A stretch of DNA of 64,000 bases, taken from positions 124,001 through 188,000 of IMG/VR virus record IMGVR_UViG_3300035182_002586; one strand, given 5' to 3'. The translations under genes were made by a program, and so were the position numbers. The notes beneath the pieces are model-generated. The model was not told where the DNA came from. It made no database searches and saw nothing but the letters and a program-made list of their open reading frames with translations. How positions within the stretch are numbered: the first letter of the stretch is position 1; each line of letters begins with the position of its first letter. Positions 1-64,000 of this stretch are shown piece by piece.

Positions 1-1
1 C

Positions 2-274
2 AGGGACTCCAAGAAGAAGGCCACGCAGGCCCTCTCCAAAGACCCCGAGCTGATGAAGAGCTGGATCGCCACAATGTCGGCGGTCCCCGCTACGACCTCA
101 GAGGAAGAAGACGCGAAGGAACTGGTCCGCAAGGCCCGCGAGGACCGTCGACTAGCCTTCGAGAAAGCCCTCGTCGAGCACCCGGAGGCGTACGTCCTCT
201 ACCACATGGCGAACTACCTCGTCGGTCTTAGCGAGGCCGTCCGCAAGGAGCGGAGCGAGAGGGCTCGCAAGTGA
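2..274 (+). CDS. hypothetical protein, 5' end probably outside the window
   Basis: Frame open from the window start; GC3-rich codon usage. Confidence 0.6.
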   Translation, partial: RDSKKKATQALSKDPELMKSWIATMSAVPATTSEEEDAKELVRKAREDRRLAFEKALVEHPEAYVLYHMANYLVGLSEAVRKERSERARK

Positions 275-275
275 C

Positions 276-902
276 TCAGTGGTAGTCGTAGCGAAGACCG
301 AGCTGATCCCACTCGTGCGTCAGCTCTTGCATCGTCATGTTCGCGGCCTTGGAGATGTTGTCCTTGAGCCAGCCGTAGAACAGGATGCCGTCCTTCTTGC
401 TCACGGGTGAGTAGAGGGTGTCCTGACGGTAGCCGTGGGCCGCCTTGCCGGGCGCCTCGATGACGGTGCTGTTGGTCACGTGGAAGTCGTGCGGGCTCGC
501 CTGGATGCGGACGATGGTGCCGTCCGGGAACTTCTTCTCCAGCTTGATGGTGGTCCCCGGCGGCTCGACGTCGATCCCACGGAGTTCCCGCTCGTGGGTC
601 TCCATCAGCTCCGGGTGGTCCGCCTTGATCTTCTCCAGGTGTGACTTCGCCTGGTCGTAGTTCATGTGCAGGATGGAGGTGACCGCCTGCTTGAGGATCC
701 GGTCCGCCATCTCGTCGTTGAGCGTGTGCGGCATCACCGTCAGCTCACGGACCTTCTTGCCCCGCTTGCCGGCATTCGTCATGTCGGTGATCCGAACGCT
801 CCCGTGGAAGCGGTGGATCTTGAGGTGCTCGGTGAAGGCGTGTTGCCCCACGTCCAGGCTGGCGGCAAGGAACTTGGCAGCGACTCGGCGGGCGAGGTCC
901 AT
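276..902 (-). CDS. hypothetical phage protein with N-terminal RVAxKF motif
   Basis: ORF from ATG 902 (MDLARRVAAKF); strong codon bias. Confidence 0.75.
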   Translation of the reverse strand: MDLARRVAAKFLAASLDVGQHAFTEHLKIHRFHGSVRITDMTNAGKRGKKVRELTVMPHTLNDEMADRILKQAVTSILHMNYDQAKSHLEKIKADHPELMETHERELRGIDVEPPGTTIKLEKKFPDGTIVRIQASPHDFHVTNSTVIEAPGKAAHGYRQDTLYSPVSKKDGILFYGWLKDNISKAANMTMQELTHEWDQLGLRYDYH

Positions 903-925
903 GCCCACACCCCGTGATAAGACCT

Positions 926-1222
926 CTATCGCCCTACGCTGACCAGGGCGTCGTCGATCTGGTCCGGGTCCAAGCGGAAAGGACCCGGACCCCCTGCCCC
1001 GGGAGCCCAACCGGCCAGGACCCCTCGCCGGACCAGGGCCTCCACCTCGGTCGTTCCGATGGCGTCACATCGACGTACATCCACCGTGGCCACGAGGCAG
1101 CGCCCCGGGAACGCCTCCACCTCGATCGTCACGTTGAGACAGGGGGCCGCCCTCTTGGTGACCAGGAAGCGGTAGGAGGTGGTGTCGACGGTCAACCGCC
1201 GGCTGTGGTTAGGCAGGGTCAT
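926..1222 (-). CDS. hypothetical protein
   Basis: ORF preceded by GGTGTA motif 11 nt upstream. Confidence 0.55.
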   Translation of the reverse strand: MTLPNHSRRLTVDTTSYRFLVTKRAAPCLNVTIEVEAFPGRCLVATVDVRRCDAIGTTEVEALVRRGVLAGWAPGAGGPGPFRLDPDQIDDALVSVGR

Positions 1223-1261
1223 GCCCTAGCTACTACACCTTTTATCGCCCCCGCAGGGGTG

Positions 1262-1600
1262 ATGGCCTACTCCTACGACCACCGGACCCGCACCGCTGCC
1301 TTCAACATCTCGAAGGTGGTCATGGACATCGACGTTGACCTCTACCCCGAGAAGCTCTCCTGGACCTCAAGTGGGAAGGTCCTCATGACGGGGGTGGCCG
1401 AGTTCGTTCTCCCCAACCGCAAGCACAAGAGCAAGCCCTACGAGCTGGAGACCTCCGAAGACGGTACGGTCCAGCAGTGCAAGTGCGAAGACCCTATGCA
1501 TCGACAGATGATCTGGATCGCCGCAGACAAGCGCAAGCGCGAGCTGGCCGAGCTGATCGAGGACCAGAAGCAGCGGGGCGGGCTCCGTCGCAAGCCCTGA
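1262..1600 (+). CDS. hypothetical protein
   Basis: ORF from ATG 1262 (MAYSYDHR); codon bias. Confidence 0.7.
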   Translation: MAYSYDHRTRTAAFNISKVVMDIDVDLYPEKLSWTSSGKVLMTGVAEFVLPNRKHKSKPYELETSEDGTVQQCKCEDPMHRQMIWIAADKRKRELAELIEDQKQRGGLRRKP

Positions 1601-2635
1601 TCAAACCCGGTTGATGTAGCGGCTGACGACTCTGTGGGCGATCGTGGCGTTTTTCGGGCGCGTGCTGGCCTTGCCGAGCGCCTCTATCGCCTGCTGGAAG
1701 TCGTCCGGTACCTTCCACGCGTTCTCGTTGGGGAACCCGTGACCAACCCCGTACTGGTCTAGCAGGGCCCGGACTGTCTTCACGGAACGGTCGATCTGTG
1801 CGACTGCCTCCGCTTCGACTTTGCCCTTGAAGGGGGTGTAGAAGTCTTTGAACGAGATCACCTGCTGGTGGGCGTCGCTGTACTGCTCCGCGATGTCGAA
1901 GGGGATGGCCATCCCCTCGTTCGTGTAGAGGAGCGTCATGAGCTTCGCCGACTCGGCGTACAGCTTGATGAACATCGCCGTGTAGTCGTGGGCGGCTACG
2001 TGGACCGCCTTGATCGACTCGATCGACGAGTGTGCCGAGGCCACCTCAATCGCCTTCTTGAGGCCGTTGACGCGCGCCCCGAGGCGGAGCGCCATGGACG
2101 AGAGCACCGTGCAGAACGCCTCCACCTTCTTTGCCACGGTCTTGTCTGAGGGCTTCTCACTCGTCTGTGTCACGTGTTCGGCAGTCTTGTGAAGCGTGTC
2201 CACGGAGTGCGCGAACGTGTGAGTGAGGAACTCGTGCGCGTCCAGCCTCCACGGGGGGGTGAACGTGCCCTCGACCTCTCCCATGGCCCGCTCGAAGATG
2301 CGGGTACACGCCGACATCTCCCTCTGGATGATGGCAATGTTCGCCCGCAGTTCTTCTGCCCGCTTCTTCTCCTCAGGGTCGCCGACCCTCTCGGTGCGGT
2401 CGTTCGTGCGCTTGCCCTCTAGGACTTCCTTCGCGACGTTGACCTCCACCATCTTCCGGTGGTCACCGCCACGGTCCGGGTGGTGTTCGATCGACTTCGC
2501 ACGCCACGCCTTGTTGATCTCGGTGTCGGTGGGGTTGTAGTGCGGCGGGAACCCCAAGATCTCCTTGGCGTCCTCGACGGTCAACGCAATCCGAAGCCGG
2601 TGGGCGAGAAGGGTGCGGCGGTGGAGGTCCATCAC
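1601..2635 (-). CDS. J-domain (DnaJ-like) protein
   Basis: AKEILG...EINKAWR...HHPDRGG...EVNVAKEVL, a J-domain with HPD. Confidence 0.8.
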   Translation of the reverse strand: MMDLHRRTLLAHRLRIALTVEDAKEILGFPPHYNPTDTEINKAWRAKSIEHHPDRGGDHRKMVEVNVAKEVLEGKRTNDRTERVGDPEEKKRAEELRANIAIIQREMSACTRIFERAMGEVEGTFTPPWRLDAHEFLTHTFAHSVDTLHKTAEHVTQTSEKPSDKTVAKKVEAFCTVLSSMALRLGARVNGLKKAIEVASAHSSIESIKAVHVAAHDYTAMFIKLYAESAKLMTLLYTNEGMAIPFDIAEQYSDAHQQVISFKDFYTPFKGKVEAEAVAQIDRSVKTVRALLDQYGVGHGFPNENAWKVPDDFQQAIEALGKASTRPKNATIAHRVVSRYINRV

Positions 2636-2649
2636 TACCCCGGTCGGAT

Positions 2650-2694
2650 AAGAGGAACTATTGCAGAGCCCGGAAGAGGAACTATTGCAGAGCC
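2650..2694. repeat. direct duplication of aagaggaactattgcagagcc (21 bp, 24-bp period)
   Basis: Copies at 2650-2670 and 2674-2694. Confidence 0.9.
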
Positions 2695-3002
2695 AGGCTA
2701 AGCCCCCGGCACAACCGCTTAGCCTCCCTCCCCGGACCCAAAGCGATGGCTGTCAGCTCGTCTTGCCGATCGGGTTCATAGAAGGCTGCCACCGGGAGGC
2801 CGTATTGCAGAGCGCGCTCCAGGAGGTCGTCCAGAGACGCCTCATTCTGGACGGTGAGCATCGCCAGCGTGTTCGAGGTCTCGTACCAAACCTTGTCCTT
2901 GTCCGGGTGGGTAGCCGACCATTCACGCAATGCATGGGCCGCCTGCACCGCCTGGTGTTGAGGGGGGAGATCGGCACGGGTGATGAGTCTGAGCTTGTCC
3001 AC
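2682..3002 (-). CDS. Pth2-like peptidyl-tRNA hydrolase family protein
   Basis: LITRADL...QAVQAAHA...FYEPD...LTAIALGP pattern; GTG start inferred. Confidence 0.7.
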   Translation of the reverse strand: MDKLRLITRADLPPQHQAVQAAHALREWSATHPDKDKVWYETSNTLAMLTVQNEASLDDLLERALQYGLPVAAFYEPDRQDELTAIALGPGREAKRLCRGLSLALQ

Positions 3003-3376
3003 GACTATCCTTCGTACACGCCGGTGACCGGCGGGCGGTGGGCTGCGAAACGGTTCAGAGCCTTGGGGAGGGTGGTGGCCCAAGCCGCGAGCTTGAAGTG
3101 CTTGCCGCTCGGGTCCACGCAGTTGATGCGGATCCCCGCGATCGGGAGAACCCTACGGACCCAGTTGAATGGGCGGCCCGCACGCCGGGTCGCCGCATCT
3201 CGACACGCCTTGCAGGTGACGCCTGTGTGGCACCCCCAGCATGTGTCGAACCAGAGGTCCAACCCATGGACAGGGCAGTAGTTCGTATGCTCTTCTCCGC
3301 ACACGTTGATCTCCGCACACGTTGATCTCCGGCACGTGGTCACACCCACACGTGCTGGGGTACTTGAGTTCGGGCA

Positions 3377-3979
3377 TCACTGGTCTCCGTAGACTTCCTC
3401 GACCTGCTCCCGGGCCCTGGCCGCAGAGCGCTCGAAGTGCATCTGGACGGCCCCAATGATGGCCTCGGGGATGCCCGCCGAACGCATCTGCTCTTCCCAC
3501 CCCGCACTCGGGATGTCCCCGCCAAACATGGGGTCGGCCTCGCCCACCCAGAACATCGCCGGGTCGCTGTAGACGTTGCCGTTGGGCGTCTCCAGGTAGG
3601 GCCAGACCTCCAACGGGCTATCTCGACAACAGCCGCAATTACGGCGAAGATCGAACCGATCGACGCGACCGTTCACCTCCTTCGTGTAGAAGGCGATCTT
3701 CTTCCAGCGGCCTTCCTGACGGAGAAGCCCAGGGAACTCCGCGAAGAGAGCGGCGAGCTTGTCAGCTTCCTCCAGCTTGGTCGCAGCTTCCTTGCGAAGA
3801 CTCTCGATCTGCCGAGGAACTGCGAAGCGAACGGCGTCCTCCTGGTCCTTGCGGATCTTCTCCCACCGAGCCTTCTCCTCGGCTTCCTTCGCCTCGCGCG
3901 CAGCCGTCTCCTCGGGGGTTTCCTTCGGGAGGTTGTCCGTCAGCGCCTTCGCGAGACGGCGTACGAGCTTCTTGCTCAT
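3377..3979 (-). CDS. hypothetical protein (CGCC motif)
   Basis: ORF from MSKKLVRR; codon bias. Confidence 0.7.
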   Translation of the reverse strand: MSKKLVRRLAKALTDNLPKETPEETAAREAKEAEEKARWEKIRKDQEDAVRFAVPRQIESLRKEAATKLEEADKLAALFAEFPGLLRQEGRWKKIAFYTKEVNGRVDRFDLRRNCGCCRDSPLEVWPYLETPNGNVYSDPAMFWVGEADPMFGGDIPSAGWEEQMRSAGIPEAIIGAVQMHFERSAARAREQVEEVYGDQ

Positions 3980-3990
3980 GGGCTTGTCGG

Positions 3991-5187
3991 TCACGATGCA
4001 CCTCCGAGCCACGTACGTGCGTACGCGAATGCCTTCTCCATACCCTCGGCCGAGTGCTCGAAGAACTGGTTCTCGACCTTGCCGTCCCGGCGAAGGCACA
4101 ACTTGATCGGACCGACCTTCACACCCCACTCGACCTCGATGCTGTCCTTGCTCTTCCGAGCAATCTCCCGACACCAGCGGGTCTCGCTGACCGTCTCGTC
4201 CGGGCACCACCCCTTGTAGGTGAACCCGATCGAGTCGTGGGAGGCCGGGGTGAAGGGGGCTTCCTTCTCCAGCTTGGTGGTCGTGAGGTAGAGAGGGTCG
4301 GTGGTCTTGAACTCCGCCTTCCACGCCTCGTACTTGCGGTTCGACTCCTCGCGGCGAATCCGGCGGGCCTTCTCCTCTTCGGAGACCCACTCCTCGACCA
4401 GAACGAGCTGGAGCCCCTCGCGCTTGAACGCCTTCGTGGCGTTCACCGTGGCAGGTTTCTCCGTCTCGTCCTCGTCGTCATCATCGTCATCGCTGTGGTC
4501 CATCGTGTCGAAGCACTTGATGGAGCCGTCGGTCCCGAACTCCGGCCAGCGATCGTCGTCGTCGATGTAGGTCTCGTCCCCGTCGTCCCCGATGACCTTG
4601 AGCATCGGCCACCCGGCCATGGGGTCGGAGAAGTCGTAGAACTGGAACTCGTACGGGCAGGCCCACACGCACCCGGCGACGACCAGGAGCTTCGAGGCCG
4701 CGTCGTACCGGTGCTGGACCCAACAGAAGCCGACCCCCTGCCCGGCCTCCGTCGGAAGGTGGTCCCTGCGCGCCCCTGTGTCCAGCTCGATGACCGTCTG
4801 CCCTTGATAGTCCTCACCACAGACGAGGAAGTCCCCCTTCGGGTGATTCTCGACCCACGAGAACGGGAACGAGCCGTAGTTGCGCTGGACCTCGGCCATC
4901 GGGGTGTCGGACCCGATGGCGTAGACGAGCCCCTGAGAGTAGCTCCACGACCCCGGCGACGTGGCGAACGGGGTCACCACGAGCTTGTACTTCCCCGAAG
5001 GGGAGACGTGCTCCTTGCGAGCCTCGACGTTCGCGTTCTCCGGGACGAAGTACGCCGCCTTCCGCATCTTACGGTACGCGCTCTGAACCTCTTTCGGGAG
5101 GGCCTTGAACGCTTCGCTCAGAGCCTCCTTGGTGAGAGACGCCGCCTTCTCCACGAGCGCGTGGGCCTGGTCGAGCATGGTGGACAT
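3991..5187 (-). CDS. hypothetical protein (beta-rich)
   Basis: Long ORF, ggagg RBS, coupled to the upstream gene. Confidence 0.75.
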   Translation of the reverse strand: MSTMLDQAHALVEKAASLTKEALSEAFKALPKEVQSAYRKMRKAAYFVPENANVEARKEHVSPSGKYKLVVTPFATSPGSWSYSQGLVYAIGSDTPMAEVQRNYGSFPFSWVENHPKGDFLVCGEDYQGQTVIELDTGARRDHLPTEAGQGVGFCWVQHRYDAASKLLVVAGCVWACPYEFQFYDFSDPMAGWPMLKVIGDDGDETYIDDDDRWPEFGTDGSIKCFDTMDHSDDDDDDEDETEKPATVNATKAFKREGLQLVLVEEWVSEEEKARRIRREESNRKYEAWKAEFKTTDPLYLTTTKLEKEAPFTPASHDSIGFTYKGWCPDETVSETRWCREIARKSKDSIEVEWGVKVGPIKLCLRRDGKVENQFFEHSAEGMEKAFAYARTWLGGAS

Positions 5188-5621
5188 CACGCCACCTCCG
5201 CCCGAACGAAGGGCTTCTTCTCGCGCACCGGGACCGGGATCGCCCCCTCCGGGTCCGCGAGCCACGCCTCGATCCGGCTGCCCTTCTTGACCCGCCAACT
5301 ATCGAGCATGTCCCCTGCGAACTCGGGGATGTGCTTCGCGAGCACCTGCGTCAGCGTCACAGCGCTCGGCATGTTGTGTTCGTAGAACCGGCCCGCCTCG
5401 GTACGCGAGTAGCCGAGTTCGTCCGTCGGGCACCAGGCATCCGACGCGAGCTGCTGGATCTTGTGCGTGCGCTCGATCCGGCGGAACTTGAAGCCCCGCA
5501 CGAACCCCCACGCGAGGTTCCGGTAGCGATCCGAAATGCTCTGGTCCGAGCGGATCGCCTGATGAATCGCCTTCACGGACGCCTTCTCGGCGTCGCTCAT
5601 CTCCCTGTAATTCTCGAACAT
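5187..5621 (-). CDS. hypothetical protein
   Basis: ORF with purine-rich RBS (gaggaggcagga). Confidence 0.7.
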   Translation of the reverse strand: MFENYREMSDAEKASVKAIHQAIRSDQSISDRYRNLAWGFVRGFKFRRIERTHKIQQLASDAWCPTDELGYSRTEAGRFYEHNMPSAVTLTQVLAKHIPEFAGDMLDSWRVKKGSRIEAWLADPEGAIPVPVREKKPFVRAEVA

Positions 5622-5771
5622 GGTCCTGCCTCCTCGTTGTCTCGACGGTTGCGTTGCGCGAACCGGAGAACGGGGCGGACCACGGGGGAGGTGCAGTTAG
5701 TGGTGCATGGCCACTCCATCCTGAGGCGTACCCGGAAAGTTGTCAACTGCTCTTGGTGTACGTCCACCCCC

Positions 5772-6152
5772 ATGCCGCTGCCGCAGCTCGAATTGAAGCC
5801 CGGGTTCGACACCGCCACACGCTCGGGAAAGGGTCACGACGATCCGCTCGCGTTGCTGGAGGAGTTACACGAAGGCGTTCGGGAGGTAGGGGTAGGTGCT
5901 GTCGTCTACGTCAAAGACGAACCGAGCCGGCAGCCGCCGACGATCGGATTCGAGCTGCATCGGATCAAAGGGGACTTGGATCAGTGGTGGGAATTCTTCA
6001 TTGAGGTACCCAAGTTCAAGGCCACCAAAGAGAAGCTCCCTGCCGGGCTGTGGGGAGCCTTCCTGACCACCGGGGGACGAGCCGCGATCGCACGTCTCAT
6101 GGCCGAAGGAACGCCTCCAGGAGAGCTGGAAGCGAAGCTGTCCTCGGTGTAG
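5772..6152 (+). CDS. hypothetical protein
   Basis: ORF from ATG 5772, preceded by GGTGTA. Confidence 0.65.
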   Translation: MPLPQLELKPGFDTATRSGKGHDDPLALLEELHEGVREVGVGAVVYVKDEPSRQPPTIGFELHRIKGDLDQWWEFFIEVPKFKATKEKLPAGLWGAFLTTGGRAAIARLMAEGTPPGELEAKLSSV

Positions 6153-6162
6153 GGGCCTCACC

Positions 6163-6540
6163 ATGACCGAGTTCGCCGCAGGGGACATCGTTCGAGTCGT
6201 ATCCCAACCGCTCAACCAGAGGTTCGTCCACCTCATCAACGAGGTCGGGGTCCTGTCCGAGGTCAAGGACGGCCACGACCTCCTGGAGACCTTCGGGTCA
6301 GGGATCAACTCGTGCGGAGGTAGTGGCTGGGTGACGCTCGCGTCCCTCGTGCACGAGCACGACCCCGTGTACGTCGCGAAGAAGCAGGCGAAGGACGCAG
6401 CGCGAGAGAAGTACCTCCAAGAGGGCCGCGCGTTCAACGATCGCATCAACGGCATCGAGAAGGGGTTAGCGGAGAAGCACGGCATCCCCGTCGATGCCGT
6501 GAAGGACATCTACAACACGCTCGCCAACGCGTACCCGTAG
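6163..6540 (+). CDS. hypothetical protein
   Basis: ORF preceded by GGTGTA. Confidence 0.7.
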   Translation: MTEFAAGDIVRVVSQPLNQRFVHLINEVGVLSEVKDGHDLLETFGSGINSCGGSGWVTLASLVHEHDPVYVAKKQAKDAAREKYLQEGRAFNDRINGIEKGLAEKHGIPVDAVKDIYNTLANAYP

Positions 6541-6559
6541 CTCGGTGTAGTCGGAGGGT

Positions 6560-7474
6560 ATGAAGCCCTTCGACTTCCCGCTAGCAGACCTGCACCGACA
6601 CCTGGACGGATCGCTCCGGCCGGAGACGATCCTGGAGCTGGCGGAAGCACAGGGCTACCCGCCGCCGAGCCTCGACAAGCTCCGGTTCCAGCCTCGTATG
6701 GGGCTGGAAGACGCGCTCAACCGCTTCGGTTACATCCTGTGTCTCCTCCAGCACCCGGGGGACGTGCGCCGTGTCGCGTCGGAAATCTGTGAGGACGCCG
6801 CCGCCGACGGAGTGACGACCCTGGAGATCCGGTTCGCTCCGCAGCTCCACGGTGGGGCGCCGATCGAAGAGATCGTAGAGGCGGTTGTCGAGGGGGTGGC
6901 CGGGCGCGCCGGGGTCATCCTCTGCGCCCTCCATGGGGACCCTCCGGAAGTCGCGAAGAAGCTCGTCGAGGTCGCCATCCCGAGGAAAGGCGTCGTAGGC
7001 ATCGACCTCGCAGGGTGCTCTACGCCTCATCATAGCTTCACGATGAAGGACTACGTGACCGCCTTCCGGCGCGCTGAGGAGCACGGGATCGGGCGAACGG
7101 TGCACGCGAGTGAGGGTGGGCCCGCAACCGAGGTCCGGGACGCCATCGAGCTGCTCCACGCCCAACGGATCGGCCACGGGACCATGATGTCCTACGACAT
7201 GAGCGTCGTGGAGCTGGCCCGTGAGCGTGGGGTCGTCTTCGAGGTCTGCCTCACGTCGAACGTCCACACGGGCGTCATCTCCGAGCTGGTCTACCACCCG
7301 GTCAACGCCTGGCTCGCGTGTGGGATCCGCGCCGTCATCTGCCCGGACAACACGTTCTTCTCGAACGTCTCCTCGTCGCAGGAGCACCTGAACGCGCTCT
7401 CCATCCCCGCCATCAGCGAGGACACCTTGCGTACGATGGTCACGTGGGGGCACGAAGCCGCGTTCCGACGTTAG
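6560..7474 (+). CDS. add: adenosine deaminase family protein
   Basis: DLHRHLDGS, EIRFAP, VHASEG, RIGHG, EVCLTSN and PDN motifs. Confidence 0.9.
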   Translation: MKPFDFPLADLHRHLDGSLRPETILELAEAQGYPPPSLDKLRFQPRMGLEDALNRFGYILCLLQHPGDVRRVASEICEDAAADGVTTLEIRFAPQLHGGAPIEEIVEAVVEGVAGRAGVILCALHGDPPEVAKKLVEVAIPRKGVVGIDLAGCSTPHHSFTMKDYVTAFRRAEEHGIGRTVHASEGGPATEVRDAIELLHAQRIGHGTMMSYDMSVVELARERGVVFEVCLTSNVHTGVISELVYHPVNAWLACGIRAVICPDNTFFSNVSSSQEHLNALSIPAISEDTLRTMVTWGHEAAFRR

Positions 7475-7845
7475 GGGCCCGAAGCAGCGTACTCGGTGAC
7501 CACGGCCTCGACATCACGCAGCTCGGCCTCTGCGGAGGGGCTCAGGAACCGGTCGTTGAGCCGCCCCGGGATCGTTACGACGAAGTGCTTGAACTCGGGG
7601 GCTAGGAACGCCACGAGCCCCGCCGTGTACGCGGTCGTCATCAACTGGTGGAAGTCGTGGCACGACTTCCCGGTCATCCCGTCGTAGACCTGGAAGAGCT
7701 TTGCGTAGACGTTGCCGTCCTTCGCGAGCCGCTCCACGGTGAGCGCGAACGATCGCACGTCCATTCGCCAATGCTTCTCCGGGTACAGCTTCGCAGCCGT
7801 TCCGACGAACAGCTCTGCTGCCCGGAAGACTTCGTTGTCCTTCAT
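7471..7845 (-). CDS. hypothetical protein
   Basis: ORF with ATGA overlap to the upstream gene. Confidence 0.65.
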   Translation of the reverse strand: MKDNEVFRAAELFVGTAAKLYPEKHWRMDVRSFALTVERLAKDGNVYAKLFQVYDGMTGKSCHDFHQLMTTAYTAGLVAFLAPEFKHFVVTIPGRLNDRFLSPSAEAELRDVEAVVTEYAASGP

Positions 7846-8114
7846 CCCCAGGTCAGCTCGGTGCGCCGGGCCTTCTTGAGGTCCTGGCAGATGGCCGAGA
7901 GTTCGTCGAGGTACTGGAGGTCGTCCGCAGCGAGAGTCCCCTTCGCCTTCTCGACCCCGGCGATGGCTTCCTTGAGCGGCATCTTACCCGCCGTTTCCTC
8001 ACACGGAGGAAGCCCCATGGCTTGGAGGATGCGCCCCGCCAGACCGTTGTTGAGGTCGAGCGAGCGCGGGTACTTCATCCCACGCTTTTTGATGCCCGTG
8101 AAGCTGACCGACAT
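7842..8114 (-). CDS. hypothetical protein
   Basis: ORF preceded by GGTGTA on the minus strand. Confidence 0.65.
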   Translation of the reverse strand: MSVSFTGIKKRGMKYPRSLDLNNGLAGRILQAMGLPPCEETAGKMPLKEAIAGVEKAKGTLAADDLQYLDELSAICQDLKKARRTELTWG

Positions 8115-8124
8115 ACGTTCTTCC

Positions 8125-8139
8125 TACACCGCCGGTGTA
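8125..8139. promoter_or_regulatory. back-to-back divergent GGTGTA promoter motifs (tacacc-gcc-ggtgta)
   Basis: Inverted pair 10 and 9 nt from the divergent start codons at 8114 and 8149. Confidence 0.65.
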
Positions 8140-8148
8140 CATGAAGAC

Positions 8149-8724
8149 ATGACGGAACCGACGGACACCCGCACGCTCGCCGAACGCCATGCCTCCTGTG
8201 AGGATGAAGAGCGGTACTGGGGCGAGCCGATGACTCGGGAGCAGATCATCGAGGGCGCACGTCTAAACGAGGCTGCTGGCGACGAAGTGACTTCGGAGCT
8301 GGTCACGTGGCTCCTCACGCATCGCAAGAGGCTCATGGCCATCGTCACGGCGGCCACGAAGTTCGTGTACGTCGGGGACTACTTCAAGAACGGAAGCCAC
8401 AACAACTCCACGGCCCCCTTCGTCGGCGCCGAGCGGGAACTCACGCAGGCCGTCGGTCCGGCTCGTCTGGTGGGGCCGTGGGATCCGAAGGCAACCAGCG
8501 GGCTCACGTTCGACGTCAAACTCGCGCTGGAGAACTACGAGCTGCGCAAGACTCAGAACAAGGGAAAGCAGGTCGACAACTCTCGGCTCCCGGCAGGGTC
8601 CCCCATGCACTACTACTGCCGGTTCTGCGGGGAGCCGACCGAGACGCTGCCCGAGGGGCACATCGTCAAGCCGTCCACGTGCTGTGACCCCTGCCAGCTC
8701 CTCCACAACCACGGGGTCATCTAG
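8149..8724 (+). CDS. hypothetical protein with C-terminal zinc ribbon
   Basis: CRFC...CDPC; ATG 8149. Confidence 0.7.
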   Translation: MTEPTDTRTLAERHASCEDEERYWGEPMTREQIIEGARLNEAAGDEVTSELVTWLLTHRKRLMAIVTAATKFVYVGDYFKNGSHNNSTAPFVGAERELTQAVGPARLVGPWDPKATSGLTFDVKLALENYELRKTQNKGKQVDNSRLPAGSPMHYYCRFCGEPTETLPEGHIVKPSTCCDPCQLLHNHGVI

Positions 8725-8972
8725 CCCCGGATCAGGCGGTCCTTCGCCTCCCTCGTCAGCCGCTTGATCTCCAGCTCTCTACGGAGAGCCACTCCTTTCA
8801 GCATCGGCCCCTCCTGGTACGCAACGGTCCAAGGACGACCGGGCCGGGTGGCCTTCGCTCCCTTGCCGGCGTTGTGCGCCGCGAGTCGCCGTGCCATGTC
8901 GTTGGTGATCCCGGTGTAAAGCCTGGAACCGTCAACGTTTCGCAGGATGTAGACGAACCACGAGAGGCCCAT
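8721..8972 (-). CDS. GIY-YIG nuclease family protein
   Basis: WFVYIL...LYTGITND..RRL..HNAGKGAKAT...ALRRE..IK. Confidence 0.85.
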   Translation of the reverse strand: MGLSWFVYILRNVDGSRLYTGITNDMARRLAAHNAGKGAKATRPGRPWTVAYQEGPMLKGVALRRELEIKRLTREAKDRLIRG

Positions 8973-9552
8973 GTCCGACGTTGTAGAACGTCTTGCTGAT
9001 CTTGTCGCCCGCGCCGAAGACGAGCCGGAGTGGTGTCGCAACATCTTCTCCCTCACGGTCGGTCGCTCGAAGTGGACAGTCGCAACCGACCGCAAGTGGC
9101 TCGTGGCAGAACGGGGGAACTCGGTCGTCCCCGAGATCACGGACAAGGGCGGCTCGGAGTGGGCAAGGCAGCTCCTCCAGTTGAAGCCTCGGGGGGCACG
9201 TCCGACCTCCCTCTCGTCCCTCCGAGCGTGGGCTGGAGAGGCCCCCTCCCTGGATGACCCCTACCACATCGACGGCCAGCGCCCTGGTGGAGTCGCCTCC
9301 GTCATGCTCGACCGGCGACGACTCGCCAGGCTCCTCACGGCCGCCCCGGAAGACGGGGATGTCCTTCTGTGGGACGCCCGAAGCCAGACCGGAGGCGTCC
9401 CCGTCCTCTGCCTCCTCACGGTGGGCAACGAGTGGCGGGGGTGCCTGGCAGGCATCGACTGCGAAGTCGACGAGGGGGACGAACTCTACGGCTTCCCCGA
9501 GGAGATGAGCGGCATCGAGATGATCGAAGAGCTGGCCGCGCAGGACCCGTAG
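8971..9552 (+). CDS. hypothetical protein
   Basis: 193-aa ORF; codon bias. Confidence 0.65.
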   Translation: MSDVVERLADLVARAEDEPEWCRNIFSLTVGRSKWTVATDRKWLVAERGNSVVPEITDKGGSEWARQLLQLKPRGARPTSLSSLRAWAGEAPSLDDPYHIDGQRPGGVASVMLDRRRLARLLTAAPEDGDVLLWDARSQTGGVPVLCLLTVGNEWRGCLAGIDCEVDEGDELYGFPEEMSGIEMIEELAAQDP

Positions 9553-9555
9553 CCC

Positions 9556-11298
9556 TCACATCATCGTCGGGGCCGCCACGCCGATGACATCGAGGCCGGC
9601 TGCGAGCGTGACCTGAACCGCCTCGGTGAGGGCGAGTCGGGCGTTGAGCTGGCGCGGGTTGGTGCAGAGGATCCGCTTCTCCGCGTCGTCGTTTCCGGCC
9701 GCGTACCAACGGGCGAACGTCGACGCGACGAGGAGGAGCTGGCGCACGACGAGGGACACGTCGTACTCGTGCTGGATGATGGCGCGGGACATCGCCTCGG
9801 GGAACCCGGCGATAGCGTGGACGACGGCCTTCTCCTCAGCAGTACAGAGAGCCGTGGCGTCGTAGTCGGTGGTGCGTCCACCCTTTCGGAGGATGTTGCA
9901 CGCACGTGCGTGCGCGTACTGGACGTAGGGGCCCGTATCCCCCTCGAAGTCGAGGATGCGGTCCCAGTCAAACTCGTAGTCGGTCTCGCGACGGTTGCGC
10001 AGGTCGTTGAAGATGATGGCGCCGATGCCGACCGCCCGGGCGACCTCATCGAGGTCCCGCAGCTTCGCGATCTTGTCGGGGGTACGCTCCAGCGCCTTCT
10101 CCCGGGCACGGGCCACGGCCTCGTCGAGCACGTGTTCGAGAAGGATGGTCCGCCCGTACCGGGTGCTCATCCCATGGACGCGGCCGAAGCCGACATGATC
10201 GCAGTCCCCGACCCACGGCTTGCCCATCCGGAGGAGCGTGCCGAAGACCTGTGCGAAGTGGTGGTACTGGTCGAGAGCGACGACGTACAGGGAGCGGTCG
10301 AACTTGAACCGGTCGTACCGGTCGATCGCAGCCGCGATGTCCCGCGTCACGTAGAGCGAGGACCCATCCGTCTTCCGGAGCACGATCGGGGGGTTCGAGT
10401 GGATGTCTGCGATGAGAGCGCCCTGAGACTCCTTGACCCCCACGGTCCGAGCGATCTCGTCGATGGTCGCAGAGGTACGAGTCCTGTCGTACCTGCTCTC
10501 ACCCTCGTAGTGGTCGAAGCTGATCCCGAGCCTCGCGTAGACCCGCTTGAAGCTCTCGATGGAACGGTCGCGGATCGACCGCCAGAGGGCGAGGGCTCCC
10601 TCGTCTCCGTTCTCCATCCGAACGAAGAAGGCCCGTGCTCGGGGGAGGATGCTTCGTTCGTCGTCGTTCACCTCGGCAGCGCGCGCCGCCTTCACGTACG
10701 CCTCGACGAGCATCTCCACGCTGGCGTCACGGGCATCGAGTCCCGGCGTCAGCTCGACGCCCACGGCGACCATGCCGAACTGCGTCCCCCAATCTCCGAG
10801 GTAGTTGATCCCTTCGACCTTCCACCCGTGTGCTCGATGGAGGCGTGCGAGGGCGTTCCCGAGGACCGTGGAACGGATGTGGTGATAGGCGATGGGCTTC
10901 GCGATGTTGGGCGAGGAGTAGTCGATCACGACGGTCTTCCCCTCCCCCGTCGAGGTGGTCCCGTAGGCCGGGCCCTCCACCGTCGCCGCGTCGATGACCC
11001 CCCGTGCGAACGAGGGGAAGTCGAACCAGGCGTTGACGTACGCTCCCATCGCCTCGAACACCAGCCCGTCCGCCTTGGCCTCCGCCGCGAGCTTGGTCGC
11101 GATGAGGTTGGGGGCCGTCTGGCGGGACTTCGCGAGGTGGAAGGTCGGGAACGAGATGTCCCCCTTGTCACGCACGAGCTGCCCTGCCTCGGGCATGCAG
11201 ACGTACTTGGAGACCTCTTCCGGGGGCTCCCCGAGAGCGGTGGCGATGGCGGCGGTGAACGCAGCCCGGCATCGTTCGAGGGGCGTCTTCTTGGTCAT
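9556..11298 (-). CDS. argS: arginine--tRNA ligase
   Basis: DYSSPNIAKPIAYHHIRS (HIGH variant), NYLGDWGTQFG, GMSTRYG, GDTGPYVQYAHAR. Confidence 0.95.
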   Translation of the reverse strand: MTKKTPLERCRAAFTAAIATALGEPPEEVSKYVCMPEAGQLVRDKGDISFPTFHLAKSRQTAPNLIATKLAAEAKADGLVFEAMGAYVNAWFDFPSFARGVIDAATVEGPAYGTTSTGEGKTVVIDYSSPNIAKPIAYHHIRSTVLGNALARLHRAHGWKVEGINYLGDWGTQFGMVAVGVELTPGLDARDASVEMLVEAYVKAARAAEVNDDERSILPRARAFFVRMENGDEGALALWRSIRDRSIESFKRVYARLGISFDHYEGESRYDRTRTSATIDEIARTVGVKESQGALIADIHSNPPIVLRKTDGSSLYVTRDIAAAIDRYDRFKFDRSLYVVALDQYHHFAQVFGTLLRMGKPWVGDCDHVGFGRVHGMSTRYGRTILLEHVLDEAVARAREKALERTPDKIAKLRDLDEVARAVGIGAIIFNDLRNRRETDYEFDWDRILDFEGDTGPYVQYAHARACNILRKGGRTTDYDATALCTAEEKAVVHAIAGFPEAMSRAIIQHEYDVSLVVRQLLLVASTFARWYAAGNDDAEKRILCTNPRQLNARLALTEAVQVTLAAGLDVIGVAAPTMM

Positions 11299-11638
11299 GC
11301 TCCTAGATACACCGGGTGAAGATTTCGGATGGATCGGTCCCGGCGCCCCGTTGTAGATGGACCAACAAGGCTCTGGTGCGGTAGACCGGTGACCCGGATG
11401 CAGCACTAGAAACCCGGCGCCCCCACCCGAGGGTTATGAGAGCCGGACTGAGCAATCATCGGGAGCCGCTCGTCTACCCCAAACGCCACACCAACGTGTG
11501 CCAAGGGAGGAACGGGACCGGGAAGAAGGGCCGAAAAACGGCGTTCTGACGGGCGGTAAACACCATGAGCCCCACGGCGACTGTGAGGTCGACAGAGGCA
11601 GGTAGGGGGTCATCCTTACCTGCCTCGCGCGTTTCTCG

Positions 11639-12751
11639 TCATAGCTTGGCGAAGAGGTCCTCGAACTCTCGCGGCATCGACATCCCGAGGACGTGGTGGG
11701 CAAACGCCTCCGCGAAGTTCTCGGTCGGCTTCGTGGCCCCGTAGGGGGTCACCGCAAGCGGCCCGTGCAGCAGCTTGTCCGTCTGGATCTCGACGTCCTT
11801 GTGGCCCATCGCCTGGGTGATGAACGCCTCGTCGGTCAGCTTGCCGGCGAGGTAGGCGGAGGTCTCTTTCCGGATGTCGATCCCCGTCACGGGGGAGGAA
11901 GAGAACCAGAGCATCGCCTCGTTGGAGAGGGTCGGCATCTTCGTCCCGTTCTGGCGTGCCTTCACCATGGCGAGAGCTTCCTCCGCGACCTGCTTGCGGA
12001 GCGCCGCGTGGAAGACGACCTTCTCGAACTCCTTGCGTGTCGAGAGGCTCCAGAACTCCTTGCGAAGCGTGGCGTCCTTGAAGAACTTCGCGTCGTAGCG
12101 GTGCCCGAACTCGTGGATGATCGTGTACACGTCGGAGAACCGCTTCCGGGCGCGGACGCTCAGGTGAACGGTGTCGTCGGCGCCCACGTAGTGGGCGGCT
12201 GTCTTCGCACCCAAGTGCGTGGAGAAGTAGACCATTCCGTAGAGGACTTCGGGGAACCTCGACCGGATCTTGCCCGCAGCTTCCGCGAGGGCCTCCAACG
12301 CTGCGTCGGTCTCGGCCTTCGAGACTCCCGGCATCGGGGTGATGGTGAAGCCGTCTCGGTGAAGGACCCGCTCCTCGTCCTCAGCCTCCGAAGCGATCTC
12401 CAGGGTCCTGAGACGCTTGGCCCAGGCTTGAAGCTGCATGACCACGTAGCTTCGCCAGTTGGGGTTCCGCTCGTATCCCGGGTGTGTGGGGTCTAGGAGC
12501 TTGAGGATGCTCTCCCCGTCGTAGACGAGCTTCTTGAGGGCGTTGCGCTTCGCTGTGCCGAGGGCATTGAACCAGGGGGAGGGGATGTTGCCGCCTCCAG
12601 GCAAAATCGTGTCACACACCTGGTGGATGAGCGCCTTCATGGGCTTCTCGTCCCCGTGAGCTTCGTAGTCCTGGAGCGCCTTGGCGTACTCGGGGATGAA
12701 GCTCTTGGCGACGAGGAACCGGTGGGCTACCCGCTCGACCAGGCTCGTCAC
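11639..12751 (-). CDS. zincin-like metallopeptidase domain protein with N-terminal RVAHRF motif
   Basis: IIHEFGH and TPYGATKPTENFAEAF; GTGA overlap start. Confidence 0.75.
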   Translation of the reverse strand: MTSLVERVAHRFLVAKSFIPEYAKALQDYEAHGDEKPMKALIHQVCDTILPGGGNIPSPWFNALGTAKRNALKKLVYDGESILKLLDPTHPGYERNPNWRSYVVMQLQAWAKRLRTLEIASEAEDEERVLHRDGFTITPMPGVSKAETDAALEALAEAAGKIRSRFPEVLYGMVYFSTHLGAKTAAHYVGADDTVHLSVRARKRFSDVYTIIHEFGHRYDAKFFKDATLRKEFWSLSTRKEFEKVVFHAALRKQVAEEALAMVKARQNGTKMPTLSNEAMLWFSSSPVTGIDIRKETSAYLAGKLTDEAFITQAMGHKDVEIQTDKLLHGPLAVTPYGATKPTENFAEAFAHHVLGMSMPREFEDLFAKL

Positions 12752-13371
12752 CACGTGAAGTTCCCGTCGCCCTTCTTCATGCGCAGGCCCGAGAGGATGT
12801 AGGGCCCACGTGCAAGGGAGGCGAAGAGACCGCCGGCCCACCGCTTGCGCTCGTAGTCGGACATGTCGTGCAGTGCTCGGTCGCGACGGTGCGCGATGTT
12901 GTACGCTGCGGACTTGATCATGTCGTCGCGGAACTCGCCCCAGTACGGCGCGTGCGCGATGAGCCACGTCGTGTAGTCGACGAAGCCCTCCTCGTAGAAG
13001 GGGTCACCTTCCGGGAACTTCGAGAGACTACCGTGGGTGAACTCGTGCGTGAGCTTCTCCAACGTCTGCCCGGGCTTGCCCTCGACGCTCTTGCAGATAC
13101 GGGTCTGCCCCGAGAGCATGTCGAAGCTCGCCGTTGCGCCGGCCACGTGCATCCCCGGGGGAAGAGGGAGGATCTCCGAACGGGGCTCGGTGCCGTACTC
13201 CCCAAGCGCCTGCTCCACGAAGGCGTGGATGCGAGGAGCCCACGCCTCCACGAAGCTGTTCCACTCGGGGCCAAAGACCTTGCACGTGAACGCGCGGCGG
13301 GGCGCGGAGGCGGCGTCTTCGGACGCCTTCTTGAGCATCGCGTGCACGTGTGCCGGAAGTTCGTGGTCCAT
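12748..13371 (-). CDS. HExxH metallopeptidase-like protein
   Basis: LTHEFTH...FYEEGFVDY gluzincin-like pattern. Confidence 0.7.
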   Translation of the reverse strand: MDHELPAHVHAMLKKASEDAASAPRRAFTCKVFGPEWNSFVEAWAPRIHAFVEQALGEYGTEPRSEILPLPPGMHVAGATASFDMLSGQTRICKSVEGKPGQTLEKLTHEFTHGSLSKFPEGDPFYEEGFVDYTTWLIAHAPYWGEFRDDMIKSAAYNIAHRRDRALHDMSDYERKRWAGGLFASLARGPYILSGLRMKKGDGNFTW

Positions 13372-13440
13372 CACCACGAGGGAAGGGAAAAGAACTTCCG
13401 TGGGGAAAGAACTTGTCGGGGCTGGTCCGTGGAGGCCGTC

Positions 13441-14217
13441 ATGCCCGACACGTTCATCGTCGTACCGCAGAAGATCGTGACTTTCGGGGGGCCGTCCAAC
13501 CCTCTGCGTGGGTCGACGATGGGGGAGCCCTCGGTCACGGATGTGATCGGGAACGCGCAGCAGCTCACTGTCCGCGGGGGCGTGGGCATCTACCCGGTGC
13601 CCACAGGCATGACGAACGTTCGGGGGGTCCTGCGCGCGGTCGTCGTCACGGGGCCGCCGGACGGCATCACCTCCCTGTCCGTGGCCGCTTTGGTCACGAA
13701 CGACGACACGACTGGGGCCACGATGGCCACCCGCATCGAGATCGGACTGGACCCCTGGAACCGCCCCACGGCCCGCTTCACCAACGTCCTGGGGGCCACG
13801 CTCTACACTTCCCTCCCCGTGGGCTTCACGAACCCGGCGGGCACGCAGCTCGACATCTCCCTCGCGTACGACACGAAGGCCCCCATCTTCGCGGCCTCGG
13901 GCCGGTATGCACACCTCACGTGCAACGGCATCGCGATGCCGTGGGATCCTGCGCTCGATCCGAAGGCCACGTGGGTGGTGCAGCCCACGCCCTACGTCGC
14001 AGTGGGCATCAACGGCACGACGGACATGAGGGTCACCAGCGTCCAGTTCACGCAGTATGCACCCCCGATCCCCGGTGTAAACACGGAGGACTCGGCGTAC
14101 TCGGACTTGTCCTCGGACGCCGCGCTTGCAGTCGACGCCACGGTGGTGTACGGACCCGTGAAGCAGCTTTCAGGGACCGCCTCCGTGGGGGCCACCCTGA
14201 CCCTGGTTCACCCGTAG
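13441..14217 (+). CDS. beta-strand-rich protein, possibly a virion structural protein
   Basis: ggagg RBS; T/V/G/P-rich composition. Confidence 0.65.
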   Translation: MPDTFIVVPQKIVTFGGPSNPLRGSTMGEPSVTDVIGNAQQLTVRGGVGIYPVPTGMTNVRGVLRAVVVTGPPDGITSLSVAALVTNDDTTGATMATRIEIGLDPWNRPTARFTNVLGATLYTSLPVGFTNPAGTQLDISLAYDTKAPIFAASGRYAHLTCNGIAMPWDPALDPKATWVVQPTPYVAVGINGTTDMRVTSVQFTQYAPPIPGVNTEDSAYSDLSSDAALAVDATVVYGPVKQLSGTASVGATLTLVHP

Positions 14218-14308
14218 CCAGAGGGACCGAAAGGTCGATTCTTCGTCCGAAAAAACCCAGTGAAGTTAGGGGTTTACGAAAAATCGACATTGGCTCGAAA
14301 CTTTTTCC

Positions 14309-14337
14309 TTGCACGACCGTCCAAGGTCTCGTACGAC
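14309..14337 (+). promoter_or_regulatory. possible sigma70-type promoter upstream of the tRNA array
   Basis: TTGCAC-N17-TACGAC. Confidence 0.35.
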
Positions 14338-14388
14338 ACACAGGCCCGAGACTGGTCGTCTCGCCGCACCCAGAAACCCGACCTCGAC

Positions 14389-14562
14389 ATGGCAACCCTG
14401 ACGCTCACCACCAGCTTGACGACGAAAGCCGCAACCGCGGCCTGGTCGTCGTGCGTGCTGAGTGAGCAGGGCCTTACGGGCTACCCCATGCATGTCGAAG
14501 CGGGATCCTTTGCCGCCATCCGTCAGGAGAATGCGAAGGACCCGCGAAGGCGGCCAACGTAG
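14389..14562 (+). CDS. possible Thr-rich leader peptide
   Basis: MATLTLTTSLTTKAATAAW..., followed by a strong hairpin. Confidence 0.35.
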   Translation: MATLTLTTSLTTKAATAAWSSCVLSEQGLTGYPMHVEAGSFAAIRQENAKDPRRRPT

Positions 14563-14588
14563 AACACGAGCGAAAGCTCGATCGACTA

Positions 14589-14628
14589 CGAAGGCCGCCC
14601 AGGGAAACCTCGGCGGCCTTCGACGTTT
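14589..14628 (+). terminator. terminator or attenuator-like hairpin
   Basis: cgaaggccgcc/ggcggccttcg stem followed by acgttt. Confidence 0.5.
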
Positions 14629-14782
14629 CAGCCCAAATCGACTCCCCTGCCCGGTCCTCCCGACCGTTCGGCCTCGCGGCGAGTATTCCCTAGAGCCCAA
14701 GGCTCGACCAGTACAGGTGCGCCCGATGTCCAAGAAACCCTTCCGAGAGAGCTATCGACCCTGGCGCTTTCCCACCTCCTGC

Positions 14783-14864
14783 GGGGTGTGACCAGTGCCC
14801 GGGAGCACTAGCTGGCTGTAAACCAGTGGCCTTCAAGCGAGGGGTTCGACTCCCTCACGCCCCA
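14783..14864 (+). tRNA. tRNA-Tyr(GTA)
   Basis: ggggtgt/acgcccc acceptor, ctgtaaa loop, T arm; atypical D arm. Confidence 0.8.
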
Positions 14865-14938
14865 CCGAAGAACGAGAGAAGAAGAGGTCAGACGATGAAA
14901 CAGAAGCGAAAGCCCGCGAAATGCGGGCGGAAAGTCGA

Positions 14939-15013
14939 GGGACGTTAGCTCCAGGGCGGAGCAGCGGGCTTTTAACCCGTCAGGGCAGGGTTCGATCCCC
15001 TGGCGTCCCACCA
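14939..15013 (+). tRNA. tRNA-Lys(TTT)
   Basis: Cloverleaf, cttttaa loop, CCA. Confidence 0.9.
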
Positions 15014-15018
15014 ACCTT

Positions 15019-15094
15019 CGGGGGTTGGCGTCAAGGTGACGCAGCAGACTCTTAATCTGATAGAAGGCGGGTTCGATTCCCGTGCCCCCGACCA
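15019..15094 (+). tRNA. tRNA-Lys(CTT)
   Basis: Cloverleaf, ctcttaa loop, CCA. Confidence 0.88.
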
Positions 15095-15119
15095 GGCTCT
15101 TCGGAGCCGTAGTACGCAC

Positions 15120-15196
15120 GGGTCCGTGATGTTCAACGGCCAGCATAACCGGTTCTTACCCGGCTAGTGGGGGTTCGACTCCCCCCGGACCCACCA
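15120..15196 (+). tRNA. tRNA-Lys(CTT), second copy with a different body
   Basis: gggtccg/cggaccc acceptor, ttcttac loop, CCA. Confidence 0.8.
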
Positions 15197-15270
15197 ACTC
15201 TCTTCCGAATCTCAGCGACGTTCAAACCCGACACTTACCTTGCCTTCAAACGTAGTAATCAAACACACAT

Positions 15271-15345
15271 TCTGGGATCGGCTAATTGGCAGGCCACTAG
15301 GTTCTGACCCTAGAAATGCAGGTTCGACCCCTGCCCCCAGAACCA
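15271..15345 (+). tRNA. tRNA-Gln(CTG)
   Basis: ttctgac loop, CCA. Confidence 0.88.
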
Positions 15346-15375
15346 CTCGAACACGCCCCGCAAGGGACCGTTCGA

Positions 15376-15388
15376 TGCTCTTTGACAA
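15376..15388 (+). promoter_or_regulatory. rrn-type boxA antitermination element
   Basis: TGCTCTTTGACAA versus the consensus TGCTCTTTAACA; preceded by a GNRA hairpin. Confidence 0.6.
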
Positions 15389-15394
15389 GCTGAC

Positions 15395-15640
15395 AGGAGA
15401 CAGGAGCGTGTGCCGCCGCACGCGGGTGACTTGCTCGGTACGCCGAGACAGACCCTCGTGCGCGGAGCAGCCGGACCGTGATCGACCCCCGACAGTACTG
15501 GGGGGCTACAGCGCCGGGCCTGCGGGCACAGCCACCCTTTCCTGCTTCGATTGTGTGAACGGGAGGAGGGGGCAACCCTTCTTCCCCGACACGCACGGGG
15601 GACCCCCACCTTCGCGGGCTGGTGGTCCTTCGTGCGTCGT
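15395..15640 (+). ncRNA. unclassified structured RNA candidate
   Basis: About 250 nt without a convincing ORF, with serial hairpins, between tRNAs. Confidence 0.4.
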
Positions 15641-15646
15641 CGTTTT

Positions 15647-15727
15647 TCCGGGATAGCCTAATGGCAAGGCACACGGCTGTTAACCGTGCGGGGAAACCCA
15701 TTCTAGGTTCGAGTCCTAGTCCCGGAG
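15647..15727 (+). tRNA. tRNA-Asn(GTT) with long variable arm
   Basis: ctgttaa loop; ggg-aaa-ccc hairpin in the variable region. Confidence 0.85.
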
Positions 15728-15732
15728 CTACT

Positions 15733-15805
15733 GTGCCCGAAGCTCAAATGGTCGAGCACGCGCCTGTTAAGCGCGGCGAAGCAGGTTCGATCCCTGCCGG
15801 GTACG
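15733..15805 (+). tRNA. tRNA-Asn(GTT)
   Basis: Cloverleaf, ctgttaa loop. Confidence 0.85.
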
Positions 15806-15851
15806 CCGATGCCGGGCCCCTTTCTCCGGAGGGGGTGTCCTGGCGTCCCAT

Positions 15852-15924
15852 GCCGGTGAGGCTCCTGTGGAGGGGCGCCTGATTCGTATCCAGGACCTAG
15901 TGGGTTCGACTCCCATCGCCGGCT
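15852..15924 (+). tRNA. tRNA-Thr(CGT)
   Basis: gccggtg/cgccggc acceptor, ttcgtat loop. Confidence 0.78.
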
Positions 15925-15974
15925 CTGAGTTTCTCGTCAACTTTGATCTACTTGTGGTGTACGTGGTAGGTAAC

Positions 15975-16055
15975 GCCGGGGTCGCTCAGTGGTAGAGCAG
16001 CAGTTTTGTAAACTGCCGTGGAGACACATCGCGGGTTCGATCCCCGCCCTCGGCT
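15975..16055 (+). tRNA. tRNA-Thr(TGT) with long variable arm
   Basis: tttgtaa loop; gtg-gaga-cac variable hairpin. Confidence 0.85.
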
Positions 16056-16097
16056 CTAGCTCGGCGCTCCCCCCTTGGGGTGGGAGCATCGGGGAAC

Positions 16098-16169
16098 GCG
16101 GGTGCGGTGTGAAGGTCGCACACAGGTCTTCCAAACCTTGAGGTACGGGTTCGAGTCCCGTCACCCGCT
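16098..16169 (+). tRNA. tRNA-Gly(TCC)
   Basis: gcgggtg acceptor, cttccaa loop, U73. Confidence 0.88.
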
Positions 16170-16205
16170 CTAGGGTCACGTGCACCCTAAGCACGGACAC
16201 GACAT

Positions 16206-16278
16206 GCCCTTGCAGCACGATGGATCGTGCAACCGGCTACGAACCGGCAGGTTGGAGGTTCAAGTCCTCCCAAGGGCG
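16206..16278 (+). tRNA. tRNA-Arg(ACG)
   Basis: ctacgaa loop. Confidence 0.88.
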
Positions 16279-16279
16279 C

Positions 16280-16367
16280 TGCGGGGATGCTAGCAACGGC
16301 TGCTGGTCGGGCTCATAACCCGATGCCTCCAGGTCAAGTAGGGTTCGACTCCCTTCCCCCGCTACCA
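16280..16367 (+). tRNA. tRNA-fMet(CAT)-like with enlarged variable region
   Basis: 1:72 mismatch, GGG/CCC anticodon stem, ctcataa loop, CCA. Confidence 0.75.
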
Positions 16368-16369
16368 AT

Positions 16370-16444
16370 GCCCTCGTCCTGGCGGATTCCAGGCACCAGT
16401 TTGCGGAACTGGTTGTAGGTCGGGTTCGACTCCCCCCGAGGGCG
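16370..16444 (+). tRNA. tRNA-Arg(GCG)
   Basis: gccctcg/cgagggc acceptor, ttgcgga loop. Confidence 0.75.
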
Positions 16445-16483
16445 CTGCTGACTGTGGGTTCATAATTGTGCTACTGTCTTACG

Positions 16484-17155
16484 ATGCCGATCAAAGATCC
16501 GGTCAAGCGTGCGGAGTATCACAAGCAGTACATGAAGGATCGGTACCGCAATGATGCGGTGTTCCGTGCGGCCCATCAGACTCGTGTACGACGGGTGGCC
16601 GTTCGTCGCGTGGCAGAGATCCGAGACGAGATCGCAGAGTTCAAGAAGACGGGCTGCCTACTCTGCCCGGAAAATGAGCCTTGCTGTCTGGTGGCTCACC
16701 ACACCGACCCCAAACAGAAAGACTTCGACATCGCGCAGGCGGCGACGCACCAGTATGGCCGTGCCCGCTTCACGAGGGAGCTGGCGAAGTGTGTCTGCCT
16801 CTGCGAGAACTGTCACCGTAAGGTGCATGCAGGCAAGAAGAAGCTATCTGCACGTGTTCGGAACACTACAACCGTACGTGAGCAACATGCCCCCGAGGAT
16901 GACGAGGTACCCACCCTCAAACATCTCGGCCTTGACCGGGCCTCGATGGACGAGACGTGGGAGAGAGCGAAGCAGCACATGCGCGACCGGGGTGAAGACC
17001 CCGATGCGATCCTTGCACAGGCGGCGGCGAACCTGGCCGCCTGGAGGGCGCTCCCTGAGGAGGAGCGTCAACGACAGCAGCAGCAAGCCACCGAAGAGTG
17101 GCTCAAGTGGGAAGCCACCGTCGACGACGCTGGCAACCCTATCAAGGTCGGGTAG
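16484..17155 (+). CDS. HNH endonuclease with unrelated C-terminal extension
   Basis: CLLC...HHTDP..K...ELAKCVCLCENCHRKVH; stop codon lies inside tRNA-Phe. Confidence 0.8.
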   Translation: MPIKDPVKRAEYHKQYMKDRYRNDAVFRAAHQTRVRRVAVRRVAEIRDEIAEFKKTGCLLCPENEPCCLVAHHTDPKQKDFDIAQAATHQYGRARFTRELAKCVCLCENCHRKVHAGKKKLSARVRNTTTVREQHAPEDDEVPTLKHLGLDRASMDETWERAKQHMRDRGEDPDAILAQAAANLAAWRALPEEERQRQQQQATEEWLKWEATVDDAGNPIKVG

Positions 17156-17221
17156 CTCAATCGGTAGAGCAGCGGTCTGAAAAGCCGCGTGTAGTCAGTT
17201 CGATCCTGACCCTGACCACCA
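17146..17221 (+). tRNA. tRNA-Phe(GAA)
   Basis: Canonical cloverleaf, CCA. Confidence 0.93.
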
Positions 17222-17222
17222 T

Positions 17223-17299
17223 GTCCCCATCGTCTAGCTGGCCTAGGACGCTGGCCTCTCACGCCGGCAACGGGGGTTCGAATCCCCCTGGGGACGCCA
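17223..17299 (+). tRNA. tRNA-Glu(CTC)
   Basis: Canonical cloverleaf, CCA. Confidence 0.93.
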
Positions 17300-17302
17300 C
17301 TC

Positions 17303-17376
17303 GGGGTCGTAGTACAACGGAAGTACACTGCGTTCGCATCGCAGGGATGGGGGTTCGATTCCCCCTGACTCCACCA
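17303..17376 (+). tRNA. tRNA-Ala(CGC)
   Basis: G3:U70, ttcgcat loop, CCA. Confidence 0.9.
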
Positions 17377-17379
17377 CGT

Positions 17380-17455
17380 GCCTCGTAAGTCCACCGGGTG
17401 GACGCTGGCTTGTCACGCCAGGTCGAGACGGGTCCGACTCCCGTACGAGGCGCCA
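17380..17455 (+). tRNA. tRNA-Asp(GTC)
   Basis: ttgtcac loop, GCCA; T loop reads TCC. Confidence 0.83.
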
Positions 17456-17495
17456 ATAGGAGAGGACGCTAGACTTCATATATACCCTCTCCATC

Positions 17496-17960
17496 ATGGA
17501 GAAGTACACGAAAGAGATCCTCCAAGCAGTCGTTGTACGCAGCACATCGGTCTCGGGTGTGCTTCGACTACTCGGGTTCCAGTCCTACTCCGGGAGCATG
17601 AGTGCGCACATCCAGAAGCGCATTGCTAAACACGGGATAGACACGAGCCACTTCAAAGGGCTGCACCACAACCTAGGCGTGGTGTCTAAAAGGCGAAAGA
17701 AGGCCGGAGAGATTCTGGGGCACGCGTCTTCGACGCGAGTGAAAACTCTCCAACTGCGACGCGCGCTCATCGAGCTGGGCGTCGCCTACTCGTGCGTCTT
17801 GTGTGAGCAAGGCCCCGAGTGGAGAGGCGGGACCTTGGTTCTCGTAGTCGATCACAAGGACGGCGACTGGGCCAATAACACGAAAGAGAACCTTAGGTTC
17901 TTGTGTCCTAACTGCCACTCGCAGACACCTACATTCGGCAGTCGTAACAGACGGAAGTGA
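17496..17960 (+). CDS. HNH endonuclease
   Basis: CVLC...LVVDHKDGDWANN..ENLRFLCPNCHSQT. Confidence 0.9.
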   Translation: MEKYTKEILQAVVVRSTSVSGVLRLLGFQSYSGSMSAHIQKRIAKHGIDTSHFKGLHHNLGVVSKRRKKAGEILGHASSTRVKTLQLRRALIELGVAYSCVLCEQGPEWRGGTLVLVVDHKDGDWANNTKENLRFLCPNCHSQTPTFGSRNRRK

Positions 17961-17961
17961 C

Positions 17962-18033
17962 GGGGACATAGCTCAACTGGTAGAGCAATCGCATGGCATG
18001 CGATCGACCCAGGTTCAACTCCCGGTGTCTCCA
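17962..18033 (+). tRNA. tRNA-Ala(GGC)
   Basis: G3:U70, atggcat loop. Confidence 0.88.
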
Positions 18034-18057
18034 CTAGGGGTCACACGACCTCGACAC

Positions 18058-18138
18058 GCAGGGATGGCGGAATGGCAGACGCACTAGCTTGAGGTGCTAG
18101 CGAGTAAATTCGTGAGGGTTCAAGTCCCTCTCCCTGCA
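18058..18138 (+). tRNA. tRNA-Leu(GAG)
   Basis: Class II variable arm, ttgaggt loop. Confidence 0.9.
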
Positions 18139-18153
18139 CGAAGTCACGGTTAC

Positions 18154-18230
18154 GGGCGTATAGTCTAGTGGTTCCTGGATGCCTGTCTGATACACAGGAG
18201 GTGGAGGTTCAATTCCTCCTGCGCCCACCA
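18154..18230 (+). tRNA. tRNA-Ile(GAT)
   Basis: ctgatac loop, CCA. Confidence 0.88.
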
Positions 18231-18235
18231 TCCAT

Positions 18236-18304
18236 CGCTACGACCTGAGGCAGGAGGCGCTCCTCATAAGGGCGGCCGAGAGGGTTCGATTCCCTCCGTA
18301 GCGA
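18236..18304 (+). tRNA. tRNA-Met/Ile2(CAT) with short D arm
   Basis: cgctacg/cgtagcg acceptor, ctcataa loop. Confidence 0.72.
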
Positions 18305-18335
18305 CCCCGTATTCTTCTTGTGGGTCTTGGACAGT

Positions 18336-18521
18336 ATGCCGATCCAAGACCCCGTTGAGCGTCGTGCTTACGCTCAACGCTACAACTTGAGTCATCTCGC
18401 TCGAAACACAGCCTCTTGGGAGACCATACGAGAAGAGATCGCCAAGTGTGATGTCGTAACTGCCATGCACAGAGGACACACGACAGAGCGGTGGAGATCT
18501 AGGGGTATCGTTCAATGGTAG
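18336..18521 (+). pseudogene. internally deleted HNH endonuclease remnant
   Basis: MPIQDPVERRAY resembles the start of the 16484 HNH; EEIAKCDVV resembles HNH C-termini; core missing. Confidence 0.65.
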
Positions 18522-18571
18522 GACGGCCGCCTCCAAAACGGCCTATGGGAGTTCGATTCTCTCTACCCCTG
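18501..18571 (+). tRNA. tRNA-Trp(CCA)
   Basis: aggggta acceptor, ctccaaa loop. Confidence 0.9.
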
Positions 18572-18575
18572 CTAC

Positions 18576-18646
18576 GCGCGGTGACGGCTTGGAGCCTGGC
18601 TTCCCTGACGCGGAGGCCGCATGGGGTTCGATTCCCCAACCGCGCA
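18576..18646 (+). tRNA. tRNA-Val(GAC)
   Basis: ctgacgc loop; short D arm. Confidence 0.8.
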
Positions 18647-18647
18647 C

Positions 18648-18772
18648 TGAGTGCACTGGTCTGCGTGAACCCCGGGCAACCGGGCATGACACGCGTTGCG
18701 ACGGTGATCCCTTCACTGGGGGAACCCTCAGCCTAGCCCGCGTAAGCGGAGGATGACTGATGTGTGCACTCA
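18648..18772 (+). ncRNA. unclassified ~125-nt structured RNA candidate
   Basis: 9-bp terminal stem tgagtgcac/gtgcactca enclosing hairpins, between two tRNAs. Confidence 0.5.
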
Positions 18773-18776
18773 CTAC

Positions 18777-18850
18777 GCCTGGGTAGCCCAACTGGCAGAG
18801 GCAACGCGTTCAGGACGCGTAAAGCGGTGGTTCAAATCCACTCCCAGGTA
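18777..18850 (+). tRNA. tRNA-Leu(CAG), short variable loop
   Basis: ttcagga loop, 5-nt variable loop. Confidence 0.85.
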
Positions 18851-18856
18851 CTACAT

Positions 18857-18933
18857 GCAGCGGTAGCCCAACTAGCAGAGGCAACAGCCCGAGGCGCTGT
18901 CCAGTGCAGGTGCAACTCCTGTCCGCTGTACCA
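18857..18933 (+). tRNA. tRNA-Leu(GAG)-like, short variable loop, non-canonical loops
   Basis: ccgaggc loop (C33), T loop tgcaact, CCA. Confidence 0.7.
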
Positions 18934-18954
18934 CTTGTACGTCGTGTGTATCAC

Positions 18955-19031
18955 GCCCCCGTAGCCCAACTGGCAGAGGCAGCGGTTTCAAGCTCCGCTT
19001 AGCGTCGGTTCGAATCCGACCGGGGGTACCA
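18955..19031 (+). tRNA. tRNA-Leu(CAA), short variable loop
   Basis: ttcaagc loop, CCA. Confidence 0.85.
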
Positions 19032-19032
19032 A

Positions 19033-19106
19033 CGGAGTGTCGCACAGCCTGGTCGTGCACGAGCTTTGGGTGCTCGCCTGCGCGGGTTCGAATCCCGCCA
19101 CTCCGA
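19033..19106 (+). tRNA. tRNA-Pro(TGG)
   Basis: cggagtg acceptor, tttgggt loop. Confidence 0.9.
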
Positions 19107-19114
19107 CTACGTTT

Positions 19115-19186
19115 GCCCGCATCGACCACCAGCTAAGTCGCCAGGCCCTCGACCTGGAGAACCCGGGTCAGCACCGGGTGCGGGCG
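19115..19186 (+). tRNA. tRNA-Glu(CTC)-like with non-canonical T loop
   Basis: All four stems pair; ccctcga loop; T loop gtcagca. Confidence 0.65.
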
Positions 19187-19359
19187 CAAGGAATGAACCT
19201 GGACAAGGCCGTCCACTAGCCATTTACAAGGACCGTTGTTGCAGTCTCCTCGGCTAGCAAACGTCTGCGTCAGACGTTGAAGTATGGGACATGTAAGGTT
19301 CGTGCTGGTAACACCCGTTTGTTGATCAAGATCCTACGTTGGACGGATCTTGCCCTAGA

Positions 19360-19434
19360 GGCCCCATACACTAACGGTTAGGTGGGCGGCTTTTCACGCC
19401 GCATGTCGGGGTTCGAGTCCCCGTGGGGTCACCA
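19360..19434 (+). tRNA. tRNA-Glu(TTC)
   Basis: ttttcac loop, CCA. Confidence 0.9.
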
Positions 19435-19508
19435 AGTCTACTGTGTGAGTAGGATCGCAGCCGCAACCAGCAGGAAGAGCGCCGCTGTGATGTAGTACGG
19501 GTTGTCCA

Positions 19509-20126
19509 TCACGCCTTCGCCTTCGCCTTCTTGGCGGTGACCTTCGGGGGCTTGACGGCGATGGTCGTGTCCGTCTCGAAGCGCGGTACACCGATCTGGT
19601 CGATGATCCCGTGCCTCTTGGCCTCGCGAGCGTTCATGAACCAGTTCACGTTCTTGCGCTTGTCCAGCTCCTTGCGGAAGTAGCCCTTGGTCTTGCCGCA
19701 GTTGTCGTCGAGGCGGGCGAAGCACTTGTCGTCGTCGTTCAGGTCACTGGTGAGCGCCGCGGAGTTCTCCCGGAGCTTGTCCGTTGGGATCGACGAGATG
19801 GACTCGTGTACCATGATCTTCGCCCCGGGGGCTGCCCACCGCATCCCCTTGGTGCCGGATGCGAGCAGGTCGGCTCCCGCAGAGAGGGCCTGGCCCAAGC
19901 AGATGGTGGCGACCTTGATGTCGCTCTCCTCTGCCGACCTAATGAGATCCTGCATCGCGAGCAGGTGGGCCACGGAGCCCCCCTCACTCATGATGTACAG
20001 GGGGAGGACGCCCTGGGCCTCTTCGAGACAACGCTCGATGCGACGATGAAGCCGTCGCACCGTGTCATCGTCGAACTCGTAGACCCAGACGTCGAGCAGC
20101 TTGGGCGACCACGCGGGGGCTTTCAT
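19509..20126 (-). CDS. clpP: ClpP-like protease proteolytic subunit
   Basis: YIMSEGGSV, GQALSAG (catalytic Ser), IMVHE (His), WFMNAREAKRHGIIDQI. Confidence 0.85.
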   Translation of the reverse strand: MKAPAWSPKLLDVWVYEFDDDTVRRLHRRIERCLEEAQGVLPLYIMSEGGSVAHLLAMQDLIRSAEESDIKVATICLGQALSAGADLLASGTKGMRWAAPGAKIMVHESISSIPTDKLRENSAALTSDLNDDDKCFARLDDNCGKTKGYFRKELDKRKNVNWFMNAREAKRHGIIDQIGVPRFETDTTIAVKPPKVTAKKAKAKA

Positions 20127-20152
20127 GGGCGTCCTCCCATCCTCCAAGAGGG

Positions 20153-21400
20153 TTAGCGAGAACGCTTGCGGGCGCCGCCGCTGATCGGGATCTCCTCGCG
20201 GGTCTCCTCGATCATGCGGGGCTTCTCGACCTCGAAGTACGAGCGCTTCTCCAGGTTGAACGACCGGAGGGTGCCGTCCGAGGTCAGGTCCCACGAAAGA
20301 ATGAGGCCGCCGATGGCCGGCGCGCCACCGAGGCTCTTGGAGAACGCAGATCCTCCGCCCTGGAAGGTCGGGCACGCGATGCCGTGCACTGCACGCTCTT
20401 CGACGTAACAGAACACGTGCCAGTGACCGCAGAGGAGGATGTTGGGCTTCTCCCCCGAGCTGTACTTCTCGATGTGCTTCTGGATGGCGTACGACCGTGC
20501 GTAGCTCACGCCCGAGCGCGGGTGCCAGAGGTGGACGACCGCGCCGCGGATCTTGAGGAAGGCGCCACGGTTGCCGTAGAAGTGCAGGTCCTTGCGGCCG
20601 CGCTCCTCGAAGTAGTTCGAGAGGTACTGGCCGACGTCGACCCCGACCTGCTCCGTGAAGGTGAAGTCGTGGTTGCCCGTGATGGCGTGGTAGTGGAGCC
20701 CCGGGAGCTGCGGCAGCGTCTCGAAGAGGTCCCGAGCCTGCTCGTCGAGGCCGCTGTGAGAGACCTCCCACATGCCGTGCCGGTAGCAACCGTCGATCAC
20801 GTCGCCAGGGTGAAGGATCTCGCGAACGCCCTGCGAGTAGGCGTAGTGGATGAACTCCTTGAGCTGCTCACGCAGGCAGTACTTGCTCCCAAGGTGCGTG
20901 TCCGAGATGACCGCCACCTTCTGACGTTCGCCCACGACCGGGGGGACGCCGATGGACTGGAGCCGATCGTCCGGTTCGGGGAACCTGATGCCCACGTGGT
21001 TGTGCTCGACGTGGACCTTCACCCCGAGCTTGAGTGCGTCGTCGATGACCTTCTGTGCCTTGCTCGGAGGGAGATCGAGCTTGTCGCACAGGTTGTGGAA
21101 GTTGATCGGGCCCTTCTTGGCGATGCGGATGAACTCCGCGAGCAGAGGGGACGGCTGGAGGATCGACTCGGAAGCACCCTCGTCTTCACCCTCGTTCGAT
21201 GTGTCGACCGTCGGCGGACGCATGTGGCTCGTCGGCGGGCCGAGGCTCTCACGAAGGAAGACCGAGCGCAGGGCCGCCTCGGTGACTTCTCGGCCGACAC
21301 GGTTGGAGATCTCCTCGACCGCCTTCCGGTACTCGTTCTTCGAGAACTGGCGCAGGACCGCTTTCGCCGCCGCAAGCTGCTTCTTCGTCCACATCGACAT
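20153..21400 (-). CDS. calcineurin-like metallophosphoesterase with N-terminal HTH-like region
   Basis: SDTH, GDVIDG, GNHD, HP and GHWH motifs. Confidence 0.88.
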   Translation of the reverse strand: MSMWTKKQLAAAKAVLRQFSKNEYRKAVEEISNRVGREVTEAALRSVFLRESLGPPTSHMRPPTVDTSNEGEDEGASESILQPSPLLAEFIRIAKKGPINFHNLCDKLDLPPSKAQKVIDDALKLGVKVHVEHNHVGIRFPEPDDRLQSIGVPPVVGERQKVAVISDTHLGSKYCLREQLKEFIHYAYSQGVREILHPGDVIDGCYRHGMWEVSHSGLDEQARDLFETLPQLPGLHYHAITGNHDFTFTEQVGVDVGQYLSNYFEERGRKDLHFYGNRGAFLKIRGAVVHLWHPRSGVSYARSYAIQKHIEKYSSGEKPNILLCGHWHVFCYVEERAVHGIACPTFQGGGSAFSKSLGGAPAIGGLILSWDLTSDGTLRSFNLEKRSYFEVEKPRMIEETREEIPISGGARKRSR

Positions 21401-21967
21401 TACAGACCTCGCCCTACGCCGACACCTGTTCAGGGTGCTTGGCTAGAAAGGTGTTCCGATCCGGTCTGATTCGATCTGGGTTCGGCCTAACGAAACAACG
21501 CACCTAGGATCAATGCGACAATGAGGACTAGGCCGAGCAGTGCCTTCTCGATTTCGATACGGTCATCTTGGTCTTGGTGTGGTCCCGTCATCGGAGAAGG
21601 CGTCGTAGAGGCTCACGGTGTTGCCTGTTTGCTTCCTGAGGGTTCTACACAAGTGGACCCTCACAGCGGAGCTGCTTGAAGCCTGTGCTTGTGCGATGCG
21701 GTGTGTGCGGTCAGGATGAAATGCAGATCCTCCTTATCGGTCCGCCTAGCGGGCGCGAACCGTCCCACCGTGCGCTGCAACAACTCGGCGAACACCAGGT
21801 TCCCGGCTCTTGTCGACGTGGACGGTGATCTGCGTCTCCGAGAGGAGGCACGCGATCCCCAAATACACGACGACCTCACGCAGACAAGCGCGTGCGGACG
21901 CTTCGTCGGGGAAGTCGAGTTCGAGTGTGCGGCTCCCCATAACTTGGGGGGAGCACAAGATGAATTC

Positions 21968-22041
21968 ACGGTTCCAGCACGATGGTCGTGCGCGCGGTTG
22001 AAGTCCGCGAGGTGAGGTTTCGATTACCTCCCGGATCACCA
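21968..22041 (+). pseudogene. tRNA-Phe(GAA)-like with unpaired 5' acceptor strand
   Basis: D, anticodon (ttgaagt) and T arms plus CCA present; 5' strand does not pair with ccggatc. Confidence 0.6.
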
Positions 22042-22043
22042 AC

Positions 22044-22119
22044 CCCCTCGTCCTGACGGATAACAGGCGCAGCCCTCCGAAGGCTGACGTTGCAGGTTCG
22101 ACTCCTGCCGAGGGGACCA
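22044..22119 (+). tRNA. tRNA-Arg(CCG)
   Basis: ctccgaa loop, CCA. Confidence 0.85.
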
Positions 22120-22125
22120 CAGTAC

Positions 22126-22198
22126 GCAGAGTGAGCAAGCCTGGTGGTTGCATCGGTCTGAAAAGCCGACCAACTTGGTTCGATCCCAAGACTCTGCA
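22126..22198 (+). tRNA. tRNA-Phe(GAA)
   Basis: ctgaaaa loop. Confidence 0.87.
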
Positions 22199-22223
22199 CC
22201 GACGGCCGTGAGACCGTCTTCAT

Positions 22224-22298
22224 CAGGGTGTGGCTCAGCCTGGCTAGAGCGCCTGTCTGGGGGACAGGAGACCGCGGGTTCGAATCCCGCCACCCTGA
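22224..22298 (+). tRNA. tRNA-Pro(GGG)
   Basis: ctggggg loop. Confidence 0.9.
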
Positions 22299-22305
22299 CT
22301 ACTTT

Positions 22306-22378
22306 GCCTCGTGAGGCTGCTGGGGAGGCCAGGTGATTGTCGATCACCCGCTGGCGGGTTCGATTCCCGTACGAGGCG
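22306..22378 (+). tRNA. tRNA-Asp(GTC)
   Basis: ttgtcga loop, G73. Confidence 0.85.
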
Positions 22379-22385
22379 CTGAGAA

Positions 22386-22460
22386 CGGAGTGTCGCCTAG
22401 CCTGGTAGGGCACCTGCTTCGGGAGCAGGCACAACGCCGGTTCGAATCCGGCCACTCCGA
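22386..22460 (+). tRNA. tRNA-Pro(CGG)
   Basis: ttcggga loop. Confidence 0.9.
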
Positions 22461-22464
22461 CCGC

Positions 22465-22535
22465 GACGCGAACTGACGGGTTCAGCGGTCGGTCTGCAAA
22501 ACCGACTTGCGAGGGTTCGAGTCCCTCTCGCGTCT
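22465..22535 (+). tRNA. tRNA-Cys(GCA)
   Basis: ctgcaaa loop, U73. Confidence 0.85.
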
Positions 22536-22571
22536 CCGGATTGCAATCTCTACTTATTGCAATCCCCTAGC

Positions 22572-23000
22572 ATGACGAAGGTGTGCGTCTCCTGTGCGGA
22601 AAGCAAACCCCTCTCTTGTTTCAACAGGAAGGGAGCGAAGTACTACAACTCCCGCTGTAAAGATTGTCAGAAGGTGTACTGGCAGTCCTACTACGCCGAC
22701 CCACAGAAACGGGCCAGGCACATAGAGACTAGTAAGACACATGCTAAAGCCCGAAGAGAGCGGCTAAAACAGCTAATCAGAGAGGGGAAAGACAAACCGT
22801 GTGCGGATTGTGGGGTAACCTACCCTTACTGGGTGATGCAGTTTGATCACCTGCCTGAGCACACGAAAACGAAACAACTTTCACTCATGCATGGTGGGTC
22901 CGAAGAGGACATCTTGAGAGAGATGTCTAAGTGTGCGGTGGTCTGCGCCAACTGTCACTGTGAGAGGACACACAAGAGGCGGTCCTTGCGACGAGGGTAG
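22572..23000 (+). CDS. HNH endonuclease with N-terminal zinc finger
   Basis: CVSC..CKDC; CADCG...MQFDH...KCAVVCANCH. Confidence 0.9.
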   Translation: MTKVCVSCAESKPLSCFNRKGAKYYNSRCKDCQKVYWQSYYADPQKRARHIETSKTHAKARRERLKQLIREGKDKPCADCGVTYPYWVMQFDHLPEHTKTKQLSLMHGGSEEDILREMSKCAVVCANCHCERTHKRRSLRRG

Positions 23001-23020
23001 CTACGGCCCCTCCAACCCAT

Positions 23021-23095
23021 GCGGGTGTCCGATCGGTAATCGGCGCTTCCTTGCCAAGGAAGATGTGTGGGGTCCGACTCCCCTCACCCGCTCCA
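23021..23095 (+). tRNA. tRNA-Gly(GCC)
   Basis: ttgccaa loop, TCCA. Confidence 0.82.
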
Positions 23096-23096
23096 T

Positions 23097-23185
23097 GCGT
23101 CCGGATGCCTCGAAAGGCGCGGGGGAGGCTGTGCGTAGCAGCACTACGACCCCCCGAGGAGCGGGTTTGACTCCCGCCTGGACGC
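23097..23185 (+). tRNA. tRNA-like element (His- or Arg-like) with an insertion in the anticodon loop
   Basis: gcgtccgg/ctggacgc acceptor, T arm, ~25-nt anticodon loop. Confidence 0.55.
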
Positions 23186-23232
23186 AGGTGTTCACGATGG
23201 ATCGACCCAAGCCTCACTGTGTACAGGGGGGC

Positions 23233-23729
23233 ATGGGAAGAGACTCTGAGGAGAACAAGGGCCGGAACTACCTGGCCAAGACGTTCCAAGCGATCTTCGT
23301 CATCGCCATCGTCAGGTGGGTCTGGCCGTGGGCACTTCCGTACGAGGTCTTCTCGTTCTGGAGCTTCAAGACGCCGCTCATCGACGGGATCCTTGCAGCG
23401 TGGCCCTGCCTCGCGTGGGCGGTCGTCATCCAGACGCTCCTGGAGCTACTGCGGGGCCAGGGCTCGCTCTTCGAACGCTTCTACCGCCCCTCGGGCCACG
23501 AGATCCTGGTCAAGGGGTTCTGGATCAGCCTGTGGGCGGGCATCTCCGAGGAGATCTGCTTCCGCTGACTCCTCTTCCTCGAAGCCATCATCAGCGTGAA
23601 GGTCGCCAACTTCCTGCTCTTCGACTGGTTGGGGTGGGGCTTCTTCCGCTGGCTTCAGACTGGCTGCACGGACACTTCCTGGTCGAAGATCGCAAGGTCT
23701 TCGAGTACACACGGAAGCTGGCGAAGTAG
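23233..23729 (+). pseudogene. CPBP/Abi-type intramembrane metalloprotease pseudogene
   Basis: TM segments, AGISEEICFR, in-frame TGA at 23566, then apparent frameshift or truncation. Confidence 0.65.
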
Positions 23730-23732
23730 GGT

Positions 23733-24212
23733 CTACAGCTTGTCGGCCTTGTCGATCACGTCCGACCACTTGGGCGGGGGGGCGGCCGTCAGAGTCGGGG
23801 CCGGAACCGCGCTGACCGTGGGGGCAGGCTGGAGCTTCTTGATCGCGACCTTGTGCGTCAAGGGTGACGCGGGTGACGCCGACAGCTTCGGGGCAACGGA
23901 CACAGAGACCGAAGACGCCGGCACGGGGCAGGCGATGGGCTCCTCGACATCGACAACCCCATCGCCGTCACGGTCACGAGCGGCTGCGATGTCGGACCGG
24001 AGCGCGAGAAGCTGCACGTGAAGGGAGGCTTGGTCCTTCTGGAGGTCGGTGATCGACTTGGAGAGCGCTTCGTAGCTCGCCTGTTCGAGCCTCTTGTCGA
24101 GCGCCTTCACGAGCGACGTCGCCGCCGTGACCAGGGCCGTGATGGCCATGACGAGCGAGATGAGCGGTCGCATGCTGGAGAACAGGGAGGGCTTCGTCGT
24201 CGGTTCCGCCAT
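23733..24212 (-). CDS. membrane-anchored coiled-coil protein
   Basis: N-terminal TM segment, coiled coil, DRDGDG, Pro/Ala-rich tail. Confidence 0.65.
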   Translation of the reverse strand: MAEPTTKPSLFSSMRPLISLVMAITALVTAATSLVKALDKRLEQASYEALSKSITDLQKDQASLHVQLLALRSDIAAARDRDGDGVVDVEEPIACPVPASSVSVSVAPKLSASPASPLTHKVAIKKLQPAPTVSAVPAPTLTAAPPPKWSDVIDKADKL

Positions 24213-24245
24213 GTTCTCCAACGGGGCGTAGAAGAAGATTCACCG

Positions 24246-24740
24246 CTACGGGCGGTACGTACCGAACACCCGGTCCCACCCGAACCAGATGATGCCCATG
24301 TTCTTGCGCATGTCCCCGGCATGGTGGATGAAGTGCAGGGCACGGAGACGCTGGAACCAGCGGTAGCGGAGCAGCCAGTGGCACTGGATGTGCGACGCGA
24401 TGTGGATCCAGTCATGCAGGGCGCCTACGAGGATTGCCTCAACCAGGATGACCGGGAAGACGATCCAGGGTACGCCGAGCTGCCACAGCAAGGCGCCATA
24501 CAGCAGGAAGAAGAGGGTGATCGGCGGGATGAAGATGATGGTCGTGTCATCCTTCCCGGCCCACCGGTACTTCTCCGAGAGCAGGTCGTTGGGCGGGTAC
24601 TGCTTGAGGTGGTGATTCATGTGCGAGCGGTAGAGCCGCCCGGCCCACCGCTGATGGACGACCCAATGGGCGACCCACCCTGCAAGCGTGCCGTACAGGA
24701 ACGTACCAAGGATGGCGAGAAGGACTGCAACAACCACCAT
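24246..24740 (-). CDS. fatty-acid hydroxylase / sterol desaturase family protein
   Basis: HWVVH, HMNHH, HDWIH and HFIHH His boxes with TM segments. Confidence 0.85.
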   Translation of the reverse strand: MVVVAVLLAILGTFLYGTLAGWVAHWVVHQRWAGRLYRSHMNHHLKQYPPNDLLSEKYRWAGKDDTTIIFIPPITLFFLLYGALLWQLGVPWIVFPVILVEAILVGALHDWIHIASHIQCHWLLRYRWFQRLRALHFIHHAGDMRKNMGIIWFGWDRVFGTYRP

Positions 24741-24784
24741 GCCCAAGGAGGTCGAAAAGAGCTTCCTTGGGTCGACTGAAACAC

Positions 24785-24856
24785 GCGGGTGATGCCGACT
24801 GGTAAGGCCCCTCGTTGCCAACGAGGTTCATGTGGGTTCGATTCCCATCACCCGCT
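24785..24856 (+). tRNA. tRNA-Gly(GCC)
   Basis: ttgccaa loop, U73. Confidence 0.88.
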
Positions 24857-24884
24857 CTAGTCCTCTTGTCCGTCGGCGCACAGT

Positions 24885-25289
24885 ATGCCGACCGCAGCTA
24901 CCACCTACGAGTATTCCGCTACCGTGTCCCGTGTCGTCGACGGGGACACGGTGCACATGGCCCTCACGAAGAACTTCTCCCTCAACATCGACTTCGGGTT
25001 CTTCATCAAGGACACGGTGGTGCTCCAGAAGTCCGCCGACCTGGACTTCCGGCTCGCGGGGATCAACGCCCCGGAGATGCACGGGGCCACGGCCGCTGCG
25101 GGTCTCGCAGCGAAGAACGAGCTGACCCGTCTCCTCGGCCTCGGGCCGCTGCGGGTCGTTACCGGGAAGGCCGACAAGTACGGCCGGTGGCTCGCGACCA
25201 TCTACGTCACCGTCGCGGACGGGACGGAGCTGTGCGTCAACGATGCCATGATCAAGGGCGGGTTCGCTCAGCCCTACATGACAGCTTGA
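24885..25289 (+). CDS. thermonuclease (SNase) family protein
   Basis: RVVDGDT, RLAGINAPE, DKYGRWLA. Confidence 0.9.
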   Translation: MPTAATTYEYSATVSRVVDGDTVHMALTKNFSLNIDFGFFIKDTVVLQKSADLDFRLAGINAPEMHGATAAAGLAAKNELTRLLGLGPLRVVTGKADKYGRWLATIYVTVADGTELCVNDAMIKGGFAQPYMTA

Positions 25290-25307
25290 GGGCTCCGGGC
25301 CCTCCAT

Positions 25308-25381
25308 CCCCTCGTAGCCTAGTGGAACGAGGCACCCGCCTTCGAAGCGGTTCAACGCTGGTTCGATTCCAGCCGAGGGGA
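25308..25381 (+). tRNA. tRNA-Arg(TCG)
   Basis: cttcgaa loop. Confidence 0.87.
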
Positions 25382-25413
25382 CCGGGCTCTGTTCCTCACG
25401 GGACACCCCTTAT

Positions 25414-25490
25414 CTGGGTGTGGCTCAACCTGGTAGAGCACTCGCTTCGGGAGCGAGGGATTGTGGGTTCAAATCCCGCCACCCAGACCA
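25414..25490 (+). tRNA. tRNA-Pro(CGG)
   Basis: ttcggga loop, CCA. Confidence 0.9.
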
Positions 25491-25548
25491 TAAGCACAGC
25501 GGTGATTATCACCGGCCATCACTGATTATCAGTGATGGGATTGATAAC

Positions 25549-25619
25549 GGGGTCATCGTCTAAAGGGAAGACACTAGCCTTGCAAGCTGGGAATGGGGGT
25601 TCGATTCCCCCTGACTCCA
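25549..25619 (+). tRNA. tRNA-Ala(TGC)
   Basis: G3:U70, cttgcaa loop. Confidence 0.88.
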
Positions 25620-25627
25620 CTACGTTC

Positions 25628-25700
25628 GCCGTTGAGGCTCCTTAGGAGGGGCGCGACCATGGTAAGGTCGACTCAGTGGGTTCGAATCCCATCAACGGCT
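25628..25700 (+). tRNA. tRNA-Thr(GGT)
   Basis: atggtaa loop. Confidence 0.85.
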
Positions 25701-25724
25701 CTAGGCGTCCCTCGACGCCTTCAT

Positions 25725-25809
25725 GGAAGGGGAACCGGCAAGGCGTCGGACTCGCTTGGAAAGCGATGTGGTCGCGCAAGCGGCTGGGATTCGAGTTCTC
25801 CCTCTTCCG
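25725..25809 (+). tRNA. tRNA-Ser(GGA), 8/4 fold
   Basis: 8-bp acceptor ggaagggg/cctcttcc, 4-bp T stem, long variable arm. Confidence 0.8.
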
Positions 25810-25822
25810 CCGTGGAAACTTT

Positions 25823-25907
25823 GGAGAGTGAACCAGTCGGTGGGACTGGCCCCGGTTGCTACCCGGTGGGTACCGCAAGGTATGGTGATCGTGCCGCCCT
25901 CTCTCCG
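25823..25907 (+). tRNA. tRNA-Ser(GCT), 8/4 fold
   Basis: ggagagtg/ctctctcc acceptor, T arm ggtg-atcgtgc-cgcc. Confidence 0.75.
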
Positions 25908-25934
25908 CTACTCCTTTGATACCTACAGGGTTCT

Positions 25935-26456
25935 GTGAAGACCTGTACAAAATGCGGGGACTCTAAATCTCCTACCATGTTCTACGCGCGGCGCGCCTCT
26001 TGTAAGGAGTGCGACAAGGCCGCTTCCAGAGAACGCTCGAAGTCAGGTCCTCCTAGAACTCGGTCTGCACAAACCAAAGAGAAGAGTAACTGTCGTCTTA
26101 AGCAACGGCGACGCGATCCCAAAGAACGTGCCACTTTCATCTTGAAGGATACTCGTTCTGCCGATCGTCGCAAGGGACTGGAGAACGACCTGACTCGATC
26201 GTTCATCGAGTCAGCGATCTCAAGTGGGTGTGTATACTGCGGTGAGAACGAGCTGAAGATGACTCTCGATCGGATTGACAACACAATCGGACACGTTCAA
26301 ACGAACGTGGTCGCTGCGTGCGTCCGGTGTAACTACATGCGACGAGACATGCCTTACGCAGCGTGGACCCGACTCGTCCCGCTCATCAAACAGCTCCGAG
26401 AAGAGGGGTTGTTTGGCGCTTGGGTGTGCGACTGCGTGACGCGCGGTGGTGTATGA
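25935..26456 (+). CDS. HNH-type endonuclease
   Basis: CTKC..CKEC; CVYCG...LDRIDN..GH...NVV.AC..CN; paralog of the 31950 gene. Confidence 0.88.
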   Translation: MKTCTKCGDSKSPTMFYARRASCKECDKAASRERSKSGPPRTRSAQTKEKSNCRLKQRRRDPKERATFILKDTRSADRRKGLENDLTRSFIESAISSGCVYCGENELKMTLDRIDNTIGHVQTNVVAACVRCNYMRRDMPYAAWTRLVPLIKQLREEGLFGAWVCDCVTRGGV

Positions 26457-26468
26457 ACAGGTAACGTT

Positions 26469-26556
26469 GGAAGCGTGGCCGAGTGGTTCATGGCTTCGGT
26501 TTTGAAAACCGACGACGGTAACACGTCCGGGGGTTCGAATCCCTCCGCTTCCGCCA
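26469..26556 (+). tRNA. tRNA-Ser(TGA)
   Basis: Canonical class II tRNA, GCCA. Confidence 0.92.
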
Positions 26557-26569
26557 GGTAGACGACAAC

Positions 26570-26643
26570 GCGAGGTGACGGCTTGGAGCCTGGTCTCTCT
26601 CACACGGAGACCGTACGGGGTTCGATCCCCCGACCTCGCACCA
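26570..26643 (+). tRNA. tRNA-Val(CAC)
   Basis: ctcacac loop, CCA; paralog of the 18576 tRNA. Confidence 0.83.
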
Positions 26644-26644
26644 T

Positions 26645-26727
26645 GGAAGGTGACGCCTCAGTGGTGGGGCACCGGCTTCGAACACCGGAGGTCTGAAAGG
26701 GCAGTGGTTCGACTCCACCTCCTTCCA
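26645..26727 (+). tRNA. tRNA-Ser(CGA), 8/4 fold
   Basis: ggaaggtg/ctccttcc acceptor, 4-bp T stem gtgg/ccac. Confidence 0.78.
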
Positions 26728-26807
26728 CTACGACCCCATTTTCATCTTGGGGTCTCTCTCGCCGGTGTACACAGTACCGGCCGACACGACGCAGTGGACC
26801 CCCAACA

Positions 26808-26847
26808 GGCACCCCCCTCGGACGCGCAAGCGCCCATCCAAGGTGCC
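26808..26847 (+). promoter_or_regulatory. 5'-leader copy of the ncRNA module (candidate autoregulatory protein-binding site)
   Basis: ggcacc-ccCTCGGA-cgc-GCAA-gcg-CCCATCCaa-ggtgcc, ending 7 nt before ATG 26855. Confidence 0.75.
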
Positions 26848-26854
26848 GGGACGA

Positions 26855-28873
26855 ATGAACATGAACGCGAACAACCCCAACGAGAAGCTCGGTCCCGCCG
26901 AGAGGATCATCCAGACGGTCCTCGCCTACTCCGACCACATGGTCCACAACCGCCCGGGCGTCCTCACGAAGGACCCGGGTTCCGCGATCGGCGTCAAGTG
27001 GACGTACGTGACGCACAAGGTCGAGCCGAAGCCGGGCGCTGCTCCGGTCGCGGCCGCGCCGGCTGCCCCGAGGGTCAAGCGTGAGAAGGGCGCCAAGCGC
27101 GACCCGAACGCGCCCAAGGTCCCGAAGGTCAAGCGTCCGCCGATCCCGGACGGCATCAAGGTCGTCTACCAGCTCACGAAGGCGGGCAAGAAGACCATCC
27201 GCACGCGTCTCGGCGTCCTCCAGGACGACGGCAAGACGGTGAAGGCCGACAACGGCGTCACTATCGGCGAGTACCGTCCGGCGGGGCTCTTCCCGGAGGT
27301 CGCGGCCTGGATGTACAAGCAGGTCGCGGACGTCTGGAAGATCGACAACGAGTTCGCGGCGCGGTGGGCAAGCTACGCGTTCGGCCAGGAGCACCGTGAC
27401 CTCAAGGTCATCCTGGCGGCGTTCATGCTCGTCCAGAGCCGCAAGGGCGATCCGGTCCTCGACGGAGGCAAGGTCGCGTTCCTCGACGAGGACTACCGCG
27501 ACGTGGGTGAGGCGATGATGCTCATCCGCGAGAAGGGGCAGAAGGACCTCAACCCGAAGCTCCTGCTCCGCATCCGTGACCTGCTCACGATCCCGGCCGT
27601 CGCCGAGGTCAACCGCGAGCTGGGTTTCGGCCGCAGCGCCCGCAAGCCGTTCTACGGCCGGTGGGAGAAGGCGGTCGAGAAGTGGCTGCGGCACCGCGAG
27701 GAGAACCCGAAGCTCCTCCAGGGCCTCGTGAAGGCGGGCTTCCGCTCGACCGTCATGGAGCTGGCGTGCGCCATCGGTTACAAGCCGGAGACCCCGAAGT
27801 TCTTCGAGATCCTCCGGTGGAAGCAGGCGCAGGCGAAGGATGGGCGCCGGGCCCTCGACATCGGCAAGGCCGTCACGGCTGCCGAGACGTGGGAGGGGTT
27901 CACCGAGCAGCAGATCTGCGAGACGATCGTTCGTACCAAGCCCAACTACAAGCGCGTCATCGGGCTCATCCCGAAGGCCGTGGGGCTCACGCGGGCCATC
28001 GTCGCGGCGACCATCGAGGCTGGCGGGTTCTCGAACAAGGACCTGATCCAGTTCACGCCGACCCTGGAGGAGCTGGGCCTCCTCAACGTGCAGGACGTGC
28101 GTGAGCGGTGGGAGAAGGCGATGCGCGAGGCCGACGACATGCGTGCAGCGAACATCGCGCTGCGCGTCAAGTCCAAGGCGGTCGCGGAGAAGCTCCAGGA
28201 CGCGGCCGATACCGCCATCAAGGCGGCGGTGGCCGAGGTCGTGAAGGGCCTCCGGATCTACGTCGTCGTCGACCGTTCGGGCTCCATGGATGGTGCGATC
28301 GAGGCGGCCAAGAGCCACATCGGACGCTTCCTCCAGGGCTTCCCGGCAGACAAGCTGCACGTCTCCATCTTCAACACCGTGGGCCGCGAGGTGCAGATCA
28401 AGCACGCCTCGGCTGCGGGCGTCGAGAACGCCTTCCGGGGCATCCAGGCGGAGGGTGGGACGAACCATGCGGATGGCGTCAAGGTGCTCTCGAAGTACAA
28501 GCCGGCCGACGACGAGGACGTGCTGATGATCTTCATCGGCGACGAGGAGGACTCGCACCAGCACTTCGTGCCGACGGTCCAGGCTTCTGGACTCCGGCCG
28601 ATGGCCTTCGGCCTCGTGCGTGTCCTCGGTCGGCAGAGTCACGGGCGTGGCATGGCGGTGCGCAACACCGCGCAACTCCTCGGCATCCCGTGCTTCCAGA
28701 TCGACGAGAAGACGTTTGCGGACCCGTACGCGATCCCGCGCACGATCCGCAACCTCGTCGCGGCGACCCCGGTGGGGGCCGTCACGACCGCTGCTCCGCA
28801 GCGTGTCCGTGAGACCCTCGTGGACACGATCCTCAAGACGGACGTGCTCAAGAAGCCGGCCTGGGCCGCCTAG
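26855..28873 (+). CDS. Ro60-like protein (TROVE-like helical region plus C-terminal vWA)
   Basis: vWA MIDAS motifs DRSGSM, GGT and GDEED are clear; the TROVE-like assignment of the basic helical N-terminal region is inferred from architecture. Confidence 0.75.
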   Translation: MNMNANNPNEKLGPAERIIQTVLAYSDHMVHNRPGVLTKDPGSAIGVKWTYVTHKVEPKPGAAPVAAAPAAPRVKREKGAKRDPNAPKVPKVKRPPIPDGIKVVYQLTKAGKKTIRTRLGVLQDDGKTVKADNGVTIGEYRPAGLFPEVAAWMYKQVADVWKIDNEFAARWASYAFGQEHRDLKVILAAFMLVQSRKGDPVLDGGKVAFLDEDYRDVGEAMMLIREKGQKDLNPKLLLRIRDLLTIPAVAEVNRELGFGRSARKPFYGRWEKAVEKWLRHREENPKLLQGLVKAGFRSTVMELACAIGYKPETPKFFEILRWKQAQAKDGRRALDIGKAVTAAETWEGFTEQQICETIVRTKPNYKRVIGLIPKAVGLTRAIVAATIEAGGFSNKDLIQFTPTLEELGLLNVQDVRERWEKAMREADDMRAANIALRVKSKAVAEKLQDAADTAIKAAVAEVVKGLRIYVVVDRSGSMDGAIEAAKSHIGRFLQGFPADKLHVSIFNTVGREVQIKHASAAGVENAFRGIQAEGGTNHADGVKVLSKYKPADDEDVLMIFIGDEEDSHQHFVPTVQASGLRPMAFGLVRVLGRQSHGRGMAVRNTAQLLGIPCFQIDEKTFADPYAIPRTIRNLVAATPVGAVTTAAPQRVRETLVDTILKTDVLKKPAWAA

Positions 28874-28890
28874 TGGTGTAGTCATCGGGC

Positions 28891-29211
28891 ATGGCGCCCA
28901 CCATGCCCGATGATCCCCACATCTCGTTCTCGTTCGTGAGAATCGACGAAGACCTCGTTCGTCGCGTGGCCGAGCGCTGCGGGGCGAACGAGGCCGACGT
29001 TTGGGCCTACCTCAGGTCCGAATTTCAGCAGGACGACACGCTCCTGCACGCCTTCGAGTACTTCGGGGTCTTCCCCACGGGGAAGCACTACTACGAGCCG
29101 GGGAAACCCCGCCCCGATGATCCGCTTTCGCTGTCGTCGATGGGCTGCCGTGTCGTACACGCGGGCTACCCCAACAGCCTCGACTGCCGGCACACGAAAC
29201 CCACGAGGTAG
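28891..29211 (+). CDS. hypothetical protein
   Basis: ORF preceded by GGTGTA. Confidence 0.55.
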   Translation: MAPTMPDDPHISFSFVRIDEDLVRRVAERCGANEADVWAYLRSEFQQDDTLLHAFEYFGVFPTGKHYYEPGKPRPDDPLSLSSMGCRVVHAGYPNSLDCRHTKPTR

Positions 29212-29215
29212 GACC

Positions 29216-30214
29216 ATGAGCTGGAAGGACTTGCTACAGACGGAGGGTGAGACCGTCATCGCCCCTTGGGTCGAGGGCAAAGTTCTTCGCTCGGTCGATC
29301 GCACGTGGATGATCGAGGGGCGCCGTCCCCCGGAGCCCGGTTGGCACCGCTTCACCATCACGGCCCGCAAGGCCCGGTGGGAGAAGGCGGTCGACCCGCA
29401 GCCGGAGCTGCTCGTCGATGTCCAGCGTGGCTACCTGGTCGGTGACCGCCTCGTCCGGAACGACGCTCGTGTGGACCCGGACCCCGCGCTCATCACCGAG
29501 CAGTCGGAGCCCATCCATCTCGTCGAGCCCGGACTCGACCGCTTCGTACCCATCATCGCGGGCCGTGGCTTCGAGGACGGGCCCCTGATCTACCAGGGCC
29601 AGGACATGCCCTCGGGCCCCGAGGAGAGCGTCCTCCAGGCGTTCCTGGAGCGCCACATCAGCGTCAACGGCATTCCCGGCGTCACCCCCGCCCTCGACGC
29701 GGCTTTCCGCATGGAGAGCTGGCAGAGGTTGGAGGCCGACCGTCGAAGGGCTGAGATCGAGCGTCGACTCCGCGAGGAGGAAGAGAAGCGGCAGCGCGAA
29801 GAGCGCCGGCAGCAGCTCGTCCAGCAGCTCGGGGACGGTGCGGGACGCCGCCAAATGGCTCTCGTCGACTTCGCGGCCGCTGCTACGGCAGCTCTCGCGG
29901 TTGGAGGCGCGACGTACCTCGACCACCGGCGCTCTGCCGTCCGGGGGGAGATGGTGGTTCGGTTCCGGGTTCAGAACCGGAGCTTCGAGTGCACCTGCGA
30001 GGAGAAGACGCTCGCCATCGTCGACGCGGGTATCTGCCTCATCAACCACAACACCGGCGAGAAGGGCGACACCTACTTCACGCTGGAGTCGCTGCCTGCT
30101 GTCATCGCTGAGGCGGTCCGCAAGCACAAGCTCGTCGTCTTCCGTCATGTCGGGGGTGGTGATCAGCACCACGACGACCACGACGATCGGGATGACGAAG
30201 ACGAGTTCGACTGA
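29216..30214 (+). CDS. coiled-coil protein with a possible E2 (UBC)-like C-terminal domain
   Basis: DAGICL...FTLESLPAVIAEA resembles the E2 GxICL active-site segment; lies within the E1/Ubl/JAB cluster. Confidence 0.55.
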   Translation: MSWKDLLQTEGETVIAPWVEGKVLRSVDRTWMIEGRRPPEPGWHRFTITARKARWEKAVDPQPELLVDVQRGYLVGDRLVRNDARVDPDPALITEQSEPIHLVEPGLDRFVPIIAGRGFEDGPLIYQGQDMPSGPEESVLQAFLERHISVNGIPGVTPALDAAFRMESWQRLEADRRRAEIERRLREEEEKRQREERRQQLVQQLGDGAGRRQMALVDFAAAATAALAVGGATYLDHRRSAVRGEMVVRFRVQNRSFECTCEEKTLAIVDAGICLINHNTGEKGDTYFTLESLPAVIAEAVRKHKLVVFRHVGGGDQHHDDHDDRDDEDEFD

Positions 30215-30240
30215 CTCTTCGGTGTAGAAGGAAGCTCGTC

Positions 30241-30648
30241 ATGATGGAAGCAGGCGTCGTCGTCGACATCCACGGAGAGGCCCTCCACTGGCACTTGCCG
30301 GAGGGTCGATCCGGGGGGTCGCTCCCGGACCACGTGGCCAAGCTCCCCGCGTCCGAGGAAGCGTTCCGCAAGGCGAACCTCTGGTACGTCTTCTGGGACA
30401 ACCGGGACAGCATCAAGGGGTTCGCCCACAGCCATCCCGGCGGTGGGGTCCCGGGCCCCTCGTACACGGACGTGACGACCTTCGCCGCTATCGAGGATGC
30501 CCTCGGGCAGCGCCTCGACTGGTGGATCACGAGCGACCAGGCGGTCGTCGTGTGCAGGTGGGCGGGCCCTCATCGGCTCACCTACCAGGTGGAGCGCCTC
30601 GCGGAAGACCCCTCGTGGGTTGCCGAGCTGAGACGCCTCAGCAAGTGA
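30241..30648 (+). CDS. JAB/MPN+ metalloprotease
   Basis: N-terminal E, then GFAHSHPGGGVPGPSYTD (HxH-x7-S-x2-D). Confidence 0.88.
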   Translation: MMEAGVVVDIHGEALHWHLPEGRSGGSLPDHVAKLPASEEAFRKANLWYVFWDNRDSIKGFAHSHPGGGVPGPSYTDVTTFAAIEDALGQRLDWWITSDQAVVVCRWAGPHRLTYQVERLAEDPSWVAELRRLSK

Positions 30649-30696
30649 CTGGCCTCCGGGCCCAACGAATCAAAGTGGAAGGGAGGGCTAACGCCC

Positions 30697-30957
30697 ATGA
30701 TCAACGCGAACGAAGCAATGGTGAACGTGACGTGGAACCGGCAGAATGGGAACCTCGTGGACCCGGTGCCGCTCGACTCGGCGGATGGCGACGTCCGCCA
30801 GTGGATCACGGAGGCGGTGCGCGCGGGTAGCGTGCCCGGTATCCCGGCCGACGGGGCTGCGGACTTCCACGACTACGTGATCGACCGGTTCGCGCCGACC
30901 GACGCGCGCCCGTACAACCTCATCTCGGTCCGCCCGAAGACCCCCTTCGGCGCGTGA
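30697..30957 (+). CDS. ubiquitin-like (beta-grasp) protein
   Basis: 86 aa, beta-beta-alpha-beta pattern, C-terminus RPKTPFGA with a penultimate Gly; lies between JAB and E1. Confidence 0.7.
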   Translation: MINANEAMVNVTWNRQNGNLVDPVPLDSADGDVRQWITEAVRAGSVPGIPADGAADFHDYVIDRFAPTDARPYNLISVRPKTPFGA

Positions 30958-30969
30958 GAAGGGAGGCTC

Positions 30970-31311
30970 ATGCTCAACGAGAACGTGCATGAGCCTCCGC
31001 TCCACGTCCGGCACGCGACCTTGGAGCGCCTGTCTTCGGACAGCGAGTTCAAGGTCCACTGCCCTGCGTGTACGGACGGCCTACTCATCGTGAGCCGTAA
31101 CCTCGATCGCGTCATCTCGTCGCTGGATCGCTGCATCTCTTGTGGGCAGGTCATCGTCTACGAAGACGAGACGATCGCGCACGAGAAGGTGCGTCGAATG
31201 CCCGAAGAGGCTGTGCGGGAGTACGCCGAGGGGTACGCAAAGGTCCTCGAAGGGAAGGCCCCCAAGAAGACCTCCCTGTGGGACCGTCTGCTGGGAGACG
31301 AAGACCTCTAG
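30970..31311 (+). CDS. zinc-ribbon protein
   Basis: CPAC...CISC; ggagg RBS. Confidence 0.65.
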   Translation: MLNENVHEPPLHVRHATLERLSSDSEFKVHCPACTDGLLIVSRNLDRVISSLDRCISCGQVIVYEDETIAHEKVRRMPEEAVREYAEGYAKVLEGKAPKKTSLWDRLLGDEDL

Positions 31312-31328
31312 CCGGTGTACAGGGGAAC

Positions 31329-31904
31329 ATGAAGAACATCGTCGTCATCGGCGTCGGAGCCCTCGGGTCTCACGTCGTCCAGTTCCTCCGCAGCGCGGGC
31401 GCGACGATCAAGGTCATCGACTTCGATCGCGTCGAGCAGAAAAACGTCCTCTCGCAGTTCCACGGCAAGCCGAACGTCGGCAAGTCCAAGGTCATGGCCC
31501 TCCAGCAGACGATGCAGTTCCTCTGGGGGGTGAAGATCGAGGTCGTGCCGCACAAGCTCGTCACCGACAACGCCGAGAACGTCATCGGCAAGCCGGACCT
31601 CATCATTGACTGCCTCGACAACGGGGCCGCCCGCCGCGTCGTGCAGACGTACGCTCGGGCCAAGAACATCCCGTGTCTCCACGGGGCGCTCGCGGCCGAC
31701 GGTGGCTTCGCCCGCGTCGTGTGGGACGAGAAGTTCGTCATCGACGACGAGGGCACCGGAGCCGGCGCGACCTGCGAGGACGGCGAGCATCTCCCCTTCA
31801 TCAGCCTCGCGTCCGCGCACATCGCGCGCGCCGCACAGTCCTTCCTCAAGGACGGCAAGAAGGGCGGCTTCGAAATCAACCCCGGCGGTTCGACCGGGAC
31901 TTGA
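31329..31904 (+). CDS. ThiF/E1-like adenylyltransferase
   Basis: GVGALGS, IDFDRVEQKN, GKSK, DCLDN, candidate catalytic Cys in ATCED. Confidence 0.9.
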   Translation: MKNIVVIGVGALGSHVVQFLRSAGATIKVIDFDRVEQKNVLSQFHGKPNVGKSKVMALQQTMQFLWGVKIEVVPHKLVTDNAENVIGKPDLIIDCLDNGAARRVVQTYARAKNIPCLHGALAADGGFARVVWDEKFVIDDEGTGAGATCEDGEHLPFISLASAHIARAAQSFLKDGKKGGFEINPGGSTGT

Positions 31905-31949
31905 CGGCTAGGTGAAGGCTCGCTAAGCTCCTGACGAGCCTTCACCCGT

Positions 31950-32459
31950 ATGCTGCGAACTTGTACGAAGTGTCTGGGTTCGAAGCCTGAGAAGTCTTTC
32001 GCAAAGACCTCCTCTGGGTACCGTCGTAGGGTCTGCCACACGTGCCAGAGCCGCGTAAAACGTGGTCAAGCCGATCCGACTCTTCGACGGGACTACCAAC
32101 GCAAACACCGCGAAGAGAACCCCCACATCTACGTCCTTGTTGATTGTCGGATGTCCGATCGTCGCAACAAGAGAACGGGTAACGACCTAGACACACTCTT
32201 CGTTGAGGCAGCCCTCAGCAACGGGTGTCAGTACTGTGGGGATACATCGCTCCGTATGACCCTGGACCGTATCGACAACACTCGTGCCCACGCGAAAGAC
32301 AACGTGGTTCCGTGTTGCCTCCGGTGTAACTACATCCGTGGGTCGATGCCCTACGAAGCCTGGCTTCATATGGTCCCAACGGTACGCGAGGCGAGAGAAC
32401 AGGGACTCTTTGGGGACTGGCGCTCGCAGCCTCTCAACAAGAGGCCGAAAGACCCTTGA
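31950..32459 (+). CDS. HNH-type endonuclease
   Basis: CQYCG...LDRIDN..AH...NVVPCC..CN; paralog of the 25935 gene. Confidence 0.88.
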   Translation: MLRTCTKCLGSKPEKSFAKTSSGYRRRVCHTCQSRVKRGQADPTLRRDYQRKHREENPHIYVLVDCRMSDRRNKRTGNDLDTLFVEAALSNGCQYCGDTSLRMTLDRIDNTRAHAKDNVVPCCLRCNYIRGSMPYEAWLHMVPTVREAREQGLFGDWRSQPLNKRPKDP

Positions 32460-32562
32460 CAAGCTCATCAGTCGAGTCCATGGTTGCTCCCGAGCTGGTG
32501 GGGCGAACCTCCGAAAGAAAAGGCACCGAGTCGGCAGCGAGTCGGTGTACAACCAGCAACAC

Positions 32563-32699
32563 GGGGAATACTGAGGGATGGTCCCTCACCGGAACGTAAA
32601 TCTGGCGCTAACGCACCTCGGCATCGCACCTCGCACCCGCAAGGGCGCACATCGCGGTTCCTACACGCTTTCTTGGTTCGAATCCAAGGTTCCCCACCA
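32563..32699 (+). ncRNA. tRNA-mimic RNA A1 (Tyr-like GTA) with module in the variable loop
   Basis: ggggaat/gttcccc+ACCA, D arm, ccgga-acgtaaa-tctgg, module 32629-32650, T arm. Confidence 0.8.
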
Positions 32700-32841
32700 C
32701 TCGCGACCATTAGACTGACCTCACACGCATATATGGGTTCGAGTCCCATTCCGCCCCCTCGGGGCAGATCGCCCAACTGGTAGGGCACTCGTCAGAAAAA
32801 CGAGCTTGCAAAAGCAACCAGGTCTGTCACTCGGACGCGAG
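32700..32841 (+). ncRNA. YrlA-like circularly permuted tRNA-mimic RNA B1 (GAA loop)
   Basis: Terminal stem ctcgcg/cgcgag; order is T arm, looped acceptor, D arm, anticodon arm. Confidence 0.8.
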
Positions 32842-32879
32842 TAACTTTTTTCTCTCAGCCACGACTCAGGACACGTTAC

Positions 32880-33021
32880 GCCCGTTCACAGAGGATCGGT
32901 TCCTCGCCTCCCTTCCACGGAGGAGCGAAAGCTCTAACTCCAGATCTGCCCCTCGCATCCGCAAGGACGCACCCCGCAGTTCTCACAAGACATCTCGGTT
33001 CGACTCCGAGGACGGGCTCCA
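32880..33021 (+). ncRNA. tRNA-mimic RNA A2 (Gly-like TCC)
   Basis: gcccgtt/gacgggc+TCCA, cctcc-cttccac-ggagg, module 32951-32972. Confidence 0.8.
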
Positions 33022-33057
33022 CACTCTCTCGCTCTTTGCAGCTCTCTCGACACTTTC

Positions 33058-33182
33058 GGCGGATCGGGGCTAGGGCCCCCACTTTCCCTCATACGGAACG
33101 ATCCGGCTCGTCTCCTCGCACCCGCAAGGGCGCACCCCCGACGAGCCCACAAGCCTGCCTGGTTCGAATCCAGGATCCGCCT
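33058..33182 (+). ncRNA. tRNA-mimic RNA A3 (Met-like CAT)
   Basis: ggcggat/atccgcc, ttcc-ctcatac-ggaa, module 33114-33135. Confidence 0.78.
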
Positions 33183-33184
33183 CT

Positions 33185-33312
33185 GGGGCGACCATCACGC
33201 ACTGCTCACACGCAATATCGTCCAATGGTAGGACGGTGGCCTTAAAAGCCGCTTGTACAGGTTCGAGTCCTGTTACTGCAACCAAAGTCCAGCAGTGCAC
33301 CTCGGACGCCCC
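33185..33312 (+). ncRNA. RNA C1: module strands clamping a complete tRNA-like unit (TAA, 33211-33284)
   Basis: ggggcg/cgcccc and gcactgct/agcagtgc stems around a cloverleaf ending ACCA. Confidence 0.78.
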
Positions 33313-33337
33313 TAACTTCTCTCGTCACGTCACTCTT

Positions 33338-33471
33338 GGAGGATCATAGAGGGTCGGTCCCTCACCTGCCATTTCAAGCAGGAGCCTAACAGCTCCCAGG
33401 ACTGCACCTCGCATCCGCAAGGACGCACCAAGCAGTTCTCACACGCCCCGGTTCGACTCCGGAATCCTCCG
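33338..33471 (+). ncRNA. tRNA-mimic RNA A4 (8-nt loop catttcaa)
   Basis: ggaggat/atcctcc, module 33407-33428, T arm. Confidence 0.78.
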
Positions 33472-33504
33472 CCGCCCCGCAAGGGGTTGTTACTGACACG
33501 AATG

Positions 33505-33644
33505 TGGCCGTCACAGGGGATCGGTTCCCCACCTGCTTGCAACGCAGGAGCCTAACAGCTCTTCCAGGATCGCACCTCGCACCCGCAAGGGAGCACTCAG
33601 CGGTTCTCACACGCCAACCGGTTCGACTCCGGGACGGCCAGCCA
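33505..33644 (+). ncRNA. tRNA-mimic RNA A5 (Cys-like GCA)
   Basis: tggccgt/acggcca+GCCA, cctgc-ttgcaac-gcagg, module 33575-33596. Confidence 0.8.
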
Positions 33645-33677
33645 CACTAGTTGCAGGGTTTGCTCTCGTCACGCATA

Positions 33678-33816
33678 TGCCCGTCACAGGGGATCGGTTC
33701 CCCACCTGCAATTGGAGCAGGAGCCTAAACAGCTCCCAGGATCACACCTCGCACCCGCAAGGGCGCATCCCGTGGTTCTCACACGCAAATCCGGTTCGAC
33801 TCCGGGACGGGCGACC
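33678..33816 (+). ncRNA. tRNA-mimic RNA A6 (Gln-like TTG)
   Basis: tgcccgt/acgggcg, cctgc-aattgga-gcagg, module 33747-33768. Confidence 0.8.
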
Positions 33817-33960
33817 GCTTCGCGACCATCAGACCGACCTCACAAGCAATGTTGGTTCGAATCCAACCTCCCCCTCCATTTACGGGGGAGTAGCCTAACT
33901 GGCAAAGGCACTCGTCAAATAAACGAGCAATCAACCAGGTCTGTCACTCGGACGCGAAGC
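33817..33960 (+). ncRNA. YrlA-like circularly permuted tRNA-mimic RNA B2 (AAT loop)
   Basis: gcttcgcg/cgcgaagc terminal stem; same order as B1. Confidence 0.8.
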
Positions 33961-33999
33961 TACTACTCCAGCCGGACCCCCACATAGGGTCCGGCTCAT

Positions 34000-34074
34000 G
34001 GTGACCATAGCCTAAAGGTAAGGCACTGGATTGTGGCTCCAGCTATACGGGTTCGATTCCCGTTGGTCACCCCA
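34000..34074 (+). tRNA. tRNA-His(GTG)
   Basis: G-1:C73, ttgtggc loop, CCA. Confidence 0.92.
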
Positions 34075-34154
34075 CGGACTCTCCATCGTGCGCCGGACAG
34101 TGCGCAGGGCGGCAGGGACCGACCAATCACACAGAACGGAACGGAGAAGAGGTC

Positions 34155-34667
34155 ATGAAGGTCACGGGCTACGCCTTCCGAGAGGCGATCAGGCAGCACG
34201 AGCTGCGGGCCAAGGCGGCAGCGGACACGTTCGACGGAACCCTCAAGAAGTTCCCGGATGAGAAGAAGCCGAGCCCGCAGGCCGTCATCGAGCAGTTCGC
34301 GACCTCGGAGCGCGCCGTCGCGCGGCTCCAGTCGGCGCAGGCGCAGTACAACCTCAAGGTATCCGTGGACGTGCTCGGCGAGCACATGACGCTCTCCGAA
34401 GCGGTCAAGCTGGTCGGCGGCGTCGGTCGCATCGAGAAGATGTGGCGGAACGCTGCGGGCGGGAAGAAGGACCGCTACGGCTACGGGAACGCGCAGGACG
34501 AGCGCGACCCGTCGAAAGTCTTCGCCGTCGAGACCGTCTCGACCGACGAGGCCGTCAAGCTCGCCTCCGTGGCGGCCAAGCGTGCCGGGGCCTTCCGCTC
34601 CGCCATCGCGACGGCCAACGCCCGCGAGGTCGAGATCGAGAACTTGGACCCGGCGCTCTTCGAGTAG
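34155..34667 (+). CDS. helical protein resembling the DIP1984/septicolysin-like family
   Basis: RLQSAQAQYNLKV...MTLSEAV...AIATANA pattern, recognised from memory. Confidence 0.5.
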   Translation: MKVTGYAFREAIRQHELRAKAAADTFDGTLKKFPDEKKPSPQAVIEQFATSERAVARLQSAQAQYNLKVSVDVLGEHMTLSEAVKLVGGVGRIEKMWRNAAGGKKDRYGYGNAQDERDPSKVFAVETVSTDEAVKLASVAAKRAGAFRSAIATANAREVEIENLDPALFE

Positions 34668-34669
34668 CC

Positions 34670-35030
34670 TGGTCCCGAGCACCTAGAGCGTTCCCCGCTG
34701 TATCGCCGCTTCCTGGGGGCGCATGGGTGAAGAGCTTCGGAGAAGCTGGTTCGAGTCTAGCAGGCGGCTAGTGGTGGGATGGGTACCCACGCCGAAGCTC
34801 AACCAAACTTGGACCCGGCGCGAGTCGGGTCGAAGGGGGTGTACGGGGGCCGGACCGAGAGGTCAGGCCCCCGTCACCTCGAATGAGGGTCCACAACCAG
34901 TTGGCGGAGAGATCCGCTGGAACGGAACCCGACCCCGTTGACGATACACTTAGGCGCTAATTGCCTTGGCAGGGTCCGCCCTCGACCTCAGGCTGTGCCC
35001 TTCTCTATCGTTGCGGACGGGAGCCACACC
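34670..35030 (+). ncRNA. large structured RNA candidate
   Basis: Multiple long stems and a T-loop hairpin at 34745-34761; pairs with the 34080-34120 leader. Confidence 0.5.
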
Positions 35031-35054
35031 TTGCTCCTGAGCCCCTCATTCCTT

Positions 35055-35127
35055 GCCCCTGTAGTTCAGCGGACAGAACGTCTCTTTCCTAAAGAGAATG
35101 CCGGGAGTTCGATTCTCTCCGGGGGCG
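35055..35127 (+). tRNA. tRNA-Arg(CCT)
   Basis: ttcctaa loop. Confidence 0.9.
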
Positions 35128-35153
35128 CTACTCTTCTTATAGGAAGCTCTATC

Positions 35154-35594
35154 GTGGGCTCCCTAAGCTGTGTGTCTTGTAAAAAGGGGGATCTGTCTGC
35201 CGGAGACTTCGACATCAAGTGTCGGGCTACGGGCGAACGGCAGAACTTCTGTAAACGATGTAGGTGTGGGTACCAGAGGGCGTACTACTTACGTACGCGC
35301 GCACAGAAGATCCCAAAGAGCGTAGCCAGAGCAAGGACCAAACGGGGTCGTCTTCGGGGCTTCCTTGACGAACAGAAACGAAAGCCTTGTATGGATTGTG
35401 GTAACCCCTACCACCCGTTTGTGATGGACTTCGACCATCGTATAGGGGAGGAAAAAAGGGGTGACTTGTCGAGCCTTGTGTCCAAGGGGCTCTCTGAGGC
35501 TGAGTTGCTAGCCGAGATCGCAAAGTGCGACCTTGTTTGCTCCAACTGCCATCGGATCCGTACAGGGAAAAGGCTGGGGTTGATCCCCTCCTAG
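35154..35594 (+). CDS. HNH endonuclease
   Basis: CMDCG...MDFDH...EIAKCDLVCSNCH; paralog of the 22572 gene; start uncertain. Confidence 0.85.
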   Translation: MGSLSCVSCKKGDLSAGDFDIKCRATGERQNFCKRCRCGYQRAYYLRTRAQKIPKSVARARTKRGRLRGFLDEQKRKPCMDCGNPYHPFVMDFDHRIGEEKRGDLSSLVSKGLSEAELLAEIAKCDLVCSNCHRIRTGKRLGLIPS

Positions 35595-35681
35595 GTGTAC
35601 GTTGCGCGTCATGGGCGCAGACAACGGGACACCAAGCACACGGGTCGAAGCACTCATCAACGCCTGTTGGTGCCCCCGCTG

Positions 35682-36389
35682 ATGGCCATCCTCCCCCTCG
35701 ACACCGCAGAGTGGCCGTCGCGTCGCTACAAGGTCGTCTATGCAGATCCTTGTTGGAAGTACTACGGGGACCCTGATAAGGACCAGGCGGCGGGCAAACA
35801 CTACAACGGCATGACCCTCGATGAACTGTCAGCTCTTCCGGTGGGCCGCCTCTTGGCGCCTCCCGCTGTGGTCTTCATGTGGACCACCTCGCCCAAGTTG
35901 AGTGAGAGTCTCGACCTCATCAAGAGGTGGGGGCTGCACTACATCGGCGTCGCCTTCGTGTGGGTCAAGACCACCAACGATGGACGCGTCATCCACGGGC
36001 AAGGGGTCCGCCCTTCCATCACGAAGTCCACGACGGAGTACGTGCTGGCCGCCTCCACGGTGAAGCAAGGGCGCCCTCTGCCGCTCCTCACGGAAGCGCA
36101 GCCACAGGTCATCCTCGCGCCTCGCCCCGGCGGGCTGCACTCCAGCAAGCCTGTGGAGGTCCGAGAGGGCATCGAGGCTCTCTACGGGCCCATGCCGAGG
36201 GTCGAGTTGTTCTGCCGTGGTGAGCCCGCCCCCGGGTGGGACGGGTGGGGTAACGAAGCTGGAGACCTGACGGTCCAGCCGGAGCTGGCGCAGTCTCCCG
36301 CCTTGCGAGAGAAGCTCGTGAAGCAAGCCGAGGAGGGATCGATGCGAGAGGTATTCGACCTCGCGATGTCCCTCGACGACGAAGAGTAG
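35682..36389 (+). CDS. MT-A70 family adenine methyltransferase
   Basis: VVYADPCW (DPPW variant), FMWTT, FVWVK, HSSKP, VELFCR...GWDGWGNE. Confidence 0.88.
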   Translation: MAILPLDTAEWPSRRYKVVYADPCWKYYGDPDKDQAAGKHYNGMTLDELSALPVGRLLAPPAVVFMWTTSPKLSESLDLIKRWGLHYIGVAFVWVKTTNDGRVIHGQGVRPSITKSTTEYVLAASTVKQGRPLPLLTEAQPQVILAPRPGGLHSSKPVEVREGIEALYGPMPRVELFCRGEPAPGWDGWGNEAGDLTVQPELAQSPALREKLVKQAEEGSMREVFDLAMSLDDEE

Positions 36390-36409
36390 CCCCCGGTGTA
36401 GAAGGGGGC

Positions 36410-37264
36410 ATGGCCAGATCTCCGATGGGAGCCGCAAAGGATGCGGCGAGAGAAGCTCGTGCGCGCACGAAGCTCCGGAAAGAGGTCCGGGAAGAGCTGT
36501 ACGAAGAGATCGAGGCGAAGGTCCGCGTCGAGGTGCGAGAGCAGCTCGAACGAGAAGTGCGGGACGAGATCGCCACCAAGATCCGGGACGAGCAGGCGTC
36601 GGGCCCCGTGGTTCAGGCTCACCTGGACAACGCCAACGAGCTGCTCCAGGGGATCCAGCTCGACGCAGAGGCGCACGTGGTGGCGTCCACGCGAGAGGCT
36701 CAGGCCCTCGTGGTCCCTCTGCGATCGTCGAAGCGGGTGCGGAACTTCCTGGAGGTGTTCCTCTACCTGACGGGGATCCCGCTCTCCATCACCCTTCTCG
36801 TGGTCCTGCATACGGGCTTCCTGAGCATCGCTTTCCTCGTCCCCATGGTCATCTGGTACTACGGGGTGCAGGCTGTCTCGGAGTCGAACGAGAAGCACTT
36901 TGCAGCCATGCAGCAGGACATCGAGCACGCAGAGGAGGTAGCTCGAAGCTACCGAGCCCTCTCGAATCGCGCGGCTGCGATCCGGGCCGAGTTGCCGAGC
37001 CTTCCGAACACGGCGCGGCTCAAAGCGCGGCTGCGAACGGTGACCTCTGAGAGGGCGAGGATCACGCAGTGGGCGAACGCAGGTCTTCGTGGGCTCGACC
37101 AAGCCAGGTCCGAGGTGCGGGATCGGATGCTCGGGGAGGCCGACCTAGACCGCATCCTGGCCATCCCCACGGACCACCGGCAGCGTGTAGCCCCTCTCCC
37201 CAACTACGACGAGCAGGCTGAGGCGGAAGCCGAAGTGGAAGAGGCCCTACGAGGGCGCGCATGA
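36410..37264 (+). CDS. coiled-coil membrane protein (2 TM)
   Basis: ORF preceded by GGTGTA; two hydrophobic segments. Confidence 0.7.
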   Translation: MARSPMGAAKDAAREARARTKLRKEVREELYEEIEAKVRVEVREQLEREVRDEIATKIRDEQASGPVVQAHLDNANELLQGIQLDAEAHVVASTREAQALVVPLRSSKRVRNFLEVFLYLTGIPLSITLLVVLHTGFLSIAFLVPMVIWYYGVQAVSESNEKHFAAMQQDIEHAEEVARSYRALSNRAAAIRAELPSLPNTARLKARLRTVTSERARITQWANAGLRGLDQARSEVRDRMLGEADLDRILAIPTDHRQRVAPLPNYDEQAEAEAEVEEALRGRA

Positions 37265-37887
37265 AGGACTTCCCGACCATCCCCACCGTGAGGGAGTTCC
37301 TCCCAAGCGACCTCACCTGGCACGTCTTCGACAAGATCGACGGCTCGAACATCCGCGCCGAGTGGAACCGCAAGCAGGGCTTCTACAAGTTCGGTTCCCG
37401 CAAGCAGCTCCTCGCAACGGACTCGGGGCTCCTCAACGAGTCCCGCGAGCTGGTGCTCAACAAGTACGGCGACCCTCTCTCGGCCATCTTCCGCGCACAG
37501 AGGTACGAGAGTGCGGTCGCGTTCTTCGAGTTCTACGGCCCGAGTTCGGCGTTCGGGGCGCACGTCATGGACGAACCCCACAAGGTGACCCTGATCGACG
37601 TGAGCCCGTACAAGCGGGGCATCCTCCCGCCCACGGAGTTCCTCCGTCACTACGGCCACCTTGAAGTACCGGCGCTCATCCACCAAGGCCCCATCGACGA
37701 GGAGTTCGTCGAGAACGTCCACGAGGGGCGCCTGGAGGGGGTGACGGACGAAGGGGTGATCTGCAAGGCCAAGGCTGACCGGAAGACCGAGGTTCCCGTC
37801 ATGTGCAAGATCAAGAGCCGTGTGTGGCTCGACCGGTTGCGCACCTACTGCAAGGACGACCAGGCCCTCTTCGATCGCCTCAAGTAG
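37261..37887 (+). CDS. ATP-dependent RNA ligase-like nucleotidyltransferase
   Basis: DKIDGSN (KxDG), FGSR, FEFYG, EGVICK and KIK motifs; no OB domain. Confidence 0.8.
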   Translation: MKDFPTIPTVREFLPSDLTWHVFDKIDGSNIRAEWNRKQGFYKFGSRKQLLATDSGLLNESRELVLNKYGDPLSAIFRAQRYESAVAFFEFYGPSSAFGAHVMDEPHKVTLIDVSPYKRGILPPTEFLRHYGHLEVPALIHQGPIDEEFVENVHEGRLEGVTDEGVICKAKADRKTEVPVMCKIKSRVWLDRLRTYCKDDQALFDRLK

Positions 37888-37893
37888 GACCCC

Positions 37894-38166
37894 ATGCTCA
37901 TTCAAACCGGCGTCACCCCTGAGGGGAAGCGAGTCGTCTCCGGGGTCTACCGATGTTTCGAGACCATCGGGGTCCCCCTCGACGTGCTCTTCTCCATTCT
38001 CGCGGACCGCGATGCGATCCCTGACTGGCTCTCGTTCTACGACGAGGCCCTGAAAGCGGGGATGAAGAGGGATCGGATCCTGGCGAAGCTCGAAGAAGCC
38101 ATCTCCGATGCCTACGGGGCGGACTTCCGGGACCAGGTGATGCTTCGACTCAAGAGGTTCCGGTGA
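37894..38166 (+). CDS. small protein resembling an AlaRS helical subdomain
   Basis: VYRCFETIGVPLDV resembles FxLYDTYGFPLD. Confidence 0.45.
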   Translation: MLIQTGVTPEGKRVVSGVYRCFETIGVPLDVLFSILADRDAIPDWLSFYDEALKAGMKRDRILAKLEEAISDAYGADFRDQVMLRLKRFR

Positions 38167-38357
38167 ACCATCAGCCCGGCTGCTGCGTGGACAAGAAGTG
38201 CGACGAGCACTCGTGCATGACGTTGCCGGAAGGCTCCTCGTGCGGAACCTGTGGGCATCTTCGACACTGCAAGGCGTTCGGGTTCACCAGCTCGCCCGCC
38301 AACACTCGGTGCGACTTCTACCCTCGTCGCTACCTACCGATGGAGCCGTCGCCGTGA
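38163..38357 (+). CDS. small Cys-rich protein
   Basis: GTGA-coupled ORF with multiple Cys. Confidence 0.55.
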   Translation: MNHQPGCCVDKKCDEHSCMTLPEGSSCGTCGHLRHCKAFGFTSSPANTRCDFYPRRYLPMEPSP

Positions 38358-38593
38358 AGCACAAGGACGAGGAAGACGAACAGACCCGCCGGCTCCGACT
38401 CTTTCTGGAGCAGATCGGATCGGAGGCCAGTGGCGATCCAGAGAAGGACGTGTTCCGAGCCCTGATGGCTCACCCGGCGGCCATCGCGCCGATCTACCGC
38501 GCCTTCATCGACCCCGATCCGGTGGTAGGGCGGCTACCCATGCTCGGTGAGATCGCACTCCGCGTACGCAAGGCTCACGGCTCGAAGCGCTAG
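38354..38593 (+). CDS. hypothetical protein
   Basis: GTGA-coupled ORF. Confidence 0.5.
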   Translation: MKHKDEEDEQTRRLRLFLEQIGSEASGDPEKDVFRALMAHPAAIAPIYRAFIDPDPVVGRLPMLGEIALRVRKAHGSKR

Positions 38594-38611
38594 TCGGTGT
38601 AGGGCGCGGTC

Positions 38612-38953
38612 ATGATCGACGGTCCCGTCCAGAAGACCCTTCCGCAGCCTCCGCACTCGAACGTCGACATGACGGATCGGGTCGACCATGCGATCGCCGT
38701 CCTGAACGAGCTGGTCGCCCTCGACCGGGAAGCCGTCGAGCAGCTCGTCGAGTACCGCGTGGCGTGCGGGAGCGGGATCGCCGACCACCCCACGGCGCAG
38801 GTGACAGGGGACAGCGAAAGCGGGCCCCACATCGGGATGCTCGGGGTCATCAACGGCATCTTCGGCGTGAACGCCCGGGGGTGGGGGTACATCACCGCCG
38901 AGTTCGACGACGCCAAGCACCTGATCCGGTTCGTTCGGACGGAGAAGGCGTGA
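38612..38953 (+). CDS. hypothetical phage protein
   Basis: GGTGTA upstream; ADHPT..V...IGMLGVINGIFG. Confidence 0.7.
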   Translation: MIDGPVQKTLPQPPHSNVDMTDRVDHAIAVLNELVALDREAVEQLVEYRVACGSGIADHPTAQVTGDSESGPHIGMLGVINGIFGVNARGWGYITAEFDDAKHLIRFVRTEKA

Positions 38954-39023
38954 CGAGGTAGGGCGCAAATCCTCTTGTGGTTCCCGTCCCATAGCGGTGC
39001 GCCGCTCCAGGAGCCACAAGACC

Positions 39024-39827
39024 ATGGACCACGCCACCCTCACTCGCCGTGTCGCCCACCGCTACGTCTCTGAGGTGCGCTCGAAGATGGCCTTCATCTC
39101 GGTGGATCCCAACAACGGGAAGCACGACATCGAAGCCGAGCTGAAAAAGGGCGAGGCTGGTGTCATCAAGGCACTCGCGACGGCCAAGAAGGCCGTGGGC
39201 GAGGTCAACAAGTTCGAGCACGAGGCTCGCAAGCTCCACGACGAGGCTGCGGCCGCCCTCACCGAGATCGCCAACAAGCTCGACACGCTCCCCGGCAAGA
39301 ACATCCCGGCCATCGCGGCCGAGACCCGGAAGCATCTCGCTGAGCTACACGGGCAGGACTGGAAGGCCGCCCTTGGCACCGAGTCGGGCGTCGTCCAGTG
39401 GGTCATCCGCGTCTTCGGGGACCTGAAAAAGGCCGCCGTTCGTCAGAAGGGCAACCCCGGGTACATCGAGCTAGGGCAGATCATCCAGGGCAAGCTCGGA
39501 CCCGTCAACGCACAGCTCCGGGCGATGTCGGACAAGTTCGAGGCGGAGTTCGAGGCGTACGGTAGCTCGATTGTGGGTGACCTCACCTACGCCGAGATCC
39601 TGATCCCGTCCGGGCCCTACGGTCACCCGGAGATGGTCGGTACCCTGGATGGGCACACGCACTACAACGACCTCCACGACAGCGTGACGCGCGAGGCTCG
39701 CTACCTCCTCAACCAGCCGAGCAAGATCGATGTGACGCTCGCGAAGGTGGAGCACGAACTCGGGGCCATGCTCGCCCACTTGAAGCAGACGCAGGCGGAG
39801 TTTCAGAAGCACATGTACGGGAAGTGA
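39024..39827 (+). CDS. helical protein with N-terminal RVAHRY motif
   Basis: MDHATLTRRVAHRY; aggag RBS. Confidence 0.75.
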   Translation: MDHATLTRRVAHRYVSEVRSKMAFISVDPNNGKHDIEAELKKGEAGVIKALATAKKAVGEVNKFEHEARKLHDEAAAALTEIANKLDTLPGKNIPAIAAETRKHLAELHGQDWKAALGTESGVVQWVIRVFGDLKKAAVRQKGNPGYIELGQIIQGKLGPVNAQLRAMSDKFEAEFEAYGSSIVGDLTYAEILIPSGPYGHPEMVGTLDGHTHYNDLHDSVTREARYLLNQPSKIDVTLAKVEHELGAMLAHLKQTQAEFQKHMYGK

Positions 39828-39878
39828 TCCGACGGCCCTTGACGGCCGAGCCCAAGCTCGGCAAGATAGGGTCATCGT

Positions 39879-39952
39879 TGGGGGCTCGTTCAACGGTAGG
39901 ACAACGATTTCTGGTGTCGTTTATCAGGGTTCGATTCCCTGGCCCCCTACCA
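39879..39952 (+). tRNA. tRNA-Gln(CTG)
   Basis: ttctggt loop, CCA. Confidence 0.87.
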
Positions 39953-40027
39953 AGCAAAGCACGCCATGACCCGCCTACACGCCGCCGCACACTTCAAGCA
40001 ACAACGCCTCTCGGCGTAGGTTTCTGC

Positions 40028-40101
40028 TCGGGCGTCGTCTAATGGCAGGACGCGGGATTTTGGTTCCCGCTATGCAGGTTCGAATCCTGCCGCCCGAACC
40101 A
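40028..40101 (+). tRNA. tRNA-Gln(TTG)
   Basis: ttttggt loop, CCA. Confidence 0.9.
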
Positions 40102-40186
40102 CTCGTGCGCGAAGGAACTCCCACATGTTGAAGGACTCACACCCGCCGTAGGACCGCCTCCGTCATAAAGGAGGTGATGTCTTACC

Positions 40187-40294
40187 ATGTGTCCTTTCTG
40201 TAGGAAGGCGACCGAGATGCTCGGTCGTCCGTACATGTGCCGTGTCTGCTGGCGGCGCACGTACAAGAACGGGAAGAAGGCGAAGAAGAAGTGA
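40187..40294 (+). CDS. 35-aa basic zinc-finger peptide
   Basis: Extended SD aaaggaggtgat; MCPFC...CRVC...KKAKKK. Confidence 0.5.
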   Translation: MCPFCRKATEMLGRPYMCRVCWRRTYKNGKKAKKK

Positions 40295-40384
40295 TGGTGC
40301 CGGGGCCAGCCCGGCCCCGAGCCATCGCGAGAGACGGTGTATTAGGTCAACGGCGGGCCTCCTGGCCGACATCAGGGGGCGCAC

Positions 40385-40457
40385 GGGGTTGTAGCTCAGT
40401 TGGGAGAGCGCCAGCTTTGCAAGCTGGAAGTCGCCGGTTCGATCCCGGTCAACTCCA
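40385..40457 (+). tRNA. tRNA-Ala(TGC)
   Basis: Canonical cloverleaf. Confidence 0.93.
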
Positions 40458-40466
40458 CGAATCCTT

Positions 40467-40538
40467 GGGGCTGTAGCTCAATGGTAGAGCGCTGGCCTTA
40501 CACGCCGGACGTTGCAGGTTCGAGCCCTGTCGGCCCCA
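40467..40538 (+). tRNA. tRNA-Val(TAC)
   Basis: cttacac loop. Confidence 0.9.
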
Positions 40539-40548
40539 CTATGACGAT

Positions 40549-41583
40549 TCAACCCGCGGACGGCTCCATCCACGCCTTGCGAGCCTTCTCCAGACGCTTG
40601 GTGACACGTCCCGCCTTCGACCACCGGGTTGCGGCCTGGTTGATGACGTGGCCAACGGTCCCAGCGAAGTCGAGGCCGTGCTCCTTGGTCATCACGTAGA
40701 GCGACGCACCCGGCTCCATGGTGGGGTTGCCGTTGGCCTCCACGAAGAAGATGGTCCCGTCGTCTCTGACGCGGAAGTCGAGACGCGCGCAGTTGCGCAG
40801 GTTCAGGGCCTTGATGGCCTTCTTCGCGAAGAGCTTCAACTCCTGGATGGTCTTCGCCGGGAGTCGCGGAGGGCAGGCGCAGACCATCGGGTCGGCGACC
40901 TCGTGCTTCAAGCGGAAGTCGTAGAGACGGTACTTGGACGCCAGCTCGGGCTTGATCTCGTAGGCACACGGGGTGAGGACCTCCGGGCCCAACCCCTCGA
41001 CGAACCCGACGACGACATCGATCCCCGGGATGTACTCCTCGACGAGGATGCCTTCGGGGTAGGCCCGCAGGGCCTTTGAGACCGTCGCGTTGAGCTGCGT
41101 CGAGTCGGTGACGACGCTGGCGTCGGTGATGCCTTTCGAGGACCCCTCGAAGTTCGGCTTCACGAGGCAGGGGAGCGGGCAGTACCCGTCGTTGTTGTCC
41201 CCGGCGGTCCGGAACAGGCCGCGCGGGATGCGGACCCCTGCCTTCTCGACGACGAGGTTCGAGAGGAACTTGTCCAGGGTGACGGTCAGCGCGTGGGCAT
41301 CGCTCCCCGTATACGGGATCCCCAGCTCATCGAAGACGGCGGGGTAGAGCGCTTCACGGGTACGACCTCTGACTCCCTCGGCCGTGTTGAACACGATGTC
41401 CGGCTCGGCGCTGCGTAGCTTCTCGATCAGGTCCGGCAGCGTCCCCGTCACGTTGATCGGGATGCACTCGTGCCCGTTCTTCTCGATGGCCTCGATGATC
41501 GCGGCGACCGTGTGAGGTGAGTCGAACTCGGCTTCGGCTTCGCTGGCGTTCGTCTTGACGTTGTGCGTGAACGCGACCTTCAC
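40549..41583 (-). CDS. D-Ala-D-Ala ligase-like ATP-grasp protein
   Basis: PDIVFNTAEG, GIPYTGS, VKPNFEGSSKGI, LVEEYIPG, ARLDFR, EANGNP. Confidence 0.88.
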   Translation of the reverse strand: MKVAFTHNVKTNASEAEAEFDSPHTVAAIIEAIEKNGHECIPINVTGTLPDLIEKLRSAEPDIVFNTAEGVRGRTREALYPAVFDELGIPYTGSDAHALTVTLDKFLSNLVVEKAGVRIPRGLFRTAGDNNDGYCPLPCLVKPNFEGSSKGITDASVVTDSTQLNATVSKALRAYPEGILVEEYIPGIDVVVGFVEGLGPEVLTPCAYEIKPELASKYRLYDFRLKHEVADPMVCACPPRLPAKTIQELKLFAKKAIKALNLRNCARLDFRVRDDGTIFFVEANGNPTMEPGASLYVMTKEHGLDFAGTVGHVINQAATRWSKAGRVTKRLEKARKAWMEPSAG

Positions 41584-41684
41584 TTTGGGTGCCTCGCAGG
41601 AGGTGCTCGGGGCGTCAGGCTGGCGCCCACGATTCGATCTAGTATGAGGAAATCAACGAGCCTCCACGGTGTAGAACATGCCTC

Positions 41685-41975
41685 ATGGCGGCCATGAGGA
41701 AACGAGTCAGAGCGTCCGCCGACCTGGAGAAGGACGCGAAGAAGTACAAGAAGGCCCTTGAGACTCTGACAGAGCAGGTCAGGGCTGTCCTCGTACATCT
41801 GGACGAGCTGATGCAGCAGCCCTCCACGCGCGAGCGTGGGGTCAAGGTCGCCAAGCTCCTGAACAAGCTGAACATGGCGAACGACCTCGTGCGGTACAGT
41901 ACGCTCCGGATCGACTTCCAGAACGACCTTCCGATGGATCGGGACCAAGCCCTCGCTGTAGTACCCCTGCCATGA
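41685..41975 (+). CDS. hypothetical protein
   Basis: GGTGTA 11 nt upstream. Confidence 0.65.
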   Translation: MAAMRKRVRASADLEKDAKKYKKALETLTEQVRAVLVHLDELMQQPSTRERGVKVAKLLNKLNMANDLVRYSTLRIDFQNDLPMDRDQALAVVPLP

Positions 41976-42148
41976 AACTCTACGGATCGCGTGCGCGTGA
42001 CATGCAGACCTGCCGCTACGGCTGCTGCGGATCCTCGCCTCTCAGCCTCGCCCGGTGTCGTGGCGGCAAGCCCGAGCGCGCCTGCCGCAAGGCGGCCAAG
42101 CACCGTGCTCGTCGCGAGGGGCGCAAGGTCGAGGCGGCGGAGTAGAGG

Positions 42149-42529
42149 TCAATCGCTGATGTACGCATCGTGTCGCTCCGCCTGACGGTAGTACACGGGC
42201 TGTAGGACTGGCTTCGCCTTCACGCGCCAGAGCCCATCGACCTTCTCGACGTACTTTGCGCAGATGTGGCAGAGCCCCCCATCAGGGTCCTTGCACCAAG
42301 GGACCGGGCCCGTGGTCGGGTCCTCTCCGCAGAACCCGACCCGGTGAACCGACCACGGGCCGTCCAGCACCTTCACGGTGGCGTGGCACGGCAACGTGGC
42401 CCCGTCGTCGTAGATGAAGATGACGGGCGAGCCCGCGTTCGCCTTGACGAACTCGTGCATCACCTTGGTGGCAGCTTCTTGGGCAGCTTTTCGGGTCGCC
42501 TTGCTGAGAAGATCGCCGAGGGTGCTCAC
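42149..42529 (-). CDS. hypothetical protein
   Basis: GGTGTA upstream on the minus strand; GTG start inferred. Confidence 0.55.
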   Translation of the reverse strand: MSTLGDLLSKATRKAAQEAATKVMHEFVKANAGSPVIFIYDDGATLPCHATVKVLDGPWSVHRVGFCGEDPTTGPVPWCKDPDGGLCHICAKYVEKVDGLWRVKAKPVLQPVYYRQAERHDAYISD

Positions 42530-42615
42530 GACCTCTATGTACACCGCTGAAACCCGGCACAGCGCCACGGTCTCCAAGCGGGTGCCAACCCTATGTGAGC
42601 AACGGTGTAAGATCT

Positions 42616-43212
42616 ATGGAAGGGAGGACCTCGATGTCCAAAATGAGTGACATCCACGAGGAGCGCTCTGACGAGTGGGTCCGCGTGGACGCACGCATGA
42701 CGGACCTCGTGGGTGGTCCGGCGATGACGCCGGGTGTGCTGCTCTGGCTCGACAACGGAAAGCGTCTCCTCGTAGGGGACGTGAACAACACGTTCGGGAC
42801 CAACGGTCACTGCCCGGCCCCGGCGCTTCCCATCGTCCGCGCTTGGCGCGCCTTCGTGGACATGTCGCACGTGCGTGCGACACCTCCGAAGGTGTGGGCG
42901 GCGGGGTTCGACCTCGACGAGGTGCCGTTCGAGTACTGCGAGGAGGACGAGTACCCCGCTGTCGCTGAACTGGCGATGGCGATGAACCGGGTCGCGGACC
43001 TCGACTTCGAGGCGATGCTTCGTCCTGGCCTCGTCGTGGGGATGGAAGACGGGCGAGTCCTCCTCGTGGGGCACGTGAACACGCTCGCCGGCACGTGTGA
43101 CGCACAGATCGACGGTGCTCCCCCCGCCGAGGGGAAGAACCATCGGGTGGTGCGCTACTTCCGCGCCGTGCCTGACCTGGTGTTCAGCCGTCGTTCCTAC
43201 CACCAGGGCTAG
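42616..43212 (+). CDS. hypothetical protein with an internal domain duplication
   Basis: PGVLL..DNGKRLLVGDVN and PGLVV..EDGRVLLVGHVN. Confidence 0.7.
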   Translation: MEGRTSMSKMSDIHEERSDEWVRVDARMTDLVGGPAMTPGVLLWLDNGKRLLVGDVNNTFGTNGHCPAPALPIVRAWRAFVDMSHVRATPPKVWAAGFDLDEVPFEYCEEDEYPAVAELAMAMNRVADLDFEAMLRPGLVVGMEDGRVLLVGHVNTLAGTCDAQIDGAPPAEGKNHRVVRYFRAVPDLVFSRRSYHQG

Positions 43213-43406
43213 TCGCCGAGGTGTACGAGGCCGAGCACGAGCAAGCCCACAGCAACAGTGAGGACTCCGAACACAACCCACCGGATGACAACGGTTTTCA
43301 CGTCCATCCCCCAGAAGCGGGACAAGGACTTCACTACCGGGACCGCACGGAGAACAGAGAACCGTGTGTCTGACTGGTAAGGCACTTATACCCCACGTAG
43401 GGTGCC

Positions 43407-43877
43407 ATGCCAGTCAAGTACACCAAGGAAATCCTCGAAGAAGCTGTGCGTGCGAGCCGTTCAATCTCGGAGGTTCTTCGTAAGCTCGGGGTCACCTCAA
43501 TTTCCGGGGGTCAGCACGCACACATCAAAGCGAGGATCAAAGCCTACGGTATCGACGCGAGACACCTTCCCGCAGGTCAGGGGTGGTCGAGAGGTCGAGA
43601 GGTGGGTAGAACAAAAACCCCCGAGCAGATTCTCATTCGAGGCCCTAATCGAAGGGGGCGACCAAAGCTACTACGTCGCGCGCTCATCGCATCGGGCGTC
43701 CCTCATACCTGTGCTGTGTGCAGACAGGGGGCCGAGTGGAATGGTAAGCCCTTGGTACTACAGATTGACCACCGTGATGGCGACCGAGCCAACGACGAGC
43801 AGACGAACTTGCGATTTCTATGCCCGAACTGTCACTCTCAAACGGGCAACTACGGAAGAAAGAACAAGCGGGTGTAG
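43407..43877 (+). CDS. HNH endonuclease
   Basis: Paralog of the 17496 gene; LQIDHRDGD..N....NLRFLCPNCHSQT; stop inside tRNA-Gly. Confidence 0.9.
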   Translation: MPVKYTKEILEEAVRASRSISEVLRKLGVTSISGGQHAHIKARIKAYGIDARHLPAGQGWSRGREVGRTKTPEQILIRGPNRRGRPKLLRRALIASGVPHTCAVCRQGAEWNGKPLVLQIDHRDGDRANDEQTNLRFLCPNCHSQTGNYGRKNKRV

Positions 43878-43941
43878 CTGGAAGGTCTAGCAGAACGTTC
43901 CCAATGTTCAGATGGGGGTTCAATTCCCCTCACCCGCTCCA
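43868..43941 (+). tRNA. tRNA-Gly(CCC)
   Basis: ttcccaa loop, TCCA. Confidence 0.85.
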
Positions 43942-44170
43942 AACTGGTGTACAAGCTCCAACCCATCAATACGGAGGACTTCCATGAAGATGACCGCTGC
44001 CGCCTGCGCGTGACGCCATCACGCGGAGGTGCCGTCACGCGCTCCGTCGAGCTAGGCCCGTGTTGCGGGCGTGCTCGGGGGTAGAACAACCAGACCTGTA
44101 GGACTGGAAGCCGCTGGTTCATCCCCGGCCGCCCGCTCCGCCATCGACAGATGCGGCGTTGGGTGGTCCC

Positions 44171-44446
44171 ATGAGTAAGAAGGCGAAGTCCGAGTCGAAG
44201 GCTCTCCGTCGGTCGAAGAAGCGCGCTCGCAAGGCAGCGCAGAAGGCCCTCTACGAAAGCCGGAAGCTCTCCGGGCAGAACACCAAGAGCAAGCGCGCGA
44301 GGAAGCAGGTACAGCGCAAGACCGTCAGGAGCATGCGCCACCGCCTGGGTCCGTGTGGAAACATCGGCTGTAAGAAGTGCAACCCCATCGAGGCCAATCT
44401 TCTCACGCCGATGCAGCTCGCTCAGAAGTCGATGCTGCTGCACTGA
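44171..44446 (+). CDS. highly basic small protein with CGNIGCKKC
   Basis: K/R-rich ORF. Confidence 0.6.
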   Translation: MSKKAKSESKALRRSKKRARKAAQKALYESRKLSGQNTKSKRARKQVQRKTVRSMRHRLGPCGNIGCKKCNPIEANLLTPMQLAQKSMLLH

Positions 44447-44491
44447 TACGGAGGGAGGGCGCCTTGTTGGGCGCTCTCCCTTAAGATCCCC

Positions 44492-44791
44492 TTGTCGGCT
44501 CGCTTCGGTATGGTGGTGTGCCGTACGAGCGAGCCGACAGCGGAGGTCTGCTACTACGTGGCGCCGATGCGAGACCCCGTGCTCGTGAACATCGAGGCGC
44601 TGCTTCGCGTCCCGCCACCTCCCTACATGAAGGCGTGGTCGTGGGCGGACTACATGCATGTGGGCGTGGGCAAGCCGTTCTGGCTCACCAGAACCAAGCT
44701 CACGGTCCGCGTGGGGCTCACGCCCCGCTTCGTGCTGATCTTCGCCCCCGAGGAGAACGGTGGGGGCGCAGCGATCAAGATCCGGTTCTGA
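44492..44791 (+). CDS. hypothetical protein
   Basis: ORF; start uncertain. Confidence 0.5.
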   Translation: MSARFGMVVCRTSEPTAEVCYYVAPMRDPVLVNIEALLRVPPPPYMKAWSWADYMHVGVGKPFWLTRTKLTVRVGLTPRFVLIFAPEENGGGAAIKIRF

Positions 44792-44796
44792 TTCTT

Positions 44797-44873
44797 GCCC
44801 CCGTAGCCTAGTGGATCAGGCGGCGGCCTTCTAAGCCGCGTCAACGCAGGTTCGAGTCCTGCCGGGGGTGCCA
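44797..44873 (+). tRNA. tRNA-Arg(TCT)
   Basis: cttctaa loop, GCCA. Confidence 0.92.
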
Positions 44874-44897
44874 CTCCACGGTGTAGTTGCGCGCGCG

Positions 44898-45236
44898 ATG
44901 ATCAAGCGCCTCCACGCCGCTTCCGCAAGGTCCTACGCGGAAGCCCTCACAGACCACGAGCACCAGGCGTGGGTTGCTGCGGACATTGTGGTGGAGCGGG
45001 CTTACGGCTTCGTCTGCCTCGTCTGCGAGCTACACGTCACGATCCCTCGGAACGTGATCCTCGATACGCGGAACAACGCGTTCGCCAGGATCCTCTACGA
45101 CAGGTATCGGACCATGGCGAGTCGAGAGGGGTTGCTCGGTTGCCTCCGTGCAGCAGTAGAAGCCACTCGACCGCCCCCAGATGTGCCCCCTTCGAGAGAC
45201 CTGTACTCCAGACTACTCGACGACGATGCGCTCTAG
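44898..45236 (+). CDS. hypothetical protein
   Basis: GGTGTA upstream. Confidence 0.6.
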   Translation: MIKRLHAASARSYAEALTDHEHQAWVAADIVVERAYGFVCLVCELHVTIPRNVILDTRNNAFARILYDRYRTMASREGLLGCLRAAVEATRPPPDVPPSRDLYSRLLDDDAL

Positions 45237-45427
45237 TGGGGCTCCTCTTCGGTGATGTCTTCGGGTAGCACATCCTCGAAGAAGAGGGCCAGGTTCTCGA
45301 TGACCCGCCGTCGCGCTTCTTCTCGTGTTGGACCCTCCGCGTGGCAGCCGGGGACCGCGTAGATGCTCGCCAGAACGCCTGCGTCTTCACCAGGTCGATA
45401 GGAGATGCGGAACTTGCGGTCGCCCAT
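45233..45427 (-). CDS. HicB-like antitoxin (solo)
   Basis: VPGCHAEGPTREEARRRVIENLALF. Confidence 0.75.
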   Translation of the reverse strand: MGDRKFRISYRPGEDAGVLASIYAVPGCHAEGPTREEARRRVIENLALFFEDVLPEDITEEEPH

Positions 45428-45489
45428 GGCGAGGACCCTCCGTTCAACCGCACTACGGAGATAAGAGGATCGTCTCGCAACAGCTCAGC

Positions 45490-46401
45490 TCAGTCGTGTA
45501 CGCAGCGGAGCTGCATCACCTTGTCCGTCGATTCGACCCACTCTCCCACGGAGACATCAATCGCGACTCCGAGCCCGGCGGGCGTGTGGTCGCTCGTCCA
45601 GTATTGAGTGCTCGCGGTCGCGTACGTAGTCGGGAGCTTGAGAACCGCATCGGCATCCGGCGCGTAGCACGAGGTCTGCTTGTAGCTGGTCCCCCACGGC
45701 CCCGGCCCCGCGACTTGCGCGACGATCGCCGACCACTCGGCCTTCGTAGGTACACGCCACCCACCCGTCCCGTACTTCCCCGAGCAAGCACTCGCCGCGT
45801 TCGCTTGCGTGGACCCGTAGGTCGAGAGGTACTTGAAGTCACTGTTCGCCCACGTGATGCCGGTCTTCGTGTCCTTGACAGCGAACCCGTCCGGCGACTT
45901 GGTGTCCGTCACGCTCATGAAGCGGCCCGACGCCGTACACGAGCACGTCGCCTTCGCCGTACCACCGTCCGGCGTCGTATCGAGGCAAGCGTAGTTGCAA
46001 ACGCCCCCCTTGGTCACCCACGAGGTGGTCCCCGTCGTGCTGTCTCCAACGCACTGCTCCAACTGCGTGCCCGTACAGCGACTCGCCCCGGGCGTGCAGG
46101 CGACGGAGCCCGCGTCTCCCGTGCCGGTGTCGACCGTGCCCGTATCGGTCCCGGTGTCGACCGTCCCCGTATCGGTCCCGGTGTCGACCGTGCCCGTATC
46201 GGTCCCGGTGTCGACCGTCCCCGTATCGGTCCCGGTGTCGACCGTGCCCGTGTCCCCCACCTCGGTGGTGCCCGTGTCGACCGCCCCCGACTCCTGACTG
46301 TCGGCGTCGCTCACAGGGTCCGCGAGGTTGAAGTCCGCACTGGAGCAACCCAGGGCGGTCAAAGTCAGCACACACAGGATGTAGGTCAACTGCTTGGGCA
46401 T
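45490..46401 (-). CDS. lipoprotein with DTGT repeats and a C-terminal DUF1566-like domain
   Basis: Lipobox ALGC; VKDTKTGITW...WRVPTKAEW...YWTS...LRCV. Confidence 0.8.
   Translation of the reverse strand: MPKQLTYILCVLTLTALGCSSADFNLADPVSDADSQESGAVDTGTTEVGDTGTVDTGTDTGTVDTGTDTGTVDTGTDTGTVDTGTDTGTVDTGTGDAGSVACTPGASRCTGTQLEQCVGDSTTGTTSWVTKGGVCNYACLDTTPDGGTAKATCSCTASGRFMSVTDTKSPDGFAVKDTKTGITWANSDFKYLSTYGSTQANAASACSGKYGTGGWRVPTKAEWSAIVAQVAGPGPWGTSYKQTSCYAPDADAVLKLPTTYATASTQYWTSDHTPAGLGVAIDVSVGEWVESTDKVMQLRCVHD
46124..46251. repeat. 30-bp tandem coding repeat (DTGTVDTGT)
   Basis: About four copies of ccggtgtcgaccgtNcccgtatcggt. Confidence 0.9.
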
Positions 46402-46570
46402 GGGGGTCTCCTCATGCCTTCTACAATCGTGCCAAGACGCTGATCCATCGGGCATTCCTTGTCTGAGGGTCTAATTCCAGTTCATCCCGGCGCAAGGACT
46501 CGTTCTCACTAGGTTTTTGACCGAGAGGGCCCCCCAACTTCGCGGATCCTTCTTTCAGCCGTCGAGAGGC

Positions 46571-46843
46571 ATGAGCGCCGATCGCGTTGCCGCCCGCTTC
46601 CGCACCGCCAAGTTCGATGCCGTCACCTACAAGGCGGGCGAGGCTGAGGAGTTCCTCCGCAAGGCGTACCTCGCACTGCACTCGTTCAAGTTCGGCCTCG
46701 ACGAGATGGAGGAGATCCCCTCCCACCTCAAGCCGATCTACGACCAGATGATGAAGGTGCTCGGCCACATGCACCCGGTGCAGCAAGAGGCCCACCAGCT
46801 CACGCAGATGACCTCGAAGATGCTTCGGAACATGGGTCGCTGA
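46571..46843 (+). CDS. small helical protein with N-terminal RVAARF motif
   Basis: MSADRVAARFRTAK. Confidence 0.72.
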   Translation: MSADRVAARFRTAKFDAVTYKAGEAEEFLRKAYLALHSFKFGLDEMEEIPSHLKPIYDQMMKVLGHMHPVQQEAHQLTQMTSKMLRNMGR

Positions 46844-46866
46844 TCCGGCTCCGGGTGTAGAAGTGC

Positions 46867-47607
46867 GTGGTGACCCACGCACGCAGGGCCTATCTCCAGA
46901 AGCGGGACGACGGCGAGTTCATCACCGAGAGCACATACGCAGCGTGGGACGGCTTCCGTCTCATGGGGCTCGAAACGATCCCCTTCGTGAGGATGGAGGA
47001 GCTGGACACCCTAGGTCTTGCCCCGGACACGATCGTCCAGGGGTGGATAGGGTCGGTTCGCTACGCCCTCTCCCGCCTCGGGGTCCCGGACCCGCATGTG
47101 CCAACCATGCCGGACGAGATCCTGCCCTTCGCGGGCCGGAGGATCTGGACGACGACCCTCGGAGAGTTCCGGGCCGGTGACCGGAAGGCGTTCATCAAAC
47201 CGCTCACGAAGCACAAGCTCTTCACGGGGCACGTGTCGAGCGGTGACCTGAACGACCTCATCCAGACTGCTAACTTCGAGGACGACGTGGTGCTCCTGGC
47301 TTCCGATCCGGTCGATTTCGTCGTCGAGTACCGGACGTTCTGGAGCCGTCGCAAGTGTGTGGGTTCCCGGTTCTACCGGGGAGACTGGCGCAAGAGCATC
47401 GACTACGAGATCGTCGAGCGGGTCGGTGCGGCGTTCACTTCGGCTCCCGTCTCGTGCTCGATCGACTTCGGGCTCACCTCCGACGGCCGGACCTTGCCTG
47501 TGGAGGTCAACGACTTCTTCGCCCTCGGAAGCTACGGCTTCTCGCATGTCCCCTACGCGCAGATGATCGAGGACCGTTGGCTGGAAATGGTCGGGGCTTC
47601 GGTGTAG
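46867..47607 (+). CDS. ATP-grasp domain protein (DUF4343-like)
   Basis: FIKP...KLFTG, EYR, IDFG.....T..VEVND. Confidence 0.8.
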   Translation: MVTHARRAYLQKRDDGEFITESTYAAWDGFRLMGLETIPFVRMEELDTLGLAPDTIVQGWIGSVRYALSRLGVPDPHVPTMPDEILPFAGRRIWTTTLGEFRAGDRKAFIKPLTKHKLFTGHVSSGDLNDLIQTANFEDDVVLLASDPVDFVVEYRTFWSRRKCVGSRFYRGDWRKSIDYEIVERVGAAFTSAPVSCSIDFGLTSDGRTLPVEVNDFFALGSYGFSHVPYAQMIEDRWLEMVGASV

Positions 47608-47615
47608 GAGGGGTT

Positions 47616-47882
47616 GTGACCGACAAGGAAAAACTGGACCGGGCCGAGGCGGCAGCCGCTCATGCAGCCATCGAGGCGTTCACGACCACCTTCGCCAAGG
47701 CTCTGGAAGTACAGGGGGTTGAGAACCCTCTGTCGCTGATGGCGGGAACCACGCACGTGCACCACAGCCTCGCTCTGGAGGCCGGGGACCACATTGTCGT
47801 GCAGTTCGTCGTGCGGTTCACCAAGGACCCGGATCTCGTCGAGAAGATCCTCGCCACCACGCGTAAAGCGGGTACTGCGTAG
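47616..47882 (+). CDS. hypothetical protein
   Basis: GGTGTA/ggagg upstream of a GTG start. Confidence 0.6.
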   Translation: MTDKEKLDRAEAAAAHAAIEAFTTTFAKALEVQGVENPLSLMAGTTHVHHSLALEAGDHIVVQFVVRFTKDPDLVEKILATTRKAGTA

Positions 47883-47910
47883 CGCCCACAGGTGTAGTAG
47901 ACGGAGCCCC

Positions 47911-48903
47911 ATGAAGCTCCGTGTTCTCCTGTGTCTGGCTCTTGTTGGGTGTTCGACTCCCTCGGCACCGGCTGCCTCCGTGGACGCCTCCGCTGGAGAG
48001 GCCGGCTTCGACGCGACTCCAGCGGACACAGGCCAAGACACTGCGAAAGCGGAGGTCGCCCCACCCCCCGAGGACTTCTCCAAGGTGTTGGGGTGGTTCG
48101 AGTCTGTCTACGGGGCGGGGGGCAACAGAGCCAAGAACGTGGAGCGAGCTGCGACCCTCCTCGACGGGACCCATATCGGTCCCGGAGAGACGTTCTCGTT
48201 CAACGCCACCGTGGGCCCGAGGACGACCGCGCGAGGGTTCTTCGTCGCCCCTGTCATCCAAGACGGTGAGATGGTTGAGGGCCTCGGTGGGGGCGTCTGC
48301 CAGGCAAGCTCGACGACCCATGCGGCTGCGTTGATGGCCGGACTCGACATCGTGGCCAGGACCCCGCACTCACGCCCTTCGGCGTATATGCCTCTCGGCC
48401 TTGATGCGACGGTGAACTTCCCACCGGAGTGTGGCGGGGATCCCAACAGCACCGCAAAGGGGTGCTACGCCCTCGATCTTCGCGTCAAGAACAGCTCAGA
48501 CAAGGCGGTGGTGATTCACACCACCACGACAGTGGACCCCAAGATCAAGTCACGAGCGACCTTGCGCGTCGAGATCCTCGGCAGCGTCGAGGTCGCCCGA
48601 CCGACGTATACGTACGGCGCTCAGACGAACGGCTCGTACGAGCGACGCTTCAAGAAGGTCGACGGCAAGCCTGAGGGGTACCACAAGCGATCGCAGAAGG
48701 GCTCGGACGGCCTCACGGTCTTCTCCACTCTCACCTCACCTGCGTCTGACGGGGGTGTGGCAGCAGTTCGACGGTACTCCTCGAAGTACCCGCCGACGGA
48801 TGAAGTGTGGGAGGTGTCGAACGACTGGCCTGAGGACACGCTCCCGTGGGAAGCGGCGCAGGACGCAGGCGTGGATGCGGCGACGGACGCCGCGCACGAC
48901 TAG
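47911..48903 (+). CDS. VanW family lipoprotein
   Basis: PGETFSFNATVGPRT, GLGGGVCQASST, HS.PSAYMPLGLDATV. Confidence 0.9.
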   Translation: MKLRVLLCLALVGCSTPSAPAASVDASAGEAGFDATPADTGQDTAKAEVAPPPEDFSKVLGWFESVYGAGGNRAKNVERAATLLDGTHIGPGETFSFNATVGPRTTARGFFVAPVIQDGEMVEGLGGGVCQASSTTHAAALMAGLDIVARTPHSRPSAYMPLGLDATVNFPPECGGDPNSTAKGCYALDLRVKNSSDKAVVIHTTTTVDPKIKSRATLRVEILGSVEVARPTYTYGAQTNGSYERRFKKVDGKPEGYHKRSQKGSDGLTVFSTLTSPASDGGVAAVRRYSSKYPPTDEVWEVSNDWPEDTLPWEAAQDAGVDAATDAAHD

Positions 48904-49184
48904 ACGACGGGCTTGAAGTCGGCCATCCAGCGCGTGATGTTCTCGCGTTGGAACTCGAACTCCGGAACCCACAGCGTCTTCCGGGCGACCTCCAAGAGCG
49001 ACGGCTCCGTGTCCGCCACGTGTTGCAGGAAGCCCCCGAAGAAGCACGCGATGAGCATTGCTGGGGGTAGGTTGAGCTTGACGTCTTCGCCGAGACACTC
49101 GCGACGCAGAAGAGCTTCGGCGAGTGCACGCCCAGCATCGGGCGGTGAAGTGTTCGTGTTGACGAACCGACTAGCTACGTGCAT
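48900..49184 (-). CDS. small STAS-like protein
   Basis: GGTGTA upstream; fold assignment tentative. Confidence 0.5.
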   Translation of the reverse strand: MHVASRFVNTNTSPPDAGRALAEALLRRECLGEDVKLNLPPAMLIACFFGGFLQHVADTEPSLLEVARKTLWVPEFEFQRENITRWMADFKPVV

Positions 49185-49244
49185 GTGTGCAGAGTACACC
49201 GCACACGCGAATCCCAATCGACTTCTTGTAAGACCCTAAGGTTG

Positions 49245-49487
49245 ATGGGAACTCGACCCCTTCGGTCCACCAAGCAACCCCACCGTCCCGCCGCGAAGCA
49301 GCCTCCCGAGGAGAGGGAGCCGAAGAAGCCGAAGAAGCAGCTCGAAGAAGTGTGCAAGGAGATGCGGAACACTCTTTGGGAGGAGCGCAGGAAGCGCGAG
49401 GCCAAAGAGGAGGAAGCCCGCCAACGCGTGCTGGAAGATGCGGTGATGGAGCAGATCTACGGACCGACCTGGCGTAGCACCGGCTGA
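49245..49487 (+). CDS. hypothetical protein
   Basis: Charged ORF. Confidence 0.5.
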   Translation: MGTRPLRSTKQPHRPAAKQPPEEREPKKPKKQLEEVCKEMRNTLWEERRKREAKEEEARQRVLEDAVMEQIYGPTWRSTG

Positions 49488-49508
49488 TCACGGTGTGCGT
49501 ACCGGGGC

Positions 49509-49886
49509 ATGACCCCGAGCGAAGCGAAGGTAGTCTGTGACCGAGCGCTCACGATCGTGAGCGCTCTCACCCCTCCTGTCTCTTCAGAGCGCGAGGCACT
49601 ACGCCAGCTCTTCCGAGAGGCGCGTGAGACTGCCAAGAGCGAGAACGTACCCATGTACCGATGGGCGTTCGGGCTCCTCTACGACTCGCTCACGTGGACA
49701 ACGACGCCGCTCGATGCTCGGGCCCTTGATGGCCTTACGGCGGCGCTCACCCTCATCGGGTCGGAGACGTACAACAACTACTTGGCGGGGGTCACCGAGA
49801 TCCTCCGCAAGCACGAGATGGAGACCATGCACCGGGCCCTCGCGGATGCCATCCTGGCAACCGCAGAGGAAGTGCAGGACGACTAG
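49509..49886 (+). CDS. hypothetical protein
   Basis: ORF; codon bias. Confidence 0.65.
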   Translation: MTPSEAKVVCDRALTIVSALTPPVSSEREALRQLFREARETAKSENVPMYRWAFGLLYDSLTWTTTPLDARALDGLTAALTLIGSETYNNYLAGVTEILRKHEMETMHRALADAILATAEEVQDD

Positions 49887-49933
49887 GAGGGTGGGATGGC
49901 GAAGTTGAGCATACGCGCGGGACGCAACATCTC

Positions 49934-50005
49934 CCGCGCGTGGGGCTGGTAGGCCCCAGGAATTCTTATCAATTTCCGGACCGGGTTCGATTCCTGGCGC
50001 GCGGA
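49934..50005 (+). tRNA. tRNA-Ile(TAT)-like
   Basis: ccgcgcg/cgcgcgg acceptor, D and T arms, weak anticodon stem with cttatca loop. Confidence 0.6.
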
Positions 50006-50006
50006 C

Positions 50007-50336
50007 TCAAGGGAGGCGGTGGATCGGGTAGGGGTCCCCCCGACGCGGGTGTGGATCCGCGAGCAATGGGTAGATCTCTTCGTCGGGGTACAAACTGCTC
50101 ACCCTATCCGTCCTCTTGACGGGCGGCTCGTCCTCCGGTGAGGGTGCCAGCGCCGCGTGCAGAACCATCTCGATGCCGTAGGCGAGCAAGCTCAGGATGA
50201 CGGCGTAGAGGGTGACTTTCCACAGGGTCCCCCAGAGCGGGAATCGGCCCTGCCTCTTGTGCCACGTCACTCTGAGGAGAGGGATCGTCAGCAAGAGGGT
50301 GGCACCAACCTGGGAGAGGAGCCCTAGGAACTGCAT
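50007..50336 (-). CDS. small membrane protein
   Basis: Two hydrophobic segments. Confidence 0.55.
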   Translation of the reverse strand: MQFLGLLSQVGATLLLTIPLLRVTWHKRQGRFPLWGTLWKVTLYAVILSLLAYGIEMVLHAALAPSPEDEPPVKRTDRVSSLYPDEEIYPLLADPHPRRGDPYPIHRLP

Positions 50337-50437
50337 AGGCTCACCCTAAGGTGACTCACAAGGGCTTTGACGTGTAAGGGTTGGTTGTACAGCCCACCCT
50401 CATGTATTCGAGGTTCTTCCTTTCAGGGGTCGTAGCC

Positions 50438-51013
50438 GTGATCAAGCGCCTCTGCGTTTTCGACTTCGATGGGACTCTGTTCCGCAGCCCCGAACGCCCC
50501 TCTTGGTGGCCCCACGCTGGTTGGTGGACACACCCCGGGTCGTTGAACCCGCCCTGCGTGCCCGAGACCCCCGGAGACGACTGGTGGGTTGCTCCCACGC
50601 TCCAGGCGGCGCAGCAGGCTCTCGCGGACGATGAGACGTACACGGTCATGCTGACCGGCCGCCTTGGGGAGCGGTTCGACGGCCGCGTGCGGGCCCTGGT
50701 GAAGCAGACCGGGCTGGAGTTCGACGAGTTCCACCTCTGCGACTCCGACGACTCCATCGCGTGGAAGACCGGGCAGCTCCGCGCCCTCCTCAAGGCCCAT
50801 CCGGACGTCGAGGTTGTCGAGGTGTGGGAAGACCGCACCGAGCAGCTCCGCACGTTCCGTGCGGTCGTGGGGGAGGCCGGGCTGGAGTTCCGCCCCCATC
50901 AGGTGGATGTCGAGCCTCACGCCCTGGTCTGCAAGGGCGATGAGGACGGCAGGCCGGCTGAGAAGTCTGCGGCTGAACGCGTCCTCGAACGGTTCCTTGC
51001 GCGCAACGGGTAA
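50438..51013 (+). CDS. HAD phosphatase, Swiss-Army-Knife RNA-repair-like
   Basis: VFDFDGTLFRSP, WW...SL, VMLTGR, K, WEDR. Confidence 0.82.
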   Translation: MIKRLCVFDFDGTLFRSPERPSWWPHAGWWTHPGSLNPPCVPETPGDDWWVAPTLQAAQQALADDETYTVMLTGRLGERFDGRVRALVKQTGLEFDEFHLCDSDDSIAWKTGQLRALLKAHPDVEVVEVWEDRTEQLRTFRAVVGEAGLEFRPHQVDVEPHALVCKGDEDGRPAEKSAAERVLERFLARNG

Positions 51014-51159
51014 TAACCTGTTGGACGGGGCCTCGGCTCCGGTGTACATTGATCTCGCAGGCGGCGAAAGCCGTCGGCTGGTGGAGGGTGACCCGGGCAA
51101 CCGGTTCGCCCCTTGGGTCCGGTTCCTGTCCCAGTCGCAAGACAAAACGGGAACTTAAT

Positions 51160-51515
51160 GGGAGCGCCCCGGTTTCGACGGGGGAAGGAAGTTTTCGCTA
51201 GCGTGTAGGCCCGCGCTCGTAGGGCCTCAAAAGATTCGAGCCGAAACAAACGCCAACGACAACGGCACCGTCATCACCGCTCTCAAGGCGGCTGCGTGAC
51301 CGATCCCGCCCCAAGGTAGTCCTCGTAGGGGCATATGGGATCGTCAAACACTAGGGCTGGCCAAAGCCTCGGGCTCCCGGGGGTCAGGCGAGACAAGCAG
51401 GGAAGCTAGGTCGCGGCCAAATCTGCGAACCCCGTCGAGGGGGCAAGCTCGAATACGCACGTAGAAAGCGACGACAGAGATCTCTCGGACGCGGGTTCGA
51501 CTCCCGCCGCTTCCA
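51160..51515 (+). ncRNA. ssrA: tmRNA; tag (A)ANDNGTVITALKAAA* at 51252-51299
   Basis: gggagcg/cgcttcc acceptor with G3:U70, GGTTTCGAC, GGAC-GCGGGTTCGACTCCCGC, ANDN...AAA tag. Confidence 0.95.
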
Positions 51516-51521
51516 CCCATC

Positions 51522-51803
51522 ATGAAAGAACCGTCTTGGGATTCCGTCTACCTGCTCGGGTGGGTCGACCACGAGCGTCGGAACTACCTCACCTCCTGGA
51601 ACGGTAACCAGAAGGTCGTCGACTTCGTGATCACCGGGGTGACCCCCGCGAACATGCCCCTGTGGTCTGCTCCGGTCCCCCAAGGCGCGGCCGTGCTTGC
51701 GGTCCCCGAGGGTCGGAAGCCTCACGACTTCGCGTGCGAGGTTGGGGGCTTCCACGCCATCGGGGTGGAGTACGAACCCGGGAGCGTCGTTCGCACCTTG
51801 TGA
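51522..51803 (+). CDS. hypothetical protein
   Basis: ORF immediately after tmRNA. Confidence 0.55.
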   Translation: MKEPSWDSVYLLGWVDHERRNYLTSWNGNQKVVDFVITGVTPANMPLWSAPVPQGAAVLAVPEGRKPHDFACEVGGFHAIGVEYEPGSVVRTL

Positions 51804-51843
51804 CAGATTTGCCGTACCCGGGCTCAGGTGTTAGGGTACGAGG

Positions 51844-52428
51844 ATGGGTGCAGACTCGATTACAGGGTTGGTCGGCGCAAGGTTTGGGCGCTGGATCATA
51901 CAGGGGATCACAGGCAAGAGCCACGGCACGCACTTGTGTGCCTGCCTTTGTGATTGTGGTGCAGTCGCAAACGTGCGCCTCGATGTACTAAGACGTGGGG
52001 CTAGCAAGAGCTGTGGGTGTCTACGGGACGACTTGGCTCGTACTCGAAATGCAGTGCTATTCACGCTTCCTGGTGGTCTAGGGGCAAAGAGGAGGCACTA
52101 TCGATCCTACGTAACTGGTGCGCGAACGCGTGGACTACGCTTCGAGTTGAGTCCTGCGCAATTCTGCGCTCTCGTGGAGAAGCCTTGCTACTACTGCGGT
52201 GTTGTCGGCAGCATGTTGAAAGACTCATCAGGGGGACAGAATGCTGACCTACCTAAGCATGCTGTGAACGGTGTGGATCGCCTTGACCCAAAGGAGGGGT
52301 ACACACCGGAGAACTGCGTCCCTGCTTGTGACAAGTGCAACAGGGCCAAGAATGACTGGACCCTAGAGGAGTTCAAAAAGTGGGTCCGACAGGTTTACCT
52401 GTCACTACACACTGTAGACGAAGGCTGA
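51844..52428 (+). CDS. HNH-type homing endonuclease
   Basis: GARFGRW, CLCDCG, SCGC, CYYCG, GVDRLD...GY...NCVPAC..CN..K. Confidence 0.88.
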   Translation: MGADSITGLVGARFGRWIIQGITGKSHGTHLCACLCDCGAVANVRLDVLRRGASKSCGCLRDDLARTRNAVLFTLPGGLGAKRRHYRSYVTGARTRGLRFELSPAQFCALVEKPCYYCGVVGSMLKDSSGGQNADLPKHAVNGVDRLDPKEGYTPENCVPACDKCNRAKNDWTLEEFKKWVRQVYLSLHTVDEG

Positions 52429-52443
52429 CAGCAAGACGTGTAC

Positions 52444-52526
52444 GCGAGGATGGCGGAATGGCAAACGCCCCGGGTTTAGGTTCCGGCGACCGAAAGGTCT
52501 TGGGGGTTCAAGTCCCCCTCCTCGCA
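52444..52526 (+). tRNA. tRNA-Leu(TAG)
   Basis: Class II tRNA, tttaggt loop. Confidence 0.9.
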
Positions 52527-52617
52527 CCGCGGTAGCACCCCCTCGATGGGCGAGGGCTGCTAACATTCACCCTTGGAAAGACCATGAAGAAGAAGCGAAG
52601 AAGGTAGGGTTACTCCC

Positions 52618-53157
52618 ATGTGCACACGGAACACGCTCTTGCTCACGCCCTGGATGGCCCCCCACAGGATCGTCGATTGGTACACGGCGATCTGCATGCA
52701 GATCCTCGGGAAGATCGACATCCTGGAGATCTACGACGAGACCGTCAGCTCCCCTTCGACGACGATGAACGTCCCGGCCGTCGCACGGTTGAAGAAGCCC
52801 GTCTCGGTCAACAAGAAGGGCGTGAAGTTCAGCCGCATCAACGTGCTGACGCGTGACGGCTTCCAGTGCTGCTACTGCGGTACGGCGAAGCCAATGCGGG
52901 AGCTGAACTACGACCACGTAGTTCCGAGGCACAAGGGCGGCAAGACCGTGTGGGAGAACATCGTGACCTCCTGCTACCCGTGCAACGCCAGAAAGGCGAA
53001 CAAGACGCCGGAGCAGGCGGGCATGAAGCTCCTCAAGAAGCCCTACCGGCCAAAGACCCTCCCGATGAACACGCCCCTCATAGGGATGCGTGATCTCCCC
53101 GAGGAGTGGAGGCCGTACGTCCGCTCGGAGGACGTGAACATCCACGCAGTGGGGTAG
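52618..53157 (+). CDS. HNH endonuclease (McrA-like)
   Basis: SRINVLTRD..CCYCG...DHVVPR.KGG...WENIVTSC..CN..K. Confidence 0.9.
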   Translation: MCTRNTLLLTPWMAPHRIVDWYTAICMQILGKIDILEIYDETVSSPSTTMNVPAVARLKKPVSVNKKGVKFSRINVLTRDGFQCCYCGTAKPMRELNYDHVVPRHKGGKTVWENIVTSCYPCNARKANKTPEQAGMKLLKKPYRPKTLPMNTPLIGMRDLPEEWRPYVRSEDVNIHAVG

Positions 53158-53168
53158 TCACCCCGACC

Positions 53169-53213
53169 ACAGAAACGGGGCTCTTCTCACGGAAGAGCCC
53201 CGTTTCTGTTTTT
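53169..53213 (+). terminator. intrinsic terminator
   Basis: cagaaacggggctctt/aagagccccgtttctg stem followed by a T run. Confidence 0.8.
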
Positions 53214-53269
53214 GCTGTCAGATCAGCGGCTTGCCGAAGATCTCTTCATCCTCGGTGTAGATCCAGAGC

Positions 53270-53695
53270 ATGGACGCGATGTCGTGGAGGCGCCTGGAGA
53301 AGCTGACGATCAAGCTCTGCAAGGAGGTCTTGATCGACCCTACTTCGGCCACGGTTCTCACGCTTCTGTCGGAGGCGAACGCTTGCGATTCTCGGTTCTA
53401 CCTGTGGGTGTGGCTCCTGCCCGACGGCCATGGGCGTCTCTGTCTGCGGGCCTCGACCCCCCGCCTCCCCGCCCTCAACACGACCAAGTACTGCGACCTC
53501 GTGGAGGTTGTGCGGGACGGCTGCGTGACGGTGATCAAGGATCGAGACGAGACGGGCGGGTCGAGCTTTGCCGCCCACGAGGACATCCCCCTCGTCTACG
53601 AAGAGGCCCCCACCCTGTGGGCTCGACTGGCTCTTGAGGTCGGAGTCCCGGACGACCGACGCTCTCTCGCCGACATCCTCGAACTCGCGGTGTAA
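53270..53695 (+). CDS. hypothetical protein
   Basis: GGTGTA 10 nt upstream. Confidence 0.6.
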   Translation: MDAMSWRRLEKLTIKLCKEVLIDPTSATVLTLLSEANACDSRFYLWVWLLPDGHGRLCLRASTPRLPALNTTKYCDLVEVVRDGCVTVIKDRDETGGSSFAAHEDIPLVYEEAPTLWARLALEVGVPDDRRSLADILELAV

Positions 53696-53706
53696 CGGGC
53701 AGCGGC

Positions 53707-53976
53707 ATGACGCCGCAGCAAGTTCTGGACGCTCTCGACCGATACGAAGCCAAGTGCACGCCTATTGCCGGGCAGCCTGAGAGGTTCACCTCCAAGGGCT
53801 TGCTCCCGCGGCGTCACCAGGCCGTCGCGCACGTCCTTTGGATGTGCGGGAGCATCCGCGAGCTGCTCAACGAGGGACGCATCGAGAAGTCCATGCGCTG
53901 GCTCGGGTTCGTGCAGGCCGTTCTCTGGTGCTTCGGGCTCGCCACCATCGACGAGCTGAAGGACGACAACCGCTAG
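53707..53976 (+). CDS. hypothetical phage protein
   Basis: HVLWMC...KSMRWLGFVQAVLW...TIDELKDDN. Confidence 0.7.
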   Translation: MTPQQVLDALDRYEAKCTPIAGQPERFTSKGLLPRRHQAVAHVLWMCGSIRELLNEGRIEKSMRWLGFVQAVLWCFGLATIDELKDDNR

Positions 53977-54221
53977 CTCGGACAGCGCCCGTTCGCCTTC
54001 GCGTGACCTGCGATGCGCATCCAACGACGGAACTTCGCGTGGATGTCCTTCGTGACGCCCGTGACGCCGCCACACCACTTGCAGGGCACGAGACGGTAGC
54101 TCCGGGTGCCCTCCAGCATGACCTTGCCGTTCCCTTTGCACGCGGGGCACGTGACAAGGGTGTCCCGCTCAGAGGATTCCTCTTCTCGCCACTGCTTCAT
54201 GCGTTGCTGGGAGTCCGCCAT
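53973..54221 (-). CDS. small DnaJ-type zinc-finger protein
   Basis: CPACKGNG...CKWCGG. Confidence 0.6.
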   Translation of the reverse strand: MADSQQRMKQWREEESSERDTLVTCPACKGNGKVMLEGTRSYRLVPCKWCGGVTGVTKDIHAKFRRWMRIAGHAKANGRCPS

Positions 54222-54252
54222 GCTACTCTGGCGAACATACAAGTAGGAAGTC

Positions 54253-54705
54253 ATGGACACAGCCCTGCCGTACGAAGCTCTCCAGCTCCGCTACCACCCG
54301 GATCCGATCCTCCGTGCTGCGTGCGAGACTGTCACTTCCGTAGACGAAGGAATCCGCGAGCTTGCACGCGAGATGCTGGCGTCCTTGCCGCGCTTTCATG
54401 GGTGCGGGTTAGCGGCCCCGCAGATCGGCCGGGCCCTCCAGTTGTTCGTCGTCAACGTCGGGGGCGAGCGCGTCTTCATCAACCCTCGGATCGTCTCCGC
54501 GAGTGACGTTCGTGTGGAGCGTCTCGAAGGCTGTCTCTCGTTCCCGGACCTGCGGACCGCAGTGTCCCGCCCCTCCTCCGTCGTCATCGAGGCCATCGGG
54601 CTCGACGGCAACCCGTTCACCATCGAAGCACGAGGGTTCAGGGCCGTCGCCGTCCAGCACGAGTACGACCACTTGCAGGGGATCCTCATGATCGACCCGC
54701 ACTAG
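54253..54705 (+). CDS. def: peptide deformylase
   Basis: GCGLAAPQIG, EGCLSFP, QHEYDHLQG. Confidence 0.95.
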   Translation: MDTALPYEALQLRYHPDPILRAACETVTSVDEGIRELAREMLASLPRFHGCGLAAPQIGRALQLFVVNVGGERVFINPRIVSASDVRVERLEGCLSFPDLRTAVSRPSSVVIEAIGLDGNPFTIEARGFRAVAVQHEYDHLQGILMIDPH

Positions 54706-54722
54706 TTGGTGTACGGGAGGGC

Positions 54723-55016
54723 ATGGCCAAGCAAGTTCTCCTGTGCTCCACGATCGGCGAAGCGGGTGACGAAGTGGAGCGTGCTCTCGTAGTCGCGAGG
54801 AACGAGAAGCGTGGGGTGACGATCACCTGCCTCCCCGATGCCACTTCCGAGAGCTGGCTCGTCGAGATCGACCGCTACCGCTCGTGGGACAACGTGTCGA
54901 AGGCCGTGAAGAAGGCGATCGCCACCTTCGAGAAGGTCTCGTTCCGCACGATCCGTCTGATGGTGGCGGAGATGGAGGCGGTGAAGCAGGCCCTCACCGA
55001 GTTCGAGCGCGACTAG
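54723..55016 (+). CDS. hypothetical protein
   Basis: GGTGTA 9 nt upstream. Confidence 0.65.
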   Translation: MAKQVLLCSTIGEAGDEVERALVVARNEKRGVTITCLPDATSESWLVEIDRYRSWDNVSKAVKKAIATFEKVSFRTIRLMVAEMEAVKQALTEFERD

Positions 55017-55468
55017 AGGATCCCCTCGCTCCGAAGGATCTCGCTCACGTACTGGATGCCCACGTCGTAGGCACTGTAGAAGTTGCCCGCTTCCCGCTCG
55101 CTGATGTTGCGGACGGTGCCTCCCTCGAAGACGTGGAGGTGTTCGTACACGTCTTGCGCCGACGTGAAGCCGAGGCAGTCGATCGCAGGGCTATCGACCG
55201 TGGTGAGCCACCACTGTCCGCCGAGATCCGCGATGTGGTCGAGCCACTGGTGGATCAGCCCACGACGGGCCCCAACCCCGAAGCTGATGGGGAGCAACCG
55301 GGACGCGAGAAGGTCCCTACCCTTCGCGTAGAGGAAGTCGTCCATCAGCCCATGCGCCTGGATCACCGCGTGCGGGTTCCGGCACAGGATGAGGTTCACG
55401 TGTGGTCCGAAGACCGTGGGTCCCATCTTGGGTACCATCTCGGGCTTGGGTTTGGGCTTGTCGGTCAC
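55013..55468 (-). CDS. hypothetical protein
   Basis: ORF; codon bias. Confidence 0.65.
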   Translation of the reverse strand: MTDKPKPKPEMVPKMGPTVFGPHVNLILCRNPHAVIQAHGLMDDFLYAKGRDLLASRLLPISFGVGARRGLIHQWLDHIADLGGQWWLTTVDSPAIDCLGFTSAQDVYEHLHVFEGGTVRNISEREAGNFYSAYDVGIQYVSEILRSEGIL

Positions 55469-55477
55469 GGGACTGCC

Positions 55478-55729
55478 TCAGGAGAGAGGTTTCGAGTTGG
55501 TGAGGAGCTGCACGGAGAACTCCGGCCCGAGAACGGCCCGCAGCTTGATGGCGTTTGCCTCCGAGGCGAGGACCTCGATGCTGACGGGCGTGCCGGAGCA
55601 CTGCACCCTCGGGCCCCGGGGGCGAACTACGATTCCGGGTACGTCGGCGATCGTTCGGGGCCAGCTCGGCTTCACGCTGTGTCTTGCGTCCCTGTGGACG
55701 CCCACGAGCCACTCGCGGATGGTACTCAT
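55478..55729 (-). CDS. hypothetical protein
   Basis: GGTGTA 11 nt upstream. Confidence 0.6.
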   Translation of the reverse strand: MSTIREWLVGVHRDARHSVKPSWPRTIADVPGIVVRPRGPRVQCSGTPVSIEVLASEANAIKLRAVLGPEFSVQLLTNSKPLS

Positions 55730-56310
55730 ACCCTTGCTTCTACACCATGCGTGATCGCATCCGAGCCGTGCTACTCGACATCCTTCGGGAGCGGCACCCC
55801 ATCGGCATCCCCGAGAGCGCCCTCATCAGGCTTTGCCCCAAATTAGCGGCCGGGGCCCGCAATCTGAGGCGGCCGTCGGCATTCAGGATCGTGCCAGCGC
55901 CGCAGCGCGGCGGACGTAGATCGTCCGGAATCGGCTACGTCGAGCAGTTGCCAACCGGGATGGGAAAGCCGATGTCGAGCACGGTCTCGTGGACCACGAC
56001 TTCTCTATCGTTCGACAGGTGCGGTAGGAGCTGTAGGTGCAGCCCTTCGAGGTGGCGGCCGGCGCGTGCCGTGAGTTGGGCGTGTATCTCCCCGGCATGA
56101 TCTCGCACGAAGACCTCGACGCTCTGCGCAAGGTCGAGCAGCCGGTCGGCGCGAGACACCACCCGACTTGAGACGCCAGCCGTCGACGACCCACCCCCGG
56201 CGAGAAGTAGACCGTTCCGTCATCCGCGTAGAATGGGAGCACCAGGCGCGTTCAAGCGTTGTAGGTCCATGTGAGTCACGACGGGAGTTTCGCCAGCCCC
56301 GTTCAGCAGT

Positions 56311-56664
56311 CTACGGGTCGACTAGGCTGCCTTGGTTGAGTGCGACCACTTCGACGAGCTTCCCCTTCTCGGTGCGGCCGTAGATCTTCACGAGCTGACG
56401 CTGGTTGCACGCATCCTCGAACGGGCCGTCGTTCACGATGAAGTCCATGACCGCCGGGGTGACACCGAGCTGGTGGGCCTTGTTGTCGAGGCCGCCTCGG
56501 GCGAACCAGAGGGCGTCTTTCGTGACCGAGTGCAGCAGCCCGATCTCCACGAAGCCCTTGTGCTTGAGCGTCACGAAGGTGCCGATCTGCGAACGGTGCT
56601 CGAACTTGGGGAAGTCCTTCGTGAGCGCCGTCACGTCTTCCTTCGTCCGATAGTAGCGGTTCAT
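56311..56664 (-). CDS. hypothetical protein
   Basis: ggagg RBS before MNRYYR. Confidence 0.65.
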   Translation of the reverse strand: MNRYYRTKEDVTALTKDFPKFEHRSQIGTFVTLKHKGFVEIGLLHSVTKDALWFARGGLDNKAHQLGVTPAVMDFIVNDGPFEDACNQRQLVKIYGRTEKGKLVEVVALNQGSLVDP

Positions 56665-56754
56665 CGTCTCGCGCCTCCCACGTCGAGGGCATCGCTCTGA
56701 ACGCAGCGCGCGGCAACGGACTTCCGGTGTACCGCGACTTCGGAGGTGATCGAG

Positions 56755-56970
56755 ATGGAGTTCGCGAAGGGCGAGACGGTGACGTTGAAGTCGGGCGGGC
56801 CGACGATGACGGTGAGCGATCCGAAGATGGAGATCGGCGGGCTCGTCGAGGTGGTCTGGTTCTCGAAGGCGGGCTTTCTTCGACGGGAGACGTTCGACGA
56901 GGCGCTGCTCGCCGCAGTCCTCCCGCGCCCGGTACCGGAAGACAAGGCCGCCGTGGCGCGCAAGCTCTGA
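56755..56970 (+). CDS. YodC/DUF2158-like protein
   Basis: F.KGETVTLKSGGPTMTV...VWF. Confidence 0.8.
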   Translation: MEFAKGETVTLKSGGPTMTVSDPKMEIGGLVEVVWFSKAGFLRRETFDEALLAAVLPRPVPEDKAAVARKL

Positions 56971-56981
56971 CGAATCGAGCC

Positions 56982-57281
56982 TCACTCGTCCCCTGCGAGC
57001 CGGATGGGTTCACCGTCGGGCCCACGGCCGCAGTGGGGGCACGTGCCCGGCGAAGGGAACCGCCCCGAAGTCACGTCCTCGACCGTCACGGCCCCGAGTC
57101 GGGCGATCTTGAACGCCAACATCGGCGTCACCGTCCGGCCGTTCGCCACGTTCGTGAGCGACCTCTCTTTCATCCGCAGCACCTTCGAGAGGGTCTTCCA
57201 CGTGCCGAGCCGGTGCCGCAGGAAGGCCAGCGCCGCACGCACGTGCTTCTGCTCTTCCGGCGTGAGGTCGAAGTTGATCAC
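56982..57281 (-). CDS. HTH transcriptional regulator with C-terminal CPHC
   Basis: LTPEEQKHVRAALAFLR...WKTLSKVL; coupled to the transposase stop. Confidence 0.7.
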   Translation of the reverse strand: MINFDLTPEEQKHVRAALAFLRHRLGTWKTLSKVLRMKERSLTNVANGRTVTPMLAFKIARLGAVTVEDVTSGRFPSPGTCPHCGRGPDGEPIRLAGDE

Positions 57282-58537
57282 GAGAGACCCCCATTCGACG
57301 CCATCGGGAAGTGCGGCTCGAAGTTCATCTTGTACATCGCGTGCACGAGCTGGATGACGTTGTGCACAACGGCCGCTGCGAGCGCCTCGTTCACCTGCGC
57401 GTCTGCCGACCTTGAACGGAGCGTGTCGGTCACGACGCGCTTGAACGAGCTGAATGTCGCCTCGACGTTTTGCCGCTTGCCGTACTTCGACAGGAAGGCC
57501 GGGCGGTTGAACTGGAAGTAGTGGTACGCCTGCCGGTAGCTCTCCGGCGCGTCCGCGCCGTAGCCACGACCAATCGGGAACGGGACCAAGGGCTCGGCGC
57601 CGAGGTCCACGACGCACTGGATGTTCTCGTGCGACGCGTACGCCGCGTCAGCCGAGATGCGCGCGGGCTTGAAGCCGTTCTTGACGGTCTGCTCAACGAG
57701 GGGCTTGAACTCGGGCGCATCGCCGCTGCTCCCGTGCTTCACGACGACCGACGTGATCACGTGGCTCGTCGTGTCCACGATGGCGTGGAGCTTCACCCAC
57801 CCGTGTTGCTTCGGCACCGGCACGCCGTACTTCTCGTTCCGATAGCCCGGCGCGTAGGTCCGGAGCGAGATCCCCGTCGAGTCCACGGCGAAGTCCGTCT
57901 GTCCGCCGAGTCCCACGAGCGGCATCGCGGCCCGCTGCACGAGTGAGACGAGGATCGGCGTGAGCGCCGGGTTCTCCATGTACCGGAACACGCTGTTGTA
58001 CGACGGTACCTTGTCGAGCAGGCCCTTCGACCCGAGGTCGCGCATCTCGCTCATCGAGCGACGCCCGCTCCAGCCGATGTAAACCTTCGCCATCGCCGAC
58101 ATGAGCACGTCGGCAATCGGGAGCGGCTTCCGGCCGGGCCCCGGCTTGCGCGGAAGCTCGGGTACGGTCGAGACCAGCTCACGGAGAAGAGCAACGACCT
58201 TCTCTTTCTCGTTGACCTGCGCGGCGTTGTAGCTCGTCCAGTCCTGCGTGTAGGTGACGCGCAGGCGATCCGCCATCGGCGTGCCATCGGGCGTGATCTG
58301 CGCGCGCACGATCTCGACGGCGACGATGTGCTTGCACGGCATGACCACGCCGCGCTCCGCGAAGTCCGGGCACGTGCACGTCCACGCGCCCTTCTCGTCG
58401 CGCGAGACGAGGTACCGCCCACCGTGCGTCTGCGACGGCACGAGGAAGTTCCCGCCGATGGACGAGACGCGCTTCGTCTTCGCAAGCAGAGCACCACGAA
58501 CCCGGCGAGCCTCGATCTCCGTGTTCAGGTCGATCAT
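57278..58537 (-). mobile_element. DDE transposase (IS4/IS5-like) with N-terminal SWIM zinc finger
   Basis: CTCPD...CKH; AVDSTG, WVKLH, ADAAY, Y.KRQNVEATFS..KR. Confidence 0.88.
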
Positions 58538-58602
58538 GTTTGGTATATTACCAACGAGGTACATACCTGTCAAGGTCACCCCGCGCGGTGTATTATCAGA
58601 GC

Positions 58603-58902
58603 ATGACGCTCGTGAAGATCACCGATTGGGGCTACATCTGCTTGCGGTGTGGGCATCGGTGGGTGCCACGCGGGCTCGTCCTTCCGCCGTTGCCGGAGCA
58701 CCGGAAGTCGGACGTGCAGACGCGGAAGCGCCCCACGGACCCCGAGGACCCCGGCCCGAAGCCGAAGGAACCTGTCGAGGAGCCGCGTGTGTGCCCGAAC
58801 TGCAAGTCGCCGTACTGGAACAAGCCGCGAGCGCAGGACGCCGCAGACGAGGGCGTGGCTTCCGTCGAGGCTCCGAAAGGCAAGCCCCGGCGGAAGCGCT
58901 AG
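58603..58902 (+). CDS. zinc-ribbon protein divergent from the transposase
   Basis: CLRCGHRWVPR...PRVCPNCKSPYWN. Confidence 0.75.
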   Translation: MTLVKITDWGYICLRCGHRWVPRGLVLPPLPEHRKSDVQTRKRPTDPEDPGPKPKEPVEEPRVCPNCKSPYWNKPRAQDAADEGVASVEAPKGKPRRKR

Positions 58903-59178
58903 GCAACGTCAGACCCGAGCCCACCAGCGGCGGAGCCGCAGGCAGACAGGGGCGACGAAGCCCACGCACAAGTGCGCGGATTTCATGCGCATCTCCGTTA
59001 GTTGGAGAAGTGACTTGCGCGAGTCGCCGTTCGGTGTAGTAGAAGGGCTGTCGGACGCGCGGGGCGACCCGCTACGCTATCTCCCGGTGAAGGAAGGCGC
59101 GGCCAACAACAAGGGGCACTCGGCGGCAACCGAGTGCTCTCTGCTTTTTGTCGCCAGCAGAGCGGCGGGGCTCTACGG

Positions 59179-59664
59179 CTACATGGCGGGCGTCACCTCC
59201 GGCAGCTCATGCGAGAGCAGCAGCGGTCCGGCGCGGTAGCCGAGCGTCGAACGCTCGACGACCTTCTCGGCCTTCAAGCCGACGATGTTCGCCTGCTTGA
59301 GCACGCCGGTGAGCACCCCACCGAGCTTGTTCGCGCCGCCCACGGGGTTGAGGCCGAGCGCAGCGACCAACTCGTCGCGCGAGATGTACTTGCTGCCCTG
59401 CGACTTGAGCACGCGGAGCAGGGTGAGCTGGCGGTGGCGTTCGGGGCGCGTGACGTACTCGATCAACTGCTCCCACGGCGACTGCGCGACGGTCGGGGAG
59501 GGCATTGTCGTGGATGCCTCCGAAGTGGTCGAACGCTTCACGAGGCCGCGTCGGGATGCTTCGAGGGCGAGTTCGATGGCGGTGGTGATCGAGTCCGTCG
59601 TGATCGCGATGCCTGCGACCTCGACGACCATCGTGGACGGCATGGCTGTAGTGGACTGACCCAT
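59179..59664 (-). CDS. putative winged-HTH protein
   Basis: LLRVLKS...ISRDELVAALG...LGGVL. Confidence 0.55.
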   Translation of the reverse strand: MGQSTTAMPSTMVVEVAGIAITTDSITTAIELALEASRRGLVKRSTTSEASTTMPSPTVAQSPWEQLIEYVTRPERHRQLTLLRVLKSQGSKYISRDELVAALGLNPVGGANKLGGVLTGVLKQANIVGLKAEKVVERSTLGYRAGPLLLSHELPEVTPAM

Positions 59665-59877
59665 GAGGCGGCTCGGGTTAGCACCCGTCCGTCATGCTGC
59701 CCAGCACATTTCGCCAACGATTTCCGCGACTTGAGGGTCGCATAAGACCCTCAAGATGCAGGCAGTTGATTCGATTGGCGATTCGGTCGGGCCCCTCTCC
59801 GAAAAATCGACACACAGGGCGTGTTGACCTCCGATCCAGCCTCTTTCAAGCCTGATCGTGAAAGGGCCCGTAGAGGG

Positions 59878-60144
59878 TCACTCCGACTTGAGGGACTCGC
59901 TGCCCGCCTTTCGTGGCACGAGATCGATCACCACGTCGGCGCCGAGCGCGTTGGCGATCTTCACGAGCGTCTCGATCCCGATGTTGAGCTGGCCCTTCTC
60001 GTACTTGCGGATGTTCGCCCGGTCGATCTTGGTCAGGTGCTCCACGTCGGCCTGTGAGAGCCCACGTGCCTTGCGTGCAGCAAGGAGCTTCTGACCGATG
60101 ACGAGCGCGTACGCGGCGACGGGTTCTTCGAGAGGCTTGGCCAC
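59878..60144 (-). CDS. XRE-family HTH regulator
   Basis: ARKARGLSQADV...IRKYEKGQ.N...TLVKIANALG. Confidence 0.85.
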   Translation of the reverse strand: MAKPLEEPVAAYALVIGQKLLAARKARGLSQADVEHLTKIDRANIRKYEKGQLNIGIETLVKIANALGADVVIDLVPRKAGSESLKSE

Positions 60145-60226
60145 CCGTCGCAGTGCGCCGGCTTGCCACCCGACCACGGAAGGGGCGATATATGCCCCGG
60201 GGCGTTTGTGACCCCTGGAGGCGTCG

Positions 60227-61069
60227 ATGAAGAAGGTGCTCGTCGTGGCGCTCGTGGTGGCTGCGCTGCTCGGCTGCAAGGGGAAGAGCGGCGGCGGGGA
60301 CGACCCGAAGGACGAAGCGAAGCCCTCCGGCCCGGCGAAGGCGAATCCTCCGAAGCAGCCCGCAAGCTCGCTCGGGATGACGACCAAGCAGTTCAGAGAG
60401 CGGTGGAACGCTCAGGTCGAGAAGCTGACGGAGGGCAACCTCGCGAACATGAAGCTGCCGGAGCCCCGCTACTCGAAGCCCAACGAGTGGTCAGCGACCC
60501 TCGATGGCGTCGTGGTGGCCGTGCGGGAGGTACCAGAGACGAAAGAGCTTCGGAGGGTCGCGCTCGTGCAAGACAAGGAGGGGAGCCCGTTGGGGATGGC
60601 ACTTGCGAGCAACATCCTCGTCGAGGTGATCAAGCCCGGCACGCCCTTCCAAGAAGTCACGAAAGACCTCGGGATGGTGAAGGGTACGGTGGTCTCCACG
60701 ACGAGAGGGGACGTGCGCTTCACGTTCGCCCAAACGGCGGAGACGAACGACGACGAGATGATCGTCGCGACTCTTGTTGCCGATCCTCCCCCTGCCTCCG
60801 CCCCGGCTCAGGCAACGGCGGCCGTGACCGCGCCGCCTCCCCCTGTTGAGGCACCAGGGCCGTCTGTGGCGGACCTCAGGAAGAAGGTCAGGTTCGAGGA
60901 AGCTGGCGAACACGAGGATGACTCGTGCACGGCGATGGGGGCGCCCGGGTACGCTCTGCGCTTCAAAGGTGGGACGTACGACGAGATGAACTCGGTAGCG
61001 AGCGCGATGCACTGCACGCCCCGGTACAACTCGGGGGTGAACCGGGTCTTCTGCTGCCCCCCGAAGTAG
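60227..61069 (+). CDS. lipoprotein
   Basis: MKK...LLGC lipobox; ggagg RBS. Confidence 0.78.
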   Translation: MKKVLVVALVVAALLGCKGKSGGGDDPKDEAKPSGPAKANPPKQPASSLGMTTKQFRERWNAQVEKLTEGNLANMKLPEPRYSKPNEWSATLDGVVVAVREVPETKELRRVALVQDKEGSPLGMALASNILVEVIKPGTPFQEVTKDLGMVKGTVVSTTRGDVRFTFAQTAETNDDEMIVATLVADPPPASAPAQATAAVTAPPPPVEAPGPSVADLRKKVRFEEAGEHEDDSCTAMGAPGYALRFKGGTYDEMNSVASAMHCTPRYNSGVNRVFCCPPK

Positions 61070-61145
61070 AGCGGGCTGGACATCGGCTCAGTACATGGCA
61101 GACCTTCGAGCACGGACGCAGTGCGCCGTGGAACGGAGGTTCTTG

Positions 61146-61397
61146 ATGTCGAAGAACGAGAAGCACACGAGTCCCAGCGTTGCAACGGTTGCGTCCGAGG
61201 TCCTGCGGGATCAGAACGCAAGCGAGATCGCTCGATCACTCGCCGCGTCCGCGCTTGCGCAGGTCCAAAAGGGCTCCGAGACGAGCCCCGAGATGGCCGC
61301 CCGAGCCGCTCGGGCCCTCGAAGACGGAAGGTCGAGCGAGACGACCAAGCGGATCGCCGCTACCGTCGTCAGCCAGGCTCACGGCAAGCGCAAGTAG
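61146..61397 (+). CDS. small protein with duplicated TSP..A..A...L.D..S repeat
   Basis: ggagg RBS; internal repeat. Confidence 0.7.
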   Translation: MSKNEKHTSPSVATVASEVLRDQNASEIARSLAASALAQVQKGSETSPEMAARAARALEDGRSSETTKRIAATVVSQAHGKRK

Positions 61398-61558
61398 AAC
61401 CACCACCAGCCTTCGGTGTTCGCCAACAGCATCGAGTGGCCGGGGAACATCGAAGGCCGCCGAGGGGATCGACGGCCTTCTGCTTGTCCGTGGCGACGAG
61501 CGCAACAGCGCAAGGCCACGTTTGAGAAGCTGTCGCCCCTATGCGCAGACCCGGTTGC

Positions 61559-61765
61559 CTACCCAGCCTCGGTGACGGAGACCGTCTCCCCCAGCTTCGA
61601 CGAGAGGTGCCGTTCAACTTCCGCGACCTCGGTGAAATGGATCCCCTGATCGACGAGATGCGTCACGTCGAGTCTAGCCTCGACCAGCTCGATGATCTGG
61701 AACGTCCCACCAGCACCAGCTCGCGTTGAGGTTTCCCTGTCCACGTACACGTTGAACTCACGCAT
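61559..61765 (-). CDS. hypothetical protein
   Basis: ggaggga RBS before MREFNV. Confidence 0.55.
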   Translation of the reverse strand: MREFNVYVDRETSTRAGAGGTFQIIELVEARLDVTHLVDQGIHFTEVAEVERHLSSKLGETVSVTEAG

Positions 61766-61960
61766 GACCGTCTCCCTCCGGGGCGTTGGTTCGCCCCGAG
61801 GCAGGAATGCCGCGCGGTCTCCAACAGTACGCGCGAGTTCTGTCCGCATCGGAAGGCGCGGCTAGTGGAGGTCGGACCATGCCGATCGGCCGCAGCTTCC
61901 TTGCCCGAACTCATTGGGCCGGTATACGCGTGGCGAGCGCTGTTATCGCGCGGCGTTTGT

Positions 61961-62224
61961 ATGGTGCACCTCGTCCAGCTAAAGGCGCCGCCCGTCGTGC
62001 TCGGGAACATCGTCACGGCGCTGCGGAACGCGTCGATGGGGTTCTACACGCTTCAAGAAGGCGTCTACCTCGTCGTGACGAACACCGACTGCGCGGCGCT
62101 ACGAGACTGGCTCGGCGTTCTCGGCGGCACCGTGGTCCTTGTCACGCGGCTGACAGGTGCATGGGCAACGCGCGGGGACGCGGCCCTCACGCAGTGGATT
62201 CAGTCGGCTGGGCCGTACTTCTAA
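61961..62224 (+). CDS. small alpha/beta protein (ferredoxin-fold-like)
   Basis: 87-aa ORF; fold assignment tentative. Confidence 0.5.
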   Translation: MVHLVQLKAPPVVLGNIVTALRNASMGFYTLQEGVYLVVTNTDCAALRDWLGVLGGTVVLVTRLTGAWATRGDAALTQWIQSAGPYF

Positions 62225-62249
62225 GGTCGTGTAGCCTGTCGTCGTCTCC

Positions 62250-63035
62250 ATGGACGAGCCCGCGCCGACACCTGCTCCGAAGAAGCCGACAGAACCCGAA
62301 CCGAAGCCACCGGGCGACGACGCAGAACTAAGGACGGAGGTTGACAAACTCGCGGATCTGAGCCGGAAGGATGCGTCACCCAAGGAGACGGCAGCCGAAG
62401 TCCGGGAGACCCTCGCCTCGCTCGAAACGCTCTCGTGGAAGGCGGCGAGCAACCGCACGCTGAATCTCCAGGTTGTCCTTCGGCGCAGCTACGAAGATGC
62501 CGTCACAGCGGCGGGCGCAGCAACCGGGAGCACGGCCGGGGTCACGAAGACGGCTTCGGCCACGCTCATTGCCGCCGTGTGCATCGCCGTCCTTGGCTGG
62601 CTTACCACGGTCACGTGCGTCATCGCGCACACGGTCTTCCCGAACGCGGGAGCACCCTCGATCAGGGAGCTGTGGCCAGCTCTCGCAGCGACCTCTGGAG
62701 CAGTTCTTCTGCTCGTTGGGATCGCAACGTTGGCGTACCGGTTCGCCTCTCGAACACACGGGCGCGCGATGAGCCACTTCGCGGATGCCCGCGAGACCCG
62801 CAGGACCGAAGCCGCCGTCGGGCTCATGCTGATGATCGAGAGCGAGATCAAGCCTGAAAACGCCGATGGGCTGAGGGCATTTGCAGCGAAGCTGCTGGAA
62901 CAGCGGCCTGTCAGCGCGCCGCCCATTGACCCGATCTCTGCGGTTCCGGCCGAGGCCACCAAGCTCGCCGAGAAGGCTCTCGACACGGTGCAGGCCACGG
63001 CGGAGAAGGTTCTGGCGGTGGTGAAGGCGAAGTAA
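62250..63035 (+). CDS. membrane protein (2 TM)
   Basis: Two hydrophobic segments. Confidence 0.65.
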   Translation: MDEPAPTPAPKKPTEPEPKPPGDDAELRTEVDKLADLSRKDASPKETAAEVRETLASLETLSWKAASNRTLNLQVVLRRSYEDAVTAAGAATGSTAGVTKTASATLIAAVCIAVLGWLTTVTCVIAHTVFPNAGAPSIRELWPALAATSGAVLLLVGIATLAYRFASRTHGRAMSHFADARETRRTEAAVGLMLMIESEIKPENADGLRAFAAKLLEQRPVSAPPIDPISAVPAEATKLAEKALDTVQATAEKVLAVVKAK

Positions 63036-63071
63036 CGCCGCCGACGGGTCCACCAGTCGCTTGTCTTGGGA

Positions 63072-63269
63072 CTAGCGCAGCGTGCCCATCGGCAACCCGC
63101 GCTTGAGAGTCAGCGCGGCCTGCATCTCAGGCGAGAGTTTCACCTCCCGCTCACGGACGCCGCCAACGAACCCGGTGGGGGCCGGAGTACGAACCTCGGG
63201 AACCTTCGGGCTCTCGCTGGTACCAACCTTCGGCGCGTCTTGGTCCGGCATCGTGCTCACCCCTCTCAT
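63072..63269 (-). CDS. hypothetical protein
   Basis: Coupled to the upstream gene. Confidence 0.45.
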   Translation of the reverse strand: MRGVSTMPDQDAPKVGTSESPKVPEVRTPAPTGFVGGVREREVKLSPEMQAALTLKRGLPMGTLR

Positions 63270-64000
63270 TTATACTTCTCGTTCGCATAAGTGGAAAGGC
63301 CAGCACAACCTTCGAGAACGAGCGCTACCGTTGCATCGTCGAAGAAGCCGCTTTCCGTCGCGTCGAAGTACACCACGGCATCAACCTTGCCGGAGGTCAT
63401 CAGCGGCACCCCCATGAACGCGAAGCGGCTCGGGTTCGTCTTCCTTGCGTCGGCATCCTTCATGCCGAGGTGTTCGACCAGATGGCGAACCCAGTCGTCG
63501 AACGACTGGTCTTGCAGGCGGTCGAGGATACGGGGCACGCACATCCTTGCGACCCGTCCGATGATGCCGCTGTGAATCAGGAACTTCCTTCGAGCCGTTC
63601 GGCCATGCTTGCCGTCATCGTCGGCGTCGCCGCCAACGTAATCGAGAAGTTGTACGAGATTGTCGCCGTCGACTTTGTGTAGCGTGATCCGAAGTTTCGT
63701 CACGTCTGATGGATCGAATCCCTTCGCCTTGTAGATCATGCGGTGCAACACGTGGAGGCACCCTGCAAGCTCGGCGGGGCTCGCAGACTCCATGTCCTTC
63801 TTATCCTTGTAGTAGGCCGCCACAACCCGAACGATGACGCACAGGGCTGCGATAGCGAGCGCACACCAGGCGGCCCAGACGAAGAGCATGTCGGGAGTCG
63901 CTTGCGACTTCTCCTTACAGAGTGCGACGACACCCGCGACAACTGGAAGCAAGGCTTGAAGCGTCGCCGATGCCAGCTCACGCGCAAGAAACGGCTTCTG
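63266..64000 (-). CDS. membrane protein with GAF-like domain, partial
   Basis: TM segments, then GIIGRVA...FMGVPL...VVYFDA...FFD. Confidence 0.65.
   Translation of the reverse strand, partial: QKPFLARELASATLQALLPVVAGVVALCKEKSQATPDMLFVWAAWCALAIAALCVIVRVVAAYYKDKKDMESASPAELAGCLHVLHRMIYKAKGFDPSDVTKLRITLHKVDGDNLVQLLDYVGGDADDDGKHGRTARRKFLIHSGIIGRVARMCVPRILDRLQDQSFDDWVRHLVEHLGMKDADARKTNPSRFAFMGVPLMTSGKVDAVVYFDATESGFFDDATVALVLEGCAGLSTYANEKYK

What the first reader, a model, noticed from the sequence alone, without database searches (positions are those of the whole stretch)
276..51013. Shared terminal peptide motif RVAx[RK][FY] on unrelated proteins: possible virion-packaging signal
N-terminal cases: RRVAAKF (902), ERVAHRF (12751), RRVAHRY (39024), DRVAARF (46571) and, more weakly, LLAHRL (2635). 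C-terminal cases: HRVVSRY (J-domain protein) and ERVLERF (HAD phosphatase). The carriers are otherwise unrelated and mostly lack the GGTGTA promoter. Inference: a capsid-targeting or processing tag, analogous in concept to the T4 internal-protein targeting sequence. It would imply that a co-chaperone, a peptidase and an RNA-repair phosphatase are injected with the DNA.
Basis: partly seen in the sequence, partly recalled or inferred. Interest (0 to 1): 0.6.

Follow-up and report, generated by a model that had tools for sequence, protein, structure and literature searches.

The report
Portable terminal address tag in huge phages
A 529-kb phage and its relatives attach the same short helix (…L-A-x-R-V-A-x-R-F/Y-L…) to the ends of about twenty unrelated enzymes made together with the head proteins; it looks like an address label, most likely for loading them into the capsid, but the receptor has not been shown.

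Summary
All six clear sites are where stated. Across the 528,957-bp phage genome, RVA.[RK][FY] occurs 12 times, 10 of them within the first 20 residues of a protein. Looser forms lie in the last ~18 residues of six more proteins. Genes outside the window give an independent test (p = 1.5e-5). Three related huge-phage contigs (capsid protein 91-94% identical) show the same terminal enrichment. A more distant relative has a weaker, shifted form, and the isolate Tunturi_5 has none.

The tag is a ~13-residue amphipathic helix that behaves as a separate module:
- Orthologues of one carrier usually keep it, sometimes in tandem, while the most distant ones lack it.
- In fusion proteins it sits at domain junctions.

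Carriers include topoisomerase IB, a HAD phosphatase, a 2H phosphoesterase, a J-domain protein and four HExxH peptidases. None has the GGTGTA box. Eight of 17 sit directly behind a second box (CCTCTTGT) that also precedes the head, packaging and lysis genes.

My best reading is a capsid-loading tag (confidence ~0.45). The main rival is docking on a phage-encoded ClpX, whose gene lies among tagged genes (~0.25). No receptor was demonstrated.

The parts
861..896 (-). N-terminal tag (LARRVAAKFLAA, residues 5-16) of gene 276-908, 210 aa, no known family
   Evidence: no Pfam or PHROG match
1604..1642 (-). C-terminal tag (IAHRVVSRYINRV-stop) of J-domain protein 1601-2632, 343 aa
   Evidence: DnaJ domain at residues 24-73
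2594..2614 (-). weak tag-like N-terminal stretch (TLLAHRL) of the same J-domain protein; below threshold
   Evidence: not found by the profile scans
2648..2655 (-). P2 box CCTCTTAT, 15 nt before the start codon of the J-domain gene
12707..12745 (-). N-terminal tag (SLVERVAHRFLVA, residues 4-16) of HExxH metallopeptidase-like gene 11639-12754, 371 aa
   Evidence: AF2 model has helix 5-16 at pLDDT 65-75 against >92 for the body
19509..20126 (-). ClpP-like protease gene (context for the ClpX rival); found only in this genome
   Evidence: PF00574, 78.9 bits; no homologue in five relatives
38971..38978 (+). P2 box CCTCTTGT upstream of tagged gene 39024-39827
39036..39074 (+). N-terminal tag (TLTRRVAHRYVSE, residues 5-17) of gene 39024-39827, 267 aa, no known family
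46548..46555 (+). P2-like box CCTTCTTT, 15 nt before the start codon of gene 46571-46843
46574..46609 (+). N-terminal tag (SADRVAARFRTA, residues 2-13) of small protein 46571-46843, 90 aa
50417..50424 (+). P2-like box TTCCTTTC before the HAD phosphatase gene
50966..51010 (+). C-terminal tag (SAAERVLERFLARNG-stop) of HAD phosphatase 50438-51013, 191 aa
   Evidence: PF10307 HAD_SAK_1, E = 2e-17

Best explanation
The motif is the core of a portable, ~13-residue amphipathic docking helix with consensus S-[LI]-[AV]-x-R-V-[AV]-x-[RK]-[YF]-L-x-A. A short flexible link joins it to the N-terminus, the C-terminus or a domain junction of at least 17-20 otherwise unrelated proteins per genome. It occurs in a clade of 360-530 kb phages whose capsid protein is related to that of Bacillus phage G.

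I take it to be an address label that lets enzymes made late, together with the head proteins, bind a common site inside the assembling head (the major capsid protein or the scaffold). They would then be enclosed and later delivered with the DNA.

Shown: the tag exists, it is terminal, modular and conserved, and its carriers share a promoter class with the head, packaging and lysis genes.

Inferred: that this promoter class is late, that the tag binds a head component, and that the carriers are in the virion.
For: 1. Terminal enrichment in this genome, reproduced independently in three related contigs: 8-10 N-terminal against 1-2 internal hits each at profile score >=14.

2. Modularity.
- About 45 of 60 orthologues of the HExxH peptidase keep the N-terminal tag, five carry it in tandem, and the most distant lack it and begin directly with the domain.
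- In AF2 the tag is a separate helix of lower confidence.
- Orthologues differ in having or lacking the tag.
- In fusions the tags sit at domain junctions: G005_111 at residues 179, 667 and the C-terminus; W02_555 as HAD|tag|topoisomerase IB. This genome has the two enzymes as separate genes, each tagged.

3. Co-regulation.
- 8 of 17 terminal carriers sit directly behind the box tCCTCTT(G/A)TC, against 30 of 716 other genes (odds ratio 20, p = 4e-7). None has GGTGTA.
- Tagged genes of the relatives show similar boxes.
- The same box stands before the run 422-421-420-419-418 (head maturation protease) and before 417 (Gln-rich, scaffold-like)-416-415 (major capsid protein).
- It also stands before the run that holds a tagged 134-aa protein, the large terminase and the portal, and before an endolysin, an endonuclease VII and a 'head protein'.

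4. Tags within head and packaging modules.
- The large head-module protein (index 422 and its orthologues) carries the tag at residues ~58-73 in three genomes.
- The small tagged protein next to the terminase is conserved in all four close genomes.
- Topoisomerase IB lies beside the terminase in G001 and G003.

5. The major capsid protein is a conservation outlier: 92-94% identical among these genomes, while no other shared protein exceeds 68% on average, with portal at 59% and terminase at 49%. This fits a hub contacted by many partners.

6. Precedents, from my own knowledge: the T4 capsid targeting sequence, the C-terminal tail of the HK97 protease, and encapsulin cargo peptides at either terminus.
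Against: - There is no proteomic or structural evidence that any carrier is in a virion. The nearest isolate, Tunturi_5, has no tags.
- That the second promoter class is late is inferred only from the genes behind it.
- No conserved protease site follows the tag, and C-terminal and internal tags differ from the T4 case.
- The core head proteins that must enter the head (protease, scaffold-like protein) do not carry the tag; they have conserved tails of their own.
- A phage ClpX gene lies inside clusters of tagged genes, which points to another receptor.
- Capsid protein conservation has other possible causes, such as a very large T number.
Confidence: 0.45

Rival explanations
1. The tag is a recognition or tethering peptide for ClpX, either the phage's own or the host's. 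It would dock on the ClpX N-terminal zinc-binding domain as the SspB tail does. Carriers would then be unfolded or degraded by ClpXP, or would work together with ClpX; for example, the tagged HExxH peptidases could act as its proteolytic partner.
For: - The genome encodes a complete ClpX: C4 zinc finger, AAA_2 domain, GYVG pore loop, LGF loop for ClpP docking, and ~60% identity to cellular ClpX. It also encodes a ClpP-like protein in the window.
- The ClpX gene lies among tagged genes in G000 (indices 72, 74-76), G001 (195, 197, 198, 200, 201) and G003 (464, 468, 470, 471).
- A tagged HExxH peptidase gene is next to clpX in G001, G003, G007/G008, G015 and G016 (coordinates).
- ClpX is present in every sufficiently complete genome of the subgroup with canonical tags. 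It is absent from Tunturi_5, which has no tags, and from LR745208.1, which has fewer, shifted tags.
- ClpX is known to read short peptides at either terminus and in linkers of unrelated proteins, and its N-domain binds the SspB tail RGGRPALRVVK (PMC3983244). This resembles ...ALRVAARF.
Against: - LR745208.1 keeps N-terminal tags without any phage ClpX or ClpP.
- The tag has helical periodicity over ~13 residues and is modelled as a helix, whereas by my recollection the SspB tail binds as a short strand.
- Marking some 20 proteins of the head-gene regulon for destruction has no obvious purpose.
- The phage tmRNA already explains why a phage might carry ClpXP.
- Gene neighbourhood may only reflect a shared late region.
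Confidence: 0.25
2. The tag docks on some other common partner, or the tags bind one another, gathering DNA- and RNA-end-processing enzymes into one complex or body. These would include topoisomerase IB, the HAD 3'-phosphatase, the 2H phosphoesterase, the SprT-like HExxH peptidases and a ParB-like nuclease. The site could be, for instance, the packaging motor.
For: - HAD and topoisomerase IB are one protein in LR745208.1 and two tagged proteins here, with tags at the split point. This is a fusion-type link between carriers.
- Several carriers have two or three tags and could act as cross-linkers.
- Topoisomerase IB lies next to the terminase in G001 and G003.
Against: - Many carriers are small proteins of unknown function with no visible link to nucleic-acid repair.
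- No candidate partner was identified.
- The genome has no Hsp70 and no tubulin that could point to a chaperone hub or a phage nucleus.
Confidence: 0.2
3. There is no common function: the pattern is chance, shared ancestry of the carriers, or a generic amphipathic start of helical proteins. A Tat-type signal (twin arginine) was also considered.
For: Four carriers are paralogous HExxH proteins. Arg- and Ala-rich helices are frequent in a 63% G+C genome.
Against: - Independent statistics inside and outside the window and in three other genomes.
- Apart from the HExxH group, carriers share no similarity beyond the tag.
- The tag is conserved in orthologues that are only 45-60% identical overall.
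- Tat is excluded: the arginines are four residues apart, no hydrophobic core follows, and there are C-terminal and internal copies.
Confidence: 0.05

Closest known systems
Capsid targeting sequence of phage T4 internal proteins (IPI-III, Alt)
   Same: A short amphipathic peptide shared by otherwise unrelated proteins that are made late. If the best explanation holds, it has the same purpose: enclosing proteins that are injected with the DNA.
   Different: The T4 peptide is strictly N-terminal and is cut off by the prohead protease at an L/I-x-E site. Here the tag is N-terminal, C-terminal or internal, often tandem, has no conserved cleavage site, and has an unrelated sequence.
Encapsulin cargo-loading peptides and the C-terminal targeting tail of the HK97 prohead protease
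   Same: Terminal peptides at either end, joined by flexible linkers, that bind the inside of an HK97-fold shell. They are modular and transferable.
   Different: Encapsulin peptides are extended Gly/Ser/Leu-rich motifs rather than basic helices. Here the prohead protease itself has a different conserved tail. No binding has been shown.
ClpX recognition signals (SspB XB tail RGGRPALRVVK; N- and C-terminal degron classes)
   Same: Short peptides at either terminus or in linkers of unrelated proteins, and partial sequence likeness (L-R-V-[AV]). A ClpX with an N-domain is encoded next to tagged genes.
   Different: The tag is longer, helical, and needs a conserved aromatic residue five positions after the Arg. 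It is also present in a relative without phage ClpX. Nothing indicates that the carriers are unstable.
Encapsulation peptides of bacterial microcompartments
   Same: Amphipathic helices of ~15-18 residues at the N- or C-terminus of diverse enzymes, sometimes in several copies, that bring cargo to a protein shell.
   Different: Those peptides are conserved in character rather than in sequence, and the shell is a BMC-domain shell. No such shell genes were looked for or seen here.

Membership tests
T4-type capsid targeting sequence | Short N-terminal amphipathic peptide shared by unrelated proteins | tested here: met
   9-12 proteins per genome carry it within the first 20 residues; helix in the AF2 model. 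It also occurs at C-termini and at domain junctions, which T4 does not show.
T4-type capsid targeting sequence | Removed by the prohead protease at a conserved site just after the peptide | tested here: not met
   Residues after the tag show no common cleavage motif (sequences). C-terminal tags end 5-17 residues before the stop.
T4-type capsid targeting sequence | Carriers are found inside the virion and the peptide suffices to enclose a foreign protein | not testable with these tools
   No isolate or proteome of this clade exists. The nearest isolate, Tunturi_5, lacks the tag.
T4-type capsid targeting sequence | Carriers are expressed with the head genes (late) | tested here: inconclusive
   Shared CCTCTTGT-type box with the head, terminase-portal, endolysin and endonuclease VII genes. 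Timing itself was not measured.
Encapsulin-type cargo-loading peptide | Terminal peptide at either end, joined by a flexible linker, with an HK97-fold shell protein present | tested here: met
   N- and C-terminal copies. The tag has lower pLDDT than the protein body. The capsid protein is related to annotated major head proteins of phage G and Tunturi_5.
Encapsulin-type cargo-loading peptide | Gly/Ser/Leu-rich extended consensus of known cargo peptides | tested here: not met
   The consensus is S-L-A-x-R-V-A-x-R-Y/F-L-x-A with helical spacing.
ClpX recognition or tethering signal | A ClpX with an N-terminal zinc-binding domain is available | tested here: met
   zf-C4_ClpX + AAA_2 + ClpB_D2-small; Cys-x2-Cys pairs, GYVG and LGF present in the sequence; ~60% identity to cellular ClpX.
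ClpX recognition or tethering signal | Sequence belongs to a known class (XB tail, C-motif 1/2, N-motif 1-3) | tested here: inconclusive
   Only partial likeness to RGGRPALRVVK (PMC3983244). The conserved aromatic residue and the helical spacing are not part of any known class.
ClpX recognition or tethering signal | Tag presence follows ClpX presence across genomes | tested here: inconclusive
   ClpX is in all canonical-tag genomes that are complete enough and is absent from tag-free Tunturi_5. LR745208.1 has tags without ClpX.
ClpX recognition or tethering signal | Physical binding to ClpX and ClpX-dependent unfolding or degradation | not testable with these tools
   Needs a binding or degradation assay.
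Tat (twin-arginine) signal peptide | S/T-R-R-x-F-L-K followed by a hydrophobic core and an A-x-A site, N-terminal only | tested here: not met
   The arginines are spaced i and i+4, no hydrophobic core follows, and C-terminal and internal copies exist.

The most novel reading that the evidence does not exclude
A clade of huge soil and sediment phages uses one sequence-specific address helix, usable at either protein end and in tandem, to load around twenty enzymes into the capsid for co-injection with the DNA. The cargo would include topoisomerase IB, nucleic-acid-end repair enzymes, zinc peptidases, a nuclease and a J-domain co-chaperone. Genes would gain or lose virion residence simply by gaining or losing the tag.
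Probability: 0.4. Interest if true: 0.8.

Novelty: new variant of a known kind. Interest (0 to 1): 0.66.

Why it matters
If the tag is a capsid address, the injected protein set of uncultured huge phages can be read straight from their genomes. That would show which enzymes these phages need in the first seconds of infection, and it would give a short peptide for loading foreign proteins into very large capsids. If instead it is a ClpX docking signal, it would be the first phage-wide degron or adaptor code tied to a phage-encoded ClpX. Either way, about 3% of the genes of these genomes, most of them unannotated, gain a shared functional handle. The tag also marks a second promoter regulon.

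Tried and rejected
- Close-relative scan of viral contigs with the single peptidase protein found nothing; the alignment-based scan worked.
- Pfam and PHROGs gave no family for most carriers.
- Foldseek against the PDB with the AF2 model of the HExxH carrier gave only non-significant matches to zinc metallopeptidases, best E = 0.13. I use the HExxH...E motif, not the fold hit, for the name.
- One complex prediction (two copies of the ClpX N-domain plus the tagged N-terminus) returned 'no answer'. It counts neither for nor against binding.
- The representative search for the capsid protein was run to build an alignment for that job and was not used further.
- Literature searches found no description of this tag and no virion proteome for the clade. 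One review only suggests that jumbo-phage ClpX might act as a translocase or assembly aid (PMC7824862).
- Rejected readings: Tat signal, paralogy, N-end-rule degron (the tag is 4-10 residues in and is also internal), generic membrane-binding helix (the sequence is too specific), and phage-nucleus import (no tubulin).
- A prohead-protease cleavage motif after the tag was looked for by eye and not found.


Full report
**What the window is.** The window is bases 124,001-188,000 of a single 528,957-bp virus record at 63% G+C. It holds 53 tRNA genes and a tmRNA.
- The genome encodes a major capsid protein related to those of an uncultured 485-kb phage (LR745208.1, 83% identity), Tunturiibacter phage Tunturi_5 (49%) and Bacillus phage G (39%).
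- It also encodes a portal, a large terminase and a head maturation protease.
- No gene caller was on hand, so I wrote one using codon log-odds, start and Shine-Dalgarno scores, and greedy overlap removal. It gave 733 genes.

**The observation.** The weak LLAHRL case does not reach threshold.
- Genome-wide, RVA.[RK][FY] occurs 12 times in 155,898 residues, and 10 of the 12 start within the first 20 residues, on nine proteins.
- A looser form lies within the last ~18 residues of six to seven more proteins.
- Genes outside the window give an independent test: 6 of 8 hits are N-terminal where 9% is expected (p = 1.5e-5).
- An unbiased count of all gapped four-residue patterns ranks RVA..F, RV..RF and L..RVA among the most enriched in residues 2-22.
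- Gene starts are credible.

**Carriers.** Those with a recognisable domain are:
- a topoisomerase IB, tagged at both ends;
- a HAD phosphatase and a 2H phosphoesterase, both tagged at the C-terminus;
- a J-domain protein, tagged at the C-terminus;
- a weak zinc-peptidase match.

Four carriers share a THE[FLM]GHRY core and are therefore paralogous HExxH peptidases. The remaining carriers share nothing beyond the tag.

**Relatives.** I fetched whole genomes or contigs of five relatives and called genes the same way.
- Three IMG/VR contigs of 363-380 kb, with capsid protein 91-94% identical, each show 8-10 N-terminal tags against 1-2 internal hits at profile score >=14.
- LR745208.1 shows fewer tags, with a shifted core ([LV]-V-D-R-[FY]).
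- Tunturi_5 shows none.
- From 49 terminal instances the consensus is S-[LI]-[AV]-x-R-V-[AV]-x-[RK]-[YF]-L-x-A. Hydrophobic positions are spaced as on one face of a helix, with the two basic residues beside them.

**Modularity.**
- Sixty homologues of the window's HExxH carrier (gene 11639-12754) were found, many on contigs of 160-430 kb. About 45 keep the N-terminal tag, five have two copies in tandem, and the most distant begin directly with the domain.
- An AF2 model built on this alignment is confident (pLDDT 94.6). It shows the tag as helix 5-16 at pLDDT 65-75, followed by a break.
- Clustering all tagged proteins of the five genomes shows families in which some orthologues have the tag and others do not.
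- In fusion proteins the tags sit at domain junctions. G005_111 (1,091 aa) has them at residues 179, 667 and the C-terminus, flanking a topoisomerase IB domain and a third domain. W02_555 reads HAD, tag, topoisomerase IB, while this genome has the two enzymes as separate, tagged genes.
- Tags are also present on more distant members of the peptidase family across some twenty IMG/VR contigs.

**Regulation.** Two upstream boxes dominate this genome.
- The first is GATGGATC...GGTGTA, found before at least 161 genes.
- The second, tCCTCTT(G/A)TC, ends about 14-15 nt before the start codon of about 38 genes.
- No terminal carrier has the first box. Eight of 17 have the second, against 30 of 716 other genes (odds ratio 20, p = 4e-7). 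Others lie directly downstream of a gene that has it.
- The second box stands at the head of the run 422-421-420-419-418 (protease) and of the run 417 (Gln-rich, scaffold-like)-416-415 (capsid protein).
- It also stands at the head of the run from index 95 through a tagged 134-aa protein, the terminase and the portal, and before an endolysin, an endonuclease VII and a PHROG 'head protein'.
- Similar boxes precede tagged genes in the relatives.
- I infer, but have not shown, that this is the late, structural regulon.

**Links to the head.**
- The large protein at the start of the head module carries the tag near residue 58-73 in three genomes.
- The small tagged protein two genes from the terminase is conserved in all four close genomes.
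- Topoisomerase IB lies beside the terminase in two relatives.
- The capsid protein is 92-94% identical among these genomes, while no other shared protein averages above 68%.
- The protease and the scaffold-like protein do not carry the tag and have conserved tails of their own.

**The rival.** Gene index 79 (54555-55877, minus strand) is a full ClpX: zinc finger, AAA_2, GYVG and LGF loops, ~60% identity to cellular ClpX. A ClpP-like gene lies in the window at 19509-20126.
- The clpX gene is embedded among tagged genes in three of the four close genomes.
- It is adjacent to a tagged HExxH peptidase gene in at least five further cases.
- ClpX is present in the subgroup whose capsid protein is >=87% identical. 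It is absent from complete LR745208.1 and from Tunturi_5.
- ClpX reads short peptides at either end or in linkers, and its N-domain binds RGGRPALRVVK (PMC3983244), which partly resembles ALRVAARF.
- Against this reading: tags persist in LR745208.1 without ClpX, the tag is helical and longer, and destroying proteins of the head regulon has no clear purpose.

**Verdict.** The tag is a real, clade-wide, portable docking helix.
- I rank capsid loading first (0.45). The reasons are the shared regulon with the head genes, tags on head-module and packaging-module proteins, the hub-like conservation of the capsid protein, and good precedents.
- ClpX docking is second (0.25), and another hub or self-assembly is third (0.2).
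- No receptor was demonstrated.

Noticed in passing
window 30970-31311 (+) and 44898-45236 (+), C-terminal ends; about 13 more genes elsewhere in the genome: A second, strictly C-terminal peptide motif: [ST]-hydrophobic-W/Y-[ED]-R-[LI]-x-x-[DE]-[DE]-x-L-stop, usually after a Pro-rich linker (for example ...KTSLWDRLLGDEDL). There are 15 proteins with it in this genome and only 0-2 in each relative. The conserved C-terminal tail of the scaffold-like protein (...KLTSLWSSAPDV...) begins in a similar way.
   Followed up: partly
window 2648-2655 (-), 38971-38978 (+), 46548-46555 (+), 50417-50424 (+); about 38 sites genome-wide: A second promoter-like box, tCCTCTT(G/A)TC, ending ~14-15 nt before start codons. 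It is distinct from the GATGGATC...GGTGTA class and stands before head, packaging, lysis and tagged genes. Both classes leave almost no leader and usually no Shine-Dalgarno sequence.
   Followed up: partly
window 14785-52528: 53 tRNA genes covering all amino acids, plus a tmRNA (51160-51517, tag ANDNGTVITALKAAA), interspersed with small genes.
   Followed up: no
window 19509-20126 (-) and G000:C1:54555-55877 (-): The phage encodes both a ClpP-like protease and a complete ClpX. Together with the tmRNA, this forms a full tagging-and-degradation set. ClpP is in this genome only, while ClpX is found throughout the close subgroup.
   Followed up: partly
G000:C1:343027-343959 (-): The major capsid protein is 92-94% identical among genomes whose other shared proteins are 45-68% identical. 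This is an unusual conservation outlier.
   Followed up: partly
LR745208.1 (W02), my gene W02_555; G005 gene 111: Natural fusions of HAD phosphatase with topoisomerase IB. With the tagged HExxH (SprT-like?) peptidases and the 2H phosphoesterase, this hints at a module that handles covalent topoisomerase-DNA ends or broken RNA ends.
   Followed up: no
G000 record as a whole: IMG/VR labels the record 'provirus', and the same protein is seen on a 620,031-bp contig. The record may therefore be a trimmed part of a longer contig. No host-like flank was examined.
   Followed up: no
G001 gene 196 (764 aa) and terminases of G001 and G003 (1,119 aa): ClpX and the large terminase are much longer in some relatives. 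One database ClpX homologue carries homing-endonuclease/intein Pfam domains, suggesting inteins in these genes.
   Followed up: no

What the first reader, a model, noticed from the sequence alone, without database searches (positions are those of the whole stretch)
1222..58603. GGTGTA lies 9-11 nt before many start codons: a leaderless-mRNA promoter signature
Motif position and gap to start codon: 6146 (11), 6544 (10), 8134 (9), 28875 (10), 31314 (9), 36395 (9), 38596 (10), 41668 (11), 47601 (9), 53254 (10), 54708 (9) and 58587 (10). On the minus strand: 1239 (11), 8130 (10), 11313 (9), 49200 (10) and 55746 (11). It also occurs upstream of the Ro-like leader (26764) and the RNA array (32544). 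If TA is -12/-11, transcription starts at about the start codon, and several of these genes have no SD. The motif differs from the classical TGnTAnnnT. It may be a phage-specific or host-lineage promoter.
Basis: partly seen in the sequence, partly recalled or inferred. Interest (0 to 1): 0.6.

Follow-up and report, generated by a model that had tools for sequence, protein, structure and literature searches.

The report
Start-adjacent GGTGTA promoter of huge phages
In this 529-kb phage and at least 15 related huge phages, the exact hexamer GGTGTA sits about 10 bases before roughly a fifth of the start codons and behaves like a non-canonical promoter element producing mRNAs with no leader; this is a new sequence variant of a known way of expressing genes.

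Summary
All 17 listed sites are there with the stated gaps. GGTGTA occurs 48 times in the window against 12.8 expected. Genome-wide, 132 of 332 copies have an ATG 9-12 nt downstream against a 4% base rate, and no other hexamer comes close.

No RNA data exist, so the function is inferred. The indirect tests all point to a promoter for leaderless mRNA:
- Start codons next to the motif carry Shine-Dalgarno (SD) sequences only at the random rate (18% vs 17%). Genes with the motif 15 nt or more upstream carry one in 61% of cases, often starting where the ATG would otherwise be.
- The motif also lies 5-16 nt before tRNA genes.
- Divergent gene pairs have back-to-back copies.
- A second, bipartite class (GATGGATC-N16-17-GTAG-N8-ATG) has -35/-10 geometry relative to the ATG.
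- Orthologous genes in relatives share only GGTGTA and its distance to the start.

It is not a TANNNT or TGn-extended -10 element. A divergent sigma-like protein (393 aa) occurs in the same phages as the motif, and 46 sampled bacterial genomes show no comparable enrichment. This favours phage-specific recognition but does not prove it.

Verdict: new variant of a known kind.

The parts
6146..6165 (+). Class-1 site: GGTGTA 6146-6151, 11-nt gap, ATG 6163 (125 aa)
6544..6562 (+). Class-1 site: GGTGTA 6544-6549, gap 10, ATG 6560 (304 aa); follows the stop codon of the upstream gene
8112..8151 (.). Back-to-back pair between divergent genes: CAT(8112-8114)-N10-TACACC(8125-8130)-N3-GGTGTA(8134-8139)-N9-ATG(8149). 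Only 34 nt lie between the two start codons
   Evidence: 18 such divergent pairs genome-wide against 0 convergent
1220..1239 (-). Class-1 site: motif 1234-1239, gap 11, ATG ending at 1222 (98 aa; weak ORF)
11296..11313 (-). Class-1 site before the arginyl-tRNA synthetase gene (580 aa): motif 11308-11313, gap 9
28875..28893 (+). Class-1 site: gap 10, ATG 28891 (106 aa)
30221..30243 (+).
31314..31331 (+). Class-1 site: gap 9, ATG 31329 (191 aa)
36395..36412 (+). Class-1 site: gap 9, ATG 36410 (284 aa)
38596..38614 (+). Class-1 site: gap 10, ATG 38612 (113 aa). The ortholog in relative G004 also has GGTGTA at the same distance, with no other upstream similarity
41668..41687 (+). Class-1 site: gap 11, ATG 41685 (96 aa)
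42527..42545 (-).
42604..42636 (+). Short-leader variant: GGTGTA, then 13 nt, then GGAGG, then 6 nt, then ATG 42634 (gap 24). The SD begins where the ATG sits in leaderless sites
46854..46872 (+).
47601..47618 (+). Class-1 site: gap 9, GTG 47616 (88 aa)
47891..47913 (+).
49182..49200 (-). Class-1 site: gap 10, ATG (94 aa)
53254..53272 (+). Class-1 site: gap 10, ATG 53270 (141 aa)
53689..53709 (+).
54708..54725 (+). Class-1 site: gap 9, ATG 54723 (97 aa)
55727..55746 (-). Class-1 site: gap 11, ATG (83 aa)
56726..56748 (+).
58587..58605 (+). Class-1 site: gap 10, ATG 58603 (99 aa; weak coding score)
15956..15975 (+). GGTGTA 13 nt before the mature 5' end of tRNA-Thr (15975): the motif before an untranslated gene
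26448..26469 (+). GGTGTA 15 nt before tRNA-Ser (26469)
26764..26857 (+). GGTGTA 85 nt before the ATG (26855) of the 672-aa VWA-domain (Ro-like) gene: a possible long-leader case with no clear SD
32544..32549 (+). GGTGTA at the head of a gene-free stretch that holds tRNA-like arms and a sub-threshold YrlA (Y RNA-like) match at 32732-32786
23196..23235 (+). Class-2 (bipartite) site: GATGGATC, then 17 nt, then GTA, then 9 nt, then ATG 23233
41933..41975 (+). Class-2 site: GATGGATC, then 16 nt, then GTAG..., then ATG
46400..46449 (-). Class-2 site before the 303-aa gene on the minus strand. CATG sits at the usual place and is followed by AGGAG-N6-ATG

Best explanation
(C/T)GGTGTA(C/G) is a promoter element in the -10 position that needs no -35 partner. 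RNA polymerase starts about 10-12 nt downstream of its final A.

In about 22% of the phage's genes that point is the A of the start codon. The mRNA then has no leader and no Shine-Dalgarno (SD) sequence, and is translated in the leaderless mode. In a smaller set, the transcript begins directly with an SD core followed by a spacer and the ATG.

Genes downstream in the same unit are mostly overlapping or a few bases apart (consistent with coupled translation), or carry their own SD.

The element is not read the way a housekeeping sigma reads TANNNT. The most likely reader is a phage-encoded, very divergent sigma-70-family protein of 393 aa (genome 93299-94480, outside the window) bound to host core polymerase.

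Shown: the positional, compositional and comparative patterns. Inferred: that the element acts on DNA at transcription initiation, where the start lies, and which protein reads it.
For: 1. Position. An ATG lies 9-12 nt after 132 of 332 copies (p about 1e-90). The excess over the chance number of copies is essentially all start-associated.

2. SD dichotomy. SD cores occur at 18% of motif-adjacent starts (random positions 17%), at 61% when the motif lies 15 nt or more upstream, and at 46% of other genes. Fisher p = 1.4e-6. The same trend holds in relatives G004 and G005.

3. Short leaders. In 7 of 10 short-leader cases (gap 17-30), GGAGG or AAGGAG begins 10-13 nt after the motif, exactly where the ATG lies in adjacent cases.

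4. Untranslated genes. Eleven copies lie within 60 nt upstream of tRNA genes in three genomes, against 2.5 expected. Seven of them lie at 5-16 nt against 0.55 expected, p = 1.9e-6.

5. Divergent genes. There are 18 TACACC-N1-10-GGTGTA pairs against 0 convergent and 1 tandem. Only about 35 nt separate the two start codons, which leaves no other room for promoters.

6. Sister class. 72 sites have the form GATGGATC-N16-17-(T/G)GTAG-N8-CATG. With A of ATG as +1, the blocks fall at -35..-28 and -12..-7. In G004 the equivalent class ends either in CATG or, at the same distance, in CAAGGAG...ATG.

7. Start context. ATG is used at 89% of class-1 and 100% of class-2 starts, against 75% of SD-led and 63% of the remaining genes. 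C at -1 is 68% and 93% against about 50%, and A at -1 is 3% and 0%.

8. Conservation. GGTGTA-N9-12-ATG is enriched over its reversed control in 16 of 20 related records checked, by more than 4-fold in 14 of them (G056 and G057 only about 2.4-fold), for example 95 vs 11, 84 vs 3 and 141 vs 8. These phages have GC from 0.48 to 0.62. Motif status is conserved between orthologs (odds ratio 9.5, p = 1e-4; odds ratio 25.6, p = 2e-8), while the rest of the upstream DNA does not align.

9. No canonical alternatives. Sigma-70 consensus promoters are not enriched (2 found, 2.4 expected). No multisubunit polymerase is encoded.

10. Candidate reader. The 393-aa protein shows region-2 and region-4-like blocks conserved across 5 orthologs and weak ECF-sigma profile hits. 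In the fold search, 19 of the top 22 matches among 48,161 chains are sigma domain 2. Homologs occur in 13 related records. Eleven of them are clearly motif-enriched and two (G056, G057) only about 2.4-fold. The complete genome G001 lacks both the protein and the motif and uses SD instead.
Against: No transcription start has been mapped, because no RNA run holds the sequence.

The hexamer lacks the T at -7 and the TGn spacing of known sigma-70 -10 elements.

In the sister class the shared GTA lies 8 nt from the ATG, not 10-11. One fixed distance to the start therefore cannot hold for both classes.

Many sites sit about 20-25 nt behind the stop codon of a co-directional gene, which is also where a cistron-internal translation signal would be.

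C at -1 is common at all starts in this genome (about 50%), so that argument is weak.

Gene starts come from my own codon-usage caller.

The link to the sigma-like protein is correlative and confounded with relatedness. Fold-search Z scores (6.8 or less) are below what is safe for helical bundles. Pfam region 2 finds nothing. Three motif-rich records show no homolog, though all three are incomplete.
Confidence: 0.72

Rival explanations
1. GGUGUA acts on the RNA as a translation-initiation signal. It would be an unusual ribosome-binding or start-associated sequence read by the ribosome or a phage protein inside polycistronic mRNAs.
For: The distance to start codons is fixed and the motif is on the coding strand. 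Many copies lie in short gaps between co-directional genes. There is an ATG bias like that of the start-associated sequences of Cluster K mycobacteriophages. GGUG could pair with the CACC of the 16S tail (my own knowledge).
Against: - The motif also lies 5-16 nt before tRNA genes.
- When it lies further upstream, the gene has its own canonical SD at normal spacing.
- GGTGAT, the true complement of the 16S tail, is not enriched.
- The spacing of 11-14 nt from GGUG to the ATG is too long for SD pairing.
- The sister class is bipartite with a 16-17-nt spacer, as promoters are.
- Back-to-back pairs leave no room for separate promoters.
- There is no selected hairpin that would present the motif.
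Confidence: 0.1
2. The motif is a promoter as described, but it is read by a sigma factor of the host lineage rather than by a phage protein.
For: No complete sigma is recognisable by Pfam in the phage. The host is unknown, so its promoters could not be examined. GTGTAC resembles the GGGTA(C/T) -10 element of SigB/SigF-type sigmas (recalled from memory, not tested).
Against: - 5 diverse bacterial genomes and 41 Planctomycetota genomes show at most 2-3-fold excess over control and 30 or fewer sites per Mb. The phage has about 250 per Mb.
- The exact hexamer is kept in phages with GC from 0.48 to 0.64, which probably infect different hosts.
- The complete relative G001 lacks the motif and also lacks the sigma-like gene.
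Confidence: 0.2
3. GGUGUA guides an endoribonuclease that cuts polycistronic RNA just before the AUG, so that leaderless mRNAs arise by processing.
For: It would explain the fixed distance, the C|A junction and the sites inside operons. MazF-type generation of leaderless mRNA is a precedent (my own knowledge).
Against: The bipartite sister class and the back-to-back pairs are DNA-like architectures. The motif before tRNA genes is better explained by a promoter, since RNase P makes mature tRNA 5' ends. No candidate nuclease was looked for.
Confidence: 0.05
4. GGTGTA is the binding site of a phage repressor or activator (an operator or 'stoperator'), not the polymerase recognition element itself.
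For: Pairs of copies form inverted repeats (TACACC-N3-6-GGTGTA), like operators. The phage has conserved proteins made only of sigma region-4-like helix-turn-helix domains.
Against: Most copies (about 105 of 141) are single half-sites. The inverted pairs occur only between divergent genes, and their spacers vary from 1 to 10 nt. The distance to the start codon, not to a partner site, is what is conserved. No other promoter-like element is found near these starts.
Confidence: 0.06

Closest known systems
-10 motif TANNNT next to ORFs in Deinococcus-Thermus and Actinobacteria (Zheng 2011, PMC3160421; de Groot 2014, PMC4007540; Cortes 2013, PMC3898074; Life Sci Alliance 2025, PMC12340547)
   Same: A short promoter element lies at a fixed small distance before start codons. 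Those genes lack SD, and other genes in the same genome use GGAG-type SD. Two motif classes (a -10-like one and an RBS-like one) appear when upstream regions are analysed.
   Different: The sequence is GGTGTA, with no T four bases after TA and with TG abutting TA. It is a feature of a phage clade rather than of a bacterial phylum, and it is conserved letter for letter across phages of GC 0.48-0.64.
Middle and late genes of Thermus phage phiYS40 (Sevostyanova et al. 2007, cited in PMC12340547; details recalled from memory because the paper is not held)
   Same: A large myovirus whose later promoters have a -10 element but no -35, and whose mRNAs are largely leaderless.
   Different: phiYS40 uses the host's canonical -10 consensus. 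Here the hexamer is non-canonical and a phage sigma-like protein is the suspected reader. Nothing is known here about timing.
T4 late promoters (TATAAATA read by gp55 with gp33 and the clamp)
   Same: A -10-only element read by a minimal, highly divergent phage sigma. T4 gp55 is among the fold matches of the 393-aa protein (7d7d_F, Z 6.2).
   Different: The sequence is different. T4 late mRNAs have leaders with SD. No gp33 or clamp dependence can be inferred here.
Start-associated sequences of Cluster K mycobacteriophages (PMC3203893)
   Same: A phage-clade-specific repeat lies just before start codons. It is biased to ATG, conserved across subclusters and absent from the host genome.
   Different: The start-associated sequence is 13 bp (GGGATAGGAGCCC), lies 3-7 bp from the start, contains the SD core and was proposed to act in translation. 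GGTGTA is 6-8 bp, lies 9-12 bp away, excludes SD and also precedes tRNA genes.
Extended -10 promoters (TGnTATAAT)
   Same: A -10-region element that works without a -35 element thanks to extra upstream bases.
   Different: TG is one base closer to TA, and the downstream half of the hexamer (AAT) is absent.

Membership tests
Leaderless-type sigma-70 -10 element (TANNNT next to the ORF) | The element lies so close to the ORF that the transcription start falls on the start codon | tested here: met
   The gap from the final A to the ATG is 9-12 nt in 132 of 332 copies, with a mode of 10-11. In G004 the mode is 9 and in G005 it is 10
Leaderless-type sigma-70 -10 element (TANNNT next to the ORF) | Consensus T-A-N-N-N-T with a conserved last T | tested here: not met
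   T at that position is 13-16%, below background. The first base after TA is C or G in 85% of cases
Leaderless-type sigma-70 -10 element (TANNNT next to the ORF) | Genes with the element lack SD while other genes have it | tested here: met
   18% against 61% and 46%, with random positions at 17%. Fisher p = 1.4e-6
Leaderless-type sigma-70 -10 element (TANNNT next to the ORF) | Mapped primary 5' end at the start codon | not testable with these tools
   No RNA run holds the window. Only 6 DNA metagenome runs do
Extended -10 promoter | TG separated by one base from the TA of the hexamer | tested here: not met
   The motif is invariably TGTA. One-base variants are not enriched
Shine-Dalgarno ribosome-binding site | Complementarity to the 16S tail at 5-10 nt from the start | tested here: not met
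   GGTGAT and GGAGG-type words are not enriched at this distance. GGTG ends 11-14 nt from the ATG. Separate GGAGG cores appear when a leader exists
Two-block sigma-70-family promoter (applies to class 2) | Two conserved blocks 16-18 nt apart, placed at about -35 and -10 relative to the start | tested here: met
   The GATGGATC-to-GTA spacer is 17 nt in 48 sites and 16 nt in 19 of 72. GTA to ATG is 8 nt in 47 sites. Whether the start is the A of ATG is inferred
Sigma-70 family protein (the 393-aa candidate) | Region 2 domain recognisable by profile | tested here: not met
   Pfam Sigma70_r2 gives no hit in the genome. NCBIfam ECF models score only 15-20 bits, far below their cut-offs
Sigma-70 family protein (the 393-aa candidate) | Sigma domain-2 fold | tested here: inconclusive
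   The model has mean pLDDT 59.5, with core helices at 70-88. Foldseek finds nothing significant. In VIA-align the top matches are almost all sigma domain 2, but Z is 6.8 or less
Start-associated sequences (Cluster K) | 13-bp GGGATAGGAGCCC lying 3-7 bp before the start and containing AGGAG | tested here: not met
   The word, the distance and the SD content all differ

The most novel reading that the evidence does not exclude
A clade of 350-530-kb phages carries its own very divergent sigma factor, whose domain 2 is split by an insertion of about 110 residues. This factor would retarget host RNA polymerase to a -10-only GGTGTA element.

With it, the phages express about a fifth of their genes as leaderless mRNAs, or as mRNAs that begin directly with the SD. 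This would hold whatever the host's GC content or own promoter code.

The sigma gene itself sits behind the bipartite GATGGATC class, and a third motif (TTCTCTTATC) precedes structural genes. Together this would make a three-step transcription cascade.
Probability: 0.35. Interest if true: 0.75.

Novelty: new variant of a known kind. Interest (0 to 1): 0.62.

Why it matters
Huge phages known only from metagenomes have essentially no described gene-expression signals.

A letter-perfect promoter word shared by at least 15 such genomes has three practical uses:
- It fixes start codons.
- It delimits transcription units.
- It helps recognise members of the clade.

It would also add a new -10 specificity, and probably a new sigma subfamily, to the known repertoire. 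It would show that a mostly leaderless or minimal-leader transcriptome can be a viral strategy rather than only a trait of certain bacterial phyla.

The candidate sigma and its 6-8-bp target form a compact, testable pair for in vitro transcription.

Tried and rejected
- RNA evidence.
- Hairpin idea. Several sites look as if the motif sits in a hairpin loop. However, folding energies of real sites equal those of shuffled flanks, of non-start copies and of left/right chimeras, for both classes. No column covariation was found either. A few sites do have very strong hairpins (-21 to -22 kcal/mol).
- 'No SD in this genome'. This was my first reading, from word enrichment before all ATGs, and it was wrong. 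With gene calls, SD cores are clearly used by non-motif genes.
- C at -1 as a start-site mark. The effect is real but weak, because C is common before all starts.
- Host identification.
  - A megablast of an 8-kb stretch of the window against known phages found only one tRNA.
  - The transposase gave no bacterial relatives.
  - The ArgRS relatives are 38% identical or less and mostly Verrucomicrobiota or other PVC bacteria.
- Structural-region loci of 51 relatives showed no motif, but neither does that region in this phage.
- The double region-4 protein (71524-72171) as the reader of the motif. It is conserved in G004 and G005, but also in motif-free G001, so there is no correlation.
- Polymerase searches. 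No RNAP beta domain and no DFDGD motif were found.
- Literature searches for the word or for leaderless huge phages found nothing relevant.
- The phiYS40 paper is not held.

Full report
**Context**

The window is bases 124001-188000 of a 528,957-bp IMG/VR virus record. The record is labelled provirus and 100% complete by CheckV, with GC about 0.64.

The window holds 53 tRNA genes and a tmRNA. It also holds genes for an arginyl-tRNA synthetase, a VWA-domain (Ro-like) protein, a D-Ala-D-Ala ligase, a VanW protein and a DDE transposase. A baseplate-J protein elsewhere in the genome marks it as a tailed phage. Known phages share only one tRNA with the 8-kb stretch of the window that was searched.

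**Observation**

GGTGTA occurs 48 times in the window, against 12.8 +/- 3.5 in shuffles. Seven further sites of the same kind are in the window.

Genome-wide there are 332 copies, against 195 of the reversed word. An ATG follows at a gap of 9, 10, 11 or 12 in 23, 49, 39 and 21 copies, where about 3 per position is the background. Among all hexamers, GGTGTA is the top scorer for 'ATG 9-12 nt downstream' (132 of 332, base rate 4.2%, p about 1e-90). Every other significant word is a shifted version of it, and one-mismatch variants are not enriched.

I called genes with a codon-usage log-odds model trained on long ORFs. 137 of 623 genes have a motif-linked start. In 87 of them that start is the one chosen from coding potential alone.

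The logo is (C/T)GGTGTA(C/G). There is no conserved block further upstream and no T four bases after TA.

**Transcription or translation?**

No RNA run holds the sequence, so I used indirect tests.

1. SD dichotomy.
   - SD cores occur before 18% of motif-adjacent starts, the same as at random positions (17%).
   - They occur before 61% of starts whose GGTGTA lies 15 nt or more upstream, and before 46% of other genes (Fisher p = 1.4e-6).
   - The phage therefore does use canonical SD, but not where the motif abuts the start.

2. Short leaders.
   - In the short-leader cases the SD core begins 10-13 nt after the motif in 7 of 10 sites. That is the same place as the ATG in adjacent sites.
   - This is what one expects if RNA starts there and the message begins either with AUG or with the SD.

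3. tRNA genes.
   - In this genome and two relatives, 11 copies lie within 60 nt upstream of tRNA genes, against 2.5 expected.
   - Seven of them lie 5-16 nt from the mature 5' end, against 0.55 expected (p = 1.9e-6).
   - Window examples are 15956 (tRNA-Thr) and 26448 (tRNA-Ser).
   - The copy at 32544 heads a gene-free stretch with tRNA-like arms and a weak YrlA match.

4. Divergent genes.
   - 18 divergent gene pairs carry TACACC-N1-10-GGTGTA, against 0 convergent and 1 tandem arrangement.
   - At 8112-8151 only 34 nt separate the two start codons.

5. Start context.
   - Start codons are ATG in 89% of motif-adjacent genes, against 75% of SD-led and 63% of the remaining genes.
   - The base before the start is C in 68% and A in 3%, against about 50% and 11-14%.
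   - This is a modest effect.

6. Canonical signals.
   - Canonical sigma-70 promoters and intrinsic terminators are not enriched in 20 kb of the window.

7. Hairpins.
   - A hairpin presenting the motif is not selected for.

**A second class**

72 sites have the form GATGGATC-N16-17-(T/G)GTAG(A/T)RGG-N-CATG. With the A of ATG as +1, the blocks occupy -35..-28 and -12..-7, which is standard two-block promoter geometry. The -10-like block shares CGnTGTA(G) with class 1.

These sites cluster at 420-525 kb before small genes. A few have longer leaders with AGGAGG.

In relative G005 the upstream block is GGTTGATCC. In G004 the class is GTATAGAA-N16-GCGTT(A/C). There, at one fixed distance, the sequence continues either CATG or CAAGGAG...ATG. 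That is strong internal evidence that the CA is the transcription start.

**Relatives**

The baseplate protein finds 51 loci in IMG/VR, many on contigs of 200-512 kb.

GGTGTA-N9-12-ATG exceeds its reversed control by more than 4-fold in 14 of the 20 related records checked. It exceeds it only about 2.4-fold in two more, G056 (28 vs 12) and G057 (32 vs 13). Examples of the clear cases:

| Record | Motif count | Reversed control |
|---|---|---|
| G004 | 95 | 11 |
| G005 | 84 | 3 |
| G054 | 141 | 8 |
| G051 (GC 0.48) | 87 | 12 |

It is not enriched in G001 or in the three most distant records. In G004 and G005 it is again the top hexamer.

Between this phage and G004 or G005, reciprocal best hits have a median identity of about 49%. 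The presence of the motif is conserved between these orthologs (odds ratios 9.5 and 25.6; p = 1e-4 and 2e-8). The upstream regions share nothing but GGTGTA and its distance to the start.

G001 is complete, has GC 0.50 and shares the Ro-like protein at 61% identity. It uses GGAGGT/GAGGTG before its genes and has no such motif.

**Who reads it?**

The phage has no RNAP beta domain, no DFDGD motif and no Pfam sigma region 2.

It has two proteins made only of sigma region-4-like domains: 479437-479790, and 71524-72171 with two copies. The second is conserved in relatives, including motif-free G001, so it does not track the motif.

A third protein of 393 aa (93299-94480) gives weak ECF-sigma hits.
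- Its alignment with four orthologs shows blocks that resemble regions 2.1-2.2, 2.3-2.4 and 4.2, with an insertion of about 110 residues.
- The predicted structure is of moderate quality.
- Foldseek finds nothing.
- An exhaustive alignment to 48,161 chains puts sigma domain 2 in 19 of the top 22 places, at Z of 6.8 or less.
- Homologs are found in 13 related records. Eleven of these are clearly motif-enriched, and G056 and G057 only about 2.4-fold.
- No homolog is found in complete, motif-free G001. None is found in three motif-rich records either, but those are incomplete.
- Its own gene lies 42 nt behind a class-2 GATGGATC block.

This evidence is suggestive and correlative only.

Five diverse bacterial genomes and 41 Planctomycetota genomes show no comparable enrichment. 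The host remains unknown.

**Comparison with what is known**

A -10-like motif next to ORFs is the accepted signature of leaderless genes in Actinobacteria and Deinococcus-Thermus (PMC3160421, PMC4007540, PMC3898074, PMC12340547). From memory, Thermus phage phiYS40 has -10-only promoters and leaderless later genes.

What differs here:
- The word itself is not TANNNT and not TGn-extended.
- It is conserved letter for letter across a clade of huge phages with different GC contents.
- There are minimal leaders that start with the SD.

The start-associated sequences of Cluster K mycobacteriophages are a phage-clade parallel, but they contain the SD and lie 3-7 bp from the start.

**Verdict**

This is a new variant of a known kind. 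What remains to be shown is the 5' end of the RNA and the identity of the protein that reads the motif.

Noticed in passing
window 23196-23235, 41933-41975, 46400-46449(-), 11328, 63708; genome-wide 72 sites, mostly 420-525 kb: There is a second start-linked element, GATGGATC-N16-17-(T/G)GTAG(A/T)RGG-N-CATG, with -35/-10-like geometry. Its upstream block differs between related phages (GGTTGATCC in G005, GTATAGAA with GCGTT in G004).
   Followed up: yes
genome 211471, 226111, 240385, 250980, 350288, 353737 (minus strand); window 926-932 and 2647-2653 (minus strand), 49964-49970 and 63799-63805 (plus strand): A third repeated word, T(T/C)TCTTATC(C/G)CC, lies 30-45 nt before large structural genes that have SD-bearing leaders. 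It may be a late promoter class.
   Followed up: partly
genome 93299-94480 (+), outside the window (L031:721-1902): A 393-aa protein has sigma region 2 and 4-like blocks and a large insertion. Fold matches are dominated by sigma domain 2 at modest Z. It occurs in the same phages as the GGTGTA motif.
   Followed up: partly
genome 479437-479790 (+) and 71524-72171 (-): Two proteins consist only of sigma-70 region-4 domains (one copy and two copies). The first has an RpoD-like recognition helix and no ortholog in G004 or G005. The second is a conserved core gene.
   Followed up: partly
window 14785-52528: The window holds 53 tRNA genes covering nearly all amino acids, plus a tmRNA at 51160-51517 (tag ANDNGTVITALKAAA). 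A predicted suppressor tRNA lies just upstream of the window, at genome 123254.
   Followed up: no
window 26855-28873 and 32560-32800: A 672-aa VWA-domain (Ro-like) gene is followed, a few kb on, by a gene-free stretch. That stretch has tRNA-like T-arms and a sub-threshold YrlA (Y RNA-like) match at 32732-32786 (26.5 bits against a cut-off of 69).
   Followed up: partly
window 57278-58537 (-); genome 501846-504236 (-): Two mobile-element genes are present: a DDE transposase with a SWIM finger in the window, and a 796-aa TnpB/Cas12f-like protein elsewhere. The latter has a class-1 GGTGTA start. No close bacterial relative of the transposase was found.
   Followed up: partly
genome 108139, 285982, 289071, 160395 (= window 36395): A handful of class-1 sites sit in the loop of very stable hairpins (down to -22 kcal/mol), and the 3' arm ends at the ATG. 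This is not a general feature. They may double as 3'-end hairpins of the upstream gene.
   Followed up: partly
genome 72193-74172 (-): A 659-aa protein appears to join a NusG-like N-terminus to a 5'-3' exonuclease-like C-terminus, next to the double region-4 gene. This was read by eye only.
   Followed up: no
window 40549-41583 (-) and 47980-48903 (+): D-Ala-D-Ala ligase and VanW-domain genes are present in a phage genome.
   Followed up: no
L096 (JBBIRK010000007.1, 216,823-bp contig binned as Zixibacteria): This is the best bacterial-database match to the phage ArgRS (38% identity, full length). The contig may itself be a related huge phage that was binned into a MAG.
   Followed up: no

What the first reader, a model, noticed from the sequence alone, without database searches (positions are those of the whole stretch)
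26808..26857. The same RNA module sits in the 5' leader of the Ro60-like gene, suggesting autoregulation
Seen: ggcacc-cc-CUC-GG-A-CGC-GCAA-GCG-C-CC-AUCCAA-ggugcc ends 7 nt before ATG 26855, downstream of a GGTGTA promoter motif at 26764. It combines the GCAA cap of type A with the GG:CC pair of types B and C, and it lies about 5.7 kb from the array. This is independent sequence evidence tying this protein to the ncRNAs. Inference: free protein binds its own leader over the ribosome-binding region and represses translation until titrated by the ncRNAs.
Basis: partly seen in the sequence, partly recalled or inferred. Interest (0 to 1): 0.85.

Follow-up and report, generated by a model that had tools for sequence, protein, structure and literature searches.

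The report
ncRNA module copy guarding Ro-like gene
A 40-base hairpin just ahead of a huge phage's Ro60-like gene is a true copy of the structured element carried by the phage's nearby tRNA-like small RNAs. It sits on the ribosome-binding site, so it most likely lets the protein limit its own synthesis, although no binding has been tested.

Summary
Window 26808-26847 folds as basal helix, 5' loop ending in CUC, a 6-bp stem with an A.C mismatch, a GCAA cap, a 3' loop starting with A, and basal helix again. It ends 7 nt before ATG 26855.

Two covariance models were built without this sequence. One used the six array hairpins of the window. The other used 49 hairpins from other phages. Each recovers the six array copies plus this leader (about 30 bits, E about 1e-6) and nothing else in 128 kb.

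The gene product (672 aa) is a remote Ro60-like protein. Its fold matches TROVE+vWA, but Pfam TROVE is not hit. It is conserved in huge phages.

Module arrays lie a few kb downstream of the gene, on the same strand, in at least 40 related loci. In 30 of 113 distinct homologous leaders a CUCG-hairpin sits at -47..-29 (4.5 expected). Its stems covary and its basal helix touches the Shine-Dalgarno.

In the window the SD-like AGGUG lies inside the basal helix. A translational operator that mimics the ncRNA ligand is the best reading. Binding, repression and titration by the ncRNAs are inferred, not shown. The binder could also be another protein of the conserved cassette.

The parts
26764..26770 (+). 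GGTGTAC promoter-like motif upstream of the leader
   Evidence: GGTGTAM occurs 26 times against 7.3 expected, 21 of them on the + strand, often 10-30 nt before starts or tRNAs. The same motif lies upstream in many homologous leaders. No sigma-70-like promoter or terminator lies between tRNA-Ser and the gene.
26808..26813 (+). Basal (outer) helix, 5' strand GGCACC
   Evidence: Pairs with 26842-26847 in the MFE fold. The equivalent helix covaries in arrays and in leaders.
26814..26819 (+). 5' internal loop CCCCUC (conserved CUC)
   Evidence: CUCG is invariant in 49 of 49 array modules from other phages and in the six window copies.
26820..26835 (+). Inner hairpin GGACGC-GCAA-GCGCCC (G:C, G:C, A.C mismatch, three pairs, GNRA cap)
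   Evidence: The stem is nearly identical to the terminal stems of the type B/C RNAs.
26836..26841 (+). 3' internal loop AUCCAA (conserved first A)
   Evidence: A follows the closing C in 23 of 32 leader hairpins and in most array modules.
26842..26847 (+). Basal helix 3' strand GGUGCC. SD-like AGGUG lies at 26841-26845, 9 nt before the ATG.
   Evidence: Sequence. It occupies the same position as GGAG in homologous leaders, where the basal helix abuts or overlaps the SD.
26855..28873 (+). Ro60-like (TROVE-like helical repeat + vWA) protein gene, 672 aa
   Evidence: VWA_2 hit. Top Foldseek hits are phage phiLo Ro60/TROVE and Xenopus Ro over 530-570 columns. TROVE clusters dominate the language-model neighbours. 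More than 2000 homologs are found, many on contigs of 200-660 kb, and the related loci in IMG/VR are huge viral contigs. Choosing ATG 26855 gives the same hairpin-to-start spacing as in homologs.
32620..33779 (+). Six type A module hairpins (32620-32661, 32942-32983, 33105-33147, 33398-33439, 33566-33607, 33738-33779), each in the variable region of a tRNA-shaped RNA
32699..32844 (+). Type B YrlA-like RNA whose 5'/3' terminal stem is the module opened at the loop
   Evidence: Fold with z -4.1. Weak Rfam YrlA match at 32732-32786.
33186..33315 (+). Type C: module-type closing stem that encloses tRNA-Leu(taa)
33818..33961 (+). Second type B YrlA-like RNA
   Evidence: Fold with z -4.9.
29117..31904 (+). 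Conserved cassette between the gene and the array: unknown ~330-365 aa protein, JAB-like, ThiF/E1-like
   Evidence: tblastn finds them in 129, 110 and 95 of 139 loci. Pfam results. The unknown protein has no informative match.

Best explanation
The hairpin at 26808-26847 is a cis-acting translational operator that mimics the protein-binding module of the phage's Y-RNA-like/tRNA-like ncRNAs.

Shown:
- It belongs to the same structured RNA family as the array hairpins.
- It lies in the 5' untranslated leader of the Ro60-like gene.
- Its basal helix contains the SD-like AGGUG, 9 nt before ATG 26855.
- An equivalent CUCG-hairpin sits at the same distance from the start codon in about a quarter of distinct homologous leaders.

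Inferred:
- The Ro60-like protein recognises the CUC/A internal loop and the adjacent G:C-closed stem.
- When it exceeds its ncRNA partners, it binds its own leader, clamps the basal helix over the ribosome-binding site and blocks 30S loading.
- The nine ncRNA copies compete for the protein and relieve repression, matching protein output to ncRNA supply.
- In homologs the next cassette gene follows directly, or overlaps in one locus, so the operator may gate the first genes of the cassette.
For: Family membership:
- R1 gives 30.3 bits and R2 gives 30.9 bits. The leader is the only non-array hit in the window.
- It has the same fold as the six array copies.

The module is a real structured RNA:
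- CUCG is invariant.
- 11 of 12 pairs show compensatory changes across 49 copies from other phages.

Link to the gene:
- All 109 R2 hits in 114 related loci are on the gene's strand.
- They are either arrays, mostly 2.5-9 kb downstream of the gene, or the gene's own leader in L037, L068, L074, L006, L004 and L107. The one exception is a weak partial hit in L048 (17.1 bits, E 0.27) about 340 nt upstream of the gene.

Leader conservation:
- 30 of 113 distinct leaders have a CUCG-hairpin starting at -47..-29, against 4.5 expected (P about 2e-15).
- 29 of 107 fall in that one 19-nt bin, against 1-8 in any other bin.
- There are 26 distinct stems. The consensus is AACUC-G..C-A and the hairpin end is mostly at -20.
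- The basal helix abuts or overlaps GGAG.

Mimicry within genomes:
- The leader 9-mer equals the 3' strands of the three type B/C RNAs in the window.
- An 8-mer is shared between the leader and an array module in L052/L054.

The protein is Ro-like in fold. In the YrlA-like RNAs the module occupies the 5'/3' terminal stem, where Ro binds canonical Y RNAs (PMC4201824).
Against: - No binding or expression data exist.
- The protein does not hit Pfam TROVE in any of 31 homologs, and the TM-scores to Ro are only 0.3-0.43.
- The module lacks the known Ro-binding motifs GGUCCGA and GNCGAAN0-1G (PMC4201824).
- About 73% of distinct homologous leaders lack the element. Some have an HNH gene or other motifs instead.
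- The array-derived model scores many of the leader hairpins only at noise level, 10-16 bits. The leader class is therefore diverged and is supported mainly by position and by the CUCG core.
- The transcription start is not mapped.
- A conserved unknown protein in the same cassette could be the binder.
Confidence: 0.5

Rival explanations
1. The leader is an operator, but the factor that binds the module is not the Ro60-like protein. It would be another product of the conserved cassette (the unknown ~330-365 aa protein, or the JAB/ThiF pair) or a host factor. The leader would then place the first cassette gene under that factor's control.
For: The unknown protein is present in 129 of 139 loci and follows the Ro-like gene within 0-100 nt in the loci inspected, overlapping it in L026. 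The Ro-like assignment is remote. The module lacks canonical Ro-binding motifs (PMC4201824).
Against: Autoregulatory operators usually sit on the binder's own mRNA. Only the Ro-like gene's leader carries the module. Ro-family proteins are the known partners of adjacent tRNA-like ncRNAs (PMC4201824, PMC12135203). The unknown protein has no RNA-binding signature.
Confidence: 0.15
2. The leader module is an mRNA stability or processing element rather than a repressor site. It would be a 5' stem-loop, with or without bound protein, that protects the message. Alternatively it would mark a cleavage site shared with ncRNA maturation, possibly releasing a mini ncRNA from the leader.
For: In several homologs the module begins only 3-20 nt after the promoter-like GGTGTA motif, near the predicted 5' end. 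Y RNA genes are known to lie directly upstream of phage Ro60 genes (PMC12135203).
Against: A generic stabiliser would not need the conserved CUC/A loops or the fixed -20 spacing to the ATG. The basal helix overlaps the SD, which is costly unless translation control is the point. No terminator or second promoter separates the hairpin from the gene.
Confidence: 0.15
3. A protein-independent SD-sequestering hairpin acts as a constitutive damper or thermosensor. It would resemble the array module only through shared ancestry by local duplication.
For: The hairpin alone (-21 kcal/mol) already buries AGGUG.
Against: The loop nucleotides and the closing G:C are conserved while both helices covary across about 26 distinct leader stems. 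In many homologs the basal helix is only 2-4 bp and could not sequester the SD unaided.
Confidence: 0.08
4. Chance resemblance, or a recent non-functional duplicate of an array hairpin.
For: High G+C sequence forms hairpins easily. The thermodynamic z-score is only -1.5 to -2.2.
Against: Two independent covariance models give E about 1e-6, with an 14-18 bit gap to the next hit. There are orthologous leader hits in phages whose protein is about 60% identical, including a compensatory change in L037. Positional enrichment has P about 2e-15.
Confidence: 0.02

Closest known systems
Ro60 (Rsr)-Y RNA ribonucleoproteins, including bacterial and phage YrlA RNAs and Thermus phage phiLo Ro60 with Yrl1/Yrl2
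   Same: A TROVE-like + vWA protein is encoded next to ncRNAs with tRNA-like domains. In the type B/C RNAs the conserved element lies in the stem formed by the 5' and 3' ends, as in Y RNAs. A phage setting is already known (PMC4201824, PMC12135203).
   Different: The protein is not recognised by Pfam TROVE and carries an extra N-terminal beta domain. The RNA motif is CUCG plus a stem, not GGUCCGA or GNCGAA. Most copies sit in the variable region of tRNA-shaped RNAs arranged in an array. A copy lies on the gene's own ribosome-binding site. No report of this for any Ro60 was found in the library.
Translational autoregulation by molecular mimicry: E. coli thrS operator (tRNA-Thr anticodon-arm mimic) and ribosomal protein operons such as L1, S8 and L20 (from my own knowledge)
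   Same: An RNA-binding protein's primary RNA ligand is copied into the leader of its own mRNA at or next to the SD. The free ligand competes with the operator.
   Different: Here the ligand is a family of phage ncRNAs of unknown function, the protein is Ro-like, and binding is untested.
CsrA/RsmA with CsrB/CsrC/RsmY/RsmZ decoy sRNAs (from my own knowledge)
   Same: A protein that occludes SD regions is titrated by ncRNAs carrying the same binding motif. CsrA also represses its own translation.
   Different: Csr decoys carry many GGA sites on one RNA. Here each ncRNA carries one structured module, and several ncRNAs are encoded in tandem. No wider regulon is seen, since the module occurs at no other leader in the window.
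Phage coat-protein operators (MS2, PP7, Q-beta replicase operator hairpins) (from my own knowledge)
   Same: A phage protein binds a small hairpin with specific unpaired bases at a ribosome-binding site to repress translation.
   Different: Those repress another gene rather than the binder's own, and no decoy ncRNAs are involved.

Membership tests
Huge-phage CUCG module (array hairpin family defined here: alignments A2/A3, models R1/R2) | Scores well above noise with a covariance model that excludes it | tested here: met
   R1 gives 30.3 bits (E 1.4e-6), next hit 12.7 bits. R2 gives 30.9 bits (E 1.4e-6), next hit 16.2 bits.
Huge-phage CUCG module | Architecture: basal helix, 5' loop ending CUC, G:C-closed 5-6 bp stem, tetraloop, 3' loop starting with A, basal helix | tested here: met
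   The MFE fold is identical in layout to the six array copies. The loops are 6 nt instead of 5 nt, and the A.C mismatch at pair 3 is shared with the window's array copies.
Huge-phage CUCG module | Embedded in a tRNA-like ncRNA and followed by UCU-yACAm and a T arm | tested here: not met
   The leader copy stands alone and is followed by GGGACGA-ATG. It is therefore a module copy, not a copy of the whole ncRNA.
Y RNA / YrlA (Rfam RF02553) | Reaches the Rfam gathering score | tested here: not met
   No YrlA hit at the leader. The best YrlA hit in the region is 26.5 bits against a gathering score of 69, at 32732-32786 in the array.
Y RNA / YrlA | Ro-binding motif GGUCCGA (animals) or GNCGAAN0-1G (bacteria) | tested here: not met
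   The leader has CUCGGACGC and the arrays have CUCGCA. The known motifs are as given in PMC4201824.
Y RNA / YrlA | Encoded next to a Ro60 ortholog | tested here: inconclusive
   It is adjacent to a protein that is Ro-like only by fold.
Ro60/TROVE proteins | Pfam TROVE (PF05731) domain | tested here: not met
   No TROVE hit in the window protein or in 30 homologs at E up to 1. A profile search against PDB sequences finds only vWA proteins.
Ro60/TROVE proteins | Helical-repeat domain followed by a vWA domain, with the Ro60 fold | tested here: inconclusive
   The AF2 model has pLDDT 79. The top Foldseek PDB hits are 9kop, 1yvr, 1yvp, 2i91 and 9l5y (E 2e-7 to 1e-5, 530-570 columns), but TM is only 0.3-0.43. 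More than 60 of 100 language-model neighbours are TROVE clusters.
Ro60/TROVE proteins | Binds the adjacent ncRNAs | not testable with these tools
   Requires EMSA or co-purification.
Autoregulatory translational operators (ligand mimicry type) | The operator resembles the regulator's primary RNA ligand | tested here: met
   This holds provided the protein binds the module.
Autoregulatory translational operators (ligand mimicry type) | The operator overlaps or abuts the ribosome-binding site of the regulator's own mRNA | tested here: met
   AGGUG at 26841-26845 lies inside the basal helix. In homologs the hairpin ends near -20 and the helix touches GGAG.
Autoregulatory translational operators (ligand mimicry type) | The protein binds the operator and lowers translation, and the free ligand relieves this | not testable with these tools
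   Needs reporter, toeprint and binding assays.

The most novel reading that the evidence does not exclude
A previously undescribed huge-phage ribonucleoprotein system in which:
- a very divergent Ro60-like protein partners with arrays of tRNA-shaped and YrlA-like ncRNAs through a new CUCG internal-loop module;
- the protein measures the supply of those ncRNAs by binding a mimic of the module on its own ribosome-binding site.

This would be the first translational autoregulation reported for any TROVE-family protein, with Y-like RNAs acting as anti-repressors.
Probability: 0.4. Interest if true: 0.8.

Novelty: new variant of a known kind. Interest (0 to 1): 0.72.

Why it matters
Ro60-Y RNA particles are found from bacteria to humans, but how cells or phages balance the protein against its RNAs is not known. 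This locus gives a concrete and testable case with three components: a small operator, a defined RNA motif with strong covariation, and a protein family present in thousands of huge-phage contigs.

It also defines a new structured RNA family that is absent from Rfam. It links that family to a conserved cassette (Ro-like, unknown protein, JAB, ThiF) next to very large phage tRNA sets. This points to a phage system that acts on tRNA or translation during infection.

Tried and rejected
- Literal pattern searches (CTCGGA...CC, GGCACC...GGTGCC) were uninformative, because chance expectation was similar to the observed counts.
- Hairpin stability is not by itself significant.
- Rfam has no family for the leader.
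- Sequence searches of the protein against PDB and Pfam give only vWA. PHROGs gives a weak 'RNA-binding protein' hit.
- No close phage genome exists in GenBank phages.
- The single-protein scan of genome contigs returned only one locus, which spent that cap.
- My 'strict' Python hairpin grammar had too high a background to be useful. It was replaced by covariance models and a positional test.
- The array-derived model does not lift most homologous leaders above noise.
- Terminator or attenuator reading: rejected, because there is no T-run and no terminator call.
- K-turn, loop E or known Ro-site identity: rejected on sequence.
- CUCGGACGC in the tmRNA (51484) is ordinary tmRNA 3' sequence and is unrelated.
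- The neighbouring unknown protein gave only chance-level matches.
Full report
**What is in the sequence**

The window is a high-G+C stretch of a huge phage. It carries 53 tRNA genes and a tmRNA. It is identical to IMG/VR contig UViG_3300035182_002586 (L082). Its protein is recorded on a 620-kb contig. GenBank phages hold no close relative.

At 26808-26847 the sequence reads as follows:
- basal helix 5' strand GGCACC
- 5' loop CCCCUC
- inner stem GGACGC
- cap GCAA
- inner stem GCGCCC
- 3' loop AUCCAA
- basal helix 3' strand GGUGCC

Seven nucleotides follow, then ATG 26855. GGTGTAC lies at 26764. The first array hairpin is at 32620.

**Is it more than chance?**

Folding energy alone is not remarkable (z -1.5 to -2.2). 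The architecture, however, is identical to that of six hairpins in the array at 32620-33779.

- Model R1 was built from those six copies only. It finds the leader as the single additional hit in both strands of the window, at 30.3 bits (E 1.4e-6). The next hit is at 12.7 bits.
- Model R2 was built from 49 module copies found in other phages, with no window sequence. It gives the same picture: six array copies, the leader at 30.9 bits, and the next hit at 16.2 bits.

**The module family**

Across the 49 copies from other phages, CUCG is invariant. Eleven of 12 predicted pairs show compensatory changes. This is therefore a real structured RNA.

In the window the module occurs in three settings:
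- In type A it is a capped hairpin in the variable region of tRNA-shaped RNAs that ARAGORN does not call.
- In the two YrlA-like RNAs the same module is formed by the 5' and 3' ends of the RNA, opened where the tetraloop would be. A weak Rfam YrlA hit supports the YrlA-like label.
- The stem that encloses tRNA-Leu(taa) has the same opened form.

The leader's inner stem, with its 9-mer CUCGGACGC, matches these terminal stems.

**The protein**

The ORF 26855-28873 (672 aa) hits only VWA_2 in Pfam and nothing in PDB by sequence. It has more than 2000 homologs at 55-66% identity. Many are on contigs of 200-660 kb, and the IMG/VR scan places relatives on huge viral contigs.

- An AlphaFold2 model from a 31-sequence alignment has pLDDT 79.
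- Its best PDB matches are the phage phiLo Ro60/TROVE structure and Xenopus Ro, aligned over 530-570 columns (E 2e-7 to 1e-5). TM-scores are low, at 0.3-0.43.
- TROVE clusters dominate its language-model neighbours.
- Pfam TROVE is not hit in any of 31 members.

I therefore call it a remote Ro60-like protein. It has a TROVE-like helical domain, a vWA domain and an extra N-terminal beta domain. I do not call it a demonstrated Ro60 ortholog.

**Link between gene and RNAs**

R2 was searched over 114 distinct related loci (1.45 Mb, both strands) and gave 109 hits. All are on the strand of the gene. They are arrays, mostly 2.5-9 kb downstream of it, in at least 40 loci, or hits in the gene's own leader in L037, L068, L074, L006, L004 and L107. 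The one exception is a weak partial hit in L048 (17.1 bits, E 0.27) about 340 nt upstream of the gene.

Between the gene and the array lies a conserved cassette:
- an unknown ~330-365 aa protein, present in 129 of 139 loci
- a JAB-like protein, present in 110
- a ThiF/E1-like protein, present in 95

I located the start codon in each locus and printed the leaders. Many read AACUCG, then a hairpin of varying sequence, then CA, then a short helix and GGAG.

The counts are as follows:
- 30 of 113 distinct leaders have a CUCG-hairpin beginning at -47..-29. The expectation from the loci-wide rate under the same definition is 4.5 (Poisson P about 2e-15).
- 29 of 107 leaders fall in that one 19-nt bin, against 1-8 in every other bin out to -400.
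- There are 26 distinct inner stems, with all four Watson-Crick pair types at positions 2-5.
- The nucleotide after the closing C is A in 23 of 32 hairpins.
- The 3' end of the hairpin is mostly at -20.

MFE folds show the same two-helix, two-loop layout, with the basal helix abutting or overlapping the SD. L037, whose protein is about 61% identical, has CCGU-AACUC-GGACUC-GCAA-GAGCCC-AUCAC-ACGG followed directly by AGGAG. It differs from the window's stem by a compensatory G:C to U:A change.

Two caveats apply. The array-derived model scores many of the other leader hairpins only at noise level. About three quarters of leaders lack the element. Some of these have an HNH endonuclease gene inserted directly upstream, and others carry different conserved motifs.

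**Position relative to translation signals**

With ATG 26855 the hairpin-to-start spacing equals that of the homologs. With ATG 26861 it does not. The position held by GGAG in homologs is held in the window by GGUG, as part of AGGUG at 26841-26845. It lies wholly inside the 6-bp G+C-rich basal helix.

No terminator or sigma-70-like promoter lies between the upstream tRNA-Ser and the gene. GGTGTAM is strongly enriched and strand-biased in the window, at 26 occurrences against 7.3 expected. It recurs upstream of many homologous leaders. This fits a phage promoter element, so the hairpin would be in the transcript's 5' leader. That placement is an inference, because no 5' ends are mapped.

**Mechanism**

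The best-supported reading is a translational operator that mimics the ncRNA module.
- Shown: family membership, location on the ribosome-binding site, fixed spacing, conservation with covariation, and conserved synteny of the gene with module arrays.
- Inferred: that the Ro-like protein binds the CUC/A loop and the adjacent stem, that binding blocks initiation, and that the ncRNAs compete.

Rivals, with my estimates:
- A different binder from the cassette or the host (0.15).
- A stability or processing element, or a leader-derived mini ncRNA (0.15).
- A protein-independent SD-sequestering hairpin (0.08).
- Chance (0.02).

**Comparison with known systems**

It works like the ThrRS/thrS operator and the ribosomal-protein operators, where a ligand mimic sits at the SD. 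It also resembles CsrA with its decoy sRNAs. These comparisons rest on my own knowledge.

It resembles Ro60-Y RNA systems in gene-RNA adjacency, in tRNA-like domains and in the terminal-stem location of the conserved element (PMC4201824, PMC12135203). It fails the sequence-level membership tests for YrlA, for the known Ro-binding motifs and for Pfam TROVE.

A full-text search found no report of Ro60 regulating its own mRNA. That library is incomplete.

**Verdict**

The feature is real and conserved. I rate it a new variant of known kinds: Ro-like ribonucleoprotein combined with autoregulatory ligand mimicry. The mechanism awaits binding and reporter tests.

Noticed in passing
window 33336-33810 (units at about 33336-33475, 33504-33645, 33677-33810): Type A array units fold as tRNA-shaped RNAs. 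Each has an acceptor-like stem, a D-like hairpin, an anticodon-like arm with a 7-nt loop, an extra hairpin plus the CUCG module in the variable region, and a T arm. ARAGORN and Rfam do not call them.
   Followed up: partly
window 33186-33315: A standard tRNA-Leu(taa) (33211-33284) is enclosed by a Y-RNA-like closing stem that carries the module's ACCUC/GG-A-CGCC features.
   Followed up: partly
window 29117-31904 and homologous loci: A conserved cassette lies after the Ro-like gene: an unknown ~330-365 aa protein (129 of 139 loci, overlapping the upstream stop in L026), a JAB-like protein (110 loci) and a ThiF/E1-like protein (95 loci). The ncRNA array follows.
   Followed up: partly
window, 26 sites including 15956, 26764, 31314, 32544, 35594, 42604, 43946, 54708: GGTGTA(A/C) is enriched 3.5-fold, with 21 of 26 sites on the + strand, often 10-30 nt before start codons or tRNAs. 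It is also found upstream of homologous genes in other phages. It is a likely phage promoter element.
   Followed up: partly
L027, L043, L046, L049, L076, L089, L090, L100, L105, L115 (20-30 nt before the homolog's ATG): A second leader class: a hairpin of variable sequence followed by the conserved AGAUCGGAU(GG) just before the start codon. Its meaning is unknown.
   Followed up: no
L001, L062, L069, L072, L075, L109, L124 (leaders): A third leader class with repeated UUUUCACGAA boxes around GRGUACAAGGG. It may be the promoter or operator set of a different phage clade.
   Followed up: no
L011, L018, L030, L038, L066, L077, L093, L102, L112, L127 (upstream of the homolog); window 31950-32459: HNH or endonuclease VII-type genes are inserted directly upstream of the Ro-like gene in several phages, replacing the leader. 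One lies just before the array in the window.
   Followed up: partly
window 26747-26854: The reading frame of the gene stays open upstream to TTG 26747 and runs through the hairpin. Alignment with homologs shows that the conserved N-terminus begins near ATG 26855, so this extension is not coding.
   Followed up: yes
window 51484-51492: The 9-mer CUCGGACGC also occurs near the 3' end of the tmRNA. It is followed directly by the T-arm-like sequence, as in ordinary tmRNAs. I judged it unrelated to the module.
   Followed up: partly
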